Part shown: one piece after another, positions 1-64,000 of the stretch | Layout: each line of letters opens with the position of its first letter | Numbering within the stretch: position 1 is the first letter of the stretch | NCBI GenBank assembly: GCA_964016885.1 | Contig: OZ024740.1 | Location: forward strand, 352,284,001 to 352,348,000 | Source: Eledone cirrhosa | Taxonomy: Eukaryota | Length of the DNA: 64,000 nt | Direction: 5' to 3' | Notes under the pieces: model-generated | Told to the model about the DNA's origin: nothing | What the model saw: the letters and a program-made list of their open reading frames with translations, nothing else | Databases searched by the model: none | Made by a program: the position numbers and the translations under genes

Positions 1-560
1 ACCAAAGACCCTTTAGAGGAAAGCCATTCAGTCGCTTGTATTCGTGATCTTATTCTTTCAGTCATTCCCCAAGATTCATGACCATAGGAAAAGGTTGGCT
101 CGTATACGGAATTGAAGAGAGCGAGTTTGGCTTTTACGCCCACCTCCCTTCTGATTACCAAATGCTGAAACTGACACATTACTCCACCAGCTGCTGGCAA
201 ATTTCTTCCACTTAATTCAGCCTCCTGCCTTCCATCACTCGTGAAAACGACCCTGAGATACTTGGAATTCTCCACCATCTTCAGTGGAACTCCACTCACA
301 TGTAGAGTACACTGCATAGACTTCCTTGTGAGTATGAGTGTCTCAGTCTTCGCAGCACTGATTTTCATTCCTGCCGTAAACCTATCAAGTGCACGTTGGA
401 AATCACCTGATGAGTTAAGTAACACTGTCGTCTGCAAATTCCACTTACAAACCGGCTACGCATATCAATCCTGTCCAATATTTGGAACAGGGGAGCTCAC
501 ACCCTCGCGGAGTCCGACACCCACATTGAATGGTTTCAACTTAGTATTTGTGTTCGGATA
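1..560 (-). mobile_element. Decayed RTE-clade (Rex3/Expander-like) LINE RT/C-terminal fragment
   Basis: Minus strand reads like YGHESWGMTERIRSRIQATE and VENSKYLRVVFTSDGRQEAEL, typical RTE C-terminal motifs. Clearly homologous to 23340-23830. Confidence 0.75.
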
Positions 561-2189
561 AATGGTGCTAAGGCATTCATATAGAAAATTAGGGCAACAA
601 GTAGCTATCCATCGATCCCTGTCTGCTGATAGGTGAAGAATTCACGAGAAATGACAATGTAGCCATTTTAAAAATATGGCATCAGTGACGCAATAGACAG
701 TACTAAAGTAACATTTTTCTTCGAAAATGATAAAGCATCTAATAATTTTAAAAAAATCGTCCAGAATAATACTTTTTCTTTAATGTCAGCCAGGTTGAAT
801 TTTTGTTTTAAATACTAGTTTTTCTTTAAAATAAAGATGCGTTTTATATCCCGAAAAAATACGGTAAGTAATGAGAGCGTTTTGGGAAGCGGGCGAGAGA
901 TTTAGGTGTCACATTAGTGTGCGGTCGCCTGCAGTATCCGGAGTTAACGTTATGTAATAACCGGACCTGTTTACCGGTTTAGTTTCTGTAGTTGCGTTTA
1001 ATTGCATGCTGAACTGTAAAAGTACAGGTAAAACTCAGGTAATGCGTATATGACCAGATATAACACACAAAGTGGTACCGAGATTTACACTTGGGAATAT
1101 TTAACAAATTAAAAGCCAATTCATATTTAAGAAAATTATTAGGACTGAAAAAAATAATGGTTTCTGATTTGCGCACAACGCCGGCATTTTTGGAGGAAAG
1201 GGAAAGACGATTAAATTGATCCAGTACATTACTGGTACTTATTTCATCGACACTGTACGATGAAAGGCAAAGCTCACCTCGGACTGAAAAAAATGTTATA
1301 ACTATTGTTGAGAGTTTATGTCGAAAAACGTAGAGTAAATATAGCAACTGTACATACAACCATCTATCATTTCACTACGTACACACCGACCGTAATTTTT
1401 GGTGCACATATTTATGTAATGTATTCTCGGATCTCGAATAATCGGCCATCACTCTCGCTAATTAATTTTTCAAATTTTTTTCCAATTTTCTTTATACATT
1501 AAAAAGATTACACATGACAAAGTACATTATTAGAAATCTCATACGTTATAAAATAAATAGGATGGGTTCTCATTATGTAAACTAAACGACTAATTCTGGT
1601 AAAAAAAAATATCAACGGAGACAACCTAGAAAAATTAGCGATTTTCCAACCAGCAGGGCGCTGGAATGTAACCGGGTTGTTAAGCGGGGCGTTCGTTTAA
1701 CGACCAATTCGTTTTACGAATAATTCGGAGCCTGGTCGTCGTTTTCCTCCGCCAAATCGAGCAGAAGGCATCACTTATGATTAAAAAATAAAATTTAAAA
1801 AAAAAAAAAAAAAAAAGGAGCTTCATGGCTAATGCAACGGGTATCACTGACTCTTCACCGCAACAATGTTTTCGCCATCTTTTCCGCGGTTCGCAGCCAA
1901 GTGTGTAGAGATTACCCACTCCCTGTTAGCCCCATCTTTTCTTCTCATATTTAATTATTAAATAGCTACTGAAGCGACTGAGAGTATTTACATAATCAGG
2001 GATAACTGTGCAATCCAAAAATGTAATATTTCTTAATTACCTGTAGGTGTTTTTCACATGTGTTTTGTAACGGGGACTAACTCTGAGGAAATACAACTTA
2101 GGGATTGACAAATAATTCCAAAGTTAAAAAAAAAAAAACCTTGGTGAAGCTCAATGACTTCGTAGTCTTTTAAAAGTTGCTCGACGTTA

Positions 2190-2545
2190 GCCAACTTAGA
2201 AAGATGGACTGGAGGGCTTCGTCAGTAATTAGGAATTCAAGCGAGCACCACACTGATGGGAGAGGAACCGCGATGGAGGGGTAGGATTCTGAACAGGTCA
2301 ACAGTCTGCTGATGTGAAGCTGGGTGGTTGAGGAGGCGGAGCTCGCATTTTGAACTGTTGACATGAAGGCCCCTACGACCCAGCTCCTCAATCATCGTCT
2401 TCGCAGTTGCAATGACCTTGTCTGGAGGAATCTCCCAAGCAAGCATCAGCCAGATACCAGATATTCAGATCCGGATCAACTCATTTTGGTGACGTCATCA
2501 ATGCCCAGTGCGAAAAGAGCGGGTCACCCTGTTGGACCCATGTAT
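2190..2545 (-). mobile_element. CRE-clade non-LTR retrotransposon RT fragment (pseudogene)
   Basis: Minus strand, with frameshifts: GVQQGDP...LFALGIDDV...DLNIWYLAD...GLHVNSSKCEL. Resembles the CRE RT motifs QQGDPLGP and LNxWYLDD. Confidence 0.65.
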
Positions 2546-2632
2546 CTTTAGCAAATCTGTTCATATTACTATTGTTAAATTACTATTAACAACAATGACT
2601 TCTATTTTTATTTTCTTCTAATTTAGGCACAA

Positions 2633-2770
2633 GACAGCCCGCTTAAGGAAAGAGCCCCGTGAGGCTGAATGGCTGTTGCAGTGGGTGTTGCTGACGGTTC
2701 TCTGTGGCAATGCTTTCGCCATTTTGTTCGCACAACGCAGCTGAGAGATGCCGTTCAGACTGGGGTGTAG
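2633..2770 (+). mobile_element. 3' end of a CRE-like element (REL endonuclease tail), inserted into a SINE
   Basis: Reads EPREAEWLLQWVLLTVLCGNAFAIL* (cf. QRLSLAVxRGNA), followed by CAGACTGGGGTGTAG. It splits a minus-strand SINE (ttaggcacaag | aattttgggg..gtcgattaaatcgacccc). Confidence 0.6.
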
Positions 2771-2895
2771 ATCAATTTTGGGGGTGGGAGGAAAGTCGAT
2801 TAAATCGACCCCAGTACGTTACTTATGCTTTATTTTATCGATCCCACGAGGATGAAAGGCAAAGCTAACATTTAGATTAGGGGATCTAGTTCATG

Positions 2896-3028
2896 CAGTA
2901 GCGTAGCTGGGGAAGGAGGGATACTCTCCCCGGGCGACACTTTTGAGTATTGTCGAATCCTGTATAAGCTGGGGGGAGGGGGCAAACTCAAGTGTTGTAC
3001 CGGGCGACACGCACTAGCTGCACTTCTA
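2896..3028. mobile_element. Small hAT-type MITE
   Basis: Starts CAGTAGCGTAGCT, ends ..CTAGCTGCACTTCTA. Exact 8-bp TSD AGTTCATG at 2888-2895 and 3029-3036. Confidence 0.7.
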
Positions 3029-3449
3029 AGTTCATGCGATTCAATAGGCTTTTTAGGAGGTCCTAACGGGTGTTGATTTCGTTAACGGCTTTAAGCAAAA
3101 GTTGATCCATCACTAATACAGATATGTACTTAACCGTAAGTAGATGGACTGAAAATTGACTTGGTGGCATTGAAAATACCCCTGGTGTTTTTTATATTAG
3201 CGAGACAGTCTTTATCTTGAGGTCGGGTTCTTTTAGGCTTTCTTCTATCTGTCAATGAGTTTTTGTAGCTCTTGGTCATTTTCATTGAACAAATCTGGAC
3301 TTTGTTTTTTTTTTGCTTGCTTGCCAAGCGTTGGTCTGTACCAGTTTCAATGTTGACTTTCTTAAATTCCTCCCAATGAGTAATGTCAGAGTTTGGGCTA
3401 GTGCTGGATAGTTATTTTGCTGGGTGTTGAAATATAAATTTCTTTACTG

Positions 3450-3680
3450 AATACGGATTTCTAATTTAAACACGAAAGCCAAGAGTTTGTAGAGGGAGGG
3501 GGTGATAAAGTTGATTACACCGACTTCAGTACATGGCTGGTACTTTATTTTTTCGACCTCGGGAGGATGGAAGGCAAAGTTAACTTCAGAGAGGTTTAAA
3601 AACAAAATGTAAAGAGCTGGATCAAACAGTGCAAAGTATTTTGTCGGGCGCTCTACGGATTCTGCCATTCCACCACCCTA
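3450..3680 (-). mobile_element. tRNA-derived SINE family A copy
   Basis: Reverse complement of the family consensus (gttaactttgccttccatcc..gtcgaaaaaaataaagtaccag). Confidence 0.75.
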
Positions 3681-3699
3681 TGAATTATATCTGAGAGAA

Positions 3700-4250
3700 T
3701 GCGCTGAACCGCTGGTTCTGGCAGACACAAGCAAATACGAGACATTCGTCATATTCTGCAGGTTGAAGCGTTTACATTCACCGCATAGGTAACCCAATCG
3801 TCGATCGAATTATTGGTCAATTTGAAACAATGGTAATGGATATGAAAAGTAACATCTGCCTGCCTAAGATGAGAGGCGGCGTACTGGTTGTTTCAGTGAA
3901 ACTGCAATCGCTGGATTCCTGCGTAGGATGAAATTTTCACATTAACATTCGAACCTTTTGGGCATCATTGATTTCAGTCTTTTCAATATTGAAGATTTCC
4001 ACGTACTTATTTTAGCCAACAATCGATTGTAACGTCATTCACTTGATCGAATTGGAATTCACTGATTGAATTCAGAATGGCTTCTGTCGCTATAGTGCTG
4101 GAACTTACAGCCAGTTGTTGAAATTACATCTATGTCAATGTTTCGATGAGCATCCGTTGTGCTTGTTCAAAACTTTTCTGGTGTTGTTGGAGTAAGACTT
4201 GTATTTGTTCAAAACTGACCGTCATTTTGAGTTCTTTTGTTGCCATTGAT
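3700..4250 (-). pseudogene. Decayed Gypsy (Mag/K02A2.6-like) gag
   Basis: Minus strand: MATKELKM...EAILNSISEFQFDQVNDVTIDCW...EINDAQKVRMLM and ECKRFNLQNMT..CLVFAC. Resembles invertebrate Gypsy gag; several stops and frameshifts. Confidence 0.65.
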
Positions 4251-4489
4251 ATGGTTTTTTTTTTGGTTTTTTTTTGTTTTTTTTTATTACTTCCAAGCTG
4301 CCCTACAACAGTACAGAAGCTGTATTTTATTTAATACAAAAATAGAACAGAATATTTATTACAGCTTCGAAACAGAATGTTGCCTTCTGATTGGTCGAGA
4401 ATTATATACCATGTTCCACACGTGAGAGGCGAAACCATTTGATATTTAGCGTTATAAATGGGCCTTCCTAACACAACTCTTTCTATTTT

Positions 4490-4930
4490 CAAAGCACTTC
4501 TGGAATGTCTTTCAGCTCCGGTGGCGCAATTCGAGTGATGTTCTCTTGAGGCTCATAGCAGGAACCTTTCGGTGACGCCTTCATTTTTGGGAATCCCAAG
4601 AAGTCAGAAGGAGCTATGCCTGCAAAGTAGGGTATTTGCCAAGAATCCTTGGATCAGCTACAACGAATGAGCCAAACAATTGTCATGATGCAGCTATGAG
4701 TTTTGTGAAACCAACAGATCCCGTCTCTTGTTTCGAACTACATCATGAAAACTTCAGAGAACTCCTGACATGTGTAACTGCTTGTCCTTCTGGTACATAT
4801 TCATGATCCACAACACCTCAATAATCAAAGAAAATAGCCAGCAACCTCTTGATTTCGCTCCGCACAACATGCTTTCAGGAGCCTTGCCGATTTTGGCAGC
4901 TTCCTCTGTAATATTTCATCTCCAGTTATC
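4490..4930 (-). mobile_element. Mariner transposase remnant
   Basis: Minus strand around 4560-4635 reads IAPSDFLGFPKMKASPKG, a degenerate YSPDLAPSDF-like motif. Confidence 0.5.
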
Positions 4931-5129
4931 ACAGTATACAAGATCCTTGTTGGCAGTGTCGGTCGATATGAAAATGCAACTGGTAGTACGGCAGCTCACG
5001 CGCTGGCTGCCTAACAACAACTGATGCATCCAGTGGCCTTGCCAAAAAACCACGCATGCGCGTGAATGTATGCAGCTACATTCTGCACGCTCTTGTCGCT
5101 CTGTCATTACTTCCCACAGAAAAAGTCAG

Positions 5130-6322
5130 TGTTGACTGAAAAGTTCATAAGCTGACTAAGATACTCTCATTTTAACATAGTCCCTCTTCTGGGACACATT
5201 TATTCCTTCGGAGTTGCAATGTTTGGATCCAGTAAAGAAGTTTTCATCCTGTTGGTCAAAAGCGTCATCATCACTGCGAGACTAATTCCCATGTTTTTTC
5301 ATGTTGAGGAATAGATGGTCAGATGGGGCCCAATCAGAAGGATGAGGATGAACGAGTTCAAAGCCACAGTCACGCACAGCAGCCATTGAAACCAAGGACT
5401 TGTGTGCTGGAGTATTTATTGTCCTGATGAATCGAGATCCCTTTCTTAGTTTTCCTATGCGTTTGGTCTTGATAGCCTTTCGTATCTGCCCCAGCAAGTT
5501 GTTATGATAATCACCATGGTTGATGGGACACTTTTGAAGATAGACAATAAACACCATGCCATTTGTATACAGAAAAACTGAAGCTATCCCTTTCCCTGGA
5601 GATGAAACAACCTTGGCCTCTTTGGAGCAGGTGAGGAGGGGTGTTTCTACTGCATGGATTGATTCTTTGTCTCTGGCTCAAAGTGATTAACCCAACACTT
5701 AACCTGGGTTAGAAAACGTTCAACAAAACCAGCTAGATCTGCCTCAATGTCAAATTTTCACAGATGTGATCAGCCTAGTGCACTTTTGATCAGGTGTCAG
5801 AAGATGTGGCACCCATCAAGTAAAAATCTTCACCATGAAAAGTTCGTTGTGCAGAATATGTCTCACAGGATATGCTAATAGCATTGGCTATTTGATCTAT
5901 AGTCAATCACCATGTAGTGAACACAATCAATGTTTTTGTCAGTGGTGGCTGTTGCAAGGCATCCAGATCTTGGGTCATCTTCAAGACTCTCCCTTCCTAT
6001 GTTAAATTCAGCTGCTCACTTTTGTACTGTTGATAAAACTGGAGTATCATCCCCTAACGTAGCAACCATGTCAGTACGAACCTCCTTTGGAGTTAAACCC
6101 TTTTTCAGCAGATACTTGATAACACTACAATGCCAAATTTTGGCCATTTTCAAGAGAAGTTGCTACTAGTTACTTTTGAAGCCTTCTTTGAACAGTCAGA
6201 TGTCATTTTACCTAAAAAGAAACAATGCAGTTATTAATAAGAGCTGAAATTAATGCAAGATTTCACAGCTCTAGCATCACTCCTTCATAGTCAGCCTATG
6301 AACTTTTCAGCCCATGCTCATA
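5130..6322 (-). mobile_element. Near full-length decayed mariner element
   Basis: Inverted ends CTGAAAAGTTCATAAGCTGAC / GTCAGCCTATGAACTTTTCAG. ORF 5282-5557 has the mariner C-terminus (PAHKSLVSMAAVRDCGFELVHPHPSDWAPSDHLF). Confidence 0.85.
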
Positions 6323-6869
6323 TTTTGCAACAGACTTCGTACATGCTAATCCTGACTGTGGATCATCTGGAGGACAAACAGCAACACAGCTGAGTATGTC
6401 AATACATGTGACATGAAAGATGTTTGATATTAACAGCAGCTCGTTGAACACAGGTATATTTTTCTTCAGTAAAATCTAGAAGCAAGCTGAATACAAATAT
6501 ACTATTTTAATGCAAAAATCTTATTGTTGATTATAACATCTCTAGATATAGAATGGGTAGAACAAATGAAAAAACATACTTTACAAGAAAAAAAACAACA
6601 AAAAAATTGATATTTTAAGTTTATTTTTATGAGATGGTAATTTCTGATTTTATATTTTTTCTCATGCTTTGTCACGTTCATGCAAATATTGTGTTAATTA
6701 TTGGAATGTTCTAGCAAGTACATTGTCATCTAGTGGATGTTCTGTTGTTACTTAGTAAAATATCTTGTGGTAAAATTGTTAGCTCACATCTGGAGGGATA
6801 GCACTATCATAATTACCTCAGAAATATGTATTAAAGGTGGCACTTGTGCAAATATTTATATGGTCATAG

Positions 6870-9790
6870 TGCCAGAAGTTGCACAGTGGCATTGAGAGTA
6901 AGATAGTTGTTAGAACCAGTGAATTGCTGACACACTGACTTGGTCCTGCTGTCATATCTGAGCAGACCTATTCGGGTGTACCACTGCCCACAGCAAGTGA
7001 TCAAGATAGCCCTAGAAAAGGTGGGTTAAAAATTGGAGCCATCTCTTTTAAGCTGGCTGGTCTACTGCAACTAGTGGCTACCCACAGACAGTGGGAGAAA
7101 CAAAAATAAAAATGCAAATCTATCAAAGATTACTGCTGCTGCCTGGAATGTGTGAACACTCCAGGATCAACCCCACAATACTGACCATGACAGGCCTCAC
7201 AGAAGAATGGCTATCATTACAAAGGAGATTTTAAGGTTTAAAGTAGACATTGAGGCACTCGGTTCGGCAAGACTAGACTGGCTGGGGAAGGAGGAATAGT
7301 AGAGGAACAGCTTGGATACACTTTCTTTTGGAAGGATAAGGGGAAGGTTGATCCCTGCATCCATGGAGTTGGCTTTGCCATCCAGAAAGAGATAGTTACC
7401 AGGCACAGTCTCTGCCTGACTGCCACAAATGAAACTCATGAAGCACAGTCCCACTGGAAAATGGCCTATTCTTGACACTAATCACAGTCTAAGCCGAACA
7501 CTCACCTCAGAAAGAAATGTAAAGGAAGAATTCCATCACCAACTGTCCTCTCTTATCTCTGGGGTTCTAGTGAGAAACAGGCTCCCTCATCCTAGGAGAC
7601 TTCAATGCACAAGTTGGACAAGATTACCAACTGTGGCCTGGTGTTCTCGGTAGGGTGTGGGCAACTGCAATGCAAATGGTGAACTACCCAGGACTTGTAC
7701 AGAACATCATCTCACAATAACACAGGCTTTCATCTCAAACAATGCTTCAAGACAACCTGGATGCATCCAAGATCAAAGCACTGGCATATGCTCGATTATA
7801 TCATAAGAGAGCAACACAGAAATACAGTTTTAATCATGCATGCCATGGTTGATGCAGATGATTGTTGAACTGATCACTGCATGCTGGTGACACAGATGCA
7901 CCTGAATAAAATCAAGGCCATTTCACCTAATAAGCAAACCATCAAAGAAGTTTAATACAGAAATTGCAGCTGAATGTCGCTGCATACGATGAAGCCATCT
8001 TAAAGAACATGAGACACCCCAGTTGAAAATGAATGGAACATCAAAACCATTATTGGAAAGGCTGCTACTGAAACTCTGGTGTTTAGAACTAGGAAATATC
8101 AAGACTGGTTCTGTGAAAATAATGTTATAATTGAATTCCAGGAAGCTGCTAGGCAGATAGTACCAAACAAATCCCCAAGACCTGACAACATTCCCCTGCA
8201 ATCGTTGAAGTACATGAAGAAACATTTTCAAAGATTATACAAGCTTATTTTGCATATTTGGGAACAGAAACAACTGCCCATTGGTTGGAAGGATGCTAAC
8301 ATAATCACCATCTTCAGAAAAGGAGATAACAGATTGTGCAGCAAATACATAGGAATCTCTCTCCTCACCAGAGCAGGAAAGGTTTTAACAAAAATAATCT
8401 TAAGATGCTTGCACACAGCGCCAGTCCCAGTGTGGATTCTGCTCCAACAGGACTATAGACATGATCTGTGTAAGACAGATTCAGGAAAAGAGCAAAGAAC
8501 AACAAAAACCCTTTATATCATTTTCTATGATCTTGAAAAGGCATTTGGCAGTGTGCCTAGAGACACCATATGGTAGATACTGGAAAATATTGGATGTCCA
8601 CCAACAATGGTCTCCATTATCAGATCATTCCACAATATGGTGGGCAGGGTGGTGCACAGCAGCCAAACCACCGAATCCTTCCCAATCACCTATGGCTTAA
8701 AACAGGGTTGTCTTGATACCTACCCTTTTTTCCATCTATTTAGTAGACATGATGTTTGAAGTCCCACCTGACAGCTCGGGAGTAGATCTGCACTACTAAC
8801 TTGATGGTAGCCTCTTCAATACTGCTTGCTTTCGAGCTAGGAGAAACACCACAGCCTTCAGAATGATTGACAATATGGCTGCCTTGCTCAGCAGTATGGA
8901 AGATATTGAAAGATCTGTGAGGAATTATACTAATGCATACCAGCAATTTGGCCTCACAGTAAACATGGAGAACACTAAACTCCTGACTCAACACTCCTCA
9001 GGATTAAATGGACCTGAACTCGACATCAAAATCCATGGGATAGAGGTAGCGTGTCTCAATTTCCCTACCTCGGAGCAATCTTAGCTGAGGATACATCAAG
9101 CAAAGACAACAAATGTAGGATCCAGGCTGCACATGTTGCATTTGGGAGACGCAACAAGAAAATCTTCCAGAACAGATTTGAAAAGGGAAACAAAGCTCAT
9201 GGTACTTCATACACTTGTGAATGGATGTGAGACCTGGACGTTGTACATGAAAGATATCAAGAAACTGGAGGCCATCATGAACATCAAGTGGCAAGATAAA
9301 GTCAGCAACACTATGACACGTGACAGAGCTGTCAATCGAAAGCACCATAATGGTATAATGCTTGCGATGCGCAGGACATGTCACACATATGAATGAATGC
9401 AAGCCTCCCAAGAAAGTTTTCTACAGTGAACTGACTGAAGGAAAACACTATCTTGGTGCACCAAAGAGGTGCTACAAAGACCAATTTAAGCAAACACTTA
9501 AAAGCTGTGACTTGGACCACAACAACTGGGAAACTGATGCGCAGGACAGTGCTTTGGAGAGAGGTGAAAACAGGCACAGCATACTTTGAGTTGGCAAGGA
9601 AAGATGCCCTTGAAGCGAAGAAACAGGACAGACTGAACAAGGCCCTGCAGCCCCACTCTCTGCCACATATTCAATGCTCAAACTTCAGCTGGCTTGTTCG
9701 TGCACAAATTGAACTGATAAGTCACCTACAGTTGCATAACTGAGGGGAAATGATCATCTATACTCTGACAAGTGAAGAGTCAATAATATA
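6870..9790 (+). mobile_element. Near full-length decayed RTE-BovB-like LINE (APE endonuclease + RT + C-terminal CCHH)
   Basis: AWNV-like start and PHRRMAIITKEILRFKVDI (APE); WKDANIITIFRKGD..C..YIGISLL and YDLEKAFGSVPR (RT); PKKVFYSELTEG; CSNFSWLVRAQIELISHLQLH. Many frameshifts. Confidence 0.9.
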
Positions 9791-10343
9791 TTATCATCAT
9801 ATTTCTTCACTGTACAAATATATTTATAACTTAGTGAAGTATTTCAAATGAATGTTTTACAACACTGAAACTACAATCTCAACTCAGTCCCACAAGTAAG
9901 ATGAATAAACAAGCCAAAAAAACAGGTTCAGCAAGCTCCTCCCTGAAGGACAATAATTCAACTGGTTGGCAATGCTTCTACACAGAAAAGTATATTCAAT
10001 TCACACAGACACACACAAACTTATCAAAATCGTCAACTAAAATTGTGACAAAACATTAAAATTATTATGGCTAGGATACATTCAGTTGTTTCAATATTTA
10101 CTATTCATGAGGCTGACTAGTAGAGGATGTTCATACTATAACAAGTACACAATGGTTTCCTCTCTTTGCCTTAAAGCTATATTCATCCTACCATCCAGTT
10201 TCTAATTCTGAGACTTTTAACTACATCAATGAAAAACTGTTAATATTTTCAGATGGGAAGACATAAGTCTAAGTAATATATACAGATATCTGCAAAATTT
10301 CATTGAAAAATATGAATTAGAAAATGATGATGGGTAGGAGAGC

Positions 10344-10346
<3 letters not shown>

Positions 10347-10389
<43 letters not shown>

Positions 10390-10420
10390 ATATATATATG
10401 TATGTGTGTGTATGTATATA
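10347..10420. repeat. (CT)n/(TA)n/(TG)n compound microsatellite
   Basis: Seen directly. Confidence 0.95.
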
Positions 10421-10449
10421 TCCACTTCCATACACCTCCCAACACCTCA

Positions 10450-10690
10450 CCCTTCACCCACATCCTTACATCCAGTCCACACTGTAAAGTTGTCGTGTAG
10501 ACATCACGACAAAAAGCACCCAGTACTCACTGTAAATGAGGTTGGCACCAGGAAGGGCATTCAGCTGTAGAAACCAAGCCAAAATTGGTTCTGTATGAGC
10601 AAGACATAGTCACCTGACCTGGCATTGCTCACAACAGAATAACTCGTCTAATCCATGCCAGCGTGGAAAAATAGACATTAAATGATGAAC
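10450..10690 (+). mobile_element. RTE 3'-tail-derived short repeat (related copies near 13400-13660, 18640-18950, 20480-20760, 22090-22380, 63860-64000)
   Basis: Shared core ttggc..aggaagggcat(c/t)cagctgtagaaa...ccatgc..gac.ttaaa(c/t)gatgatg with a (GAT)n tail. The same sequence ends the RTE at 30670-32250. Confidence 0.8.
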
Positions 10691-11044
10691 ACACAATCTA
10701 TACCTGAAAAAAAAAATGGAATGGCCATAGCTGAGATGCCTTTGATTATATTGTGCGCACTTAATCATAGTTGACTTTATAGTGTACTGGGTCGAAAGTT
10801 GGTCGAGAGTCCAAAGATCTAAAAGACAACACCACAAACATCTAAGTGCAAGTTAGTAATAGAGAGTATGAAAATCCAGAGACAGGAGAAGTGGCTTTCT
10901 TAACATGTAGGAAGGACTTAGATTATGTATACAAAGGTATGTATAAGATGTAGATGTATTCAGCAGTTGACAAAAAGATTCTGTGGTATGATGATGACAA
11001 TGGTGTGTTAAAGTTCATATAAACAGATTTATTATTAAATATAG

Positions 11045-11875
11045 CTATGTTTTCTCTCCTGTATGGTTACGCTTGTGTTGCATTAAGCTATCACTTCTAG
11101 AAAAAGTTTCACTACAGATATCACAGTGGTATGGTCGCTCGCCTGTGTGAATACGCTTGTGTCTAGCAAAATGACCACTTTGAGAGAATGTTTTACCACA
11201 TACATCACAATGGTATGGTCTTACTCCTGTGTGAATACGTATGTGACCAGATAAATGACCCTTTGTAGAAAATCTTTCGTCACAGATATCACATTGGAAT
11301 GGTTTCTCTCCTGTGTGAATAAGTTTGTGATAAGTTAAATTACGCTTTCTAGAAAATGCTTCATCACAGACATCACATTTATATGGTCTTTCTCCTGTGT
11401 GAAGACGTTTATGGGCAGACAAATCAGCACTTCCAGAAAATGTTTTACCACAGACATCACAGTGGTATCGTTTCTCTCCTGTGTGGATACGCTTATGGGT
11501 AGATAGATTACCATTCTCAGAAAATGCTTTACCACAGACATCACAATGGTATGGTTTATCCCCTGTATGAACACGTTTATGTCGAGCAAAACAACCCTTT
11601 TGAGTGAAATTTTTACCACAGACCTCACAATGGTATGGCCTTTCTCCTGTGTGAATACGTATGTGTCGTGATAAATGACCAGCTTGAGAGAATGTTTTAT
11701 CACATATATTACAGGGATACTGTTTTTTTCTTGTGTGAATACGTTTATGAGAAGTTAACGAATTGTTTGTAGTGAATAACTTTCCACATATATCACAAGT
11801 ATGTGGTTTCATGTCTATATTTTCCTGTGTCTGATTAGATGAACCAATATATTTAAGTTCTGATTTCTCATCCAT
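11045..11875 (-). CDS. C2H2 zinc-finger protein, 9 tandem fingers, 276 aa, no recognisable effector domain
   Basis: Uninterrupted ORF with 9 CxxC-x12-HxxxH fingers and TGE(K/R)P linkers. Paralogous to 42485-43393. Confidence 0.93.
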   Translation of the reverse strand: MDEKSELKYIGSSNQTQENIDMKPHTCDICGKLFTTNNSLTSHKRIHTRKKQYPCNICDKTFSQAGHLSRHIRIHTGERPYHCEVCGKNFTQKGCFARHKRVHTGDKPYHCDVCGKAFSENGNLSTHKRIHTGEKRYHCDVCGKTFSGSADLSAHKRLHTGERPYKCDVCDEAFSRKRNLTYHKLIHTGEKPFQCDICDERFSTKGHLSGHIRIHTGVRPYHCDVCGKTFSQSGHFARHKRIHTGERPYHCDICSETFSRSDSLMQHKRNHTGEKT

Positions 11876-12112
11876 AACTTTATTTCTCTTAATTTATATT
11901 TCTCTGTATGATGGTCTTTGATACTTAAAGAACTTCAAGTGGATTTATTTGACTAGTATATTACAATTAACCAGCAATTAAAGATTGTTAAAATAGCTCC
12001 AATAAACAAGATATATCAAGATATAAAAATCCTTAAACATACAAAACTTCATGGTAAATCTTCCAAGTTTAATAAGTACAGAAAGACATTTTCCAGTCAA
12101 CAATTGTGTATC

Positions 12113-12147
<35 letters not shown>

Positions 12148-12285
12148 ATTTAAATTCCAAGAAAATATTTCATATACAAGAATTGTAGAAGTCCGACATC
12201 AACATAACGAAGTTATTTTTAGTCTTCAAAAATTGATATGTTAATCTTCAGTGAAATATTTTTGTCAGTGTCATCTGATGGTAAT

Positions 12286-14626
12286 CTGTAATAAAAAAAA
12301 TTAAAAAAAACACACAAGATATAATGCACAATAAAGTGATGACATGATTGTTGTAGAAAAGTTATTTAATCACATGTATTGAAGATTAGAATAACCAAAA
12401 AGAATCTGAACATATTTACAGGGAAATTTACACATGAATGATGTACAAATGAGCAGAAAGAAAAACTGGATACGAGAGGAATCAGTTTTGATACAGGCAT
12501 GTGATGCATATGGAGGAAAGCAGCCAGTGCATGGATTGAACTTGTAGAGGAGGGAGTACCAGGAAGACATGGGAGGAAAGGGTGAAGACTGGTTTTAGGA
12601 TGCTGAGCCTTGTGAAAAACATGACATGATTGCAGTAACTGATGAGACACTGTTGGAGAAGACCTACCCACTCATGCAAGTGTGGTGAAATGAACATTAA
12701 CGTAGTGATGGAGGCTGTGAGACATAATGTATCTATATTTCGGCTTCTCTAATATATCCCTATTAAGTCTCTATCTGCTGCTGCTTTCCTCACCTTTACC
12801 ATATCTTCTCATTTCTCTATCACATACTCTTTCCTTTCACTGTACCATATTGCCTTTGTAGAGATGGCATTGGATCTGTTATCTCTGACACACACACACA
12901 CTCCAATTCAGTTTACCATACCAACTGTTCATATTGTCAATTTTTCTTTGTTTTTTGTTTGTATTTTCATTATATTCTTTTTTATTCAACCAAATCAAAT
13001 TTTAAAAAAATCTTTTTATAATTTTTTTTTAATTTTAACTAAATACCAAAAAGGAGGCATTGCTGCAATCTATATTTAATCCCCCATACTTAATCACTCT
13101 ACTTCTCTCTCTCCCATCACGGCTGTCTGTACCCAATACATCCTACCACCACTCTTTCTGTTTGCCAGCCAACACTCTCTTCCCCAGTTCACTTGTTAAT
13201 GACATCCATTACTTTCTCACCTGCAAACATGTCCCCACCATCACTCTCACATATATTACTCCTTTGAACTCTGTCTCTTTTCCATTTGTCTCCTTTCTGT
13301 CACCCTCTCATCCCAATCACTCTGTTTCTCATCACACACACTGATCCAACTTCTGTTATTGATTTTTCTTCTATTCACCTTTTTGAATGAAGACAAGCAT
13401 TGATACCACGATAAAATGCACCCGATATAAAGTAGTAGGCAAACGAAGGTTCGAGAGGATCCTTTAGTCCTGTTGAGGATATGACACCCTCTAGTGTTGG
13501 CACTAAGATAGTATGCACACAATACACTCAATAGAAGCCATGGCGAAATTAGCACATACAAGCAAGACGGGCCCCCCAACCTTAGAAAACAGTAACTCAA
13601 AATAAGAGCTTGGCCTGTGATAATCCATGCCAATATGGAAAAAAGACGTAAAAATTATGACGATGGCCCAAACTTTGGTTGTCTTTCCAGATGTGTATCA
13701 TAATCAATTCTTGGAGCTAAAACATCTGATATTGGATACACACACACACATTCCAGAGTCGGAATCGTTGCACAAGTGTGCGTGTGTATGTATGTATGTA
13801 TGTATGTTGTAGAAGTCGAAAATGACAACTTTAATTCCTTCCTTTTCTCAATAACTTCTAAACATGACTGAAACTTAAACAATTAAACTAAAATTTCTTT
13901 TAGAAGTAAATTTTGATAACCAACAAAAGAAAACAAATATTTTAAATATCTGGTTTTCATCTACATAAGTAACATTAACATAGTTAACATAACTCCTCCT
14001 AATGAAAAAGGAATTACTTTATGTTGGTGTGGAAGGATTAGTGCCGGAAAAAACATTTCCTCAGAATTTAACTTGCCTCAAAGTATTTAGTTAACCCCTA
14101 AGATATGATGTGCGACCGATTGTCGCAGTTGGTGGTGAATCCCCCCCCCCCCCATCTTGAATGTTTTGGGGGTTTTTTAAATCTCTTTTATGCGTTTATA
14201 TTTGTATATATCATTTGTGTTTGTGTTTTCATTCTGTAAGCATTATATTATATTTTTATACAACTGTGAATAAAAAATTTACTATTCACTAAATTACCAT
14301 ATTTCCAAGTGTCGAAGACTCTCTGACGTCGTGGACACACCCTCATTTTGAGTTGATAAATTTCCAAAGGTTTAATATAAAATGGCTAACGAAATCTTCG
14401 GCATCTAAAACGTCTAAATTTTCCAGGCTTATATTTTTTTCTTTTTTAGGGAAACAAAATTAGCGTCTACTACGACGGGAAATGTGGTAATTACATAATA
14501 GAAATTAGAGAAAAATGTAGAACTCTAAAAACATGGTAAGGAGGACGAATGGTGTAGAGAAAGTATAAATATAAAGACATTTTCGATTAAAGAAACATCT
14601 ACTGTGTAGATATTAATGATACTTAC
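12286..14626 (-). other. Predicted 5'-UTR intron of ZNF gene 1
   Basis: Minus-strand donor TTAT|GTAAGT (plus-strand acttac at 14621-14626) and acceptor TTTTATTACAG| at 12286. Both sites are conserved at equivalent positions in the paralog. Confidence 0.7.
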
Positions 14627-14935
14627 ATAATAAAGTAGTTATAAGATGAAAAAATGAGATGAATTGAAGCAGTGAAACTTGAAATTGACAGATTCAAAAG
14701 AACCGTTAACTATTTGTTCATAGAATATCTCTATTTCTCAAGTTAATGGAGGATCGCTTAAATATATCAGCTATCTAGTTATTACCGAGACAGTTTAAAT
14801 AAATGTAAAGAAAGAACAAGGAATGAATTGTTAAGAGATTTGGTAAACAAGTGATGCTGTCATAACGGAAGTTACAGTTATCGTAATGCTATAACTAACC
14901 TTTAATCAGTAGAGATTACTACAAGAAGATTCTGG
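14627..14935 (-). promoter_or_regulatory. Predicted non-coding exon 1 and promoter of ZNF gene 1
   Basis: Alignable with 24673-24970, 37476-37850 and 44622-44905. Conserved CATAACGGAAGT (ETS-like CGGAAGT) and AATCAGTA(G/A)AGA blocks. Confidence 0.6.
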
Positions 14936-14989
14936 TTTAATGTTATTGTTTTTAGTTGGTATTTTTGTTAGTTTTTTTTAGGGGGAAGG

Positions 14990-15420
14990 GTAAGTGCTCA
15001 TATCTTTCGGAAGCCTTTCAAGGCTGATGAGATTTATGTCGATAACATTCGGCTTAAACTGTGACAGGGTGGAAAAGCATGGGTAGTGAGGGGGGACCGG
15101 GTGTAGTGGTTAGAGCCGTGTCTGGACTTTCGGACACAAATGAGCGGTGAGAGTAGAGAGGAATGAATCGTGTGTGTTTAAACGGAGGTACCACGAGACC
15201 AGCTAGCTCGATGGGGTCAGGGGACATTACAGTAGCAGTAGATGAATCAAAGAGAGGAAATAACACATCTCTACGCCAGAGAGTTGCGCGACTAAACATA
15301 GATCAATCTTTCCAGTTATACTGCGCCCACAGCCAGCTGAAGGTGATGGGTCACACCCTTCGATGGTGAATTGTATAGGGTGCTATGTGAGAGTTTGTAG
15401 GTTTTGTACATTTTCCACTG
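14990..15420 (-). mobile_element. CR1/L2/jockey-group LINE 3' fragment
   Basis: LWRRDV...IELAGLVVPPFKHTR resembles the LxHRRDV..SELxxLVPP C-terminus of this group. Confidence 0.5.
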
Positions 15421-15940
15421 TCAAGTCTATTTCTTTCTGATTACAGATTCAGGTGACCATAGCAATTGCGGGCAAGGTGGGGCCGGTCAAAATGAGATAG
15501 TTGCTGTTCCTCTGTACATATTGTTGATCGTGTGCATCCGCCAGTTTTCACAACTGGTTGGGTTATGTTGTGTGTATGTGGTTTGTTATTGTTGATGTGT
15601 TTTTTGTTTGTTTGTTTTTTTGTTGTTGTTTGGTTTTTTTTGGGGGGGGGGTCTTTGTCTAAGCTGAGGAGGAGAGTGTTTTAGAATGGTGTTGTTGTGT
15701 TCTAATTGTTATACAAGTTTAGATGTAAGCGCACTTGTTATTTTCCAAACAACACTTGATAAATAATGAGAAAGTTAGTTATATTATTAAATCCTTTCTA
15801 ATTCTTGATTATTTCCAAAGTTAATTGATAATCACAGGCAGTATCATTCATTAGAAACATGGTAATGGATGAGTTACTGTATATATTCTTGGTTACACTC
15901 TTATTCTTAAAAGAACGTAGAAACAATTATTACTTTCTAA

Positions 15941-16133
15941 TGGCGGTGGATTGGTAGTATCGGTAGAGGGTTGGACACCATGCTTTGACGCATAGAGTTA
16001 CGGCCCTTGTCATTCTGAGTTCAAATCCCGCCGAGGTTAACTTTGCCTTTCATCCTTACGGCGTCGATAAAATAAAGTACCAGTAATGCACTGAGTAATT
16101 GCTGGCTTTGTGCCAAAAGTAGAAACAATTATT
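15941..16133 (+). mobile_element. tRNA-derived SINE family A (Meta-domain-like). Further copies near 1190-1290, 19030-19215, 21120-21232, 23855-24030, 25010-25135, 27365-27552, 37500-37670, 56263-56390
   Basis: A box TGGTAGTATCGG, B box GAGTTCAAATCC, central GCCTTTCATCC..GTCGATAAAATAAAGTACCAG, tail GTAGAAACAATTATT. Confidence 0.85.
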
Positions 16134-16859
16134 ACTTTCTAATTCGTCTGTCATACATGAGTGTGTCCGTGAAACACATACACAAGGTCCAAACACAAAA
16201 GAACCTAACTCCCACTGTCACTGCCTGCGTCTCTCCCGCTCTCCCCATCTCTCGCTATTATGAGCAAATGGGTGGAGCAGGGCACGCGCTGGCGGCCCCA
16301 CGGCTTCGGCGGAACGAATGGAAAATACTTTTTTAATATAGTGGTAAAACTGAAGTTTGAATCTTGTTGTGGCAACAAACTGTGCCCCTCACATATCCAG
16401 TTGGGTTATGTACAACCTGTGATGATGCATGCAGTGTTTTGTATATTTTTCAGTTTATTGTAATCGATGATGAGGTGGAGGGGCATAGACCATGATGTTG
16501 CTCATTTGTTTGTTTCTTTCTGGTAGATTAACAAACTTGTGAGTGCTATAATTATTTGTATCATTTTGCATATGTATGGGAACATAAATCGTGGTGGAGT
16601 TGTAGGGGTACCGCTGTGTCTTAGACACTTCAAAATTTATTTTATCCAGTATAATTGTCCATTTTTTAACATAGCAGGGTTTTATTTGAAAAGGGTTTTG
16701 GTTGCATTTTCTGCAAGGCGAGCAACTATGTAGAGGTTACTTCACTGGCTCTATAGGAAAATGTAATTATCATTTGTAATCTACTAAAAATACTTCTCTA
16801 CCCAATGCAGAGGAGTAGAAGATAATTTAATACTTGGGCCTGACCAACCACTTCCTCTT

Positions 16860-17030
16860 TGTACCAGTCTCCATTGAGATCTGTGGTGTGGCTATTGCAG
16901 CAGGGGTGGTCTCTGGCCATTCACCATGGTAATGCTATTACCATTTTGTCCGCATGTCACAGCTGAGGCACCGCTCAGACTGGGGTGTAGTGTCTGTCCC
17001 TCCCCCTCTCCCTTTGCTTAATTCTTTTTC
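16860..17030 (+). mobile_element. CRE-like 3'-end copy (a third, more decayed copy at about 22560-22740)
   Basis: Homologous to 2650-2770 (ggctattgcag..ggtaatgctattaccattttg..cagctgag..ctcagactggggtgtag). Confidence 0.55.
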
Positions 17031-17184
17031 TTCTTTTCATTTCTTTGTTCCCTTTAACAGTGGGTTTTATTTTTGTATAAACAGCTTTGTAAAATAAAAT
17101 GGAGACTATTTGTTGCTGTAGATAATTTTTTAAAAAATAATTTATAATTGTTACAAATGTAAACAGACATTTATTTAATAATCC

Positions 17185-17716
17185 TCATCATCATGACTTG
17201 GCTTCATGAATGAAAATTAAGAAGAGGGTGGTCCATGTGTACTGCAGGCACTATCATGGCTGTTCAAGTCAATGCGGGGCAGGCAAGCATGGCTGCAGCT
17301 GAAGGTCTGATCAGGGTTTGATGACTTGGTGTTGTGGTTCTTCCCCTTATGCCTTTTGTCCTTGAGAGGGTGGCACCGTAGATGTTTTTGAAGGAGGAGA
17401 CAGCATGGATGATGGTAAGACACCAGGCGTCATGGTTCTCAGCTAGGGTGAACCACAGGTGATGGTCGATGTGACATTCGCCAAGGGAGTTTTTTCAAAC
17501 AGTCCTTGTATTGCTTCTTCGGTGCCTCCTATGTTGCAATGATCTTGCATGATCTTGAGCAGATGATGTTCTTTCATCCTGGGGACATGCCCAGCCTAGC
17601 ATAGTTGGGATTTCAGCAGCATGTCTCTTATCACCACCTTCGACTCCTTGAGCACTTCCAACAGCGCTGCCTCCACACCATCCTCAACATCCACTGAAGT
17701 GACTTTGTCACCAATT
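17185..17716 (-). mobile_element. 5'-truncated RTE-BovB-like 3' end with a short inverted 5' segment
   Basis: Minus strand has the CSHACLPRIDLNSHDSAC zinc knuckle and a (GAT) tail. 17660-17715 reads QRCLHTILNIH*SDFVTN on the plus strand. Flanked by TTTAATAAT on both sides. Confidence 0.7.
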
Positions 17717-20007
17717 TTGTTTAATAATGTTACTATGATTATAACAGTGTTTCATAATGTTGATATTGTTATTACATACATTTGTTAGTGTTTAAGGCTT
17801 TTACTATGGTTATAACTGTCATCTATTAGTATTTAATAATGTTACTACAGCTATAAAAAAACATGTAAAAACTCAAGTTACTGACTGTATGGAATATATA
17901 TATATATTACTTGACTTAACTAAAAGCCCTAATAATACAAAGGAGTATGGTCAACTGAATTGAAACCAGGTAGTAAATACATATAATGATAAACATGTCT
18001 AGCTTGATAAAAATCAGAATATTATCTACTGGGAAATATAAACTACACAATCAGTGTGTGATAAGTACCAAGTAAAGCCAACATCATCATCATCGTTTAA
18101 CATCCATCTTCCACCCTAACATCAACTGACATCCCACAATAAAACATAATGAAGAGCACAACTAAGTTTGGAAACATCATCTTTAATATGAGCATCTGCT
18201 GTCATGAATATTGAGAATGAAACTTAACATTCCCGTTGACTGGAAATAGTTATAATACTAACTATATCAACAATCTGCCAATTCACTGCCTTTGATGATA
18301 AATATTAGAGATCAACTTATCCTAAATATTTCTAATATATTTTGATGTTTTATCTTCAGTCCAGGATAATATTAACATTCATCTGTACAACCACATATCT
18401 AATGATTATTATCATTAATATTCACATTTCTGCTCCATATATGAGAGTTAACCATAGATAACATTTTAATCGCCACAATAATGATTATATTTAGTATTTA
18501 CCAATTATTTTCCTATACATACTTCACCATCAAATTTTTCATCTAATTTCATTCCTTCCACTTTCTTTAACAATTGTGAATATATTATTTTATATCTAGT
18601 TCATCAATTTCCATTCTAAAATGATAAAACACATCCATTCCAGCATGTAAAGTAGTAGTGTTGGTGTCACAATAAAATGCATCTAGTCCACCCTGTAAGG
18701 TGATAGTGATGGTGCCACAACAAAAAGCACCCAGTCTACTCTGTAAGATGGTAGTACTGGTGCCATGAAAAAAGCTCCCAGTGCAGAGTGTGAAGTAGTG
18801 GTATTAGGAAGGGCATCCAGCCATAGAAAACTAAACTAAAAATGGAACATACAAGCAAGACATGGTCACCTGACCTGTCTGGACTTATAATGTGCCAACC
18901 CAACTAACACATGTAAGCATGGAAAATAGTCATAGTGATGATGATAATGATGTATGATAGTAACTCTTTTGTTAACATATTTCTAATGAAAACCACTGCT
19001 TATGATGTTTCAAATAATCATTATTAAGCTGTTAGTGGATTGGCAGTATCGGTGGACGCCATGCTTTGCAGTACAGAATTACGGCCCTTTACGTTCTGAG
19101 TTCAAATCCCGCCGAAGTTAACTTTGCCTTTCATCCTTAAGAGGTCGATAAAATAAAGTACCAGTAATGCACTGAAATAATTGCTAGCCTTTTGCCAAAA
19201 GTAGAAACAATTATTAAGCTGGTGTTTGGACCATACATTTCTTACATAAAATTATGATGGAAAGCTTTCAGATAAATATAAACATTTTAAAACAGTTTCA
19301 GGCAGTTTGATATCAAAAGGGTTAATAACCACCCTTAGTTTTTTTTCTTATTTACAATCTTTGATCTTGTTTCTATGATAGTCACTCTCATTCCATATGG
19401 AATTTTATTTATCAAGTACTTCAGTCATATTATCATGTTAATATTTTTTTTACATCACCAGTCATACATTCTTATTAACTCTCATAAACTGCATGATGTC
19501 TCTAACATTTAATCCTCGTTTCTAAAAAAAATGACTAATGAAGATCAATAAAAAATATATATACACTTAAATATTATTGGCGTATTGATTATAAATTGAT
19601 AGTTTCTGAGTATGTCAATATAAATGTTGGTTAGATATTATACATGTAAAATGAGAATTTCTGCATAATATTAGCTACAGCTCTGTGTGAATTCAATAGA
19701 CATCAATGATATATAGTTTCTTCAATAACATTTAGAAATATACTGAACTACTATATCTTCTCTATCAACAATACAAATGTACCATTTTAATGAGAAAACT
19801 TGGCTGCCAACTATAACATCTATAGATACAGAATAAGTATAACATACACTGCACAAAAAATATAAATAAATAAATACTGGGGGTTACTGAAATGTTCTAG
19901 CAGGTACATTGTCATCCAGTAGAGTTCTGTTGTGGCTTAGTTAAATATCATTATGTGGTAAACCCTCAAAGGCCCCACAACATCTGATGATCAGTAATAG
20001 CAACACT

Positions 20008-20115
20008 ATATAAAGGATGTCCCAAAAAAATGTATACAAACTTTGATTACCTGTACAGGCAATATTTATTAGAATGCTATTGAAGTGTGTATACATTTTG
20101 GGCACCCTGAATATA
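20008..20115. mobile_element. Tiny Tc1/mariner-type MITE
   Basis: Imperfect TIRs aggatgtcccaaaaaaatgtatacaaactt / aagtgtgtatacattttgggcaccctg, with TA flanks. Confidence 0.55.
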
Positions 20116-21303
20116 GCATGACGCAAAACCTTTAGGGTCAGTAAATACTCCAGTCCTAGTTGTTGACCCTCTAAAAATGTTCTGTAAGACTGACATTGTT
20201 GTACAGCTCACATATACAGACAGTGCTACTACTACACACACATATATCCTAGAATATTTCTAAAACAAGACCATTTGATTGATTGGCAATGATTCAATCA
20301 CTAGCATACTACTATTAATAACTCATAAAAACTTGAAAAAAAGGCTGGCATGACCATAGCTGGAATGGTTTTCATATGTCTGCTCACTTAATCACAGATT
20401 AACTTATTTAGTGACAACAGGATTGTTATAATGTACTGGGTCAAGTTGCAGAAAATATTTCAAACATAAATTCTTCTCTGTAGAGTGGTCGTATCAGAGT
20501 CACAACAAAAAGCACCCAGCCCACACTGTAAAGTGGTCATATAGGAGTCACGACAAAAAGCACCTAACCCACACTGTATAGTAGTCATGACAAAAAGCAC
20601 CCAGTCCACACTGTAAATGTTTATGGCATTAGGAAGGGCATGTAGAAATTTGGCCAAAAACAGTTCTGTATCAACAAGACATGGTCACCTGACCCAACTT
20701 GCCTCAAATGAGACAACCCGTCTAACCCATGCTAGCGTTAAACGATGATGATGATGATAAATGAATGGTTCCGAGTATAAAAATCTAAAAGACAACATAG
20801 CAAACATCTAAGAGGAAGTTAGTTATAGACTGTATGGAAACCTAGTAACAGGAGAAGTGGCTTGCTTAACATGTAGGAAGGATTTAGATAATGCATACAA
20901 TGGGTCACAAAAAGCAGACAAAAAAAAATACAATGGGATCTCAGACTGTCAGGACATTAAGATATTGCTTATGATGCTGACAGTAATATGTTGAGATTCA
21001 TTCATACAAATGCATGATGTATGTTCATGATAATAAGGAAACATTGTGAAAAATGAAGAACTTCATCGTCGAAGCAGTAAGAATTAATAGTATGAATAAA
21101 GATAAACTAAAGGTTTGAAATAATTGTTTCTACTTTAGGCACAAGGCCAGCAATTATCCAGTGCATTACTGGTATTTTATTTTATCGACCCCGTAAGGAT
21201 GAAAGGCAAAGTTAACCTCGGCGGGATTGAAATAATAACTTTCTTCTAGCAGAAAAGAATATAAAGGGGAACAACTTTGCTTGGCCTATTAAACGTTATA
21301 TAT

Positions 21304-21594
21304 CAGGGGTGTGCAACATTCCATTGGCGGGCCACTTTTGAACATTGGAACAACTATTAGGGCCATTAATATTTATAAAGCACTATTCCAAAGATTCACC
21401 ACTTCTTTCCATAACATGGAACTGGGAAATTATAACACATATAATCCTATCAGTTTAGGTCAACTAACAGAAAATTGTATTACAGCCTCGAAAAAAATTC
21501 TAAATAAGCCTACAAGATAAAAATTAAAAACGGCCACTCTGACTGGTCTAGCGGGCCGGATTGTATCCTGCCGTCCGCCTTTTGCACGCCCTTG
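21304..21594. mobile_element. hAT (Charlie-type) MITE
   Basis: TIRs CAGGGGTGTGCAA / TTGCACGCCCTTG. 8-bp TSD TTATATAT / TTCTATAT. Confidence 0.8.
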
Positions 21595-22999
21595 TTCTAT
21601 ATCGTCCACTCTCTATCCATTATTCCAGACGTATTTACATAATTTTTTTTTTTTTTGTAATTAACATAATACACAAATAACAATCATATGTAAAATATGT
21701 TATAGCATTTTCCCCCATATATTCCACATATATTCTCTCGTAGCATATAGGATAGTGGTTTCTGCAGATTCTTCATTTTTGCACATAAGACTACATGGTT
21801 TGTGTTTATATTTGTATGTTTGGGGGAGAGGGAGAGTTTAAAATGAAACTAATGATAATGGGGTATGTAAAAATATGCTTGGCTTTCTTGAATTACTGAA
21901 ATGAATAAGTTTGATTTTTAGCCCACCACCACCAAAAAAATATATATCAACTTGAATTTTACCACCTTCCTCATTGCATACATTTTTTAAACCCGACTCC
22001 AAATACATTTTTAGATCTAAATATGTTTGCTAGACACTTCTTAACCAAATATACACCCCAACCCACTTCCTCTACCCTCCCACCAACACCACCCTTTCTC
22101 TGTAAAGTTATGTTGGTACCACAACATCCAGTCCAAACTAATGAGGTCGTGTAGGTGTCACGACAAAAAAACACACAGTCCACACTGTAATGTGGCTGTG
22201 TACGTAACACGGTATAAAACCTCCCAGTCCACACTGTAAATGTGGTTGGTGTTAGGAAGGGCATCCAGCCGTAGAAATCCTGCCAAATACAGTCCTATAC
22301 TAGCGAGACATGGTCACACGACCAATCTTGCCTCAAGTGGGACAATTCCCGTTAGACGTTAAACAATGATGATGATGATGACTTGTAATGAAATTTTCAA
22401 CTTTGTAACTCATGTTTCCTCTATTAAAGTATGTTTCCATATATATGAGTTAGAAAGAAATGTTCCTTCATATGTTTGGATATATGGAGCAAGATAAACA
22501 GTTGAATCTCTAGCAAAGTGTAGCGAAATTTCCCAGCAAATCTTCCTTTTTTGCTAGGTCTGAGGAAGGAGCAGTTCCCATAGCCTTTTGTGTTGGTATT
22601 GTCAATGTTATCAGGTTGATTTTAGACTTCTAATGATGAATCATCATTTGCTGTTTGTCCACGGGGTGCAGCTGGGCACGGCTCTCTACTGGGATGTAGT
22701 GACTGTCCCTCCTCTTTCTGCTATTTCTTAATACTTCTTTTTTTATCTCCTTTATGTTTTCTTTTTTCTTCTTTTTTTGTACCCAAGTTATTTTCCATTC
22801 ATCTTACTTACCCTATTTATCTTCATCATTTGGCTGCTAGACTGATTTTCTATAATGTTTATTTTTAGAATTATAAAAATCAATCTTTTCTTTCATTAAA
22901 AAAAATGAACTTCGTTGTTCGTGGTCCAGCTGATTGATTCAATGCTTCTCCTCATCAAATGAATTTCAATGTATTCATTCATCTTATATTTGTTGTGTT

Positions 23000-24260
23000 C
23001 ATCTCTTCTTCTTCACCCACTTATTCCTGAGAGGGTTATGGGGCAGAGTTCTCAAACACTCCTTCCAGTGGGTCCTATCGGAAGAAGCCATCTCCAGCTG
23101 ATCTGGCTAGATCCCCAAGCAAAACCAGCCAAGCTCATGGATGTTATCCAACTATCTTGCTCAGGGTCTCCTGCTGGTTAGTTTTACCCATAAAATCTGT
23201 CCAGCGATTCTTTCCTGAGACATTCTAACCACATGCCCATAGTATCGGAGCTATGATCTCTCAATTCAGAGAAATAGCGACTCTACCTGGAGTGATTCTC
23301 TGATCCCTGAGCTAAGCACTCTATCAAGTAGGGTTACTCCAAAGACCCTTCTGAGGAACCCCATTTTGGTGGCTTGATCAAATTCTTTCGGTCATTACCC
23401 AAGATTCATGACCATAGGTAAGGGTTAGCATAAATACTGAACTGAAGATAGCGAGTTTGGCTTTTACACCCACCTCCCTTCATCCAATTACCAAACGCTG
23501 AAGCTGGTGCATTGCTGCATCAGCTCCAGTAATTCTTGCACTTAATTCAGCCTCCTACCTACCATCACTCGTGAACGCAGCCCAAGATACTTGAACTTCT
23601 CTAGCTGCTTCAGTGGAACTCCATTCATATGTAGAGTGCACTGCACAGGCTTCCTTTGGGAGGATGAGTGTCTCAGTTTCTGCAGCACTGATTTTCATTG
23701 CAGCCAAGCAGCACTCAGCATCAAACCTCTCAAGTGAAAGTCAGAGATCACCTTCTGTTGAGTTAAGTAACAACATGTCGTCTACAAATTCCAGTCAACT
23801 GATTTTACACACGCCAGTCATGATACCACTTCCAACCCTGCTGTGCATGTAAATAATGATTTCTGATTTAGGCACAAGGCCAACAATTTTGGAGGGAGAG
23901 GAAAGTCGATTAAATCGACTCCAGTGCATTAATGGAGCTTTATTTATCGACTCCATAAGGATGAAAAGCAAAGCTAACCTCGACGGAACTTGAACCCAGA
24001 ACGTAAAGGGTCGTAACTCTATGCTCAAGGCACAGGAAAGGTGACAGTACACATCCTTGGCAGAGTCCAACTCCCACATTGAATTTTTTCGATTTAGCAC
24101 CATTTATCCGGGCATGTGTATATAGACATCAGGGCAGCAAGCTGACCATCGATCCCATACTCCTGCACAAACTTCCACAGCAGGTGTCAGGAAACGGTCA
24201 TATGCCTCGACAAAACAAGAATATACCTGTTGGTAATACTCCCACAATTTCTCAATGCCC
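23000..24260 (-). mobile_element. Decayed RTE (Rex3/Expander-like) LINE interrupted by a SINE at about 23855-24030
   Basis: LTYGHESWVMTER and LKQLEKFKYLG motifs on the minus strand, (GAA) tail near 23005. Homologous to 1-560. Confidence 0.75.
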
Positions 24261-24329
24261 TTGTCGTGTTTTTGAAAATTGTTTACTATTGTTAGGCATT
24301 TAGAACATGACTTGGCAAACTCTTCCATT

Positions 24330-24590
24330 CACTAATAACTCTTGGATATTTTCTATCTACTGTTTCTTATTAGGTGTTTAACTGTAACCTCTTGCATTTT
24401 CATTTTTATGGAATAGTATACTAAGATTATATTCTGAAGTCATTTTATCATTTTAAATACATCTAGCATGCTTTCTCTCCTCTACAGTTGTAATTCCTTG
24501 ATAGTTTATTTGTTACTCTTCTCTGGATTCTTTCAATAGCTTCTATGCTCTTCGGAGATAAGGTGATCGAGCATCATGCACTGTGGATCA
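24330..24590 (-). mobile_element. CR1-like LINE fragment
   Basis: Minus strand SPYL..IEAIERIQRRVTNKL-like motif. Confidence 0.5.
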
Positions 24591-24609
24591 CGAATGGTGC
24601 AGATGAAAT

Positions 24610-24970
24610 ATAAATATAAATACGAGACATTTTCGATATAAGAAATATCCAAAATATATTAATGATACTTACATAATAATGCACTTTCAAAATAAATTAA
24701 TTAGAGATGTACTGAAATAGTGGGACTTGGAATTGATTGATCCACGAGTACTTTCAACTACTTTTTTTTTAACTGAATATATCTATTTTCATCTGGTTCG
24801 TGAAAGCAGTAATTAGTTCGTAAGACAATGTAAATAATGTGCAAAGAAAGAACAACAGATGCATAATAGTTAAAGATAAAATATACGATTGACGATTACA
24901 TAACGGAAGTATCGGCTGTCGTATGCAAAGAACTCGCCTCCAATCAGTAAAGAGTGCTATACAGTTTCTC
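24610..24970 (-). promoter_or_regulatory. Orphan copy of the ZNF promoter/exon-1 module
   Basis: gagacattttcgat..aatgatacttacataat (donor at 24667-24672), aaagaaagaacaa, cataacggaagt and caatcagtaaagagtgc all match the modules of the two ZNF genes. Confidence 0.7.
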
Positions 24971-26544
24971 GGTTTGCAGCCGACAGATTTTTTTTTTCCT
25001 TGACGCTGTGCTACGATTAGGTGTTTTATACGCCAAGGTTTACTTTGTTTTTCATCCGTACGGGGTCGATAAAATAAAGCACCAGTAATGCACTGGAGTA
25101 ATTGCTGGCCTTGCGCCAAAAGTAGAAACAATTACATAAACCAAAGGGCTTAAATCAAATCAATTTGAGATACACAAACAATCAAAAAAGTAGATTGGCA
25201 GCAATAATAAAAACAGTTCAGAAGGGTTGGGGGGGGGGGCATACACATTTCTTCAGTTGTACCATACATCAGGGAATGTTGTTGTTTCCCACGAAAACTT
25301 TTTGAGGCAACCCGAAACAGCGGTATTACCGAGAGCGATAAAAAGTTTGGGGAGTTAGAACAGCCAAGTACCCTCACAAACATCTAATACTTCAGTAGGA
25401 CTAATCGCCATCGATGACATAAACTTCGACCTCGGATCCCACAACTACGAATATCTGTTATAAAGGATTTTTTAATGTGAACCAACTTTCAATATCAATC
25501 TATTTATTAAATGGGTTAAGGGTTGCTGAACAACATTATGTCGCACACAAAAAGTTTTCATTTGTTGACATTTACTTTTTAGTCAGAAACGGAAAGCGTC
25601 CTTCAAACAAAAGAGGAGACAATTTCTGAAGAAATTCAGAAATAATCTCTCCAAATTGTCTAGAGGAAAATCTTATCTTTACAAAAAAGGGATAACTATA
25701 AACATGTTTTCGTTTGTTGTATCTCATCAACACTGCAGAATCTACTCAAACTTGCTTGATCAGTTGAGAAAAATTTTAAATGTAGAAAAAAGTTATAATT
25801 TCTGGCCAGTATAATTAGCTAATTCTTTGAGATTCGCAAACAATTGTTGCTAAAATTTTGCTTGTGAGAGGGTAATTCTAATTAATTAAGATTTTGTTAC
25901 ATTCATTTAGTACATCGCTCCCATCGAAATTGATGCCCATTTATTCAATGAGTTATTTCCATTCGTCTATTTTTTATGTTTTATCTAGTTGCTATGAAGG
26001 GATATAATTTGTCACAATAATGTTTAGAATTTTCCTTAAAAAAATAAACAAATTATTTATCAGAATATGTAGAATTTTTTTAAAGATAAAAATAATACAA
26101 TTTATTATGAGAATGATCATTATTAAATACTTTTGTTCATTAAATATTTTAACAAAATTACTCGTGACTGAAAACAAAATCCTACACAAACTAACGAGAG
26201 AAACTCTATTGCTAGAAATAACAGACAAATGTGATAAATTTTGCTTTTAGTCAAGGGTGCTTTTCTTAACGAAGGTAGTATGTCACCCGTTAAAAGGTAT
26301 TCGATTAAAGAGCTAACATCTTCACATTCGATAATTTAAGTAAATCGATGGGATCTATATAGTGCAGTAGTGCCATGAGAAAATTCTTTTTATGAAAAAC
26401 ATGACAAATTATTCAATAACTTTCAAAAGAAGAGAACAGGAAAATAGTTTATGTTTAGTTATCACTGAGTTTGGTTCAATCACAGCAGTAATTTTCTGGA
26501 TTAGTATTGGGCAGCAACTATTTTATATATATATATATATATAT

Positions 26545-26673
26545 AAGTGGTTACACAACAGTTAGTTCACCATATCGAGAACAATTGTTTCACCTTAGCG
26601 GATCCTCAGCTTGGACCCGCTAAAGTGAAACAATTGTTCTCGATATGGTGAACTAACTGTTGTGTAACCACTT
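26545..26673. repeat. ~60-bp-arm fold-back between (TA)n tracts, containing a minimal hammerhead-like motif (Penelope-type pLTR remnant)
   Basis: Arms aagtggttacacaacag...gtttcac / gtgaaac...ctgttgtgtaaccactt. Minus strand reads ag-CTGAGGA-tccgctaaggt-GAAA-caattg-TT-ct. Confidence 0.7.
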
Positions 26674-26737
26674 CTACCTAACTCGTCCCATGGACTGGGT
26701 GCTCTACCACTACGGATATTACCTTCCAGTGTTCTAC

Positions 26738-26770
<33 letters not shown>

Positions 26771-26776
<6 letters not shown>

Positions 26777-26985
26777 TAACATTAAAGTTTAAGCAAAGAA
26801 TCGCTGCTTTCGCCCTTAACGGGATCTTCTGAAACTCACAAGATCACGTTAAGGGTGAAAGCACCGATTCTTTGCTTAAACTTTAATCTGTTATTTTAAT
26901 AAATATTTGCTCTACGGTTCTTATATATTTGATATATATTTATCCTTATCGAGGATTTTAGTCTTCAAATTTATTATTATTACTA
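26771..26985. mobile_element. Penelope/retrozyme-like repeat family H as an inverted partial duplication; hammerhead-like motif at 26786-26836 (-)
   Basis: Fold-back at 26771-26900. Same sequence occurs at 29450-29565 and 56390-57065. Embedded in (TA)n. Confidence 0.7.
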
Positions 26986-27578
26986 TATATATATATATAA
27001 AGCGAATATGTTCTATTGTGTAATTCTTCTTTCTTTCAAGATAGAACATTTTCTAAACTAGCCTCATACCTTCCACTATGATGAGGTTGTATAATAATTT
27101 CTTTTAAGATAAGAAAACTGATTCCATTTTTTTTTTCTTCTTTTCTTATAGCCAAAAATTAAATAAAAGAGAGTGAGATGACATGAAAAATTATCAAATT
27201 CCTTTGAGCAGCCAGAGAAATTACTCTGACCAAGTTGATGTATTTTCATTAATGTATCATTGTGCTTAATTAAATATATTATTTGGCCATCACCATGTGA
27301 TAATAATGAATTTCTTTTATTTTACATCATAAAAAATTATTATAGAAATTTCAGTTGAATTTTATCGGTGGATTGGCAGTATCGGTAGAGGGTCGGACGC
27401 CATGCTTTCCAGCATAGTTACGTCCCTTTGCGGTCTGAGTTCAAATCCCGCCGAGGTTAACTTTGCCTTTCATCCTTACGGGGTCGATAAAATAAAGTAC
27501 CAGTAATGTACTAGGTAATTGCTGGCATGGTGCCAAAAGTAGAAACAATTATCTATAAAATTCAATACTACTCCTTTT

Positions 27579-27803
27579 TAACCCTTTAGCATTTAAACCG
27601 GGCATATCCAGCCAGAATTATCTCACTTCTTTCTATTCAAATCGGCCAAAACTAGCCCCTCATACCAACTTTAAGGTATTGTTCTCAAAATGAATATCAA
27701 AATCTCATAGATTCGATATTATGTGAGATAATTACGTGAGGTAAAGCCATTACCATGAAAATATAATAGTATATATAGAGTATGTAACTGCTAAAGGGTT
27801 AAA
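27579..27803. mobile_element. piggyBac-type MITE (related copies at 33262-33490, about 41310-41505, 27964-28056, about 19220-19325)
   Basis: TTAA-CCCTTTAGCA ... TGCTAAAGGG-TTAA. Confidence 0.8.
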
Positions 27804-28062
27804 CCACCATATATTTCAAGGCTTAATGATCCTCCAGTTATGTACCTACTCCAAGGAAAAAATGTTACAAGTGCTTTGAATAATTTCTCATGTTTTAATT
27901 TATTTTCTCTTATTTTAGAACAAATTGTTATTTAACTTCATCAGATCATTTTATTAGCAGACCTTAACTATTTAGCATTTAAACCAGCTTATCCGGCCAG
28001 AATTCTCTCACCATACTGATGTTAAGCTATTGTTCTCAAAATAAATAATATCAAAAATGTCA

Positions 28063-29164
28063 TCTATATATATAAAACTGAGGTTGTCTGTCTGTCTATC
28101 GATTTTTGGCACACATCTCCTCTTAGAATCTCTCACGGAATTGCACCGAAATTGTTATACTTGTACATTGAGCCCTAGCGAAGACATCGGAAAAAAAATA
28201 TTTCAAATTGACCCGCCCTATCTGACGAAATCGAATATAATGTATCGATTTTTGAGCGTAAGTGATGAGTTATTTCCCTTTGTTCTGTTTACATTCAGCG
28301 TAGCGTCTTACGTTCTCTTTACATTTTCTGCGTGCAAAAATTAAAAAAATGATTTCCCTTTGTTCTGTTTACATTCAGCGTAGCGTCTTACGTTCTGTTT
28401 ACATTTTCTGCGTGCAAAAATTAAAAAAATTACGCTGGCAAAAATTAAAAAAATTACGCTGGCTTTCTCAGCGTTTAAAATGACATTAACACAATACGCG
28501 AACAGTTGTCGAGCCAGCAAAATTTTGACCTGCAAAATTCATCAGTTCGAACACTAAACTTCCGTTTTGCTTCATTTCCATTTAAAAGCCTTTTAAAACA
28601 ATATTTTTACTTGAAAACAAGTCTATTTAAAGACTACGTAAAACAAGCAAATATTTCGTAAAAAAAAGCAAAAATTATATAAGTTTATTTAAAATATATG
28701 TATCTGTAAATTTCGTTAGGCGTGCAGAGAGGTGATATACGCGTGCAGACAGATAGTCGTGCAGAGAGGTGATATACGCGTGCAGACAGATAGTCGTGCA
28801 GAGAGGTGATATACGCGTGCAGACAGATAGTCGTGCAGAGAGGTGATATAGGCGTGCAGACAGACATAACTGATAATTTGGTTACGCTAATGTTTTTCTC
28901 TGCGTTGCAGTGTTTACATTTTCGATCTTTGTTAACCAGTGCAGTTTTTATCCCCAGCATCCTCTTTTGTTATAACATTCGGGTTATCGTTATGTTTTCT
29001 TAACTTCATAAGGCATATTGTTGGTTGAGGGAATATTAATAAAAAACACCACATGCAAGTCTGCACAGTAGACACTACAGTTTTTAAGCCAAAAAAGAAA
29101 CTTAACATTGTAACTTTAAGACAGCTACTGAGCGACCCCGAGCAACGCCGGGCTTTACTGCTAG
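28063..29164 (+). mobile_element. Non-autonomous Helitron
   Basis: A|TCTATATATATAAAACTG 5' end, subterminal hairpin CCCGAGCAACGCCGGG, CTAG|T 3' end, internal tandem duplications. Confidence 0.85.
28721..28868. repeat. 37-bp minisatellite, 4 copies, inside the Helitron
   Basis: Unit cgtgcagagaggtgatatacgcgtgcagacagatagt. Confidence 0.9.
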
Positions 29165-29176
29165 TATATATATATA

Positions 29177-30120
29177 TCTATACTATAAAGCTGACGGCCG
29201 TATGCAGGTAACAATCTTTCTGCCAAACGGCTGGACCAAACAGCACCAAATTTGCACCATAGATGTAACTTTTTCCAAGTAAAAAAGTTAGGGTATTTTT
29301 GTCTACTGAATTTTGTTAAAAGATTAAAGACATTATTTAAATATTCACTTCGTTAAAATTTCAAATGTCAACACTTCCGGTTATACGTCCTCACTTTTTC
29401 TTATGATGCCGCACAACATGCTCTGTATGTATGGCTGTCTGCATTACATAACGTTTTTCAAAATATTTACTTCTGCGTTCACAGACGGATTTTTTTTAGT
29501 TTCAGAAGATCCCGTTAAGGGTGAAAGCGATTCTTTGCTTAAACTTTAATCTGTTATTTTAATATATATATTCGTGTACAGATATTTTTGCATACACAAA
29601 AACAAAAACCTATTTATTTCACGAAAGCACAGATGGCTTATCGTCATTGTTACTGTTCGAGGTTAGAGGGCAAAAGTCTATCCAAGATCTGAGAACCATC
29701 AATGGCCATCAATGTTCCACTTACCGTTTGGCTTGCCAGATGCGTTGTATGTTACACGATGACAGCCATTGGCACTTCACCCACGAAAGTCTAGCTGGGG
29801 ACATCCTCCACCGTATACGCAGACACAATCCGAATGTAACATACGATGTTGTTTTCAATGAGGCGCTCATTTGTCTTGAAAACAGTGTCCTGGAGATTGG
29901 TGGTAGGCCTCTAAGTCACTACAGCTTACCTGCTCTTGACAGGAGTGTCCAGAGGTCAACGTCTACAGAGCTTCTTCGCGAGATGAGCTACGAGATCAGT
30001 GCTTCTCCCATGGTCAATTGTATGTAGGATGCTCTAGGGTGAGCTCGCCAAACAATCTCTTCATCTTTGCTCCGGAGGGCCAAACAAAAAATATTTTATA
30101 CTCTGAGGCTCTAACAATGT
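29177..30120 (+). mobile_element. Internally deleted Helitron with a RepHel remnant
   Basis: 5' TCTATACTATAAAGCTG. LLFEVRGQKSIQDLRTINGHQCSTYRLAC..LHDDSHW is joined to the PIF1 C-terminal motif SHGQLYVGCSRV..QTKNILYSEAL. Confidence 0.8.
29498..29545 (+). ncRNA. Putative type I hammerhead ribozyme, variant core (family H)
   Basis: AGTTT-CAGAAGA-t CCC gttaa GGG t-GAA-AGC gattcttt GCT-T-AAACT. Stems I, II and III all pair; predicted CUU cleavage triplet; core has A at U4. Confidence 0.6.
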
Positions 30121-30669
30121 AATTTAAATATTTTCTGTTACTTGGAATTTCCATTATGGTTGTACAAATTATTGTTTGTTAAAAAAATTGTTCTCTGTTC
30201 AGCCTTTATTGTTGTAACTATCAATTTTCTTTAACGTACTGGCTGCTGAACTGGGGAATCCTAAAAACTATTCAAAACCAACATCAGAGCAGATAATAAT
30301 ATATACGTCTGGATCGTTCGCTAGATAGAGATGCTATAGATAAAAGATATATTTTATCTGTAACATCTCTATCTGATGAACGATCCTGACATATATTATT
30401 ATCGTCTGTGATCCAGAAATATTTGGTAATGGAGTAGTTATATTTTGTGTTGTTCACTTTCTAATTAAATATATATATATATATGATTTATTTTTAGAAG
30501 CTTCAATGTCGCTGTCAACTTTTTTCCATCAAGAGGCTTTTATACCCACCTTGTTAGATTATTTTTCAAAGAAAAAAAAATATGTAGAAGCTTCTAAATG
30601 GTCAATAAATACTATATTAACATAAATAAATGTACATATATATATATAAATACTATAAGTATATGTATC

Positions 30670-32250
30670 ATCATCATCATCACCGTTTTACGTCCGTAGA
30701 CGGGTTGTCCTGTTGTGGGCAGTGTCTGGTCGGCTGACCATGCCTTGCTCATACAGGAACTGATTTTGGCTTGATTTCTACAGCTGGATGCCCTTCCTAA
30801 CACCAACCTCATTTACAGTGAGTGCTAAGCTTTTTTCCGTGGCGCCTACACGTCCACTTTACAGTGTGGGCTGGGTGCTTTTTTGCCGTGGCACCTCCAC
30901 GACCACCTTGCAGTGGGAGGGTGTGGGGGCATATTGTCTATATGCTTCAGCTTGTACCCATGAGAGGTCAGGTACTCTGTATTACTGCGTGACGCCAGAG
31001 GTCACGGTCGTGTGTCATCGCCTTTGAGAGGTGTAATTGGGTAAGGTCGGCTTTTATCACCTCATCCCAGGTCTCCCCACTCAGCGGTTTTCATTGACTT
31101 CTAGTGCTCTGCACCTTTTTATGCAGCTGTCATCCTTCATACGCATCACATTTCCATACCAACACAACCGCCTCTCCTGCACACAGCATTTGATTCCTCT
31201 TATGCTCAGTCTCTCTCTCAATTCATTTATGCTTTGTCGTTCGCGTATATTACTATTACAAATCCATCGGAGCATGCAGGCTTCGTTTCTTTCTAATCTA
31301 CGTAAAACTTCCACCTTCAGCGCCCAGGTTTCACTACCATGTAACATTGCTGTTCATACAGTCTGCCTTTCATTTTGAGGGAGAAGCCTTTTGCAGCTAG
31401 CAGTGGCAGTAGTTCCCTGAACTTCTTCCATCCCGTTCTTACCCTAGTTATTGTACTTTCTGAACACCCACCTCCGCAACTAATTCGGTCACCTAGGTAG
31501 CAGAAGCTGTCTACTGTTTCTACAGAGCCCTCCCAGAGATTGGTGGTACTTGTTTCCTGTGGCTGTTTGCTGCTTGCTGTCCCAGCACAGCTGCTACATG
31601 TGAAACCTACATTCTTAATTAAGCTTCCTGAGATCCCGCTACATCTCTTGTGTACCCATTGTTTGCATTTGGGGCAGAGAATGGAGTTCCTACCTACACC
31701 TTTCCTACATACTGAGCAAGGCCATTTCCTTGAGGGGATCTGGGTTCTGTTTTCTCATCTACTTATAAGGACCTTAGTCTTTGTCATGTTGACTTTGAGA
31801 CCCTTTCTTTCTAGTCCCTGCTTCCAAGTTTGGAATTTCTTCTCTAATTCTACCATAGATTCAGCTATAAGTGCAAGGTCATCAGCATACAAGAGTTCCC
31901 ATGGGCATCCGGTCTTAAACTCCTCCGTTATTGCCTGCAGGACTATGATGAACAGGAAAGGGCTAAGAACAGAGCCCTGGTGGACACCAACCTGTACGCT
32001 AAATTCCTCGCTATACTCATTGCTAATCCTAACTTTGCTGACTGCTCCCCTATACATGGCTTGTACAGCTTTCACAAGCCATTCATCTACTCCTAGTTTT
32101 CTAAGAGCCCACCAGATTACAGCACGTGGAACTCTGTCAAAGGCTTTCTCGAGATAGACGAATGCCAGGTAGAGTGGCTTACTTTTAGCTAGGTACTTTT
32201 CCTGTAACTGCCTCACAAGGAAGAGGGCATCAGTGGTGCCTCTTCCTGAA
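30670..32250 (-). mobile_element. 5'-truncated RTE LINE (RT, PHD-like Cys cluster, C-terminus, 3' UTR with (GAT)n tail)
   Basis: LAFVYLEKAFDRVPR, GVHQGSVLSPFLF, LYADDL, CSVCRKGVGRNSILCPKCKQWVHKRC, MLHGSETW. Confidence 0.92.
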
Positions 32251-34234
32251 AGAGAGAGAGAGAACGAAGGAAAGATGAAGACTGTTATCATCATCATTAT
32301 TTTACGTCTGCTTTTCCCTGCTTGCAAGGGTGGGACGGATCCTCTTCAACACAGCATCTCTCCATTTGTCACAGTCCTTCATCATCTCTGTGAGCTTCAG
32401 CGATATATATATATATATTTAAATATAGGAACTTATAAAGAGTAAATGTTAATAGCATATGTATAAAGTACTATTTTCCTTTCATCCCTTTTTCATTCTC
32501 TTTAGGCAATGAAATATATATTTAAGGTCACTACATATATATTGGAAAATAAAATATACTTTTTAATTCTCAATTTCTTTTTCTGAAATTACCACTTTTT
32601 TAATACTATATTAATAGTGTTTGAGTGTGAGCAATTTTATGAATAATTGTAGGCATTACATTTACACACATACATGCACACTTACATATTTACCCATGGA
32701 TACATTTATGTACACATATGTCATATACATACTGACGTACATGTCCTTACATATACACACATATCAGTACATAGATGTCTAATCAGTCCAACACATGCAT
32801 GCGTATGTTCAATCCTAACAACTGAAATTTTTTTAAATAAACAGAAACCAGGAAGACAATCTATGATTTCTCCAAAGTCCCTCCCACGATAATAGACGAT
32901 AAATCCGAAAACGTTTTGGACTAATAAACATTCAGTCATTTTTCTTCTTTCATTTTCCTTCTTCACCCAGATTTTGCTTTCCACCTTACCACTTTCAATT
33001 CCTTCCAACTTGTTGCCTTGGGAACTATAACCCACTTGCATCATACGGCTTCCTAAACATACCAAATTTTCATATCCACATATTTTTTTATATTTATAGA
33101 TTTTTATTTGTATTTATATCACTTAACTATTTTTATTTTCAAAATTAATATTTATTTTATATAAATTTGTAAAAACTTAATTATAATTATTTTACCTGAT
33201 ATTCCCTATAGTTGCAAAAGTATACTCCCCAAATTACCTGTCATATAACAGGTAACACTAGTTAACCCTTTAGCATTTGCATTACTCTATATTTACTATT
33301 GTATTTTCATGGTAAACACTTTATTTCACATAATTATCTCACATAATATCGAATCTACAAGATTTTGATATTATATATTTTGAGAACACTACCTTAACAT
33401 AAGTATAAGCAGCAGGTTATGACTAGTTTGAACAGAAAGAGGTGAGAGAATTCTGGCCAGATACAACCGGTTTAAATGCTAAAGAGTTAACTTATATTAA
33501 TACATATTTAAGTGAGGGCGAGAGGATTATTAACACCAAAAGTTGATAGATTTGATGCTCTAGAAGAGCAGTATAATGATCATTTTAAATTGAGAATAAT
33601 ATAAAATTTATTTATCTTTCTTAATGCATGCTACAATAAACATATAGTAAGTAATATGCAATTTTAGACAATTATACATCTTATACGACTTGAGTATAAG
33701 TATTTCAACATTTATAAGTAACAATAAGTTTCTTTGCAATGTCAAGAAAGACATTGCAACAATTCATACAATGCTAAACTTTAAAAAATACATTAAATTA
33801 TTGATCAATAAGGAAAGGCAATACTTTTGCAAAACCTATAAAAATTACTAACATTTTAATAAAACTACTTTCAACTTGTGCTACAATATTTGTTTTTCTC
33901 AAATCTATTTCATCGTTCCTTCTATTAACCACATGGTATGTTACTCCATTTCTGGAGTGGCAAAATCAATCTTTTTTTCCCCCTTTGATCTTGTGCTGTT
34001 GCAATTCTGCCAAACTCACAAATTAGCAATAATTGAGAAATTCAAACTAAAAAAAGATAACTGATGATTAAAAACTTAAAAACTAACATGCTTGATATGG
34101 CTTGCTTAAATATCATTATGTAGTATGATTTGGATGTTTGTTTATGACTTCACAGAAGTATATTATAAATCATAGGTGTGTAACTTGTGTGAATATTTTT
34201 GTGTGATATCATTTCTTCACTGTACAAATATACC

Positions 34235-35170
34235 TCTGCCCAGGTCTTTCTCAGCACTATCATACAGCACTGCACAACACACTGGCATCATACAGTCATC
34301 CTTTTGTATGTAGGGAGGAACCTTCTGTGGTCAACAGTGCGAGTAGCTCTGAACTTTTTCCATCCTATCCTTATTCTAGCTATTATGCTCTCAGAGTACC
34401 ATCATCCATTGAAAATTATATCACCTTGATAGCAGAAGCTATCAACCACTTCTACAGGTACTTCCTGTTACTGGAATAGGTTTATATCACTGGCTAAATT
34501 CCCCTTGGTTACGCCTATGAATCTTGTACAAACAAAGTCTTCCCTTCCTGTTAGTCTACCTGTTATCCCACTACATCTCTTGTGTACCCAAGATTTACAT
34601 TGTGTACTCATATAGAGTTTATGCCTACTTCCTTTCTACATATTGAGCAGGGCCACTTCCCTGAAGGAATCAGGGTTCTATCTTTTCTCCCACTCACTAG
34701 CACTTTAGTTTGGCTAAGTTTGCTCTCAGGCCTTTTGATTCTAAATTCCATAATCGGAAATTATTTTCTATATCTTTAATGGATTTGGCTATAAGGACCA
34801 AATTATCTGCACAAAGAAGTTCCCATGGGCAGCCTCTGTTATAGCTTGAAGAACTATAATGAATAGTAGTGGGCTAAGAACCAAACCTTGATGAACTCTT
34901 ACTTGTCTACGTGTGCCTTGAATTCCTCACTAAACTCATTTCCTACTCTCACTTTGCTAACAGCTCCTCTATACATGGCTTGCACTGCTCTCATTAACCA
35001 TTCTTCTACACCTAATTTCTCTGTCAAACACTTTTTCTAGGTCAACGAAAGCTAGGTATAAGTGGCTTATTTTGGGCTAAGAATTTCTCATGTAGTTGCC
35101 TCACTAAAAAGAGGGTGCCTGTAGTACTTTTCCCAGGCATCAAACCAAACTTCATCTCGTCTAATTTAAC
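34235..35170 (-). mobile_element. Older decayed copy of the same RTE family
   Basis: Alignable to 31340-32250 (ctacatctcttgtgtaccca, gagcagggccacttccctga, ttcccatgggca). Confidence 0.8.
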
Positions 35171-35539
35171 TTTTTTTTTAATATATATATATATATATTG
35201 CTTTGGGACAGGAGAAAGAACAAGGAAGGCGAAAGTAACCTTGCAAGAAAAGTATTTGCTGAGAGAAAATCAGTGGAGTAAAAAATTGTTTTTATATTTG
35301 ACAAAAAAAAAAACAAAAAAAAACAATTGTATTGTGGGCAGAGTAGTGTTCTGAAAGTCTGAATACAAAGAAACGGTCAATGGTGTGGCAAGGTGAATGG
35401 AAATGATGGTCCACAGGTTTGGCCTGAGTGGAGTGGTGAATATTTGATCATGAAAACAATCACCTAAATGGCTATGTTGAAAAATGTACATTCATCAGGA
35501 GGGATCTTCACTGATGATGAAACCCAATGTATGTAGCAA

Positions 35540-36200
35540 CAACCTTGATAGTTCTAGCTACACATTTTTTATGTATAAGGGATAGAGGTTTGAAAATGTT
35601 TTCTTGATATGTGTAGTGGTTGTGTCTTTGTGCTGCCAAAGGAGACAAGTTTACCATGATCCTACTGGAGGATGTTTTCAAAGTTATTGCTCATGGTGTC
35701 AGTGTAGGTTTAGTATGAGATATCATTGCTGCATGTATATAATGGGTGTTGTTTAAGTTGATGGCAATTAAGTTATTGATACATAGGAGGCAGTATGTGA
35801 GGGAACAAAACAAAACCTTGGGGCACACCAGAGTTGATAGTGTATAGGTCAGCAAGAGTTCTATTGACACACCCCATGATGGTGTGATCTGAGTGGAGCC
35901 AATCCAAAGAAACTGATAGTTCTATCAAGAGAGTCCTATGCCAGATACAATTAAATGCTTTGCTGATGTCGAGTGCAACATCAATGTCTTCATCAAATCT
36001 CTCTAGGGAAAGGGCCAACTTCTGGATGACATGAAAGAGCTGGAATCCAGTAGATTTGGTTTTACAAAAATCAAACTAGTAGTCATTGAGGGAGATTTAG
36101 GATGTTGGAGAAAATTTGTTAATAATCATCTCTATCACCTTTTAGATACTGGAAAGGTCAGAGAGATGTTCTTCTTGGGAATAGGATTCATTTTAACAAA
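35540..36200 (-). mobile_element. CR1/jockey-group RT fragment
   Basis: ALDISKAFNCIWH..LL and INSGVPQGFVLFP motifs. Confidence 0.75.
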
Positions 36201-37086
36201 TGTACCAATTGATTTATTAGTAAAAGAGGAGGAAATATAACAAAAAGCATGGACATTACTTTAACTCTTTTCCATGCATCCACGGGAAGACACCAACTTA
36301 AAAACGAAAAACCGTCGAATTAATTTTTTAAAAACTCAAAATAGTGACTGTTACGAAGCTCTGCAACATATAACTGATAATTTACCTGGACATGTAACAT
36401 TTTAATAGTTAAGTACACAAACGCCTCTTATTACTTTATATCACAGAAATGCAGTAAACAATCGATTGCTCCATTGGATTTTCTAATTAATATACAAGTA
36501 ACGCAGCAAGTGTGTTGGTTTGCCTCGAAAATTATTAGAGAGGTTTCCCAGTGCTCCTCGCGATATTGTTATAATTTGCTCTGGTAGCGGTTCGTTTGTC
36601 CACCCCTTTTGCCTGCTTTTTGTTGTATGTGGTCCTAGATGTATGTATTACCTGCTTGTGTATTTTTTTTCTTTTTTCCTTTCCCTTTTCTTTCTCTTTT
36701 TTAATTATTTGTAATGTTATTTATATACAAAATTATATTCTTTCCGTAAATACGGAAAAAAAAACATACAAATGTCTGATGTACGTTTATGAAAATAAGT
36801 AAGCACAATGTGAACGAAAAAAAGGACATCGTTAGGAGAGGGGAGACGGGAAAACTTTTTTTTTTTATTACACATGCCTCCGAGATGGCTGTAATGGATT
36901 TTTTTTTTTTTTTTTTTAAGTAATTAGATAAGTTTGGTTACAATTTTGAAAGTGAAATTTGTTTTTCCTGTGATTATTTGGTGTGTTTTGAACAAATATT
37001 GCCTTCAAACTCGTTAATTACTCGTTTTTTGTTATACCCCCACCCAAAAACTCCATAACATCCGTCTCGGAGACTGGTGTAATAAT

Positions 37087-37310
37087 TGTTTCTTATATAG
37101 GCACAAGGCCAGCAATTTTGCGGGAGGGGAAAGTCGATTAAATCGACCCCAGTGTATGACTAGTACTTTATTTTATCGACCCCATAAGAGTGAAATGCAA
37201 AGTTCAAAGTTAACCTCGGCGAGATTTGAACTCAGATTATAAAGGACCGTTATTCTATGCTGCAAAGCATGGCGTCCGACCCTCTACCGATACTGCCAAT
37301 CCACCGCCCT
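37087..37310 (-). mobile_element. Full-length SINE family A copy with TSD
   Basis: Flanked on both sides by GGAGACTGGTGTAATAAT; A and B boxes intact on the minus strand. Confidence 0.88.
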
Positions 37311-37449
37311 GGAGACTGGTGTAATAATAATTTACCAAAGTAAATAACATGGATGAATTCACTACAGTTATATCAAAACAGAAATAGGAAAATTATGAGA
37401 TAAAAGAAAACAATTTGACAGGGAGCGAGAATGGCGTAGACAAAGAAAT

Positions 37450-37850
37450 AACTAAAATATAGCAGTGACACTTACATAATATTGTTGTTTATAAGATAAA
37501 ATAATTGTTTCTACTTTTGGCACAAGGCCAGCAATTATCCCAGTGCATTACTGGTGCTTTATTTTATCGACCTCGTAAGGATGAAAGGCAAAGTAAACCT
37601 CGGCGGGATTTGAACTCAGAACGTAAAGGGGGATAATTATATGCTGTAAAGCTCTACCGATACTACCAAGATAAAATAATGAAAGACGTACCAATGCGGA
37701 CATTGATAAATTCAACAGATCTTTCAACTACTTACATGTTATTTCTGTTTTCGTCTGGTTAATGAACAATCTCTTGACTAATAAATGTAAAACATTGTGT
37801 CGTTCATAAGTGAAGAATTTATCTCTAATCAATAGAGAGGGCTATCGATT
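37450..37850 (-). promoter_or_regulatory. Diverged orphan ZNF promoter/exon-1 module with a SINE inserted at about 37500-37670
   Basis: acttacataat donor (37470-37475), ataagat, ctttcaactactt, ttttcgtctggtt and ctctaatcaatagagagggctat. The CGGAAGT block is missing. Confidence 0.55.
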
Positions 37851-39399
37851 TGAATCAATATATTTACAAGTATGTGAATTTCGTAAATATAATCATGTAC
37901 GGTTTGTTTAGTAAATAAACATTTGGAAAGCCTAGCTATGAATATTAAAGATGATCCTGGTTCTGTCAGATTTTCTAGAATTACATAATCTACTATTTTC
38001 TTATTATTTTTTTAAGACACTTTAATGTGATTGATGAGGGAAGGATTTATAACAGTTTGAGTAACCACATTAAAGCTTATTTTTACACTGAGCATAAATT
38101 ATTCCTCATTCAATTGAGGAGAAAACATCCATCTGCCTCTCTGGATGATTGCATACACTGGCCAGAATCATGGGGCTATTAGAGGCCAGTTTTCAATTTT
38201 TTGATGACTTCGGTTCCCCAACATTGAAGAGATATCATCTCTGTCCGTAGAAGACACTGGCCTTAAGCTTTCAAAATGCCTCGCGTTGCTTTTGCGAGTA
38301 TCCTCCCTTGCATACTTTCAGAATGCTCGTATTTTTTTCTGTGAATATCCTCCCTTACATATGTCATTTGTTCTTCGTTCAGTTTCCTTAAGTTTAGCGG
38401 CGGCTAAAGTCTCACTGCAAACTTTTGATAGTCATTAGTCATACAACACCTATCTTCGGAATGTGTTACTGTTCACACATTTTTCTCTTTATTTACTGGT
38501 TTGAACTTGGCTCACTAGAGGTTTTTTCAGGTAAACACTTGATTAGTTACGGTACTTAACTTTATACCAATATAATGTTCTTCCTACCATTAATTGTTCA
38601 TTCTAGTTTTCAACTACTTCCATACAATCAGGTGAAACTATATCTCGCATTCCATGACATATCAGTCCGTTACCATATACACATTTCTAAGGTTACCAGA
38701 AAATTATAAAACAAGCCTTAGCCAGATTTCGTCAATTCTGTGGCCAGTTACATTGTCTAGGGTTGATGAGAAATCACCCAATATGTTTACCCTTTGCTCA
38801 TGGGCTAGAGGTAGATGTCACATCCAGGGCATCACTGTCAACGATGCTTTCGCTCCAGCATCCAAAGATGCTACAGCAGATGTGGTGGTTACCATATCCA
38901 TAACCGAATGGAATGAGTTATTGAAATTTCTCGTTGAACTACATTTTTCAACTTGTGGCATTTGAGATGTTCTGTGGTGTTAGGCCGCTGACAACGAAGT
39001 TGTTGTCATCATTGGTGGATCGCCTTACTGAAGTATCAGGTGATGCTCATGAGAATGATTGGCTGTTACTGCACCTTGGCCTTACTATCACCTACAGTAA
39101 TGCTGTTTTGGGTTGCCCCAAACACCAACATCCCCTGCTGTAACGTGTTATTGGGGAAATATCCATTTCTTGTTTTCTTTTGTTTTTTTCTTTCTGGCTC
39201 ATTTCTATTTTTATTGACCATTAGCTTTGTTGATTGTGTGTGCATCTCATGGGAATGAAGATTTATTCCACACTTCTCACGTTCTCAACTATTCTGTCAT
39301 GTATGTCATAAGTCCTTTGTCTTCAAATTCATTATAAATTCTATACATCAGTCCATCAATTTAGTTCCTTTATACAATACTTTTCTTCTTTAAATACTG

Positions 39400-40120
39400 A
39401 AATACTGGTGCCTCAACAAAGAATCACCCGGTCCAATCTGTTAGGTGGTCATTCTGGTGTCACAGCGTAAAGAACCCAATCTATTTTGTAAAGTGGTAGT
39501 AGTGGTGCCACAAAAAAAAACTCCCAGTACACGCTGTAATGTGGTTGGCATTAGAAAGGGCTTTTGCCATGTCACCAACATGACTACTTTACAGTATGGA
39601 CTGGATGCTTTTTGCCATGTCACCAACACAACCACTTTACAGTGTGGACTATGCGCTTTTTGTTGTCACCAACATGACCATTTTACAGGTTGTATTGGGT
39701 GCTTTTGTCATGTCACCATCACAACCACTTTACAGGGTGGACTGGGCGTTTGTTGATATGTTACGAACATGACCACCCTACAGGGTGCTTTTTGTTATAT
39801 CACCATCACGACCATGACCACCTTACAGGGTAGAGTGGGTGCTCTTTGTCATGACACCAATATGATCACTCCATAGGCAAATTAGGTGCCTTCTGTTGTC
39901 ACCAACATGACCACTTTATAAGGTGGACTGGGTACCTCCTGTTGTCCCCAACATGACCACCTTACTGGGTGAACTGGGTGCTTATTTGTCATATCACCAG
40001 CACGACCACCTTGCAGGAAGGGTTAGGTGCCCTTTTGTCATGTTACCAACATGAGCACCTTATATGGTGAACTAGAGGTTTTGTTGTGTCACCAGCACAA
40101 TCACTTTACAGGGTGAACAG
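39400..40120. repeat. Minisatellite of about 12 x 47-bp diverged units derived from the RTE/SINE 3'-UTR subrepeat, preceded by inverted units
   Basis: Unit approximately ttttgtcatgtcaccaacatgaccactttacagggtggactgggtgc. Polarity flips near 39560. Confidence 0.85.
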
Positions 40121-41843
40121 CTTTTACCCATTTCAGCAGGACTGTAGGAGAGTGTGTTCAACATTCCATATTTTTATACATGGATTGAACAAGAGGTGCA
40201 TCAAATATGGAAAGTGGGAGTGAGATTGCATGTATGTAGGGTGGAGATTGGAGAGGTAGGTCAAGAGTTGGGCACTTAGCTGGTAAGAGGTGGAATAAAT
40301 GTAAATAAATATATTGTTCAAAATTTTTTATTGTTATTAAATTTATTCCATTATGAATAATTTTCGTCATTAAAATTTCACAACAGTAAATAAATCTTGT
40401 TAAACTTAACATTATACAAAAATATGAAATCATCATATCTATGGTGAAAAGTAGATAATAGAGAGAAAATGTTTTGTTGGAAGATATGTATGAGTGCCTG
40501 TACTTGTTCTCAAGCTGTTTAGTATCCTCCATTAAACCCAAGAGTCATATTCCAACAAATACAGTATTATAAATAATTATATTTCATAAAATAACCATGG
40601 TTTAGTGGTATACATTTTTCTAATGCAGCTTGCCAACATTAAAAAAGTTCTCTACTTCTGCCTTAGAGCTTCAAAACAAACTGTCGTTGTTGAAGATTAA
40701 TTTGAAAAATATATTCGCTTAAAAATACTGGTGGACTGATTATAAATTCATAGTTTCTGATTATATCAACCTAAGTTTTAGTTACTGAAATGAAAGTTAT
40801 TGCCATATGAGATATATTTTCTTCAATAAAATCTAGAAACAAGCTAACTACCAAAATATTTTTCTTACAAACAGTACAAATGTACTAATTTTAAACAAAA
40901 ATCTTATTGCTGACCATAACATTTGTAGATATAGAATATTTAGAACAAATGAAAACACGTATTTCACAAGAAAAAAATAACACAAATTAATATTTTAATA
41001 TTTTATTTTAATGAGATTTTAATTTCTATGGTTCTATATATTTAGTCAGTTACACAAATATTGTGGGTTGACTATTGGAATGTTTTAGCAGATACATTGT
41101 CACCTAATGGAATTAGTGGTATAATGTATTTAATTATTTATGATACTCACATCTGGAGATAATATATTAGCACTTATATTACAGATGTATATTATGTATC
41201 AAACGTAACTTCTGTGAGACATTCAGGTCAAGTACAAAGATGACATAAGGAAAGGGCTGGCAAGAAATTAAACATGAAAAAAAAAAACATGTGCTAGATA
41301 GTAACCAAAAGTATTTAAACCGGCCCTAGCTGGCCAGAATTCTTTCAGTTCAAACTGGCCATAACTGGCCAGTTTGAACTGAATACCTTATTTGAACTGA
41401 TACCTTGAAATAAATAATATCAAAATCTTGTAGATTCGATTTTATGTGACATGAAGTGTTTACCATGAAAATACAATAGTAAATGTAGAGTAACTAAAGG
41501 GTTAAGAAATGGCTTGCATCCTGTATCACATGAAACCACATTAGCAAAACATGCTTCATAAGTACAAAACTACTATGACTGCATCACATTAAAAATTAAA
41601 GTCGTTATTTTAATTTACTGGCAATTTTCACAATGATCTGTTCACTAGCAAAGATGATACAGACATTTGAATTAACAAACCAATTTATAGATATTTTCTG
41701 CTGTATCATTACAGGATCTTGACAGTTAATGTGTAGGCGAGAAGTAGATACAAGTTCAATACTGTGTACAGACAAAAGTATAGAAAGGATGTTGAGATAT
41801 TCTGGAAAGTTGAGTTAGGAGCAATATTCCAGATGCTCTAAAT

Positions 41844-42254
41844 CAGAGGTTCTCAAAGTGGGTGGTACCAAACCCCGTGGGGCGTTGAGAAGGTCCAGTG
41901 GGTACTGGGACCTATAGTAATAGTGGCAGGTAGAGATGATATAATCATATATCAAATGATACATTATATAAATATAGTAAAATAAAAAATATATATTTAT
42001 TTATACATAGTATTATTATATTATTTATTATATATAAATTATTATGTAATAAATAAAATTGTTAATTTTCTTTCGTTCTTTCGTTTAACGTCCGTGTTTT
42101 GGAACACGGACGTTAAACGAAAGAACGAAAGAAAATTAACAATTTTATTTATTACATAATATTTACAAATCTCTCTGGAAATAGGGTTGGGGTGGAGCTG
42201 AGGGTATTACATGGCCATGAGGGGGCAGTAGCCCCAAAAGTTTGAGAACCTTTG
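41844..42254. mobile_element. hAT (Charlie-type) MITE downstream of ZNF gene 2
   Basis: TIRs CAGAGGTTCTCAAA / TTTGAGAACCTTTG. Degenerate 8-bp TSD CTCTAAAT / TTCTAGAT. Confidence 0.8.
42040..42161. repeat. Perfect inverted repeat, 59-bp arms, 4-nt loop
   Basis: 42040-42098 is the exact reverse complement of 42103-42161. Confidence 0.95.
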
Positions 42255-42484
42255 TTCTAGATGTTTAGGCATAACCTACTGTAGCAGAAACACGAAATGT
42301 TCAGCTGATAAAGTATTCAGTTCATATAAAATATACAGAGATATCAGATGGACTATCAGCATGGAACAATGAATATTAAAATATTTCTGATAATGACTGT
42401 TCCAAGTTAAAATCCAAATAAACAAATTAATTCATAATATAATATATTATTTGTAGAAAATATTTAACCACGAATATCACATAC

Positions 42485-43393
42485 CTATGGTTTCTCTCCT
42501 GTGTGGATACGTTTGTGTTGAGCTAAATTATCACTTCTAGAGAATGTTTCACTACAGATATCACAGTGGTATGGTCTCTCTCCTGTGTGGATATGCTTGT
42601 GTCTAGCAAAATGACCACTTTGAGAGAATGTTTTACCACATATATCACATTGGTATGGTCTTTCTCCAGTATGAATACGTACATGGACAGACAAATGACC
42701 CTTTGTAGAAAATGTTTCATCACATATATCACATTGGTATGGTTTCTCTCCTGTGTGGATATGTTTGTGATAAGTTAAATTACGTTTTCTAGTGAATGTT
42801 TCACCACAGACATCACAGTGGTATGGCCTTTCTCCTGTGTGAATACGTTTGTGGACAGACAAATCAGCACTTCCAGAAAATGTTTTACCACAGACATCAC
42901 AGTGGTATGGTTTCTCTCCAGTATGAATACGTTTGTGTTGAGTTAAATTATCACTTCTAGAGAATGCTTTATCACAGATTTCACAGTGGTATGGTTTTTC
43001 TCCTGTGTGAATATGTTTGTGGGAAGACAAATGACCATTTCTAGAAAATGATTCACCACAGTTATCACAGTGGTATGGTTTTTCTCCAGTATGAATTCGT
43101 TTGTGTCGAGAGAAACTGCCCTTTAGAGTGAAATTTTTACCACAAATATCACAGCGGTATGGTTTTTCTCCAGAGTGAATACGTTTATGGGAAACTAAAG
43201 TGCTAATATCTGAGAATGTTTTACTGCAGATATCACAGTGGTGTAGTTTTTCTCCTATACAGTTATGACAAGTTAACAAATTCTTTGTAGAGAATAATTT
43301 ACGACATACATCACATGTGTGTGGTTTCATTTCTGTATTTTCCTGTATCTGATTAGCTGAATCAATATTTTTAAGTTTTGCTTTCTCATCCAT
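42485..43393 (-). CDS. C2H2 zinc-finger protein, 9 canonical fingers plus 1 degenerate N-terminal finger, 302 aa
   Basis: Uninterrupted ORF with TGEKP/TGERP linkers. Same MDEK..MKPHTCD leader as gene 1. Confidence 0.93.
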   Translation of the reverse strand: MDEKAKLKNIDSANQIQENTEMKPHTCDVCRKLFSTKNLLTCHNCIGEKLHHCDICSKTFSDISTLVSHKRIHSGEKPYRCDICGKNFTLKGSFSRHKRIHTGEKPYHCDNCGESFSRNGHLSSHKHIHTGEKPYHCEICDKAFSRSDNLTQHKRIHTGEKPYHCDVCGKTFSGSADLSVHKRIHTGERPYHCDVCGETFTRKRNLTYHKHIHTGEKPYQCDICDETFSTKGHLSVHVRIHTGERPYQCDICGKTFSQSGHFARHKHIHTGERPYHCDICSETFSRSDNLAQHKRIHTGEKP

Positions 43394-43780
43394 AACTTTC
43401 TCTTATAATCTATATTTCCATGTATGATGATTTTTGTTAAAGTCTACTGATATCTTGGCTGTTAAGAAATAACTTCAAATGAATGTATTAGGATAGAATC
43501 ATGTAAATAATGACATGCAACTAAAAGATAATTAAGCTAATGTTAATTAACAAGATGTATCTAGATATCAAATCCTCATATGTCAGACACTTTATGACAA
43601 ACCTTCTGAGTTTAATAAGTACAGAAAACATTTGATTAGAAGTTTTTGCAATTTTTAATCCCAAGAAAATATTTCACATCCATTCAGCCAAAAGTTGTAG
43701 AAACCAGTTAATATCAGCTTGGTGAAGTTATTTCAATCTTTAAGAATTGATAAATGTGTCAATAATCTTCAGTGAAATAT

Positions 43781-44621
43781 CTGTAATAAAACACATCTAG
43801 ACATCAGAGACAATGAAGAGATAACAAGATATTTAACCATATGTATTGAAAATTAGTCAGAAGAAAGAATCAATAGAAATGTAGTGAAGTATAGATTGAC
43901 ATTATAGAAGAAAGAGGAAAATGTACCATGGACGATGAAAATTATGAGGACAGCATAGAATAAAACAATGGAGCAAGAACCTTCAATGTTGATTTGTCTG
44001 GAAGCCAGTGGAGGAATATATTTTGATGTTGTACTGCCAGATTAGGGTAGTGTGGGGCCTGAGCATAGACTATAAAGGAGTCCTACAATCTGGATCCAGA
44101 ATCAGAAATTTTAACATCTCAAAATAAAGCCTAGCTCGGAGCTCAAGAACATTTTATTCAATCTTTTAAATATGTTTGCTAGACAAAGTTCACTCCTTTA
44201 AACAGCCGTGTTTGGGATTTTTTCTGTCATTTTATGACCACACAAGCCAAGCTAACTCAAAGTTCTCTCCAGTAAAGGTATTGGATCATAAGTGCATTTT
44301 GTAATTTCTGGATCCCAAACTAAATTTACGGACTAGTGTCGTAGTCGTCAATTGACTTTCATTTTCAATATACCAATAATAATTAAAAAAATAATACATA
44401 CATATGTACGTATATATTCGACTATCCTCGTCATGTGATGTAAATGTTGATTACATTGGTTACAGTCTGTCAACCAGGTACGAAAAATCACCAATACTTT
44501 TCATATAAAGGGATAAAACAAAACAGATTCTAACAGACAGCAGAAATAGCGAATGGAGTAGGAATTTAAATATAATAGACATTTTCTATACAAGAACTAT
44601 AAAAAATATATTGATACTTAC
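43781..44621 (-). other. Predicted 5'-UTR intron of ZNF gene 2
   Basis: Donor TTAT|GTAAGT (acttac at 44616-44621) and acceptor TTTTATTACAG| at 43781. Positions match gene 1. Confidence 0.7.
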
Positions 44622-44905
44622 ATAATGTAAGTTATACGATGAATTAATTAGGTAGAGCTACAAAAGTAGCGCTATCTGAAATTGATGGAAACATCGCTGA
44701 ACTTACAATTACATCTAATACGACATATCTATCTCTTAACTACTGTAATTAATTATTACAAATACAGAGTAAATATATATGTTAAGAAAGAATACATCTA
44801 TAATGTTTATAGATTTAATAAACGAGAATGACATAACGGAAGTGACATTCGTCGTAAGGGAAGACCTTACCTCTAATCAGTAAAGAGTGCAACACAGGTT
44901 CTTGT
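44622..44905 (-). promoter_or_regulatory. Predicted non-coding exon 1 and promoter of ZNF gene 2
   Basis: cataacggaagt and ctctaatcagtaaagagtgc blocks are shared with the other modules. Confidence 0.6.
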
Positions 44906-45105
44906 TTATATGGGCAATCTTTCAGTATAACAATTTCACCTGAAATGTTAGATGGTAACTATTTTGTTTTGTTGTAATGTATCTGATTGTTTAGATTGTT
45001 TTAAAGGCGGAATATAAATTTGAGCGATGTTGCCGTGTAAAATATATATATACCATTTCCTCTTTCGCAAACGTCGTTCTTCAAACACGCACATTACTAT
45101 ATTTA

Positions 45106-45460
45106 CGGACACTACAACGCTATTAGCTGTCAGTCCAGTGGAAAACAGGCGAAAGTGACGTCACTCGTCAACATCGTTTATTTCCGTATTACTACCACGC
45201 GTAAGTGGAGTTTTCACGCGTTTTTTTTTTGAGAGAGAGGGAAGACTTAAAAGGGCCAAATTAGAAAACAAGTCATGGTTATAAAGCAGATCGATGTAAG
45301 TGGAGTTATTTAAATGAAAATATAGGTGGCCCTTAAAAGGGCCAAATTAGAAAACAAGTTATGGTTATCAATGTAGAAAACAAGTCATTCATAAATTTAA
45401 GTTTTATAATCAAATTTTTTTCATCAACAAATATGACAGCTAATAGCGTTGTAGTGCCCG
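45106..45460. mobile_element. MITE with 27-bp TIRs
   Basis: CGGACACTACAACGCTATTAGCTGTCA / TGACAGCTAATAGCGTTGTAGTGCCCG; internal direct repeat cttaaaagggccaaattagaaaacaagt (2 copies). Confidence 0.75.
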
Positions 45461-45493
45461 CAATTCTGTACTTTACGTATATTGTGCATAGAT

Positions 45494-45715
45494 ACGAGGG
45501 TTGACAAAGATACTCTCATGGAATGTGACCAAATGAGGTTTATTTTTCAACATAGTCTCCCTTGCGTTCCACACACTTTTTCCATCGGTGTTGCAGTACT
45601 GAGATCAATGTTTTCCTCGGTAGTGGCAGTTGTAGGACGTCCAGACATTGGGTCATCTTCAAGAATCCCCTATCCTTTCCTAAATTCGGCTGCCCACTTT
45701 TGCACAAAGGAAAAT
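45494..45715 (-). mobile_element. Internally deleted mariner fragment
   Basis: TACGAGGG terminus; LQHRWKKCVERKGDYVEK transposase C-terminus; homologous to parts of 5160-6030. Confidence 0.75.
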
Positions 45716-46429
45716 TATGGTACAATATTGTAAGGTCTGCTTATAGCATTATCCATCTTTCAAAAATGAAGGTCCACATTTCGTCGACTTCAATACATTT
45801 TATTACATTTTATTGTATTGTAAACATTAACTTTTATGGAAATTTTATTACAAAATTTCAATTTAGTTCGATTTTTTTGGAATTTATTTAACAAACATGG
45901 AAAAATAAGAAAAAGAATAAAATAAAAAATAATTTGATTGCTTTTAATAAAGAAGATAAATAGAGTGGAACTGATTTCCAGGTCACACTAATGAAACAAG
46001 GTTTTTTCCATTACTGATATTATCTGTCTGCTGCAAGTCCTGGTAGAAGATGCTACACGAACTAAAGTATTTTACTGAAGGACGCAACATGCTGCAGGAT
46101 CGAAGAAACGAGCCCATGACTTTATAATGGTTAGTCCAGTACCGTAACCCCTAAGGCATGTGCCTTCACAGAGGAAAGGTAAATCATATTATAACAGATT
46201 AGATGGGTACTATGTTAATATGTGTCATATTATACCAAAGAGGAAGTGTGTTGTATAATAAACATTGATATCAGGTAGATTCAATAACTACCCGGTCCCA
46301 AATATGAACCCATTAACTTATGGTCGTCAGTCAAACACTTTAACCATTGTATGTATACACGTATGGATGGATGTATGTATGTATGTGTGTATACATGTAT
46401 GCATATATGTAAGTATGTATGCGTGTATG

Positions 46430-49400
46430 AGAACAACTGGAAGGACTTCAGGAGCTCGGTCTATGAGGCTTCAGCAGAGGTCCTTGGCTTTGTCACAAGA
46501 AAACAAGGACTCGTTTGATGAGAATATAACAAAATACTAGTGTGTATGAATATAACAAGGAGACGTAGTTTGTGTGTATAATATTTAATTAACAATTTGT
46601 GGATATATAGAACAGTATAGTTGACATGTCAATGAATAGATGAAAGAATGAAGCAAAGTTATTAGTTACCGTTTTGGTTGCCAGGCGAAGGCCAGGAGTC
46701 GGAAAGGCAAATGAGAGGTAGGGAGCTTAAAGTTGTTCGTTTTATAGGGTTCTGCCGGAAGTGATAAAAAGGGTTCTATCACCTCAACGGGAAGCAACTC
46801 CAGCTACTTCCTGTCTAGAGAGCGTTACTCTATTGGTTATGTGAGTGTCACAACAAGGGAGGCAACTCCTGCTACATTATCTCCCGCCAGATTTTTAAAA
46901 TATAAAAATCGAATGAAATATGTATGTAGTAAGTTGGCGAGAATGTAACGCATGAAAATTACGAAGAAAAAAATGTTTGCAAAAATCAATGATAGATATC
47001 AAGGTAGCCAACCGGTCTTGGCCAGAGAACGACTGGACATCTATCTATCCATCACCCAAAGATACAATGTAATCAAAGTAAGAGAAGAGCTCAAAGTTCA
47101 AATGTACAAAATATAGTTCACAGGTGTGCAATCACATGACAGCAGGAAAGAAAGTGTGTTCCAGAGAATGAATGCAGGTGGTTTCTGTTCTGTGGTATAA
47201 CGTGAAATTTCCAACCTCCGAATAGATTTTCTCACAGGAAGAGTGCTGCAAAAATAAATTCTCTGGCTTGTTCTGCTGGTTTTGGTTGTTGATGAAGCTG
47301 TGTTGCTGTTGATGTTGTTGTCTCGTGGGGTGAGCGTATTCGATGTTTAAATTCACAGTAAAAAAAATTTTTTTTTATAAAAAATGAGTTGCGCAAAGTG
47401 CTAGAAATAACAGCCGAAGTTTATGGTCGATGTTGAGAATGCGTTGACCTGGAAGGGTCAAGAGACCAGCGACCAAAGAAATAAGCATTCTGAATAAATG
47501 CGCAGTTTTCAACGGCAAATTTACGTGGTAAATTTTTAGACCGGCAAATAGGAGAATATAGCTTAAGGCTGGAGAATCCTTGGCGAGAAACGTTATCTCA
47601 TGGCGTGTGACTATCTCAGTGAATCGAGAATTGTGCAGCCTACACGTGCCGATTAAGTTGAAAAAAAAATATTTCTATTGCGCGAGAAAATGGCGCGAAA
47701 ATGATAGTGCAACATGTCGTTGGCAGCCATTTTGAAAAAATGTGTGTGTGAAAGTGACAATGATGAAACAGAAAGAAAGGCTTCACTTAGTATAACAAAT
47801 ATGGCGAGTTCAATTTTTTTTTTTTTTTTTGGTGTGAACTTTGAAAAAAACTTGAACGATGAAGAAAACGATGAAAAAAAAAGGCAATAGTTGAGATTCA
47901 TCGAAAATAAATGTTCCTGTTGAAATGTTTTTTTTTAAATCAATTTCTTTTTTTTTTTTTTAAAGTGTTCGTTGTAAGAAAGCAACGAAAAACATATATA
48001 TATATACAGTGAAATGCGACAGTTAGTTGATGCGTGAGAGAAAAAGAGTCTGTCTGAACGAGAATTTCACATGTGCGTGTGTTCGTTTCTTTGACTGCGT
48101 ATTTTCATAGTTTGTCAATAAAATTTGCTGCGTATTCGTAATGTTACTCACACAACACCAGATTCTGCTATTTTTTTTCTTTTTTCGGGGTCACCACTTA
48201 TAACAAAATACTCGTGTGTATGAATATAACAAGGAGACGAAGTTTGTGTGTATAATATTTAATTAACAATTTGTGGATATATAGAACAGTATAGTTGACA
48301 TGTCAATGAATAGATGAAAGAATGAAGCAAAGTTATTAGTTACCGTTTTGGTTGCCAGGCGAAGGCCAGGAGTCGGAAAGGCAAATGAGAGGTAGGGAGC
48401 TTAAAGTTGTTCGTTTTATAGGGTTCTGCCGGAAGTGATAAAAAGGGTTCTATCACCTCAACGGGAAGCAACTCCAGCTACTTCCTGTCTAGAGAGCGTT
48501 ACTCTATTGGTTATGTGAGTGTCACAACAAGGGAGGCAACTCCTGCTACAAGAATGACCAGGAGGTCAAGGCTCTGCTAGACAGAAAACAAAAGGCACTT
48601 GATGCAGTTCTTAAAGGTGGTAGCTCTGTTGGTGACAATTATGAACGTTACAGACAGGTAAAGAAGGAAGTGCAGGTGAAACTCAGGGCTATGCAAAATA
48701 CCTGGTGGAGCAACAAAGCAGATGAAGTTCAAGTGGCATCTGACGGCAACAATGTGAAACTGCCGCACTTTCTACTCACAGAGGTGTATGGCCCTTTCAG
48801 CTCTCCAGTGGCCCCTTTGAGATCGAAAGATGGCAAGCAATTACTGCGTGACCCAAAAGACACTCGACAGATAGAGAGATCACTTTGATGAGCTCTTAAA
48901 CCAGGTTGATGATGATTTCATTTGTTCCATTCCTATTGAACCAGTGAAGCATATGAGATGGCTAATGTATCTTCTCTTGCAGAGGGGACTTCTGTTGTGC
49001 ATAAGCTGAACTGTGGTAAGTCTCCTGTATGGATGGTCTGAGTGGAGCGGTTTTGAAGTGTGGTGGTGAAAACTTCACGCAGCGCCTGACTGACCTCATG
49101 AAAATGGTGTGGGAAGATGAGAATGTCCCACAAGAAGGATGCACTCATGGTGATTCTCCATAAAGGAAAGGGCGGCAAGGACAAATGTGGCAATTATCAT
49201 GTCATATCCCTTCTTTCAGTAGTTGGTAAAGTCGTGTCGAATATTGATGGATAGATTGATCCCAAGAGTTGCTCTGAATGTGTTGCCTGAGTCGCAGTGT
49301 GGGTTCAGAAACGAAAGAGGAACAGTGGATATGATCGTTTCTGCTCGGCAGCTGCAAGAAAAGTGTATCGAACAATGTATGGACCTTTACCAGGTCTTTG

Positions 49401-50925
49401 TTGACTTGACAAAGGCCTTTGACACTGTCAATTGAACTGCGTTGTGGGAAAAAAATCCAAGGTAGGGTAGAAGATTCTGCATCTTTTCTATGATGACATG
49501 AAGGCTTTGGTCAGTATTGGTGGTAGCATCTCTGAACCAATATCAGTTGAAAATGGAATGAAGCAGGGGGACATTCCGGCTCCAACTCTGTTTTCCTTAT
49601 ATTTTACGATAGTGTTTCTCATGGCATTCAAATATTGTTCTCATGGGGTTTACATCAGGTATCGCACTTCAGGAAGGTTGTTCAACACCAGGCGCTTTGG
49701 TACAAGCACAAAAGTATTAACATCTATAATCCGAGAGTTTTTGTATGCAGACGACTGTGATCTTTTTGCACACTCACAAAGTGACATGCAGCATATTATG
49801 AACTCTTTTTCTGCAGCTTGCAGCACTTTGGGCGTCACAATAAGCTTGGAAAAGACTGTTGTGATGTATCAGGAAACGAGTACACTGCACCAAGTGTGTA
49901 CGTGTACGGAAAGAGGCTAAAAGTTGCTGACAAGTTTGTTTACCTTGGTAGTACGTTGAACACTTCATGCACACATGATAATGAAATATCCTTAAGAATC
50001 AAGAAAGCCAGTGATGCTTTTGGACGGCTGCATCAACGTTTATGGTCCAGACGAGGTATCACTATCAAAACCAAGGTGAAAGTGTATCTGACTTGTGTCG
50101 TCTCCTCTTTACTTTATGTTTGTGAAACGTGGGTCATATACAGAAAGCACCTCAAGGATCTGGAGAGATTTCACCAACACTCTCTTCATAAGTTACTTGG
50201 GGTGTGGTGGAAAATGTTCGCCAGTGATTTGGAAGTTCTAGAACGGAGCAGGTGCGTGACTATAGAGAGCATAATCTTTCGGTATCGGTTGAGGTGGTGC
50301 AGTCACGTGGTCCGGATGTCTGATGATCGTATTCCAAAGCAACTTCTCTATGGAGAACTGTGTGAAGGAAGGAGACCACCATATAAACCAAAAAGGCGGT
50401 ACCGGGACTGTGTCAGGGGCACCTTGGCTTGTGCTCTAATTTCATCTGACGAATGGGAGAAAATGGCTGACGAGCGTGTGAAGTGGAGACGTTTGATCAA
50501 GTCAGGTGGTGAACACTTTGAAACTCGTCGGAGAGAACACCTAACACTGAAAAGGAAGGTGAAGATTGAGACTGTTCTGAACTGCCTGCTGTTGAACATC
50601 ATCTGGTTTGCCAGCACTGTGGTCGAGTCAGCCTGAGCAAAGTTGGTTTGATTAGACATGAACAAAGTCATATCAGTACACCTCCTGTAGATCATGATCT
50701 GAAAAGGTGTAAGAAATGTACAAGCATGGGAGGTCTTAAAAGATACATGTGAACATACAGCCAGAACAAAGCAATGGAAGGTTTCGGGGGAGCCTAAAGT
50801 TGCCATGTATGTGCCAGAGGGTGCAAGTATTTGGCTGGTTTAAAGAGTCACATTTGTGCTTCACATTTTTGAACATTTTATCGGGCGATGGCAATACTTG
50901 AACACGAGTTTTCAGCCATCATGTA
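46430..50925 (+). mobile_element. Decayed RTE-BovB-like LINE, split by the LTR element at 46525-48550
   Basis: DSFDE|NDQEVKALLDRK reads through once the insertion is removed. Also LPESQCGFR, FVDLTKAFDTV, KQGDIPAPTLF, LYADDC, RIPKQLLYGEL. Confidence 0.92.
46525..48550 (-). mobile_element. Young non-autonomous LTR retrotransposon (Gypsy-like; TRIM/LARD type)
   Basis: 352-bp LTRs at 46525-46876 and 48199-48550 with only 2 differences seen; TG...TA ends; 4-bp TSD AGAA; PBS TGGTGACCCCGA (48185-48196, tRNA-Trp); PPT-like TGGCGGGAGATAA; 1322-bp interior without a long ORF. Confidence 0.92.
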
Positions 50926-50929
50926 GTAT

Positions 50930-51545
50930 GTATGTCGGGTCACTCTTGAGTGCTATTGGTAACATGTAACCCAGTACAACCTGTCGCATGGTCGGGTCGT
51001 CGGCGACTAAACCGGCAACCCCACCAAGTTTACTTGGTGAGGAGGGTGATTTGGGACATCCTGCAGGACAAAAAACAAAACCTGACAAAGGGCGGAAGAT
51101 CTCATAAGAGTCAACAGCCATCCAAAAGTGTGTAAACATGTACATATGTATGTATATGTATATATACATGGGTGCATGTGTATGTACATGCACAGGGACA
51201 TAGAAATAATCGGGCTGGACACCCGATCGCGCAGTAAACCACTGGGAGTGAAGGACCCCTAGCCTTTGTCAGGGCATTCTTCTAGGAGAAGGCAACTCAG
51301 GAAACTGGGATAACTCTGATATAAAACCTGCGGCTCAGTAGTTACCGATGATGTTGATATTTTCTTCTTTTCGGGTTATAGCTACTGTCGCTCAGAGAGT
51401 GGGATTGGCTCAGTGCATAGTCTTTCCTCATTTAAAAAAAATCTTCATGCACAGGCATTGCACGATAGAATTAATTAATAATTATTAATAATGGTATATC
51501 GTGCAATGGCCATACTCGATAACGAGGAGGCAGCCATCATGTATG
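50930..51545 (+). mobile_element. Bipartite non-autonomous RTE derivative (5' UTR + 3' tail)
   Basis: RTE 5'-UTR-like motif tctaggagaaggcaactc..aaacc. 3' end atggccatactcgataacgaggaggcagccatcatgta resembles the adjacent LINE tail atggcaatacttgaacacgagttttcagccatcatgta. Confidence 0.6.
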
Positions 51546-51551
51546 CATGTA

Positions 51552-51611
<60 letters not shown>

Positions 51612-51739
51612 CATGTGGGTGTGTATATATATATCTCCATATACATATTTATTCAGCTGATATAGGCTGGATTGGTTGGAATATCCTGACGCGAATTCTT
51701 TCTGCTCTGTTAAATCGAAACAAATCTTGACTTTTTATT

Positions 51740-52400
51740 TGAGGTTTTCTATATAAGAGACCGGGAGACCATGTTGATACTATGAAGGCCATTTGTCCTA
51801 AGCCGCCTGGACTATTGCTCCCAGCTGTGGTCACCCCATAGTATCAAACTAACCACGGAACTTGAGACAATCCAACGAAGCTACACCAAGAGGATTGCAC
51901 GATGAAGGAGATGAGCTACTGGGAGAGGCTAAAAGAACTGAAACTCTACTCCTTGGAATGAAGACAGGACGAGATACGCAGTGATATACATATGGAAAAT
52001 CCTGGAGGGACTAGCGCCAAACTTTGGTATTGAGAGTGGGACCAACCCCCGAACAGGACGTCACTGTGTGGTGACAAAGGTCCCGTCTTCCACATCTAGA
52101 ACAAGAAGCAGATATTGCAATAGACTGGGGTTCAAAGGCCCTCAACTCTTCAACAAACTGCCGAGGGATTTGAGAGATCTACATGGTGTGGCCGTGGATA
52201 TTTTCAAGAAACTTCTCAACACCCTGTTAGCCAGGATCCCGGATGAGCCCACATCACGGTACGAAGGTAACCTAAGGGCAGCAGCAACGAACTCCCTCTT
52301 ACATCAATGACCAGCCAACACAGGCTGGAGATAGAATGTGTAGCAACAAGGGCAGTGCCCAATCATGGTCTCAGCCAGATGGCTGGAACAGCTAAAAGAG
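51740..52400 (+). mobile_element. CR1/L2-group LINE 3' end (an inverted fragment of the same family at 55180-55463)
   Basis: RLDYCSQLWSP, MSYWERLKELKLYSLE, IYIWKILEGLAPN, GPQLFNKLP, IPDEP. Confidence 0.85.
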
Positions 52401-52659
52401 TATATATATATATATTTAATATAGAAATGGCTTCAACGGGACTAGAACTGTTTCATTCGGAGGAAATCATCAGAAAAGCCGACTGTCAATGTAATATGGT
52501 GGTATTTATACATTTTCTGGTGGTAGGGGAGGGTAGTAAATTGATGCTAAGTAGACAAACACATACACACTGACAGCACTCCTAATTTTCAAGATTCATT
52601 TATTCCAAACAAAGGATTTTCATTGAGTGGCAATATTAAAATGCTCTGCTAAAAGATAT

Positions 52660-52682
52660 AAATATGTATGTGTGTGTTTGTG

Positions 52683-52717
<35 letters not shown>

Positions 52718-52752
52718 TTGTGTATACATATATATATATATGTGTGTTTGTG

Positions 52753-52785
<33 letters not shown>

Positions 52786-52825
52786 TTGTGTGTATATATA
52801 TATGTGTGATGTGTGTGTGTGTGCA
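52660..52825. repeat. (TA)n/(TG)n compound microsatellite (a similar tract at 51545-51630)
   Basis: Seen directly; explains the cluster of spurious ORFs here. Confidence 0.95.
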
Positions 52826-53650
52826 AATTTCAATAATATTAAGACACCCTAATGGGGGTTAAACGCCCTATAGTGAAAAGTTTGGCCAATAAATGGAACA
52901 AGATTTTACAAACTCCTCCTATGGTTTTGGAGATAGACCCCCAAAACCATATATATTCTGAAACTACATTGCCCAGGGTACTTGTATAAGTATATTTCAT
53001 TTTAATCAAAGGGTTCATCGGGGCCACAAAACCGCCGCTGAAACTTTACCTTCAATTTATATGAAATTTAAACCATAGGTAAATGACAAGATATGATGCC
53101 TATTCACATCATTTCAGCAAATTTCAATAAAATTACAATACCCTAATGGGGTTTAAACCCCCTATTAGGGTTCACCAGGGGGCACAAAATCCCCGCTGAA
53201 AATTTTTTTGGTTCGATTTATATGCAATTTAAACCATAGATAAATGAAGAGATATGATGCCTATTCACAAAATTTCAATACTATAAGATACCTTAATGGT
53301 GGTTAAACCCCCTATTAGGGTTCCCCGGGGGTACAAACCCCCGCTGAAAACGTTTCCCTTTCGATTTATATGAAACTTAAACCATAGGTCAATGACAAGA
53401 TATGATGCCTATTCAATAAAGTTTTCAATTGATATTTTGAAAAAAGTTATTTACAAGAATAAGATTTAATAATGCAATTTTGATTTGATATATTACAAAA
53501 AATGATGTTTTCCAATTTTTCATGCATTATATTTTACATTGAGTAATATTGAGTTTTTCTCCATAAATTATATCACTGATTTAAAATCAATCATCATTTT
53601 CTTACAAAAAAAATGTGTGAAACGCAGCAAGGCGCTGGTAATCCGGCTAG
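52825..53650 (+). mobile_element. Probable non-autonomous Helitron with three ~150-bp internal repeats
   Basis: 3' hairpin CAGCAAGGCGCTG followed by CTAG|T; repeats carry the palindrome ccctaatggggtttaaaccccctattaggg. Confidence 0.6.
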
Positions 53651-53689
53651 TATATATATGTGAGTGTGTGTGTATATATATGTATGTGT

Positions 53690-54680
53690 GTGTGCTCATT
53701 ATGTAGGAGAGGTGTAGGTAGAAACTCCATCCTCTGCCCCATATGCAAACTATGGGTACACAAGAGATGTAGTGGGATCTCAGGAAGTTTAGTTAAGAAT
53801 GTAGGCTTTACATGTAGCAGTTGCACCAGGACAGTAAGCAGAAAACAATCACTGAAAACAAGTGACATCAAAGTCTGGAAGGACTTGGTAAAAACAATAC
53901 CGAATTAGCAGCGGAGGGGGGGGGGGTTCTGAAAGAACGGGATGGAAGAAGTTGAGGGAGCTACTGCCACAGCTGGATACAAAAGGCTTTTCCCTCAGAA
54001 TAAAAGGTAGACTGTATGATGTGTGCATATGAAAGGCAATGTTGCATGGTAGTGAGAGCTGGGCGCTGTGTGTAGAAGACTTGCGTAGATTAGAAAGGAA
54101 TGAAGCTTGTATGCTCCGATGGATGTGTAATAGTAATATACGCGAACAGCAAAGCATAAACAAACTGAAAGAGAAACTAGGCATAAGAGGAATCAAATGT
54201 TGTGTGCAGGAGAGGAGATTATGTTGGTATGGACATGTGATTCGTATAAAGGATGACAGCTACATAAAGTCCCAGAAAGACTTGAGATGAAGTGATAAAA
54301 GCCGACCTTGCCCAATTGCACCTCTGAAAGACAATGACACAGGACCAAGATCTCTGGCGTTATGAGGTAATACAGAAACCCCAACTTCCCACGGGCCCAG
54401 GCCAAGGCTGAACATACATACAGTATGCACTACTCCATCCCACCCACCAATATACCTTTCATGAGAACAGGCCGAAACACTGTAAAGTGGTCGCGATGGT
54501 GACACAGTAAAAAACACCCAGTCCACACTGTAAAGTAGTCGTGGAGGAATCACAACAAAAAACACCCAGTACTCACTGTAAATGAGCTTGGCATTAGGAA
54601 GGGCATCCAGCTGTAGAAACCAAGCCAAAATCAGTTCTTTATGAGCAAGATATGGTCACCTGACCTAACATTGCCAACAA
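53690..54680 (+). mobile_element. RTE LINE 3' portion, same family as 30670-32250
   Basis: CSLCRRGVGRNSILCPICKLWVHKRC, MLHGSESW, RRLCWYGHV, then the 3'-UTR subrepeats. Confidence 0.88.
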
Positions 54681-54685
54681 TAGAA

Positions 54686-55060
54686 GGCACATGGCTCAGT
54701 GGTTAGAGCATTAGGCTTGCAATTGAAAGGTTGTGAGTTTAATTCTCGGACCGGGTGATGTGTTGTTTCCTTGAGCAAGACACTTTATTTCACATTGCTC
54801 CAGTTTACTCAGCTGTAGAAATGAGATGATAGGACTGGGGTCCCTATCATTCCACTGCAAAGTGGTCGTGGAGGTGCCACGGCAAAAAAAAAAACACCCA
54901 GCACTCACTGTAAATGTGGTTGGTGTTAGGAAGGGCATCCAGCTGTAGAAATCAAGACAGAATCAGTTCCCATATGAGCAAGACAAGGTCAGCCGACCGG
55001 ACACTGCCCACAACAGGACAACCCATGCTAGCGTAGAACTGACATAAAATGATGATGATG
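54686..55060 (+). mobile_element. tRNA-derived SINE family B (CORE/V-like centre + RTE 3' tail)
   Basis: A box TGGCTCAGTGG, B-box-like GAGTTTAATTC, CCTTGAGCAAGACACTT core, RTE-type tail ending (GAT)n. Confidence 0.8.
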
Positions 55061-55464
55061 AAATATAACAGAGTTTTATAGCTTGCTTGAAGCATTGATG
55101 AATAGGAAACACAAATTTAAATTTTGAAAACCTAGTTGAGGGCCTTTGAACCCCAGGCTATTGCAATAGCTGCTCTAGATTCTAGATGTGGAAGACGGGA
55201 CCTTTGGTACCACACAGTGACATCCTGTTCGAGAATTGGTCCAGCTCTCGATGCGAAAGTTTGATCTTAGTCCCCCCAGGATTTTCCATATGTATATCAT
55301 TGCATATCTCTCCTGTCTTCATTCCGAGGAGTAGAGTTTCAGTTCTTTTAGACTCTCCCAGTAGTTTATCTCCATCGTGGCAACCTTCTTGGTGTAGCTT
55401 CCTTGGATTGCTTCAAGCTCCATGGTTAGTTTGATACTATGGGGGTGACCACAGCTGGGAGCAT

Positions 55465-56200
55465 TCATCATCATTTCATTTTACGTCCACTTTTTCCCTG
55501 CTTGCAAGGGTGGGACGGGAACTGATTCTGGCTTGATTTCTACAGCTGGATGCCCTTCCTAACACCAACCTCATTTACAGTGAGTGCTGGGTGCTTTTTT
55601 TCCCCGTGGCACCTCCACATCCACTTTACAGTGTGGGCTGGGTTCTTTTTTTCCCTGTGGCACCTCCACGACCACTTTGCAGTGGAATGATAGGGACCCC
55701 AGTCCTATCATCTCATTTCTACAGCTGAGTAAACTAGAGCAATGTGAAATAAAGTGTCTTGCTCAAGGAAACAACACATCACCCGGTGTGAGATTTGAAC
55801 TCACAACCTTTCGATTCCAAGGCCAATGCTCTCAATCCGTATGTATATATATATATAGTGGAGGCACATGGCTTAGTGGTTAGAGCATTGGCCTTGCAAT
55901 CGAAAGGTTGTGACTTCAATTCTCAGATCGGGTGATGGGTTGTTTCCTTGAGCAAGACACTTTATTTCACATTGCTCCAGTTTACTCAGCTGTAGAAATG
56001 AGATGATAGGGACTGGGATCCATATCATTCCACTGCAAAGTGGTCGTGGAGGTGCCACGGCAAAAAAAGCACCCAGCACTCACTGTAAATGAGGTTGGTG
56101 TTAGGAAGGGCATCCAGCTGTAGAAATCAAGCCAGCATCAGTTCCCGTCCCACCCTTGCAAGCAGGGAAAAAGCAGACGTAAAATGAAATGATGATGAAA
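55465..56200. mobile_element. Two SINE family B copies head-to-head (55465-55835 minus; 55860-56200 plus)
   Basis: Highly similar reverse-complement copies separated by a short TA-rich spacer. Confidence 0.85.
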
Positions 56201-56225
56201 ATGACACATATATAAACTAATATGT

Positions 56226-56262
<37 letters not shown>

Positions 56263-56389
56263 GTAATAATTGTTTCTACTTTAGGCACAAGGCCAGCAAT
56301 TACCCAGTGCATTACTGGTACTTTATTTTATCGACCCCGTAAGGATGAAAGGCAAAGTCAACCTCGGCGGGATTTGAACTCAGATCGTA

Positions 56390-57065
56390 AACTTTAATCT
56401 GTTATTTTAATCTGTTATTTTAATAAATATTTGCTCTACGGTTCTTATATATTTGATATATATTTATCCTTATCGAGCCCTCTTTGGATGTTAGTCTTCA
56501 TATATATAGTAATAATAATACATATGAAGACTAACATCCAAAGGGGGCTCGATAAGGATAAATATATATCAAATATATAAGAACCGTAGAGCAAATATTT
56601 ATTAAAATAACAGATTAAAGTTTAAGCAAAGAATCGGCTGCTTTCACCCTTAATGGGATCTTCTGAAACTAAAAAAAAAAATCAATCTGTGAACGCAGAA
56701 GTAAATATTCGAAAAACGTTGCAACCAAAGGAAGACAGGAAGACGATACTTTGGTTCATGGAGACGTAGTTTTAGGTATTTCTACCTGCTTGGTACGGGT
56801 ATCTTCTTTGTAGAAATATTCAGATGTTTCTGCATGATGAATATAAGTCAATAGAGTACTCAGTCAAGGGAGACAAATAGTAATAATAATAAATTTGAAG
56901 ACTAACATCCAAAGAGGGCTTGATAAGGATAGATATATATCAAATATATAAGAACCGTAGAGCAAATATTTATTAAAATAACAGATTAAAGAATCGGCTG
57001 CTTTCACCCTTAATGGGATATTCTGAAACTAAAAAAAATCAATCTGAACGCAGAAGTAAATATTT
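56390..57065 (-). mobile_element. Family H Penelope/retrozyme-like element: partial tandem (371-bp period) plus inverted terminal copy; hammerhead-like motif at 56619-56670 (-)
   Basis: gaagactaacatccaaag at 56526 and 56897. 56410-56502 is the reverse complement of about 56523-56620. Confidence 0.7.
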
Positions 57066-57169
57066 CTAAGCTGATCTTTCCCAAATGCACCTCTCAAGGG
57101 CAATGACACACGACCATGACCTCTGGCGTCACACAGTAATACAGAAGACCCGACTTTCCACAGGAATAT

Positions 57170-60100
57170 ATAGGCAATATTTGTTTTCCTTTGTTTTTTT
57201 ATGTCCTATCATCTAATCCGACCTCCAAAATGATTGCAATTGACTATTTTTTTAGCATATTAACAACAAATAGAATTTCCACTGCAATTAAAAATGACTA
57301 GCTTTGTAAATGCTATTTCCACCCACATCCTCCCTCTTTTTTCTACAAAGCTAGTCATTTTCATCAGGTTTCCATGTCATAACCATTGATAATATGTGCA
57401 TAAAATAGTAATTTGCAAGCACCATTTATGTCAAATTGGGTGGTAAGCACACACAAAAAAAAAAAAAAAAATGCCAAATGAAAATTTGTCACACCAAAAT
57501 CAATAGCTTGCTGTGATGTAGTATGGTGTGGTTTGGTGAAGTTTCTACAAAGATAGTCATTTTTGACAGATTTCCATGTCATAATTATTGATATGTGAAA
57601 AAAAAAAAAAAAATTTGGAAGCACCTTTAATGTCAGATTCGGTGGTAAGCACACAGAAAAAAAGAAAAGCCAACGGGAAAAACATTTTTCACACCAAGAT
57701 CAATAGCTTGGTGCGATGAAGTATGGTGTAACTTGGTTTGGTTTGGTTTGGTGAAGTTATGAAATGGAAACCAATTGTAATTAATAAATTGTAGATTAAT
57801 GTGCTGTGGTGTGCTTTATTATATGTGAGGATTTAAATTTCCACTTTGATTTATGCTAGAAAAAATATTTTTCCTCTATTTTTGCACGTGCTATCAACTT
57901 CCAAGAAGCTCGCAGTGGACTATGCTTTTAGCATATTAACAAAAAATATGACTTCCGCTGCAATAAAAAATGACTAGCTTTGTAAATGTTATTTCCACCC
58001 ACATCCTCCCTCTTTTTTCTACAAAGCTAGTCATTTTCATCAGGTTTCCATGTCCTAACCATTGATAATATGTGCATAAAATAGTAATTTGCGAGCACCT
58101 TTTATGTCAAATTGGGTGGTAAGTACAATAAAAAAAAAAAAATGCCAGATGGAAATTTGTAACACCAAAATCAATATCTTGGCGTGATGTAGTATGGTGT
58201 GATTTGGTGAAGTTTCTACAAAGATATCCATTTTCGACAGGTTTCCATGTCATAATTATTGATAAGTGGGAAAAAAATAATCGATTGGGAGCAACTTTAA
58301 TGTCCGATTGGGTGGTAAGCACACAAAAAAAAAAAAAAGGAAACGGGAAGAACATTTTTCACACCAAGATCAATAGCTTGGTGTGATGCAGTATGGTGTA
58401 ACTTGGTATGGTGTAGTTTGGTTTGGTTTACTTATGAAATGGAAACCAATTGTAAACGATAGATTCCCATGTCATATTCATTGATAATGTGTGGGAAAAT
58501 AGTCATTTGCAAGCACCTTTGATGTTAGTTTGAGGTGGTAACCACAAAAAAAAAAGAGCAGGTAGCAAATTTGTCATATTGATGTCCATACCATGGTGTG
58601 ATGTAAATGGTATGAGTAAGTGTTCTGTAATAAATTTACCATATAGTGAAGTATGGTTATGGTGTGGATTGGGGTAGATTAATGTGCTGTGGTGTGCTTT
58701 ATTATATGTGAGGATTTAAATTTCCACTTTGATTTATGTTAGAAAAAATATTTTTCCTCTATTTTTGCACGTGCTATCAACTTCCAAGAAGCTCGCAGTG
58801 GACTATGCTTTTAGCATATTAACAAAAAATATGACTTCCGCTGCAATAAAAAATGACTAGCTTTGTAAATGTTATTTCCACCCACATCCTCCCTCTTTTT
58901 TCTACAAAGCTAGTCATTTTCATCAGGTTTCCATGTCATAACCATTGATAATATGTGCATAAAATAGTAATTTGCGAGCACCTTTTATGTCAAATTGGGT
59001 GGTAAGTACAATAAAAAAAAAAAAATGCCAGATGGAAATTTGTAACACCAAAATCAATATCTTGGCGTGATGTAGTATGGTGTGATTTGGTGAAGTTTCT
59101 ACAAAGATATCCATTTTCGACAGGTTTCCATGTCATAATTATTGATAAGTGGGAAAAAAATAATCGATTGGGAGCAACTTTAATGTCCGATTGGGTGGTA
59201 AGCACACAAAAAAAAAAAAAAGGAAACGGGAAGAACATTTTTCACACCAAGATCAATAGCTTGGTGTGATGCAGTATGGTGTAACTTGGTATGGTGTAGT
59301 TTGGTTTGGTTTACTTATGAAATGGAAACCAATTGTAAACGATAGATTCCCATGTCATATTCATTGATAATGTGTGGGAAAATAGTCATTTGCAAGCACC
59401 TTTGATGTTAGTTTGAGGTGGTAACCACAAAAAAAAAAGAGCAGGTAGCAAATTTGTCATATTGATGTCCATACCATGGTGTGATGTAAATGGTATGAGT
59501 AAGTGTTCTGTAATAAATTTACCATATAGTGAAGTATGGTTATGGTGTGGATTGGGGTAGATTAATGTGCTGTGGTGTGCTTTGTTATAAGTGAGGATTT
59601 AAATTTCCACTTTGATTTATGTTAGAAAAAATATTTTTCCTTCATTTTTGCACGTGCTATCAACTTCCTAGAAGCTCGCAGTGGACTATGCTTTTAGCAT
59701 ATTAACAAAAAATATGACTTCCGCTGCAATAAAAAATGACTAGCTTTGTAAATGGTATTTCCACCCACATCCTCCCTCTTTTTTCTACAAAGCTAGTCAT
59801 TTTCATCAGGTTTCCATGTCATAACCATTGATAATATGTGCATAAAATAGTAATTTGCGAGCACCTTTTATGTCAAATTGGGTGGTAAGTACAGAAAAAA
59901 AAAAAAAAAAAAAAATGCCAGATGGAAATTTGTCACACCAAAATTAATATCTTGGCGTGATGTAGTATGGTGTGATTTGGTGAAGTTTCTACAAAGATAT
60001 CCATTTTCGACAGGTTTCCATGTCATAATTATTGATAAGTGTGAAAAAAATAGTCGATTGGGAGCAACTTTAATGTCAGATTGGGTGGTAAGCGCACAAG

Positions 60101-63100
60101 AAAAAAAGAAAACGCAACGGGAAAAAAATTTTTCACACCAAGATCAATAGCTTGGTGTGATGCAGTATGGTGTAACTTGGTATGGTGTAGTTTGGTTTGG
60201 TTTACTTATGAAATGGAAACCAATTGTAAACGATAGATTCCCATGTCATATTCATTGATAATGTGTGGGAAAATAGTCATTTGCAAGCACCTTTGATGTT
60301 AGTTTGAGGTGGTAACCACAAAAAAAAAAGAGCAGGTAGCAAATTTGTCATATTGATGTCCATACCATGGTGTGATGTAAATGGTATGAGTAAGTGTTCT
60401 GTAATAAATTTACCATATAGTGAAGTATGGTTATGGTGTGGATTGGGGTAGATTAATGTGCTGTGGTGTGCTTTATTATATGTGAGGATTTAAATTTCCA
60501 CTTTGATTTATGCTAGAAAAAATATTTTTCCTCTATTTTTGCACGTGCTATCAACTTCCAAGAAGCTCGCAGTGGACTATGCTTTTAGCATATTAACAAA
60601 AAATATGACTTCCGCTGCAATAAAAAATGACTAGCTTTGTAAATGTTATTTCCACCCACATCCTCCCTCTTTTTTCTACAAAGCTAGTCATTTTCATCAG
60701 GTTTCCATGTCATAACCATTGATAATATGTGCATAAAATAGTAATTTGCGAGCACCTTTTATGTCAAATTGGGTGGTAAGTACAATAAAAAAAAAAAAAT
60801 GCCAGATGGAAATTTGTAACACCAAAATCAATATCTTGGCGTGATGTAGTATGGTGTGATTTGGTGAAGTTTCTACAAAGATATCCATTTTCGACAGGTT
60901 TCCATGTCATAATTATTGATAAGTGGGAAAAAAATAATCGATTGGGAGCAACTTTAATGTCCGATTGGGTGGTAAGCACACAAAAAAAAAAAAAAGGAAA
61001 CGGGAAGAACATTTTTCACACCAAGATCAATAGCTTGGTGTGATGCAGTATGGTGTAACTTGGTATGGTGTAGTTTGGTTTGGTTTACTTATGAAATGGA
61101 AACCAATTGTAAACGATAGATTCCCATGTCATATTCATTGATAATGTGTGGGAAAATAGTCATTTGCAAGCACCTTTGATGTTAGTTTGAGGTGGTAACC
61201 ACAAAAAAAAAAGAGCAGGTAGCAAATTTGTCATATTGATGTCCATACCATGGTGTGATGTAAATGGTATGAGTAAGTGTTCTGTAATAAATTTACCATA
61301 TAGTGAAGTATGGTTATGGTGTGGATTGGGGTAGATTAATGTGCTGTGGTGTGCTTTGTTATAAGTGAGGATTTAAATTTCCACTTTGATTTATGTTAGA
61401 AAAAATATTTTTCCTTCATTTTTGCACGTGCTATCAACTTCCTAGAAGCTCGCAGTGGACTATGCTTTTAGCATATTAACAAAAAATATGACTTCCGCTG
61501 CAATAAAAAATGACTAGCTTTGTAAATGGTATTTCCACCCACATCCTCCCTCTTTTTTCTACAAAGCTAGTCATTTTCATCAGGTTTCCATGTCATAACC
61601 ATTGATAATATGTGCATAAAATAGTAATTTGCGAGCACCTTTTATGTCAAATTGGGTGGTAAGTACAGAAAAAAAAAAAAAAAAAAAATGCCAGATGGAA
61701 ATTTGTCACACCAAAATTAATATCTTGGCGTGATGTAGTATGGTGTGATTTGGTGAAGTTTCTACAAAGATATCCATTTTCGACAGGTTTCCATGTCATA
61801 ATTATTGATAAGTGTGAAAAAAATAGTCGATTGGGAGCAACTTTAATGTCAGATTGGGTGGTAAGCACACAAGAAAAAAAGAAAACGCAACGGGAAAAAA
61901 ATTTTTCACACCAAGATCAATAGCTTGGTGAGATGAAGTATGGTGTAACTTGGTTTGGTTTGGTTTGGTGAAGTTATGAAATGGAAACCAATTGTAAACG
62001 ATAGATTCCCATGTCATATTCATTGATAATGAGTGGGAAAATAGTCATTTGCAAGCACTTTTGATGTTAGTTTGAGGTGGTAACCACAAAAAAAAAAAGA
62101 GCAGGTAGCAAATTTGTCACATTGATGTCCATACCATAGTGTGATGTAAATGGTATGAGTAAGTGTTCTGTAATAAATTTACCATATAGTGAAGTATGGT
62201 TATGGTGTGGATTGGCGTAGATTAATGTGCTGTGGTATCCTTTGTTATAAGTGAGGATTTAAATTTCCACTTTGATTTATGTTAGAAAAAATATTTTTCC
62301 TCTAATTTTGCACGTGCTATCAACTTCCTAGAAGCTCGCAGTGGACTATGCTTTTAGCATATTAACAAAAAATATGACTCCGGCTGCAATAAAAAATGAC
62401 TAGCTTTGTAAATGGTATTTCCACCCACATCCTCCCTCTTTTTTCTACAAAGCTAGTCATTTTCATCAGGTTTCCATGTCATAACCATTGATAATATGTG
62501 CATAAAATAGTAATTTGTGAGCACCTTTTATGTCAAATTGTGTGGTAAGTACAAAAAAAAAAAAAAAATAAAAAAAAATATGCCAGATGGAAATTTATCC
62601 CACCAAAATCAATATCTTGGTGTGATGTAGTATGGTGTGGTTTGGTGAAGTTTCTACAAAGATAGTCATTTTCGACAGGTTTCCATGTCATAGTTATTGA
62701 TAAGTGGGAAAAAAATAGTCAATTGGGAGCAACTTTAATGTCAGATTGGGTGGTAAGCACACAAAAAAAAAAAAGGAAACGGGAAGAAAATTTTTCACAC
62801 CAAGATCAATAGCTTGGTGTGATGTAGTATGGTGTAACTTGGTTTGGTTTGGTTTGGTTTGGTTTGATTTGATTTGGTTTGGTGAAATTATGAAATGGAA
62901 ACCAACTGTAAACGATAGATTCCCATGTCATATTCATTGATAATGTGTGGGAAAATAGTCATTTGCAAGCACCTTTGATGTTAGTTTGAGGTGGTAACCA
63001 CAAAAAAAAAAGAGCAGGTAGCAAATTTGTCACATTGATGTCCATACCATGGTGTGATGTAAATGGTATGAGTAAGTGTTCTGTAATAAATTTACCATAT

Positions 63101-63830
63101 ACTGAAGTATGGTTATGGTGTGGATTGGGGTAGATTAATGTGCTGTGGTGTGCTTTGTTATAAGTGAGGATTTAAATTTCCACTTTGATTTATGTTAGAA
63201 AAAAGTTTTTCCTTCATTTTTGCATGTGCTATCAACTTCCAAGAAGCTCGCAGTGGTCTATGCTTTTGGCATATTAACAAAAAATATGACTTCCACTGCA
63301 ATAAAAAATGACTAGCTTTGTAAATGGTATTTCCACCCACTTCCTCCCTCTTTTTTCTACAAAGCTAGTTATTTTCATCAGGTTTCCATGTCATAATTAT
63401 TGATAATATGTGCATAAAATAGTCAATTGCGAGCACCTTTAATGTCAGATTGGGTGGTAAGAACACACACACACAAAAAAAAAAGAAACAGGAAGAAAAT
63501 TTTTCACACTGTGATCAAAAGCATGGTGTGATGTAGAATGATGTAGTTTGTTATGGTGTGGTTTGGATTGTTGGAGTTATGACATGAGAACCTATTGCAA
63601 ATGATAGGTTTCCATGTTGATAACACATTGATAATGTAACACATTGATAATGTTACACATTGATAATGTGTAAAAAAATAGTCATTTGTGAGCACCTTTG
63701 ATATCAGATTGGGTGGTAAGCACACACACACAGTAAAAAAAAAAACAGGAAGAAAAATGTTCTCACTGAGATTAAGAGCATGGTATGATGTAGTATGGTG
63801 TAGTTTAATGTGGTATGGTTTTCCAAGCTC
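57170..63830. repeat. Higher-order satellite, about 7.5 units of 883-913 bp built from ~195-bp monomers
   Basis: Marker gtagattaatgtgctgtgg at 57791, 58674, 59557, 60448, 61331, 62217, 63130. Identical spurious ORFs recur at 883- and 1774-bp spacing. Confidence 0.95.
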
Positions 63831-64000
63831 CAACATGCTCACAGCCGACTATGCTTTTACCATCATCATCATCATTTTACGTCCACTTTTCCCTGCTTGC
63901 AAGGGTGGGACGGGACCTGATTCTGGCTTGATTTCTACAGCTGGATCATTCTACAGCTGGATGCCCTTCCTAACACCAACCTCATTTACAGTGAGTGCTG

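Follow-up and report, generated by a model that had tools for sequence, protein, structure and literature searches.

Two zinc-finger promoter modules in Eledone cirrhosa as probable relics of gene birth and death

The window, a stretch of 64,000 nucleotides from the octopod Eledone cirrhosa, likely once carried four tandem copies of a C2H2 zinc-finger gene. Two of these copies appear to have lost their coding exon, while their promoter/first-exon modules persist as relics that are probably inactive or in decay; we give this reading a probability of about 0.72. Ordinary gene-family decay is the likely origin of the relics, and pseudogene relics in a zinc-finger cluster are an already known kind of phenomenon. 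What was observed directly is how modules pair with finger arrays, in which order the remnants lie and how well each copy is preserved.

The donor sequence TTAT/GTAAGT occurs exactly four times in the window, always on the minus strand, with its GT at 14626, 24672, 37475 and 44621. Each occurrence belongs to one of four modules, which we named M1 (at 14.6 kb), M2 (24.7 kb), M3 (37.5 kb) and M4 (44.6 kb). M1 (14544-14925) and M4 (44542-44905) are the likely promoter/first-exon modules of zinc-finger genes 1 and 2, respectively. M2 (24588-24971) is an intact orphan, and M3 (37442-37850) is a degenerate orphan in which the ACTTCCG block is deleted. The motif CATAACGGAAGT was found only at 14861, 24899 and 44832, and AATCA(G/A)TA(A/G)AGA at 14904, 24942, 37827 and 44875. 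A preliminary description of this DNA had reported four minus-strand modules with a kept donor, the first motif in three copies and the second in all four, and these counts are confirmed. Overall, the modules share 62-70% pairwise identity. M1, M2 and M4 can be aligned over about 370 bp, with identities of 64-70%, and the BLAST match between M1 and M2 has an E value of 2e-29. The spacing from TGATT to ACTTCCG (CGGAAGT on the opposite strand, a putative ETS-type site) is fixed at 31 nt in these three modules. The spaced module pattern matched the genome 14 times and its reversed control not once, indicating that the likeness of the modules is not due to chance. M3 is without 54 of the 145 conserved core columns, ACTTCCG among them, with a roughly 170-bp SINE (about 37500-37672) standing directly before its donor; it is not the clean module of about 350 bp given earlier. 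No known structured RNA was found in the module.

Only two of the modules lead into a coding exon. Exon 2 of gene 1 (11045-12285, minus strand) follows an acceptor AG ending at 12286 and has a 5'UTR of about 410 nt, an ATG at 11875 and an ORF of 276 aa with nine C2H2 fingers. Exon 2 of gene 2 (42485-43780, minus strand) follows an acceptor AG ending at 43781 and has a 5'UTR of about 390 nt, an ATG at 43393 and an ORF of 302 aa with nine canonical C2H2 fingers. The acceptor and the 5'UTR of about 400 nt are homologous ahead of both ORFs. The post-stop 3' flank of gene 1 occupies 10702-11044 on the minus strand. A distal 3' block shared by the family, likely the 3'-end region, lies at 6330-6800 for gene 1 and at 40612-41140 for gene 2, both on the minus strand. 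Both proteins are Pfam zf-C2H2 arrays, in which Pfam detected neither KRAB nor any other effector domain. Protein searches returned no orthologue of the subfamily in relatives, some of these searches being swamped by generic fingers. A 98-aa stretch outside the fingers of an Octopus sinensis protein, whose cluster includes members from O. vulgaris and O. bimaculoides, has a single match in the 3.0-Gb genome, at 72%, as would fit an octopod cephalopod. The open frames begin within exon 2, 18 nt (gene 1) and 9 nt (gene 2) before the ATG; with in-frame stops just upstream of both ATGs, a swap of first exons cannot alter the protein. Profile and tblastn scans of the window gave no third acceptor/5'UTR exon or finger array, in agreement with the earlier claim that only the acceptors at 12286 and 43781 have coding exons. 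In particular, neither an acceptor/5'UTR nor a finger array was detected between 12.4 and 42.4 kb, which argues that coding capacity was lost there, and the spacers held no significant hidden finger remnants.

We quantified how the modules relate to zinc-finger arrays across the genome. About 42 copies of the module, a lower bound like all our genome-wide module counts, are present in the 3.0-Gb genome, where they gather in zinc-finger clusters and point towards the arrays; copies of the exon-2 5'UTR were found at the same places. For a closer examination, 864 kb around the module matches, the window included, were scanned with iterated profiles. A module was called near-complete if it covered at least 300 of the 418 profile positions, which was the case for 25 of the 39 merged matches, and paired if the next feature was a same-strand array of at least four fingers. 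By this definition 23 of the 25 near-complete modules were paired, with the array 670-5834 bp downstream, compared with 4 of the 14 partial ones (Fisher p 8e-5); positions and strands drawn at random from these blocks satisfied the pairing definition in 19.6% of cases. Three further copies (one near-complete, two partial) had no array of at least four fingers in the 12-13 kb examined downstream. In total, 23 of 26 near-complete modules are paired as against 4 of 16 partial modules, the other 12 partial modules being orphans. One module per coding exon is the rule of the family.

Sequence conservation and base composition pointed in the same direction. Of the 25 paired copies that were aligned, 23 retain the donor and 22 retain AYTTCCG, and the acceptor is conserved among paired copies where it can be aligned. 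The CpG observed/expected ratio was higher in the module than 1.5-4.5 kb downstream in 22 of the 23 paired modules that are near-complete (medians 0.81 versus 0.32, p 2e-5). The same step is seen behind all four modules of the window, with module and downstream values of 0.68 and 0.23 for M1, 0.98 and 0.33 for M2, 0.92 and 0.24 for M3, and 1.10 and 0.31 for M4. In the accessible part of a study of octopus methylation (PMC9476566), methylation lies on gene bodies and is scant on promoters and transposons; given that pattern, the CpG drop behind all four modules is what would be expected of former methylated gene bodies. Taken together, the linkage to arrays, the conservation of the donor and the CpG step suggest that the module likely supplies the promoter and a non-coding first exon to the two-exon genes of a C2H2 zinc-finger subfamily. 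The view of the module as a promoter/first-exon cassette is thereby supported, and the genome-wide search proposed along with it ties the module to zinc-finger genes.

The M2 unit retains the parts of a gene without its coding exon. Behind M2 lie about 3.3 kb (21265-24587) made up mostly of LINE and SINE fragments and other sequence. Then comes a remnant of the family's intron 1 (21003-21264, minus strand; a SINE at 21119-21228 lies inside it), which ends at a putative deletion junction near 21000-21015. An intron-1 profile built from paired genes only matched 21264-21016 (E 2.8e-6), and the adjoining 21014-20915 matched the post-stop profile (E 1e-4). The post-stop remnant extends over 20158-21014 on the minus strand in the pieces 20915-21014, 20773-20903, 20331-20413 and 20158-20292, with a repeat interrupting it. 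The second piece is the single other match in the genome to the 3' flank of gene 1 (10780-11040), at 84% identity, and is followed in order by 20413-20331 and then 20292-20158. A distal 3' block (19526-19962, minus strand) closes the unit; it has an internal deletion and keeps an ATTAAA at 19791, to which we presume a role in polyadenylation. Intron 1, post-stop flank and distal block thus stand in the right order and on the right strand. The abutment of early intron 1 on post-stop sequence suggests that the M2 unit is a gene copy minus acceptor, 5'UTR and ORF. The likeness of TTT(G/A)TATG at the junction may reflect microhomology. We also considered an orthologous repeat insertion common to the 3' flanks of gene 1 and the M2 unit, and rejected it as the insertion points are about 90 bp apart. 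The preliminary description had caught the orphan modules but not what follows them downstream, the remnants of intron and 3' end.

The M3 unit is less complete. Remnants of the family's intron 1 lie on the minus strand within 36362-37442 (37358-37442, 36740-36880 and 36362-36500; E about 0.003 each), with LINE fragments downstream of them. Profile searches found no significant coding or 3' remnant; a weak possible trace of finger end and 3' block at 34107-34232 on the minus strand (E 0.15 and 0.21) is not significant. M3 could thus be a partial 5' duplication instead of a whole gene. The module profile detects both M2 and M3, which are therefore homologous to part of the intact gene.

These features can be arranged into a simple model. 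An intact gene would start near ACTTCCG, use GTAAGT as the donor for its own acceptor and, we infer, terminate at the distal 3' block. In the M2 unit, a deletion near 21.0 kb would have brought post-stop sequence up against the early part of intron 1, removing acceptor, 5'UTR and ORF. The M3 unit would have lost its coding exon as well, with decay more advanced.

Such hollowed copies are not confined to the window. The distal 3' block has 14 matches in the 864 kb, of which 11 follow a same-strand array at a distance of 0.7-6.2 kb; the remaining three stand behind orphan modules, namely M2 and, with two pieces, the orphan at C3:38162534. A third orphan, at C3:260642820, has a distal block 1.7 kb behind it and no exon 2. 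The anatomy of the M2 unit therefore recurs at two other loci. The tree of the modules (built from the 30 copies with 230 or more positions covered, nine shorter ones left out) was star-like. M2 grouped with M1 at a weak bootstrap of 64, and the orphan at C3:38162534 with its local paralogues at 92, so that these two losses look independent.

Whether the M2 module itself has decayed is a separate matter. Relaxed constraint is evident in M3, from its missing core columns, and not seen in M2. Core mismatches numbered 19 of 140 in M2, 25 of 151 in M1 and 19 of 142 in M4, by a score that takes mismatch to the commonest base among the other copies, mixes in shared ancestry and is unable to separate recent death from continued function. 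M2 keeps all four scored motifs, its branch length is 0.22 (M1 0.26, M4 0.24), and its CpG observed/expected ratio of 1.34 is the highest among the 39 modules. The absence of decay counts against a long-dead M2; a recent loss of the exon and continued use fit equally.

It is accordingly conceivable, at odds that we consider low, that M2 is still an active promoter of a non-coding RNA that would use a cryptic acceptor within the M2 unit and end at the unit's 3' block at about 19.8 kb; the hollowed gene would then influence gene 1 as a lncRNA or a cis-regulator. The kept motifs and donor, the CpG richness, the 3' block with its ATTAAA, the acceptor-like sites at 21512 and 21248 in the M2 unit and the module-plus-3'-block pattern at two further loci all speak for such activity, against which stand the internal deletion in the unit's 3' block and the record of CpG decay in its SINEs and short repeats. 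As a clock of methylation loss, transposon CpG decay is mixed, underpowered and given little weight: young SINEs in the body of the M2 unit showed 0 of 9 CpG transitions versus 9 of 35 for the bodies of intact zinc-finger genes (Fisher p 0.10), a weak hint of faded body methylation, and six short repeats in the unit showed 4 of 34, near background. A LINE inside the unit weighs the other way, against an inactive M2: transitions have removed 6 of its 7 family CpGs, which points to methylation after its insertion, at a time not fixed relative to the deletion. If M2 fires, transcripts would run into these two acceptor-like sites, at 21512 and 21248, and into the ATTAAA block well before reaching 12286, so that a self-contained non-coding RNA is likelier than splicing to gene 1. 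Splicing of that kind had been one preliminary proposal, in which M2 and M3 serve as alternative promoters joined to the gene-1 acceptor at 12286, with variable first exons and a constant coding exon. We regard it as improbable. The modules are indeed tandem and co-oriented, with motif and donor except for the ACTTCCG lost from M3; M2 is intact and sister to M1, and with no family-type acceptor between M2 and 12286, read-through transcripts could use the latter. Nevertheless, several first exons per constant exon are not what the family displays, as 23 of 26 near-complete modules are matched one-to-one with an array, and the first exons would bring no coding variety to proteins whose frames open inside exon 2. 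The orphans, moreover, head decayed units of their own. The intron would measure 12.4 kb from M2 and 25.2 kb from M3, compared with 0.7-5.8 kb to the first finger in near-complete paired modules, and on the way a transcript would need to pass the 3' block of M2 itself, the candidate acceptors there and many AATAAA/ATTAAA sites. Cephalopod protocadherins, too, diversify by whole-gene duplication and without shared exons in the portion of PMC9068888 at hand.

The module might, in principle, be a dispersed transposable element or a chance repeat unrelated to zinc-finger genes, which had been named as the outcome that would overturn its reading as a gene part. In the DNA examined, a few partial copies (C4:363678912, C4:75568001) are indeed remote from arrays, and the genome copy counts are lower bounds. 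The counts themselves, at least 42 copies in 3.0 Gb, are low, however, and the copies are clustered with arrays and oriented to them. Real SINEs gave dozens of matches within 800 kb, the module 4-19. With the donor and AYTTCCG kept in nearly all aligned paired copies as well, we consider this reading extremely improbable, and a dispersed transposon in particular to be largely refuted by low copy number and array linkage.

Birth-and-death relics place the window beside several known systems. In the sections of the literature available to us, mammalian C2H2 clusters evolve by birth and death, through tandem duplication and loss (PMC2443715), and the KZFP-related genetic units of the mouse form tandem C2H2 clusters with duplication and loss (PMC5363842). 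These clusters have in common with ours the tandem duplication of whole genes, their loss, pseudogene-like units and a finger array in the last exon. They differ, as far as those sections go, in that the octopod genes here carry no KRAB or other effector domain by Pfam, and in that what our relics have lost is the array, with promoter and 3' end retained, whereas the mouse units are recognised by array sequence (PMC5363842). A large C2H2 expansion is described for cephalopods (PMC9068888). The accounts of this expansion (PMC9068888, PMC10547256) share with the window the clustering of poly-zinc-finger genes in a coleoid, but the parts of these accounts accessible to us contain neither a shared promoter/first-exon cassette nor exon-less relics. 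Vertebrate protocadherins and UGT1 likewise have tandem, co-oriented, paralogous promoter/first-exon cassettes upstream of a spliceable exon, according to the excerpts at our disposal (PMC3325998, PMC1885805, PMC3333863). Their first exons are coding and their constant exons shared by design in those excerpts, whereas the modules here have non-coding first exons and normally an exon 2 each, the extra ones leading into remnants of their own genes. Our search of the literature, mostly non-subscription and without supplements, turned up no report on octopods that describes the promoter cassette or relics of this kind.

An immediate use of these results is a definition of the subfamily promoter, TCTYTAVTRATT-N31-ACTTCCG followed by a GTAAGT donor, to which the acceptor and the 3' block can be added. 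With promoter, acceptor and 3' block so defined, relics become recognisable without coding sequence. As a speculation that we think more likely wrong than right by a wide margin, octopod clusters might repeatedly spawn hollowed genes that lose the DNA-binding exon and keep promoter, donor and 3' end under selection, and M2 might serve as a non-coding RNA unit or as a second promoter tuning its neighbour. If that were true, hollowed genes would be a cephalopod route from whole-gene duplicates to genes with multiple promoters. If M2 is active, it would show that duplicated zinc-finger genes can become lncRNAs or additional promoters, and this in a lineage whose clusters are reported to diversify through the duplication of whole genes.

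Orphan modules, that is, copies of the likely promoter/first-exon cassette of this C2H2 zinc-finger family without a coding exon 2, also occur elsewhere in the genome. One near-complete orphan lies on the minus strand at C7:88734448-88735030, and exon 2, the zinc-finger array and the family's distal 3' block were all absent from the 12 kb searched downstream of it. Several other orphans are oriented away from a nearby zinc-finger gene. At two loci, modules stand head to head, separated by a few hundred bases (C3:288106756 minus and 288107381 plus at locus L101; C3:260684455 minus and 260684953 plus at locus L085), an arrangement which suggests bidirectional promoters. In addition, three different module copies carry a SINE at a near-identical position, directly before the donor: the window copy M3 (37500-37672), C3:260704563 (L087) and C3:288101700 (L101). 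Two of the three are still paired with intact genes.

The window also holds features of other kinds. About 400 bp upstream of the module copy M4, the Rfam histone 3' stem-loop gave a marginal match (45304-45348, minus; 34.5 bits against a cut-off of 34 bits). No histone frame was seen at this match, and the sequence upstream of it resembles a mariner-type transposase remnant. A 352-bp direct repeat containing CCGGAAGT (46525-46876 and 48199-48550; 99.4% identity, spacing 1.3 kb) is possibly a young terminal-repeat element. At 57100-63900, 7-8 units of ~885 bp form a tandem array with identities up to 97-100%; the units have a ~197-bp substructure, and five of them contain CGGAAGT once each. 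The CpG-rich gap separating the likely decayed gene copies headed by M2 and M3 includes a 154-aa open frame (29563-30027, plus), which had no match in a Pfam search and resembles a Helitron protein fragment.

The opposite imbalance to the window's orphan modules was observed on the minus strand of C3, where three co-oriented family exon-2/zinc-finger arrays (38174783, 38181227 and 38188435; L119-L121) have one detected module upstream (38190994). Further family exons without a module were located at C3:288114365, C3:288085521 and C3:235409149, and in the region neighbouring C3:288097403. Such exons could have promoters that were lost or diverged; alternatively, a single promoter could serve alternative last exons.

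Follow-up and report, generated by a model that had tools for sequence, protein, structure and literature searches.

A hammerhead-like motif with adenosine at core position 4 at the 3′ end of a Hydra-clade Penelope-like element in Eledone cirrhosa

The 64,000-nucleotide stretch of Eledone cirrhosa DNA analysed here (the window) contains hammerhead-like motifs whose core reads CAGAAGA, with A at position 4, and the question they raise is whether such a motif is still a ribozyme and what kind of element has multiplied it. Three complete copies had been described in the initial annotation, at 26786-26836 (minus strand), 29498-29545 (plus) and 56619-56670 (minus), and all three were recovered at these positions with the helices given for them. 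The relaxed-core search that it had proposed, performed with a type I descriptor that accepts any base at position 4, returned exactly these three from the 64-kb window, while a looser type I descriptor gave 3 matches in the window versus 2 in 20 Markov-simulated windows of 64 kb. Rfam yielded 40 matches at E values up to 5 in the window, none of which was a hammerhead; a histone 3′ UTR stem-loop match at 45304-45348 (minus) scored 34.5 bits, just above the Rfam gathering score.

In copy 2 (29498-29545), the core C3 A4 G5 A6 A7 G8 A9, with A4 at 29504, is joined to helix I AGTTT/AAACT and followed by stem II CCC/GGG with a T·T closure and a GTTAA loop, then GAAA, stem III, U16.1 and U17 (29540). 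The predicted cut lies 3′ of 29540, which as a position agrees with the original claim. Stem III has 5 pairs and a 7-nt non-palindromic loop in the family form and a 3-nt deletion in copy 2, and helix I of the family form continues past a 7-nt bulge with 9 further pairs (ACAGATTGA/TTAATCTGT), an extension that copy 1 lacks and that has suffered damage in copy 2. Agreement with a type I hammerhead extends to the arrangement of three helices about a core, with helix I as the open one, and to G12 A13 A14, the A15.1-U16.1 pair and H17; the core C3 U4 G5 A6 N7 G8 A9 of the class is departed from at position 4, where A stands. Since U4 is lacking, the motif is not classed here as a proven ribozyme, despite sharing the place and shape of the hammerheads of Penelope-like elements (PLEs). 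The bare motifs of 48-52 nt fold no better than shuffled sequences (z of -0.63, +0.44 and +0.34). For the family form, the predicted pairing probability is 72-100% in outer helix I, 84-87% in stem II and about 33% in stem III, inner helix I being paired in merely 5-8% of the predicted ensemble, and the hammerhead fold lies 2.1 kcal/mol above the predicted minimum.

None of the window copies sits in a full element. Copy 2 is part of a PLE 3′-end fragment of about 120 nt (29450-29569, plus), of the older subfamily type and 88% identical to the element 3′ end, which is inserted at a TA stretch within a non-autonomous Helitron (29177-30291, plus). This Helitron has its TC 5′ end at 29177 and a RepHel/PIF1 remnant from about 29620; the frame of a sister Helitron copy shows 42-55% identity to Helitron_like_N/PIF1 proteins in 5 of 6 matches, and the PLE-Helitron junction is found in at least 165 exact genomic copies. 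Another Helitron copy terminates, with its 3′ hairpin and CTAG, directly before the 5′ end of this one (29130-29165, plus). A Helitron origin of the motif had been considered, as a first genome search, with a query that included the Helitron flank, gave the 5′ end marker at 22 of 30 loci. It was rejected on an unbiased sample with the marker in 0 of the 30 first-listed copies, on the element map and on the identity of the copy 2 fragment with the PLE 3′ end. As to the element, the association with PLEs made in the initial annotation stands, and the host element and the ride of copy 2 on a Helitron had escaped it.

Copy 1 (26786-26836, minus) lies at the junction of an inverted PLE insertion, 5′-truncated and arranged tail to tail, which is flanked by (TA)n runs and whose inverted arm (26836-26992, plus) comprises a truncated motif (from A7 on), the tail and the start of the element 5′ UTR. 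Copy 3 (56619-56670, minus) forms the 3′ end of an internally deleted, non-autonomous PLE unit (56595-57069, minus; about 360 nt from motif to motif) made of a broken upstream motif, 5′ UTR, the first ORF codons, a deletion junction and the 3′ end with copy 3. The broken motif (56966-57030, minus) has a CAGAATA core and has lost stem III and the 3′ strand of stem I. Adjacent to the unit, a tandem 5′ UTR start and inverted arm (56388-56619, with a hairpin at 56406-56619) form a typical PLE inverted end. The deletion junction is common to a second genomic locus (L033), and the two-motif unit, at 56595-57200 (minus) of the window and 900-1750 of L033, has the same unrelated upstream flank at these two distant loci. 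From its sequence, the unit resembles a non-autonomous derivative of retrozyme type, or else a passenger carried by another repeat; as a PLE-derived non-autonomous two-motif unit it resembles the animal non-LTR retrozymes, as far as these are described in the available part of bioRxiv 10.64898/2026.07.22.740005, a comparison made with genomic DNA from two related loci. Lacking the full element, the window copies differ in ways that say little about function.

Other features of the window were noted. A decayed hammerhead of another family with a canonical core (CTGAGGA), with a T·T closure and 3-bp stem II, lies at 26576-26613 (minus), 170 nt from copy 1; it has relatives at four loci (L375, L384, L390, L400), and an endonuclease remnant at L400 is 38% identical to the A4 element. 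Another decayed motif, with a canonical CTGATGA core and a long stem III, precedes a (TA)n run at 52430-52478 (minus) and has a better-kept relative at L068. The window also contains two C2H2 zinc-finger array exons, at 11045-11893 and 42485-43402 (both minus), about 89% alike in register, and a tandem array of at least 7 copies of an approximately 885-nt unit at 57100-64000.

The element itself was reached through the genome. A search of 3.0 Gb with an exact 24-mer containing CAGAAGA found 20,881 copies, and the family thus has at least 20,881 near-identical members. Most of the first 30 listed copies run upstream into one common sequence, and downstream they end about 70 nt on in (TA)n or continue into a common tail. 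The retroelement whose 3′ UTR this common upstream sequence represents encodes RT and, C-terminally, GIY-YIG domains; it is a young, autonomous Hydra-clade PLE of about 3.2 kb with a 709-aa ORF. At ten loci, picked for long open frames (709-726 aa), the element always ends in the A4 motif (10/10), about 930 nt past the stop, and (TA)n follows about 70 nt further on. In all ten, the motif is placed as in Hydra-clade PLEs, on the sense strand, near the 3′ end and in the pLTR; it is present in both direct pLTRs at 5 of them, and an inverted pLTR is found at 3. The proposed kinship with the type I hammerheads of PLEs is borne out by this position at the 3′ end (pLTR) of a Hydra-clade element.

The Hydra clade has been defined by a set of protein motifs together with (TA)n targets (Craig et al. 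2021, PMC8557442, available part). The ORF protein carries LRWRA, SDKTG, YRDDG, CNCRNRADC, AYIG, CDLC and CKH, thus the RWR, DKT, CxCX5C, CxxC and CxH of the clade along with its RT core and C-terminal GIY-YIG, and the element inserts at (TA)n with tandem or inverted pLTRs. Its likeness to the published Hydra alignment was assessed visually. Identity reaches 38-56% to the 120 matches listed of 476 in the database. Pfam and PDB sequence searches of the protein gave no significant match; a relative of it does match GIY-YIG in Pfam. In a quick tree of 29 rows, confined to Hydra-like relatives with no outgroup clade, the family groups with its closest relatives, P0002 and P0006. A second young Hydra-clade family (L096, L246-L275), with frames up to 719 aa and 5′ UTR words in common with the A4 family, carries a hammerhead of canonical core (CTGACGA) whose stem II is very long. 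Many further hammerhead families occur in the genome, including U3-A8 variants (L042, L053, L121) and tandem arrays of 300-500-nt units with one hammerhead each (L091, L250).

A at position 4 is the state of the whole family. It is present in 20,881 copies versus T in 90, a number that matches the neutral control, A7 changed to T in 100 (p=0.51); the canonical CTGAAGA consensus, which would have contradicted the proposal that the family amplified with A4, was thus not found. The 30 T4 copies examined of the 90 are scattered over subfamily backgrounds, and a canonical-core ancestor subfamily was rejected as their source. Three look-alikes with T4 and C15.2 are products of inversion junctions at the near-palindrome TTCAGAA/TTCTGAA and lack helix I. 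Inversion junctions of the element often fall at this near-palindrome around A4 (L396-L398, L035, L039, L071), where inversion can give back a CTGA core that lacks helix I. In the older subfamily A4 is found in 28 of 30 copies, with G4 in the other 2, and in the younger in 15 of 15 aligned copies. A deep sequencing run (10,726 contigs) showed no variant of at least 3% at A4, most of the variants above this threshold within the motif being at or beside CpG sites; eight of 24 runs were covered in looking for spread to other species, and the seven besides this one gave 1-13 contigs each, of low depth and often near-identical, which may be carry-over or diet and were left out of the evidence.

Relatives of the element almost all have U4. 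In the available part of Craig et al. (File S2, PMC8557442) it is found in 26 of 26 published Hydra rows, and the 58 motifs that were obtained from metagenome relatives, with 62 of 79 loci contributing, comprise 57 with U4, 1 with C4 and none with A4; there was no motif on the opposite strand in these loci. A model search of the 17 metagenome loci without a motif gained 4, all with U4. Sister motifs in the genome with the same 3-bp stem II, and other hammerhead families there, keep CTGA. Judged from these sequences, A4 is a derived state, and the change may predate the family, its tree partners P0002 and P0006 having been compared by protein alone. A covariance model built from 21 relatives aligned the A4 motif end to end at 11.5-11.8 bits (E about 1), versus 19.3 bits (E 0.007) for a natural T4 copy and 19.7 bits for a canonical sister; copy 1 gave no full-length match. 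The fold covaries across the 21 relatives (63 double-change cells, reached in 0 of 500 shuffles), a result that leans towards structure since the rows were pre-selected for pairing.

Some other traits of the motif are ordinary. The T...T closure is present in 14 of the 26 Hydra rows (PMC8557442, in part) and 30 of the 58 metagenome motifs, a U10.1-U11.1 mismatch has been described in nature (Perreault et al. 2011, PMC3088659, in part), and the 3-bp stem II is also an ordinary feature of the clade. Private to the family, relative to the 58 metagenome motifs, are G15.2 and a long stem III, with an insert of 15 nt in the family form versus 2-8 nt in 58 of 58. The papers listed in literature searches included no report of a U4A variant, and an earlier record may exist in Repbase, Dfam, Lunse et al. 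2017 or the older mutagenesis papers.

Whether the remaining structure is under constraint is less easily read. The initial annotation had pointed to loops that vary and stems that are kept. The differences are there, and they reflect mutations private to single copies or marks of sub-lineages. Decay affects every position of the copies, CpG sites being the commonest variants, which makes the argument weak, and three members of a huge near-identical family are not independent evidence of selection. The kept stems of the window copies reflect recent copying rather than selection on each copy. A comparison was made between two subfamilies that were retrieved without the motif, by a protein query and by a UTR query ending upstream of it, and that differ by 14.8% in aligned UTR. 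Fixed differences number 0 in 69 paired and core columns versus 37 in 268 UTR columns (p=0.0002), the latter count leaving out alignment bins -350 to -200, which hold a large indel and were dropped before counting. Against the nearest 200 nt of UTR the contrast is 0/69 versus 19/180 (p=0.002), and in a first pass with 7 older copies only it was 0/69 versus 31/364. The structure therefore looks constrained. The other catalytic letters (C3, G5, A6, G8, A9, G12-A14 and A15.1-U16.1) are intact in both subfamilies; about 15 intact letters at 14% divergence are not significant alone (about p=0.1 by hand arithmetic).

At the level of sequence, this pattern indicates constraint on the structure or an exchange of ends. 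No compensatory change is part of it, and it does not tell a catalytic from a structural cause. Conservation of the 3′ end could indeed stem from exchange of ends between subfamilies, and perhaps the ribozyme died in an ancestor and is a neutral relic, kept alike by 3′-end homogenisation (template switching, pLTR renewal) and not by selection on its RNA structure. There is no covariation inside the family, and the two subfamilies display identity with no compensatory pair change. Low divergence extends to the unpaired 10-nt tail behind the helix (0/10) and to positions -100 to -60 (1/38), and Helitron-borne copies have spread with a damaged outer helix. Yet fixed differences do occur in the 7-nt bulge inside the motif (2) and in the 44 nt directly upstream (6), so that the block of identity follows pairing and not simply distance from the end. 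Neutral homogenisation is, in our view, an improbable explanation.

A different reason for keeping A4 would be splicing. A branch-like TTGAY can be read in the motif together with a U-rich tract and TTTCAG, and A4 would then be retained because it gives the pLTR a 3′ splice site (pyrimidine tract, TTTCAG), the spliced mRNA of the downstream ORF losing the 5′ half of the ribozyme. In the available part of Cervera and de la Pena (2014, PMC4209133), the intron end of D. virilis Penelope maps to the 5′ end of helix I. On the other hand, upstream element sequence is joined precisely to the base after CAG in 0 of 188 distinct genomic contexts, and the branch-to-AG distance is short, about 16 nt. Read from the sequence, such a role is very improbable.

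As for catalysis, published mutagenesis predicts low cleavage activity for U4A. In the available part of a pairwise mutational scan, all single mutants of the CUGA turn were low, and a C3-G8 swap was the sole rescue by a second mutation. Natural core variants with low but real activity do exist (Perreault et al. 2011, PMC3088659, in part), among them a U4C change that much reduces activity in vitro, yet is viable in vivo in a viroid. A genomic proxy was sought in the 5′ junctions of the element, as a motif that cuts the transcript upstream might make them pile up at the cut site. There were 51 matches at the cut site versus 87 at a control site, of which 25 of 30 and 17 of 30, respectively, were true junctions; after scaling, about 92 versus 88 gives no excess at the cut site, in a comparison that had no positive control and may lack power. 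With the two sites equal after scaling, chance accounts for the one arm in the window whose start coincides with the cut site.

Perhaps the change is tolerated nonetheless and the motif is a working ribozyme, probably protein-assisted or dimeric, in which the longer stem III would make up for the core change together with the G15.2-C16.2 pair and the extended helix I, and cleavage would process tandem transcripts. Every other core letter is intact and the same in both subfamilies, the whole 69-nt paired and core region appears constrained, a monomer fold would be possible with a stem III that far exceeds those of relatives in length, and the predicted energy of the hammerhead fold is just 2.1 kcal/mol above the minimum. 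Moreover, protein-assisted cleavage is known for another PLE: the hammerhead of the anole PAc Poseidon is silent alone and cleaves with the ORF protein (PMC11167929, in part), and low-activity core variants occur naturally. The unrescued CUGA-turn mutants, the predicted 5-8% pairing of inner helix I, the lack of a junction excess and the rarity of U17 cleavage triplets among the metagenome relatives (7/58) speak against it. A tolerated change is a tentative possibility that we would rather doubt; the narrower claim, that a natural U4A hammerhead still cleaves at a useful rate, rescued by the long stem III, the extended helix I or the element's protein, we consider rather unlikely.

The explanation that we favour, at about an even chance of being right, takes the motif for the 3′-terminal hammerhead of a Hydra-clade PLE whose whole family carries A4; its catalysis is likely crippled (weak or dead), and the fold probably persists as an end signal to the element's RT-endonuclease protein. 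The place in the element, the architecture homologous to Hydra hammerheads, the fixation of A4, the amplification with intact ORFs and the fewer fixed changes than in the flanking UTR are directly supported. The element would be transcribed from the upstream pLTR through the tandem, its ORF protein would bind near the folded motif and nick a (TA)n target, and reverse transcription would start just downstream of the motif on uncleaved RNA, so that each insertion would receive the complete motif. Judged from other hammerheads, cleavage would fall strongly once the U-turn uridine is lost. In the anole PLE, dead-core hammerhead mutants insert normally in vitro (PMC11167929, in part), and Naiads thrive without hammerheads (PMC8557442, in part). 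Against crippled catalysis it may be said that a long-dead ribozyme need not keep its remaining catalytic letters, and that PLE hammerheads silent alone can cleave with the element protein, and that the U4C viroid variant is viable in vivo.

The A4 motif is not a new kind of system, it is a variant within known PLE hammerheads. With the Hydra-clade PLEs described in the available part of PMC8557442 (Hydra-1_aJap, Penelope-16_HM and Hydra-1_Obim), the element has in common a single ORF with RT and C-terminal GIY-YIG, the RW(K/R), DKT, CxCX5C, CxxC and CxH motifs, (TA)n targets, tandem and inverted pLTRs, and a sense-strand type I hammerhead near the 3′ end, including the ctgaNgaT...Tgaa closure and a stem II of 3-4 bp. 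It differs from these hammerheads by A4, G15.2-C16.2 instead of C-G, the long stem III and the 930-nt 3′ UTR; its motif and linker strings are absent from the available supplement of that study, and it is not one of the families listed there. The minimal PLE hammerheads in the accessible part of PMC4209133 are similar in their pLTR location, their thousands of truncated or inverted single copies and their low expected activity, although the core variant there is a compensated U3-A8 pair and not a change of U4. In PMC3088659, as far as available, a position 4 change and a U-U closure are both natural, yet U4C is found in rare isolates, whereas U4A is fixed in a 20,000-copy family. PAc Poseidon of Anolis is likewise a PLE with a hammerhead, dispensable there for insertion in vitro, but it belongs to another clade, with a canonical core and a hammerhead that overlaps the ORF start (PMC11167929, in part).

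Craig et al. suggest that PLE hammerheads may simply parasitise PLEs (PMC8557442, in part). The A4 family is a natural experiment on whether these hammerheads have a role, in which a very successful autonomous PLE has fixed a change at a near-invariant core base and kept the rest of the fold. If A4 does not cleave, the fold would be kept for a non-catalytic job; if it does, a tolerated core variant would widen the hammerhead consensus. Should cleavage at a useful rate prove true, the supposedly invariant U-turn uridine would be replaceable in a ribozyme with more than 20,000 copies, and standard CUGANGA searches would miss whole families.

Follow-up and report, generated by a model that had tools for sequence, protein, structure and literature searches.

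Little cargo is usually ascribed to natural cut-and-paste elements of eukaryotes, and giant units bounded by terminal inverted repeats (TIRs) are not unheard of, as in the case of Teratorn and of the FB-flanked TE of Drosophila. In the portions of the cited papers available to us, Merlin elements are described with GG ends, inverted repeats of 24-462 bp and a TSD of 8-9 bp (PMC8101967), while animal Pack-TIRs are reported to carry a median cargo of 224 bp (PMC8277862) and Pack-MULEs a cargo under 7 kb (PMC6431247). The word 'Merlin' occurs nowhere in the main text, as available, of the latter two papers, and the available part of an Octopus vulgaris annotation counts 11 recent Merlin insertions, 29 kb in total (PMC13282606). 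Penelope-like elements (PLEs) of the Hydra clade are described, in the available sections of Craig et al. 2021 (PMC8557442), as bearing canonical hammerheads and as being generally shorter than 3 kb.

An earlier note on the window, i.e. the whole 64,000-nt stretch of DNA analysed here, had recognised a tandem hammerhead repeat with a period of 371 bp (family H) and had proposed it to be a non-LTR retrozyme. The analysis reported here leads to a different reading: the 371-bp repeat is very probably a PLE pLTR plus the start of the PLE body, lying inside a 30.9-kb Merlin-ended element, its likely carrier to at least 86 loci.

The 371-bp unit and its parent element

The arrangement seen earlier on the minus strand, about 1.5 tandem units with a period of 371 plus an inverted piece (56406-56507), was recovered, the copies at 57064-56877 and 56709-56506 being direct repeats with 89% identity. 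By numbering the unit from position 1 (56876) to position 371 (56506), the following features were assigned:

56506..56767, minus strand: downstream copy of the pLTR of a putative Hydra-clade PLE (unit 110-371), with 90% identity to the pLTRs of the full-length copies L274 and L249
56768..56876, minus strand: start of the PLE body, 109 bp, comprising leader, ATG at 56835 and codons 1-23 of the RT-EN ORF
56877..57064, minus strand: upstream copy of the pLTR, 5'-truncated at unit position 168, with a broken hammerhead (G8 changed, 11-bp deletion)
56619..56670, minus strand: type I hammerhead-shaped motif with a U4A core (A4 at 56664; predicted cut 56624/56623)
56406..56507, plus strand: inverted 3' part of the pLTR, a 102-bp arm
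26764..26990, unstranded: free pieces of the family-H pLTR, inverted relative to each other and flanked by (TA)n tracts
29450..29569, plus strand: free piece of the family-H pLTR, the end of which is at unit position 282, in (TA)n

By its sequence, the 371-bp unit is a PLE pLTR (262 bp) followed by the first 109 bp of a PLE body, ORF start codon included; the two meet at 56768/56767, and in the window copy the ORF start is interrupted by a stop at codon 18. The internal segment is thus not the non-coding spacer it had been taken for, since 56876-56768 corresponds to the 5' start of the PLE body. The earlier note had itself named PLE coding sequence in this segment as the outcome that would speak against its proposal, and this is largely what was found, but from the 5' end of the ORF rather than from the 3' end. 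Splicing was rejected as an origin of the junction, the GT donor being absent. The inverted arm, previously counted as part of the element, is present at the window locus only (one of 30 loci) and is likely a local fold-back duplication. As to the proposed presence of family H at three sites of the window, the pieces at 26764-26990 and 29450-29569 bear it out, but the 371-bp unit itself occurs at only one of the three.

The suspected relationship to Penelope was substantiated. Specifically, a free family-H copy has a GIY-YIG frame 1 kb upstream, and 26 of the 29 GIY-YIG loci found with that protein carry the repeat downstream, at a distance of 91-1166 bp and on the same strand. The full-length copies L274 and L249 read pLTR, unit 1-109, ORF, about 840 bp, pLTR. 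The search for an autonomous PLE (RT + GIY-YIG) with the same pLTR, recommended earlier as a check, yielded an intact partner in the genome, L261, whose open ORF of 709 aa contains RT and GIY-YIG as read from motifs; a single ORF with RT followed by GIY-YIG between pLTRs is found in L261, L249 and L274. A Pfam search with the 709-aa ORF gave no significant match. The motifs recognised are DKT, RWR (instead of RWK), CxCx5C, CxxC and CxH, and the targets are (TA)n. The canonical hammerhead of Hydra-clade pLTRs is lacking in family H, in which the fold is present with a U4A core. All together, family H fits the pLTR of an autonomous Hydra-clade PLE, the clade being assigned from the motifs and the (TA)n targets. 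Among 20 evenly spaced family copies, taken from the first 100 listed, one is a mini-unit (see below) and the other 19 are PLE 3' ends, 5'-truncated or internally deleted. At L218, L228 and L235 the endonuclease end lies 91-95 bp from the pLTR, which identifies a propagated PLE subfamily with a short 3' UTR.

The motif at 56670-56619, described earlier as intact, can be folded with a stem I of 5 bp, a stem II of 3 bp over a U.U, a stem III of 5 bp and the triplet CUU. A type I hammerhead-shaped fold can therefore be drawn, but the conserved U4 is an A, so that the core at 56665-56659 reads CAGAAGA against the consensus CUGANGA. The other copy, near 57030-56985, is broken as had been reported (CAGAATA and the 11-bp deletion). 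The hammerhead-shaped fold lies 1.7 kcal/mol above the minimum-energy fold, the folding energy of the region is no better than that of shuffles (z 0.44), and no Rfam hammerhead matched the region at gathering or E-value thresholds. Rfam miRNA matches were attributed to a local palindrome.

A4 (CAGAAGA) is the master state of family H. When exact core patterns were searched in the whole genome, A4 was matched 21,379 times, U4 101 times and C4 or G4 132 times, and the reversed controls not at all; U4 is therefore no commoner than expected from random change. Beside the endonuclease loci, the motif reads CAGAAGA in 34 of 37 cases and U4 in none of the 37, while U4 is kept in other hammerhead families at the sampled loci of the same genome. 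In the two diverged relatives compared, the core is truncated or decayed. In the available parts of the respective papers, every single change in CUGA gave low activity in a mutational scan (PMC9901934), a viroid hammerhead survives with U4C and a U.U at stem II is tolerated (PMC3088659), an active axolotl retrozyme has a U.U where its stem II begins, at the base (PMC7229834), and the hammerhead of an anole PLE needed protein, its catalytic mutants having no effect on in vitro insertion (PMC11167929). No natural U4A core with an activity test was found in the literature consulted, including section 8 of PMC3088659 as available to us. Cleavage by the U4A hammerhead would probably be weak or absent; the motif need not be dead, given that U4C is tolerated in the viroid and that the PLE hammerhead is protein-assisted.

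Two other hammerheads were observed in the neighbourhood, both in inverted pairs: one beyond the window, at L031:7000-7340, with a canonical CUGAAGA core and the same CUU triplet, and one of another family at window positions 26547-26680, with a canonical CTGAGGA core, the same U.U at the base of stem II and a location between (TA)n tracts.

A probable Merlin-type carrier around the repeat

The end of the element had been placed at 57065. The flanks, however, turned out to be common to other loci over tens of kb: the best-matching 371-bp loci also share flanks with the window, the interval 53.5-62.5 kb of which is common to all nine other 20-kb loci, and several of them reach 45110. In most loci the similarity begins at, or a few bases from, an inverted repeat. 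The structure in the window is as follows:

45100..45107, plus strand: left TSD, 8 bp, TATTTACG; its counterpart on the right stands just after the inverted repeat of that side, 12 kb past the window
45108..64000, unstranded: giant Merlin-type element, 30.9 kb, continuing to G000:C1:352360040 (L032:2040)
45108..45132, plus strand: left terminal inverted repeat, 25 bp, with GG ends in most copies and GA here
45434..45458, minus strand: internal copy of the inverted repeat, forming with the left end a 350-bp MITE-like cap
46526..48550, unstranded: later insertion (gap 46525/48551 in other copies spanning the point)
48551..55857, plus strand: cargo common to copies, with decayed LINE fragments (RVT_1 at 49471-49917), SINEs, microsatellites and a 148-bp tandem
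57066..64000, unstranded: cargo common to copies, with the leader and a 197/883-bp satellite block

Two copies of TATTTACG enclose the 25-bp inverted repeats at 45108 and L032:2040, which are separated by 30.9 kb. The cargo consists of decayed LINEs, SINEs, satellites and degenerate TTAGGG tracts. Neither a host gene in the cargo nor a Merlin transposase in the window copy was found. A CACTA identity, considered for a CACTAC motif, was rejected since GG lies outside the motif and the TSD measures 8 bp.

Several side observations concern this region. Direct repeats of about 350 bp, seen by eye near both ends of 46526-48550, give this insertion an LTR-like appearance, and the block with the 148-bp tandem (52830-53650) ends, also by eye, in a short hairpin and CTAG, presumably a Helitron-like end. 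A long inverted pair of a tRNA-derived SINE occupies 55500-56160, and of its two arms only one aligns collinearly with the other copies of the carrier. On the minus strand, 45304-45348 matches the Rfam histone 3' stem-loop (34.5 against a gathering score of 34) within a Merlin subterminal repeat, probably by chance. Beyond the window, the carrier contains a degenerate TTAGGG tract at L031:5400-5750 (16 of 24 TTAGGG words) beside long minisatellites, and part of the cargo may be subtelomere-like; a GIY-YIG fragment of another PLE family lies at L032:7-483, minus strand, and showed no link to family H. Outside the carrier, 84-bp tandem arrays at 11092-11746 and 42454-43256 have the appearance of coding repeats for C2H2 zinc fingers.

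The carrier's left and right ends were matched on the basis of their positions, giving 17 pairs, of which five were dropped (one end unrecognised) and to which three were later added. In 12 of the resulting 15 pairs the TSDs match at 7-8 of 8 positions (seven at 8/8, five at 7/8; one match lies in (TA)n), and the remaining three match poorly (1, 4 and 6 of 8), while only 2 of 210 mismatched cross-pairings reach that level. The TSD-supported copies measure 4.7-48 kb, with most interiors read in part, and 10 of the 12 have a listed junction inside. With respect to the transposase, L037 bears a PF12762 (DDE_Tnp_IS1595) match (E 7e-14) 545 bp inward from the same right end. In two TSD-bounded copies a transposase gene lies 4-5 kb from the 371-bp repeat: it is frameshifted in the 20.0-kb copy, and it is an open frame of 301 aa in the 48.2-kb copy, whose interior was read in part. 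Open transposase frames in carrier copies measure 301 and 303 aa. The link between transposase and carrier is based on L037, L129 and the TSD-bounded copies; among the best 20 PF12762 loci the carrier's inverted repeat is found in one and most have other ends, which indicates several Merlin families in the genome. Genome-wide, the Merlin transposase has at least 150 matches, and in many of these the frame is open over 300-340 aa. With its 25-bp inverted repeats, GG-ended in most copies, its 8-bp TSD and DDE_Tnp_IS1595 with the same ends, the carrier is, judging from these sequence features, a Merlin-type giant element, with a subfamily that includes the transposase gene.

The exact 371-bp junction has 100 matches in the 3.0-Gb assembly, hand-grouped into 86 loci; the pattern recovers 23 of 29 loci selected by the pLTR, hence the true number would be about 110 or more. 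Twenty-eight of the first 30 junction matches abut the carrier's leader, and the other two are L279, in a TIR-bounded copy, and L281, a locus with the leader on a looser test. A comparable result was obtained with loci chosen by the pLTR alone, 28 of 29 having the carrier leader. Carried pLTRs are 97.4% alike, compared to 94.0% between carried and free pLTRs (27 carried, 10 free), and the junction loci in the carrier agree both in being 5'-truncated at position 168 and in the alleles of their last pLTR. The longer tandem arrays sought at the suggestion of the earlier note do exist, but only up to 3.5 units: most arrays have 1.5 units, and 2.5-3.5 are found in 8 of 29 distinct loci. Middle pLTRs of arrays bear first-pLTR alleles in all 11 cases, a pattern that fits a DNA crossover and a hammerhead-cut circle equally. 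In addition, some junction copies are spaced 156-215 kb apart, on C211 (141706, 301377, 457531, 629354) and C5 (12474637-13036275), and may reflect very large tandem or segmental duplications that include the carrier.

Free mini-units and the proposed history

A gapped pattern retrieved 78 short junctions. Sorting by hand assigned 39 of them to the type found in the carrier, and the remaining 39, which are of other types, belong to 32 loci. The carrier's leader is absent from all 31 of these 32 loci that were examined, which display 22 different junctions and units of 352-373 bp. Donors lie at +106..+123, a cluster partly imposed by the pattern, which was restricted to donors near +100..+125 and to acceptors no higher than 121; at L204 the donor is at +184. 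Acceptors fall at positions 116-121 in 29 of 31 loci and almost never at 90-115, though the pattern allowed them there. The same junction recurs in both inverted arms at L346, L356 and L361, in tandem at L355, and in tandem as well as in both arms at L354 (four copies, one slightly different). Furthermore, 3 of the 20 evenly sampled family copies have their 5' boundary at 116-121. The window junction, +112/110 in L274 numbering, lies within the range of the free mini-units. These free mini-units seem to derive from the recopying of one short RNA with ends other than the CUU site, and the pattern fits a covalent circle, end-to-end jumping or a later duplication in DNA alike. No paper on PLE template jumping was found in our literature search. 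The 371-bp unit appears to be one more of the many mini-tandems made by the PLE, with junctions at presumed RNA ends, away from CUU.

On this basis a history in three steps can be proposed. The PLE RT would have copied a short RNA that began at about unit 110-121, took in the pLTR and ended at about +106..+123 of the body. By an end-to-end jump or on a circle, the enzyme would have gone round this RNA again, leaving pLTR-body-pLTR in (TA)n. The DNA between two Merlin ends, a structure directly seen here, would then have moved as one piece, mobilised by Merlin transposase that was provided either in trans or from the gene-carrying subfamily. Finally, the arrays of 2.5-3.5 units and the window's inverted arm would have arisen later in DNA. 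The hammerhead, likely weak or inactive owing to U4A, was likely unneeded for any of these steps.

A more ambitious version holds that Merlin transposase has repeatedly moved natural cargoes of 20-48 kb, some of them including the transposase gene, as a giant composite family of at least 100 copies. It further holds that one passenger documents the birth of retrozymes: the Hydra PLE would copy repeatedly around an RNA of 350-375 nt from its own 5' end, with non-hammerhead ends, and the new tandems would be single-locus dead ends, unable to release monomers on account of U4A. We give this combination slightly less than even chances. Carriage by Merlin competes with the idea that the blocks of 20-48 kb are ordinary segmental duplications ending near Merlin MITEs by chance. 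A cargo that is a patchwork of old repeats, of variable length, and the regular spacing of some copies would suit such duplications, which are nevertheless hardly credible given that each copy has its own 8-bp duplication and that similarity starts at or near the inverted repeat in most loci. As to the first step only, and compatibly with carriage by Merlin, a full-length PLE might have suffered a one-off internal deletion, whether at the DNA level or through a single long jump of the RT, the free mini-units being the same accident repeated and no short or circular RNA being involved. A 3-kb deletion would indeed leave pLTR-5' body-pLTR, the window locus has a single junction and other internal deletions exist; yet acceptors pile up at 116-121 and spare 90-115, single insertions repeat one junction in tandem and in both inverted arms, and the 116-121 boundary reappears in the evenly sampled copies, so that we regard this deletion as unlikely, although with appreciable weight.

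Under the retrozyme proposal itself, a 371-nt monomer would be cut at the CUU site and made circular, the PLE enzymes would insert it again, and one copy would also have been captured by Merlin. The retrozyme-sized tandem units, the type I fold, the arrays of up to 3.5 units, the middle-unit alleles and the U.U at stem II shared with the active axolotl retrozyme are in line with it. We consider it very improbable, since all 30 inspected junction loci lie in the Merlin-type carrier, all share the truncation at 168 and the last-pLTR alleles, the core is U4A and the spacer is ORF sequence; a non-LTR retrozyme family is accordingly not what the copies of this part-coding unit represent.

Comparison with known systems

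If the reading as a PLE repeat in a Merlin-ended carrier is correct, Merlin, with its TSD-bounded copies of 17-48 kb, would be able to transport large cargo in nature and would give rise to dispersed 'segmental duplications'. With a PLE present in more than 21,000 copies and a U4A core, one could ask in a natural setting whether cleavage is required of PLE hammerheads. In the locus-specific mini-tandems, retrozyme-like units would be seen to form from the 5' end of a PLE, making the proposed PLE origin of retrozymes testable. The case also calls for caution, as a dispersed hammerhead tandem can be the passenger of another element.

The carrier resembles Merlin in its GG termini, 25-bp inverted repeats, 8-bp TSD and DDE_Tnp_IS1595 beside the same end (PMC8101967, as available), and differs in that copies of 4.7-48 kb hold captured repeats, most of those inspected are without transposase, and the ends consist of a MITE-like cap or of two right-type ends. 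No giant Merlin was found in the literature consulted; these families may be listed in Repbase or in the supplements of the papers on Octopus vulgaris, Merlin, Pack-TIRs and Hydra. With Pack-TIRs and Pack-MULEs, as described in the available text, the carrier has in common host DNA between inverted repeats, multiplied by transposition, whereas it is far larger and no host gene was identified in its cargo.

Compared to Hydra-clade PLEs (PMC8557442, available part), family H shares the single ORF, the C-terminal GIY-YIG, DKT, RW(K/R), the CxCx5C linker, CxxC, CxH, pLTRs, inverted insertions and (TA)n, and differs in having U4A fixed and a length of 3.3-3.5 kb with pLTRs.

Metazoan non-LTR retrozymes, in the available parts of PMC7229834 and of the preprint 10.64898/2026.07.22.740005, resemble the 371-bp unit in their tandem units of a few hundred bp (here 371 bp, within the 150-450 bp expected, in 1.5-3.5 units), type I fold, AT-richness and derivation from PLE pLTRs. 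In contrast, the 371-bp unit shows no complete type I hammerhead (CUGANGA...GAAA...UH) in consecutive units, its core being CAGAAGA with the second copy broken, and is not a non-coding unit outside an autonomous element, as the ORF start lies inside it. It has no free family and no independent monomer insertions, the 30 inspected of 100 matches all being in one carrier, and it was likely spread by a DNA transposon, its junctions lying off the cleavage site. In conclusion, the 371-bp unit resembles, by analogy, the first step of the proposed PLE origin of retrozymes (preprint 10.64898/2026.07.22.740005; PMC4209133; PMC7229834), as far as the available parts of these sources describe it.
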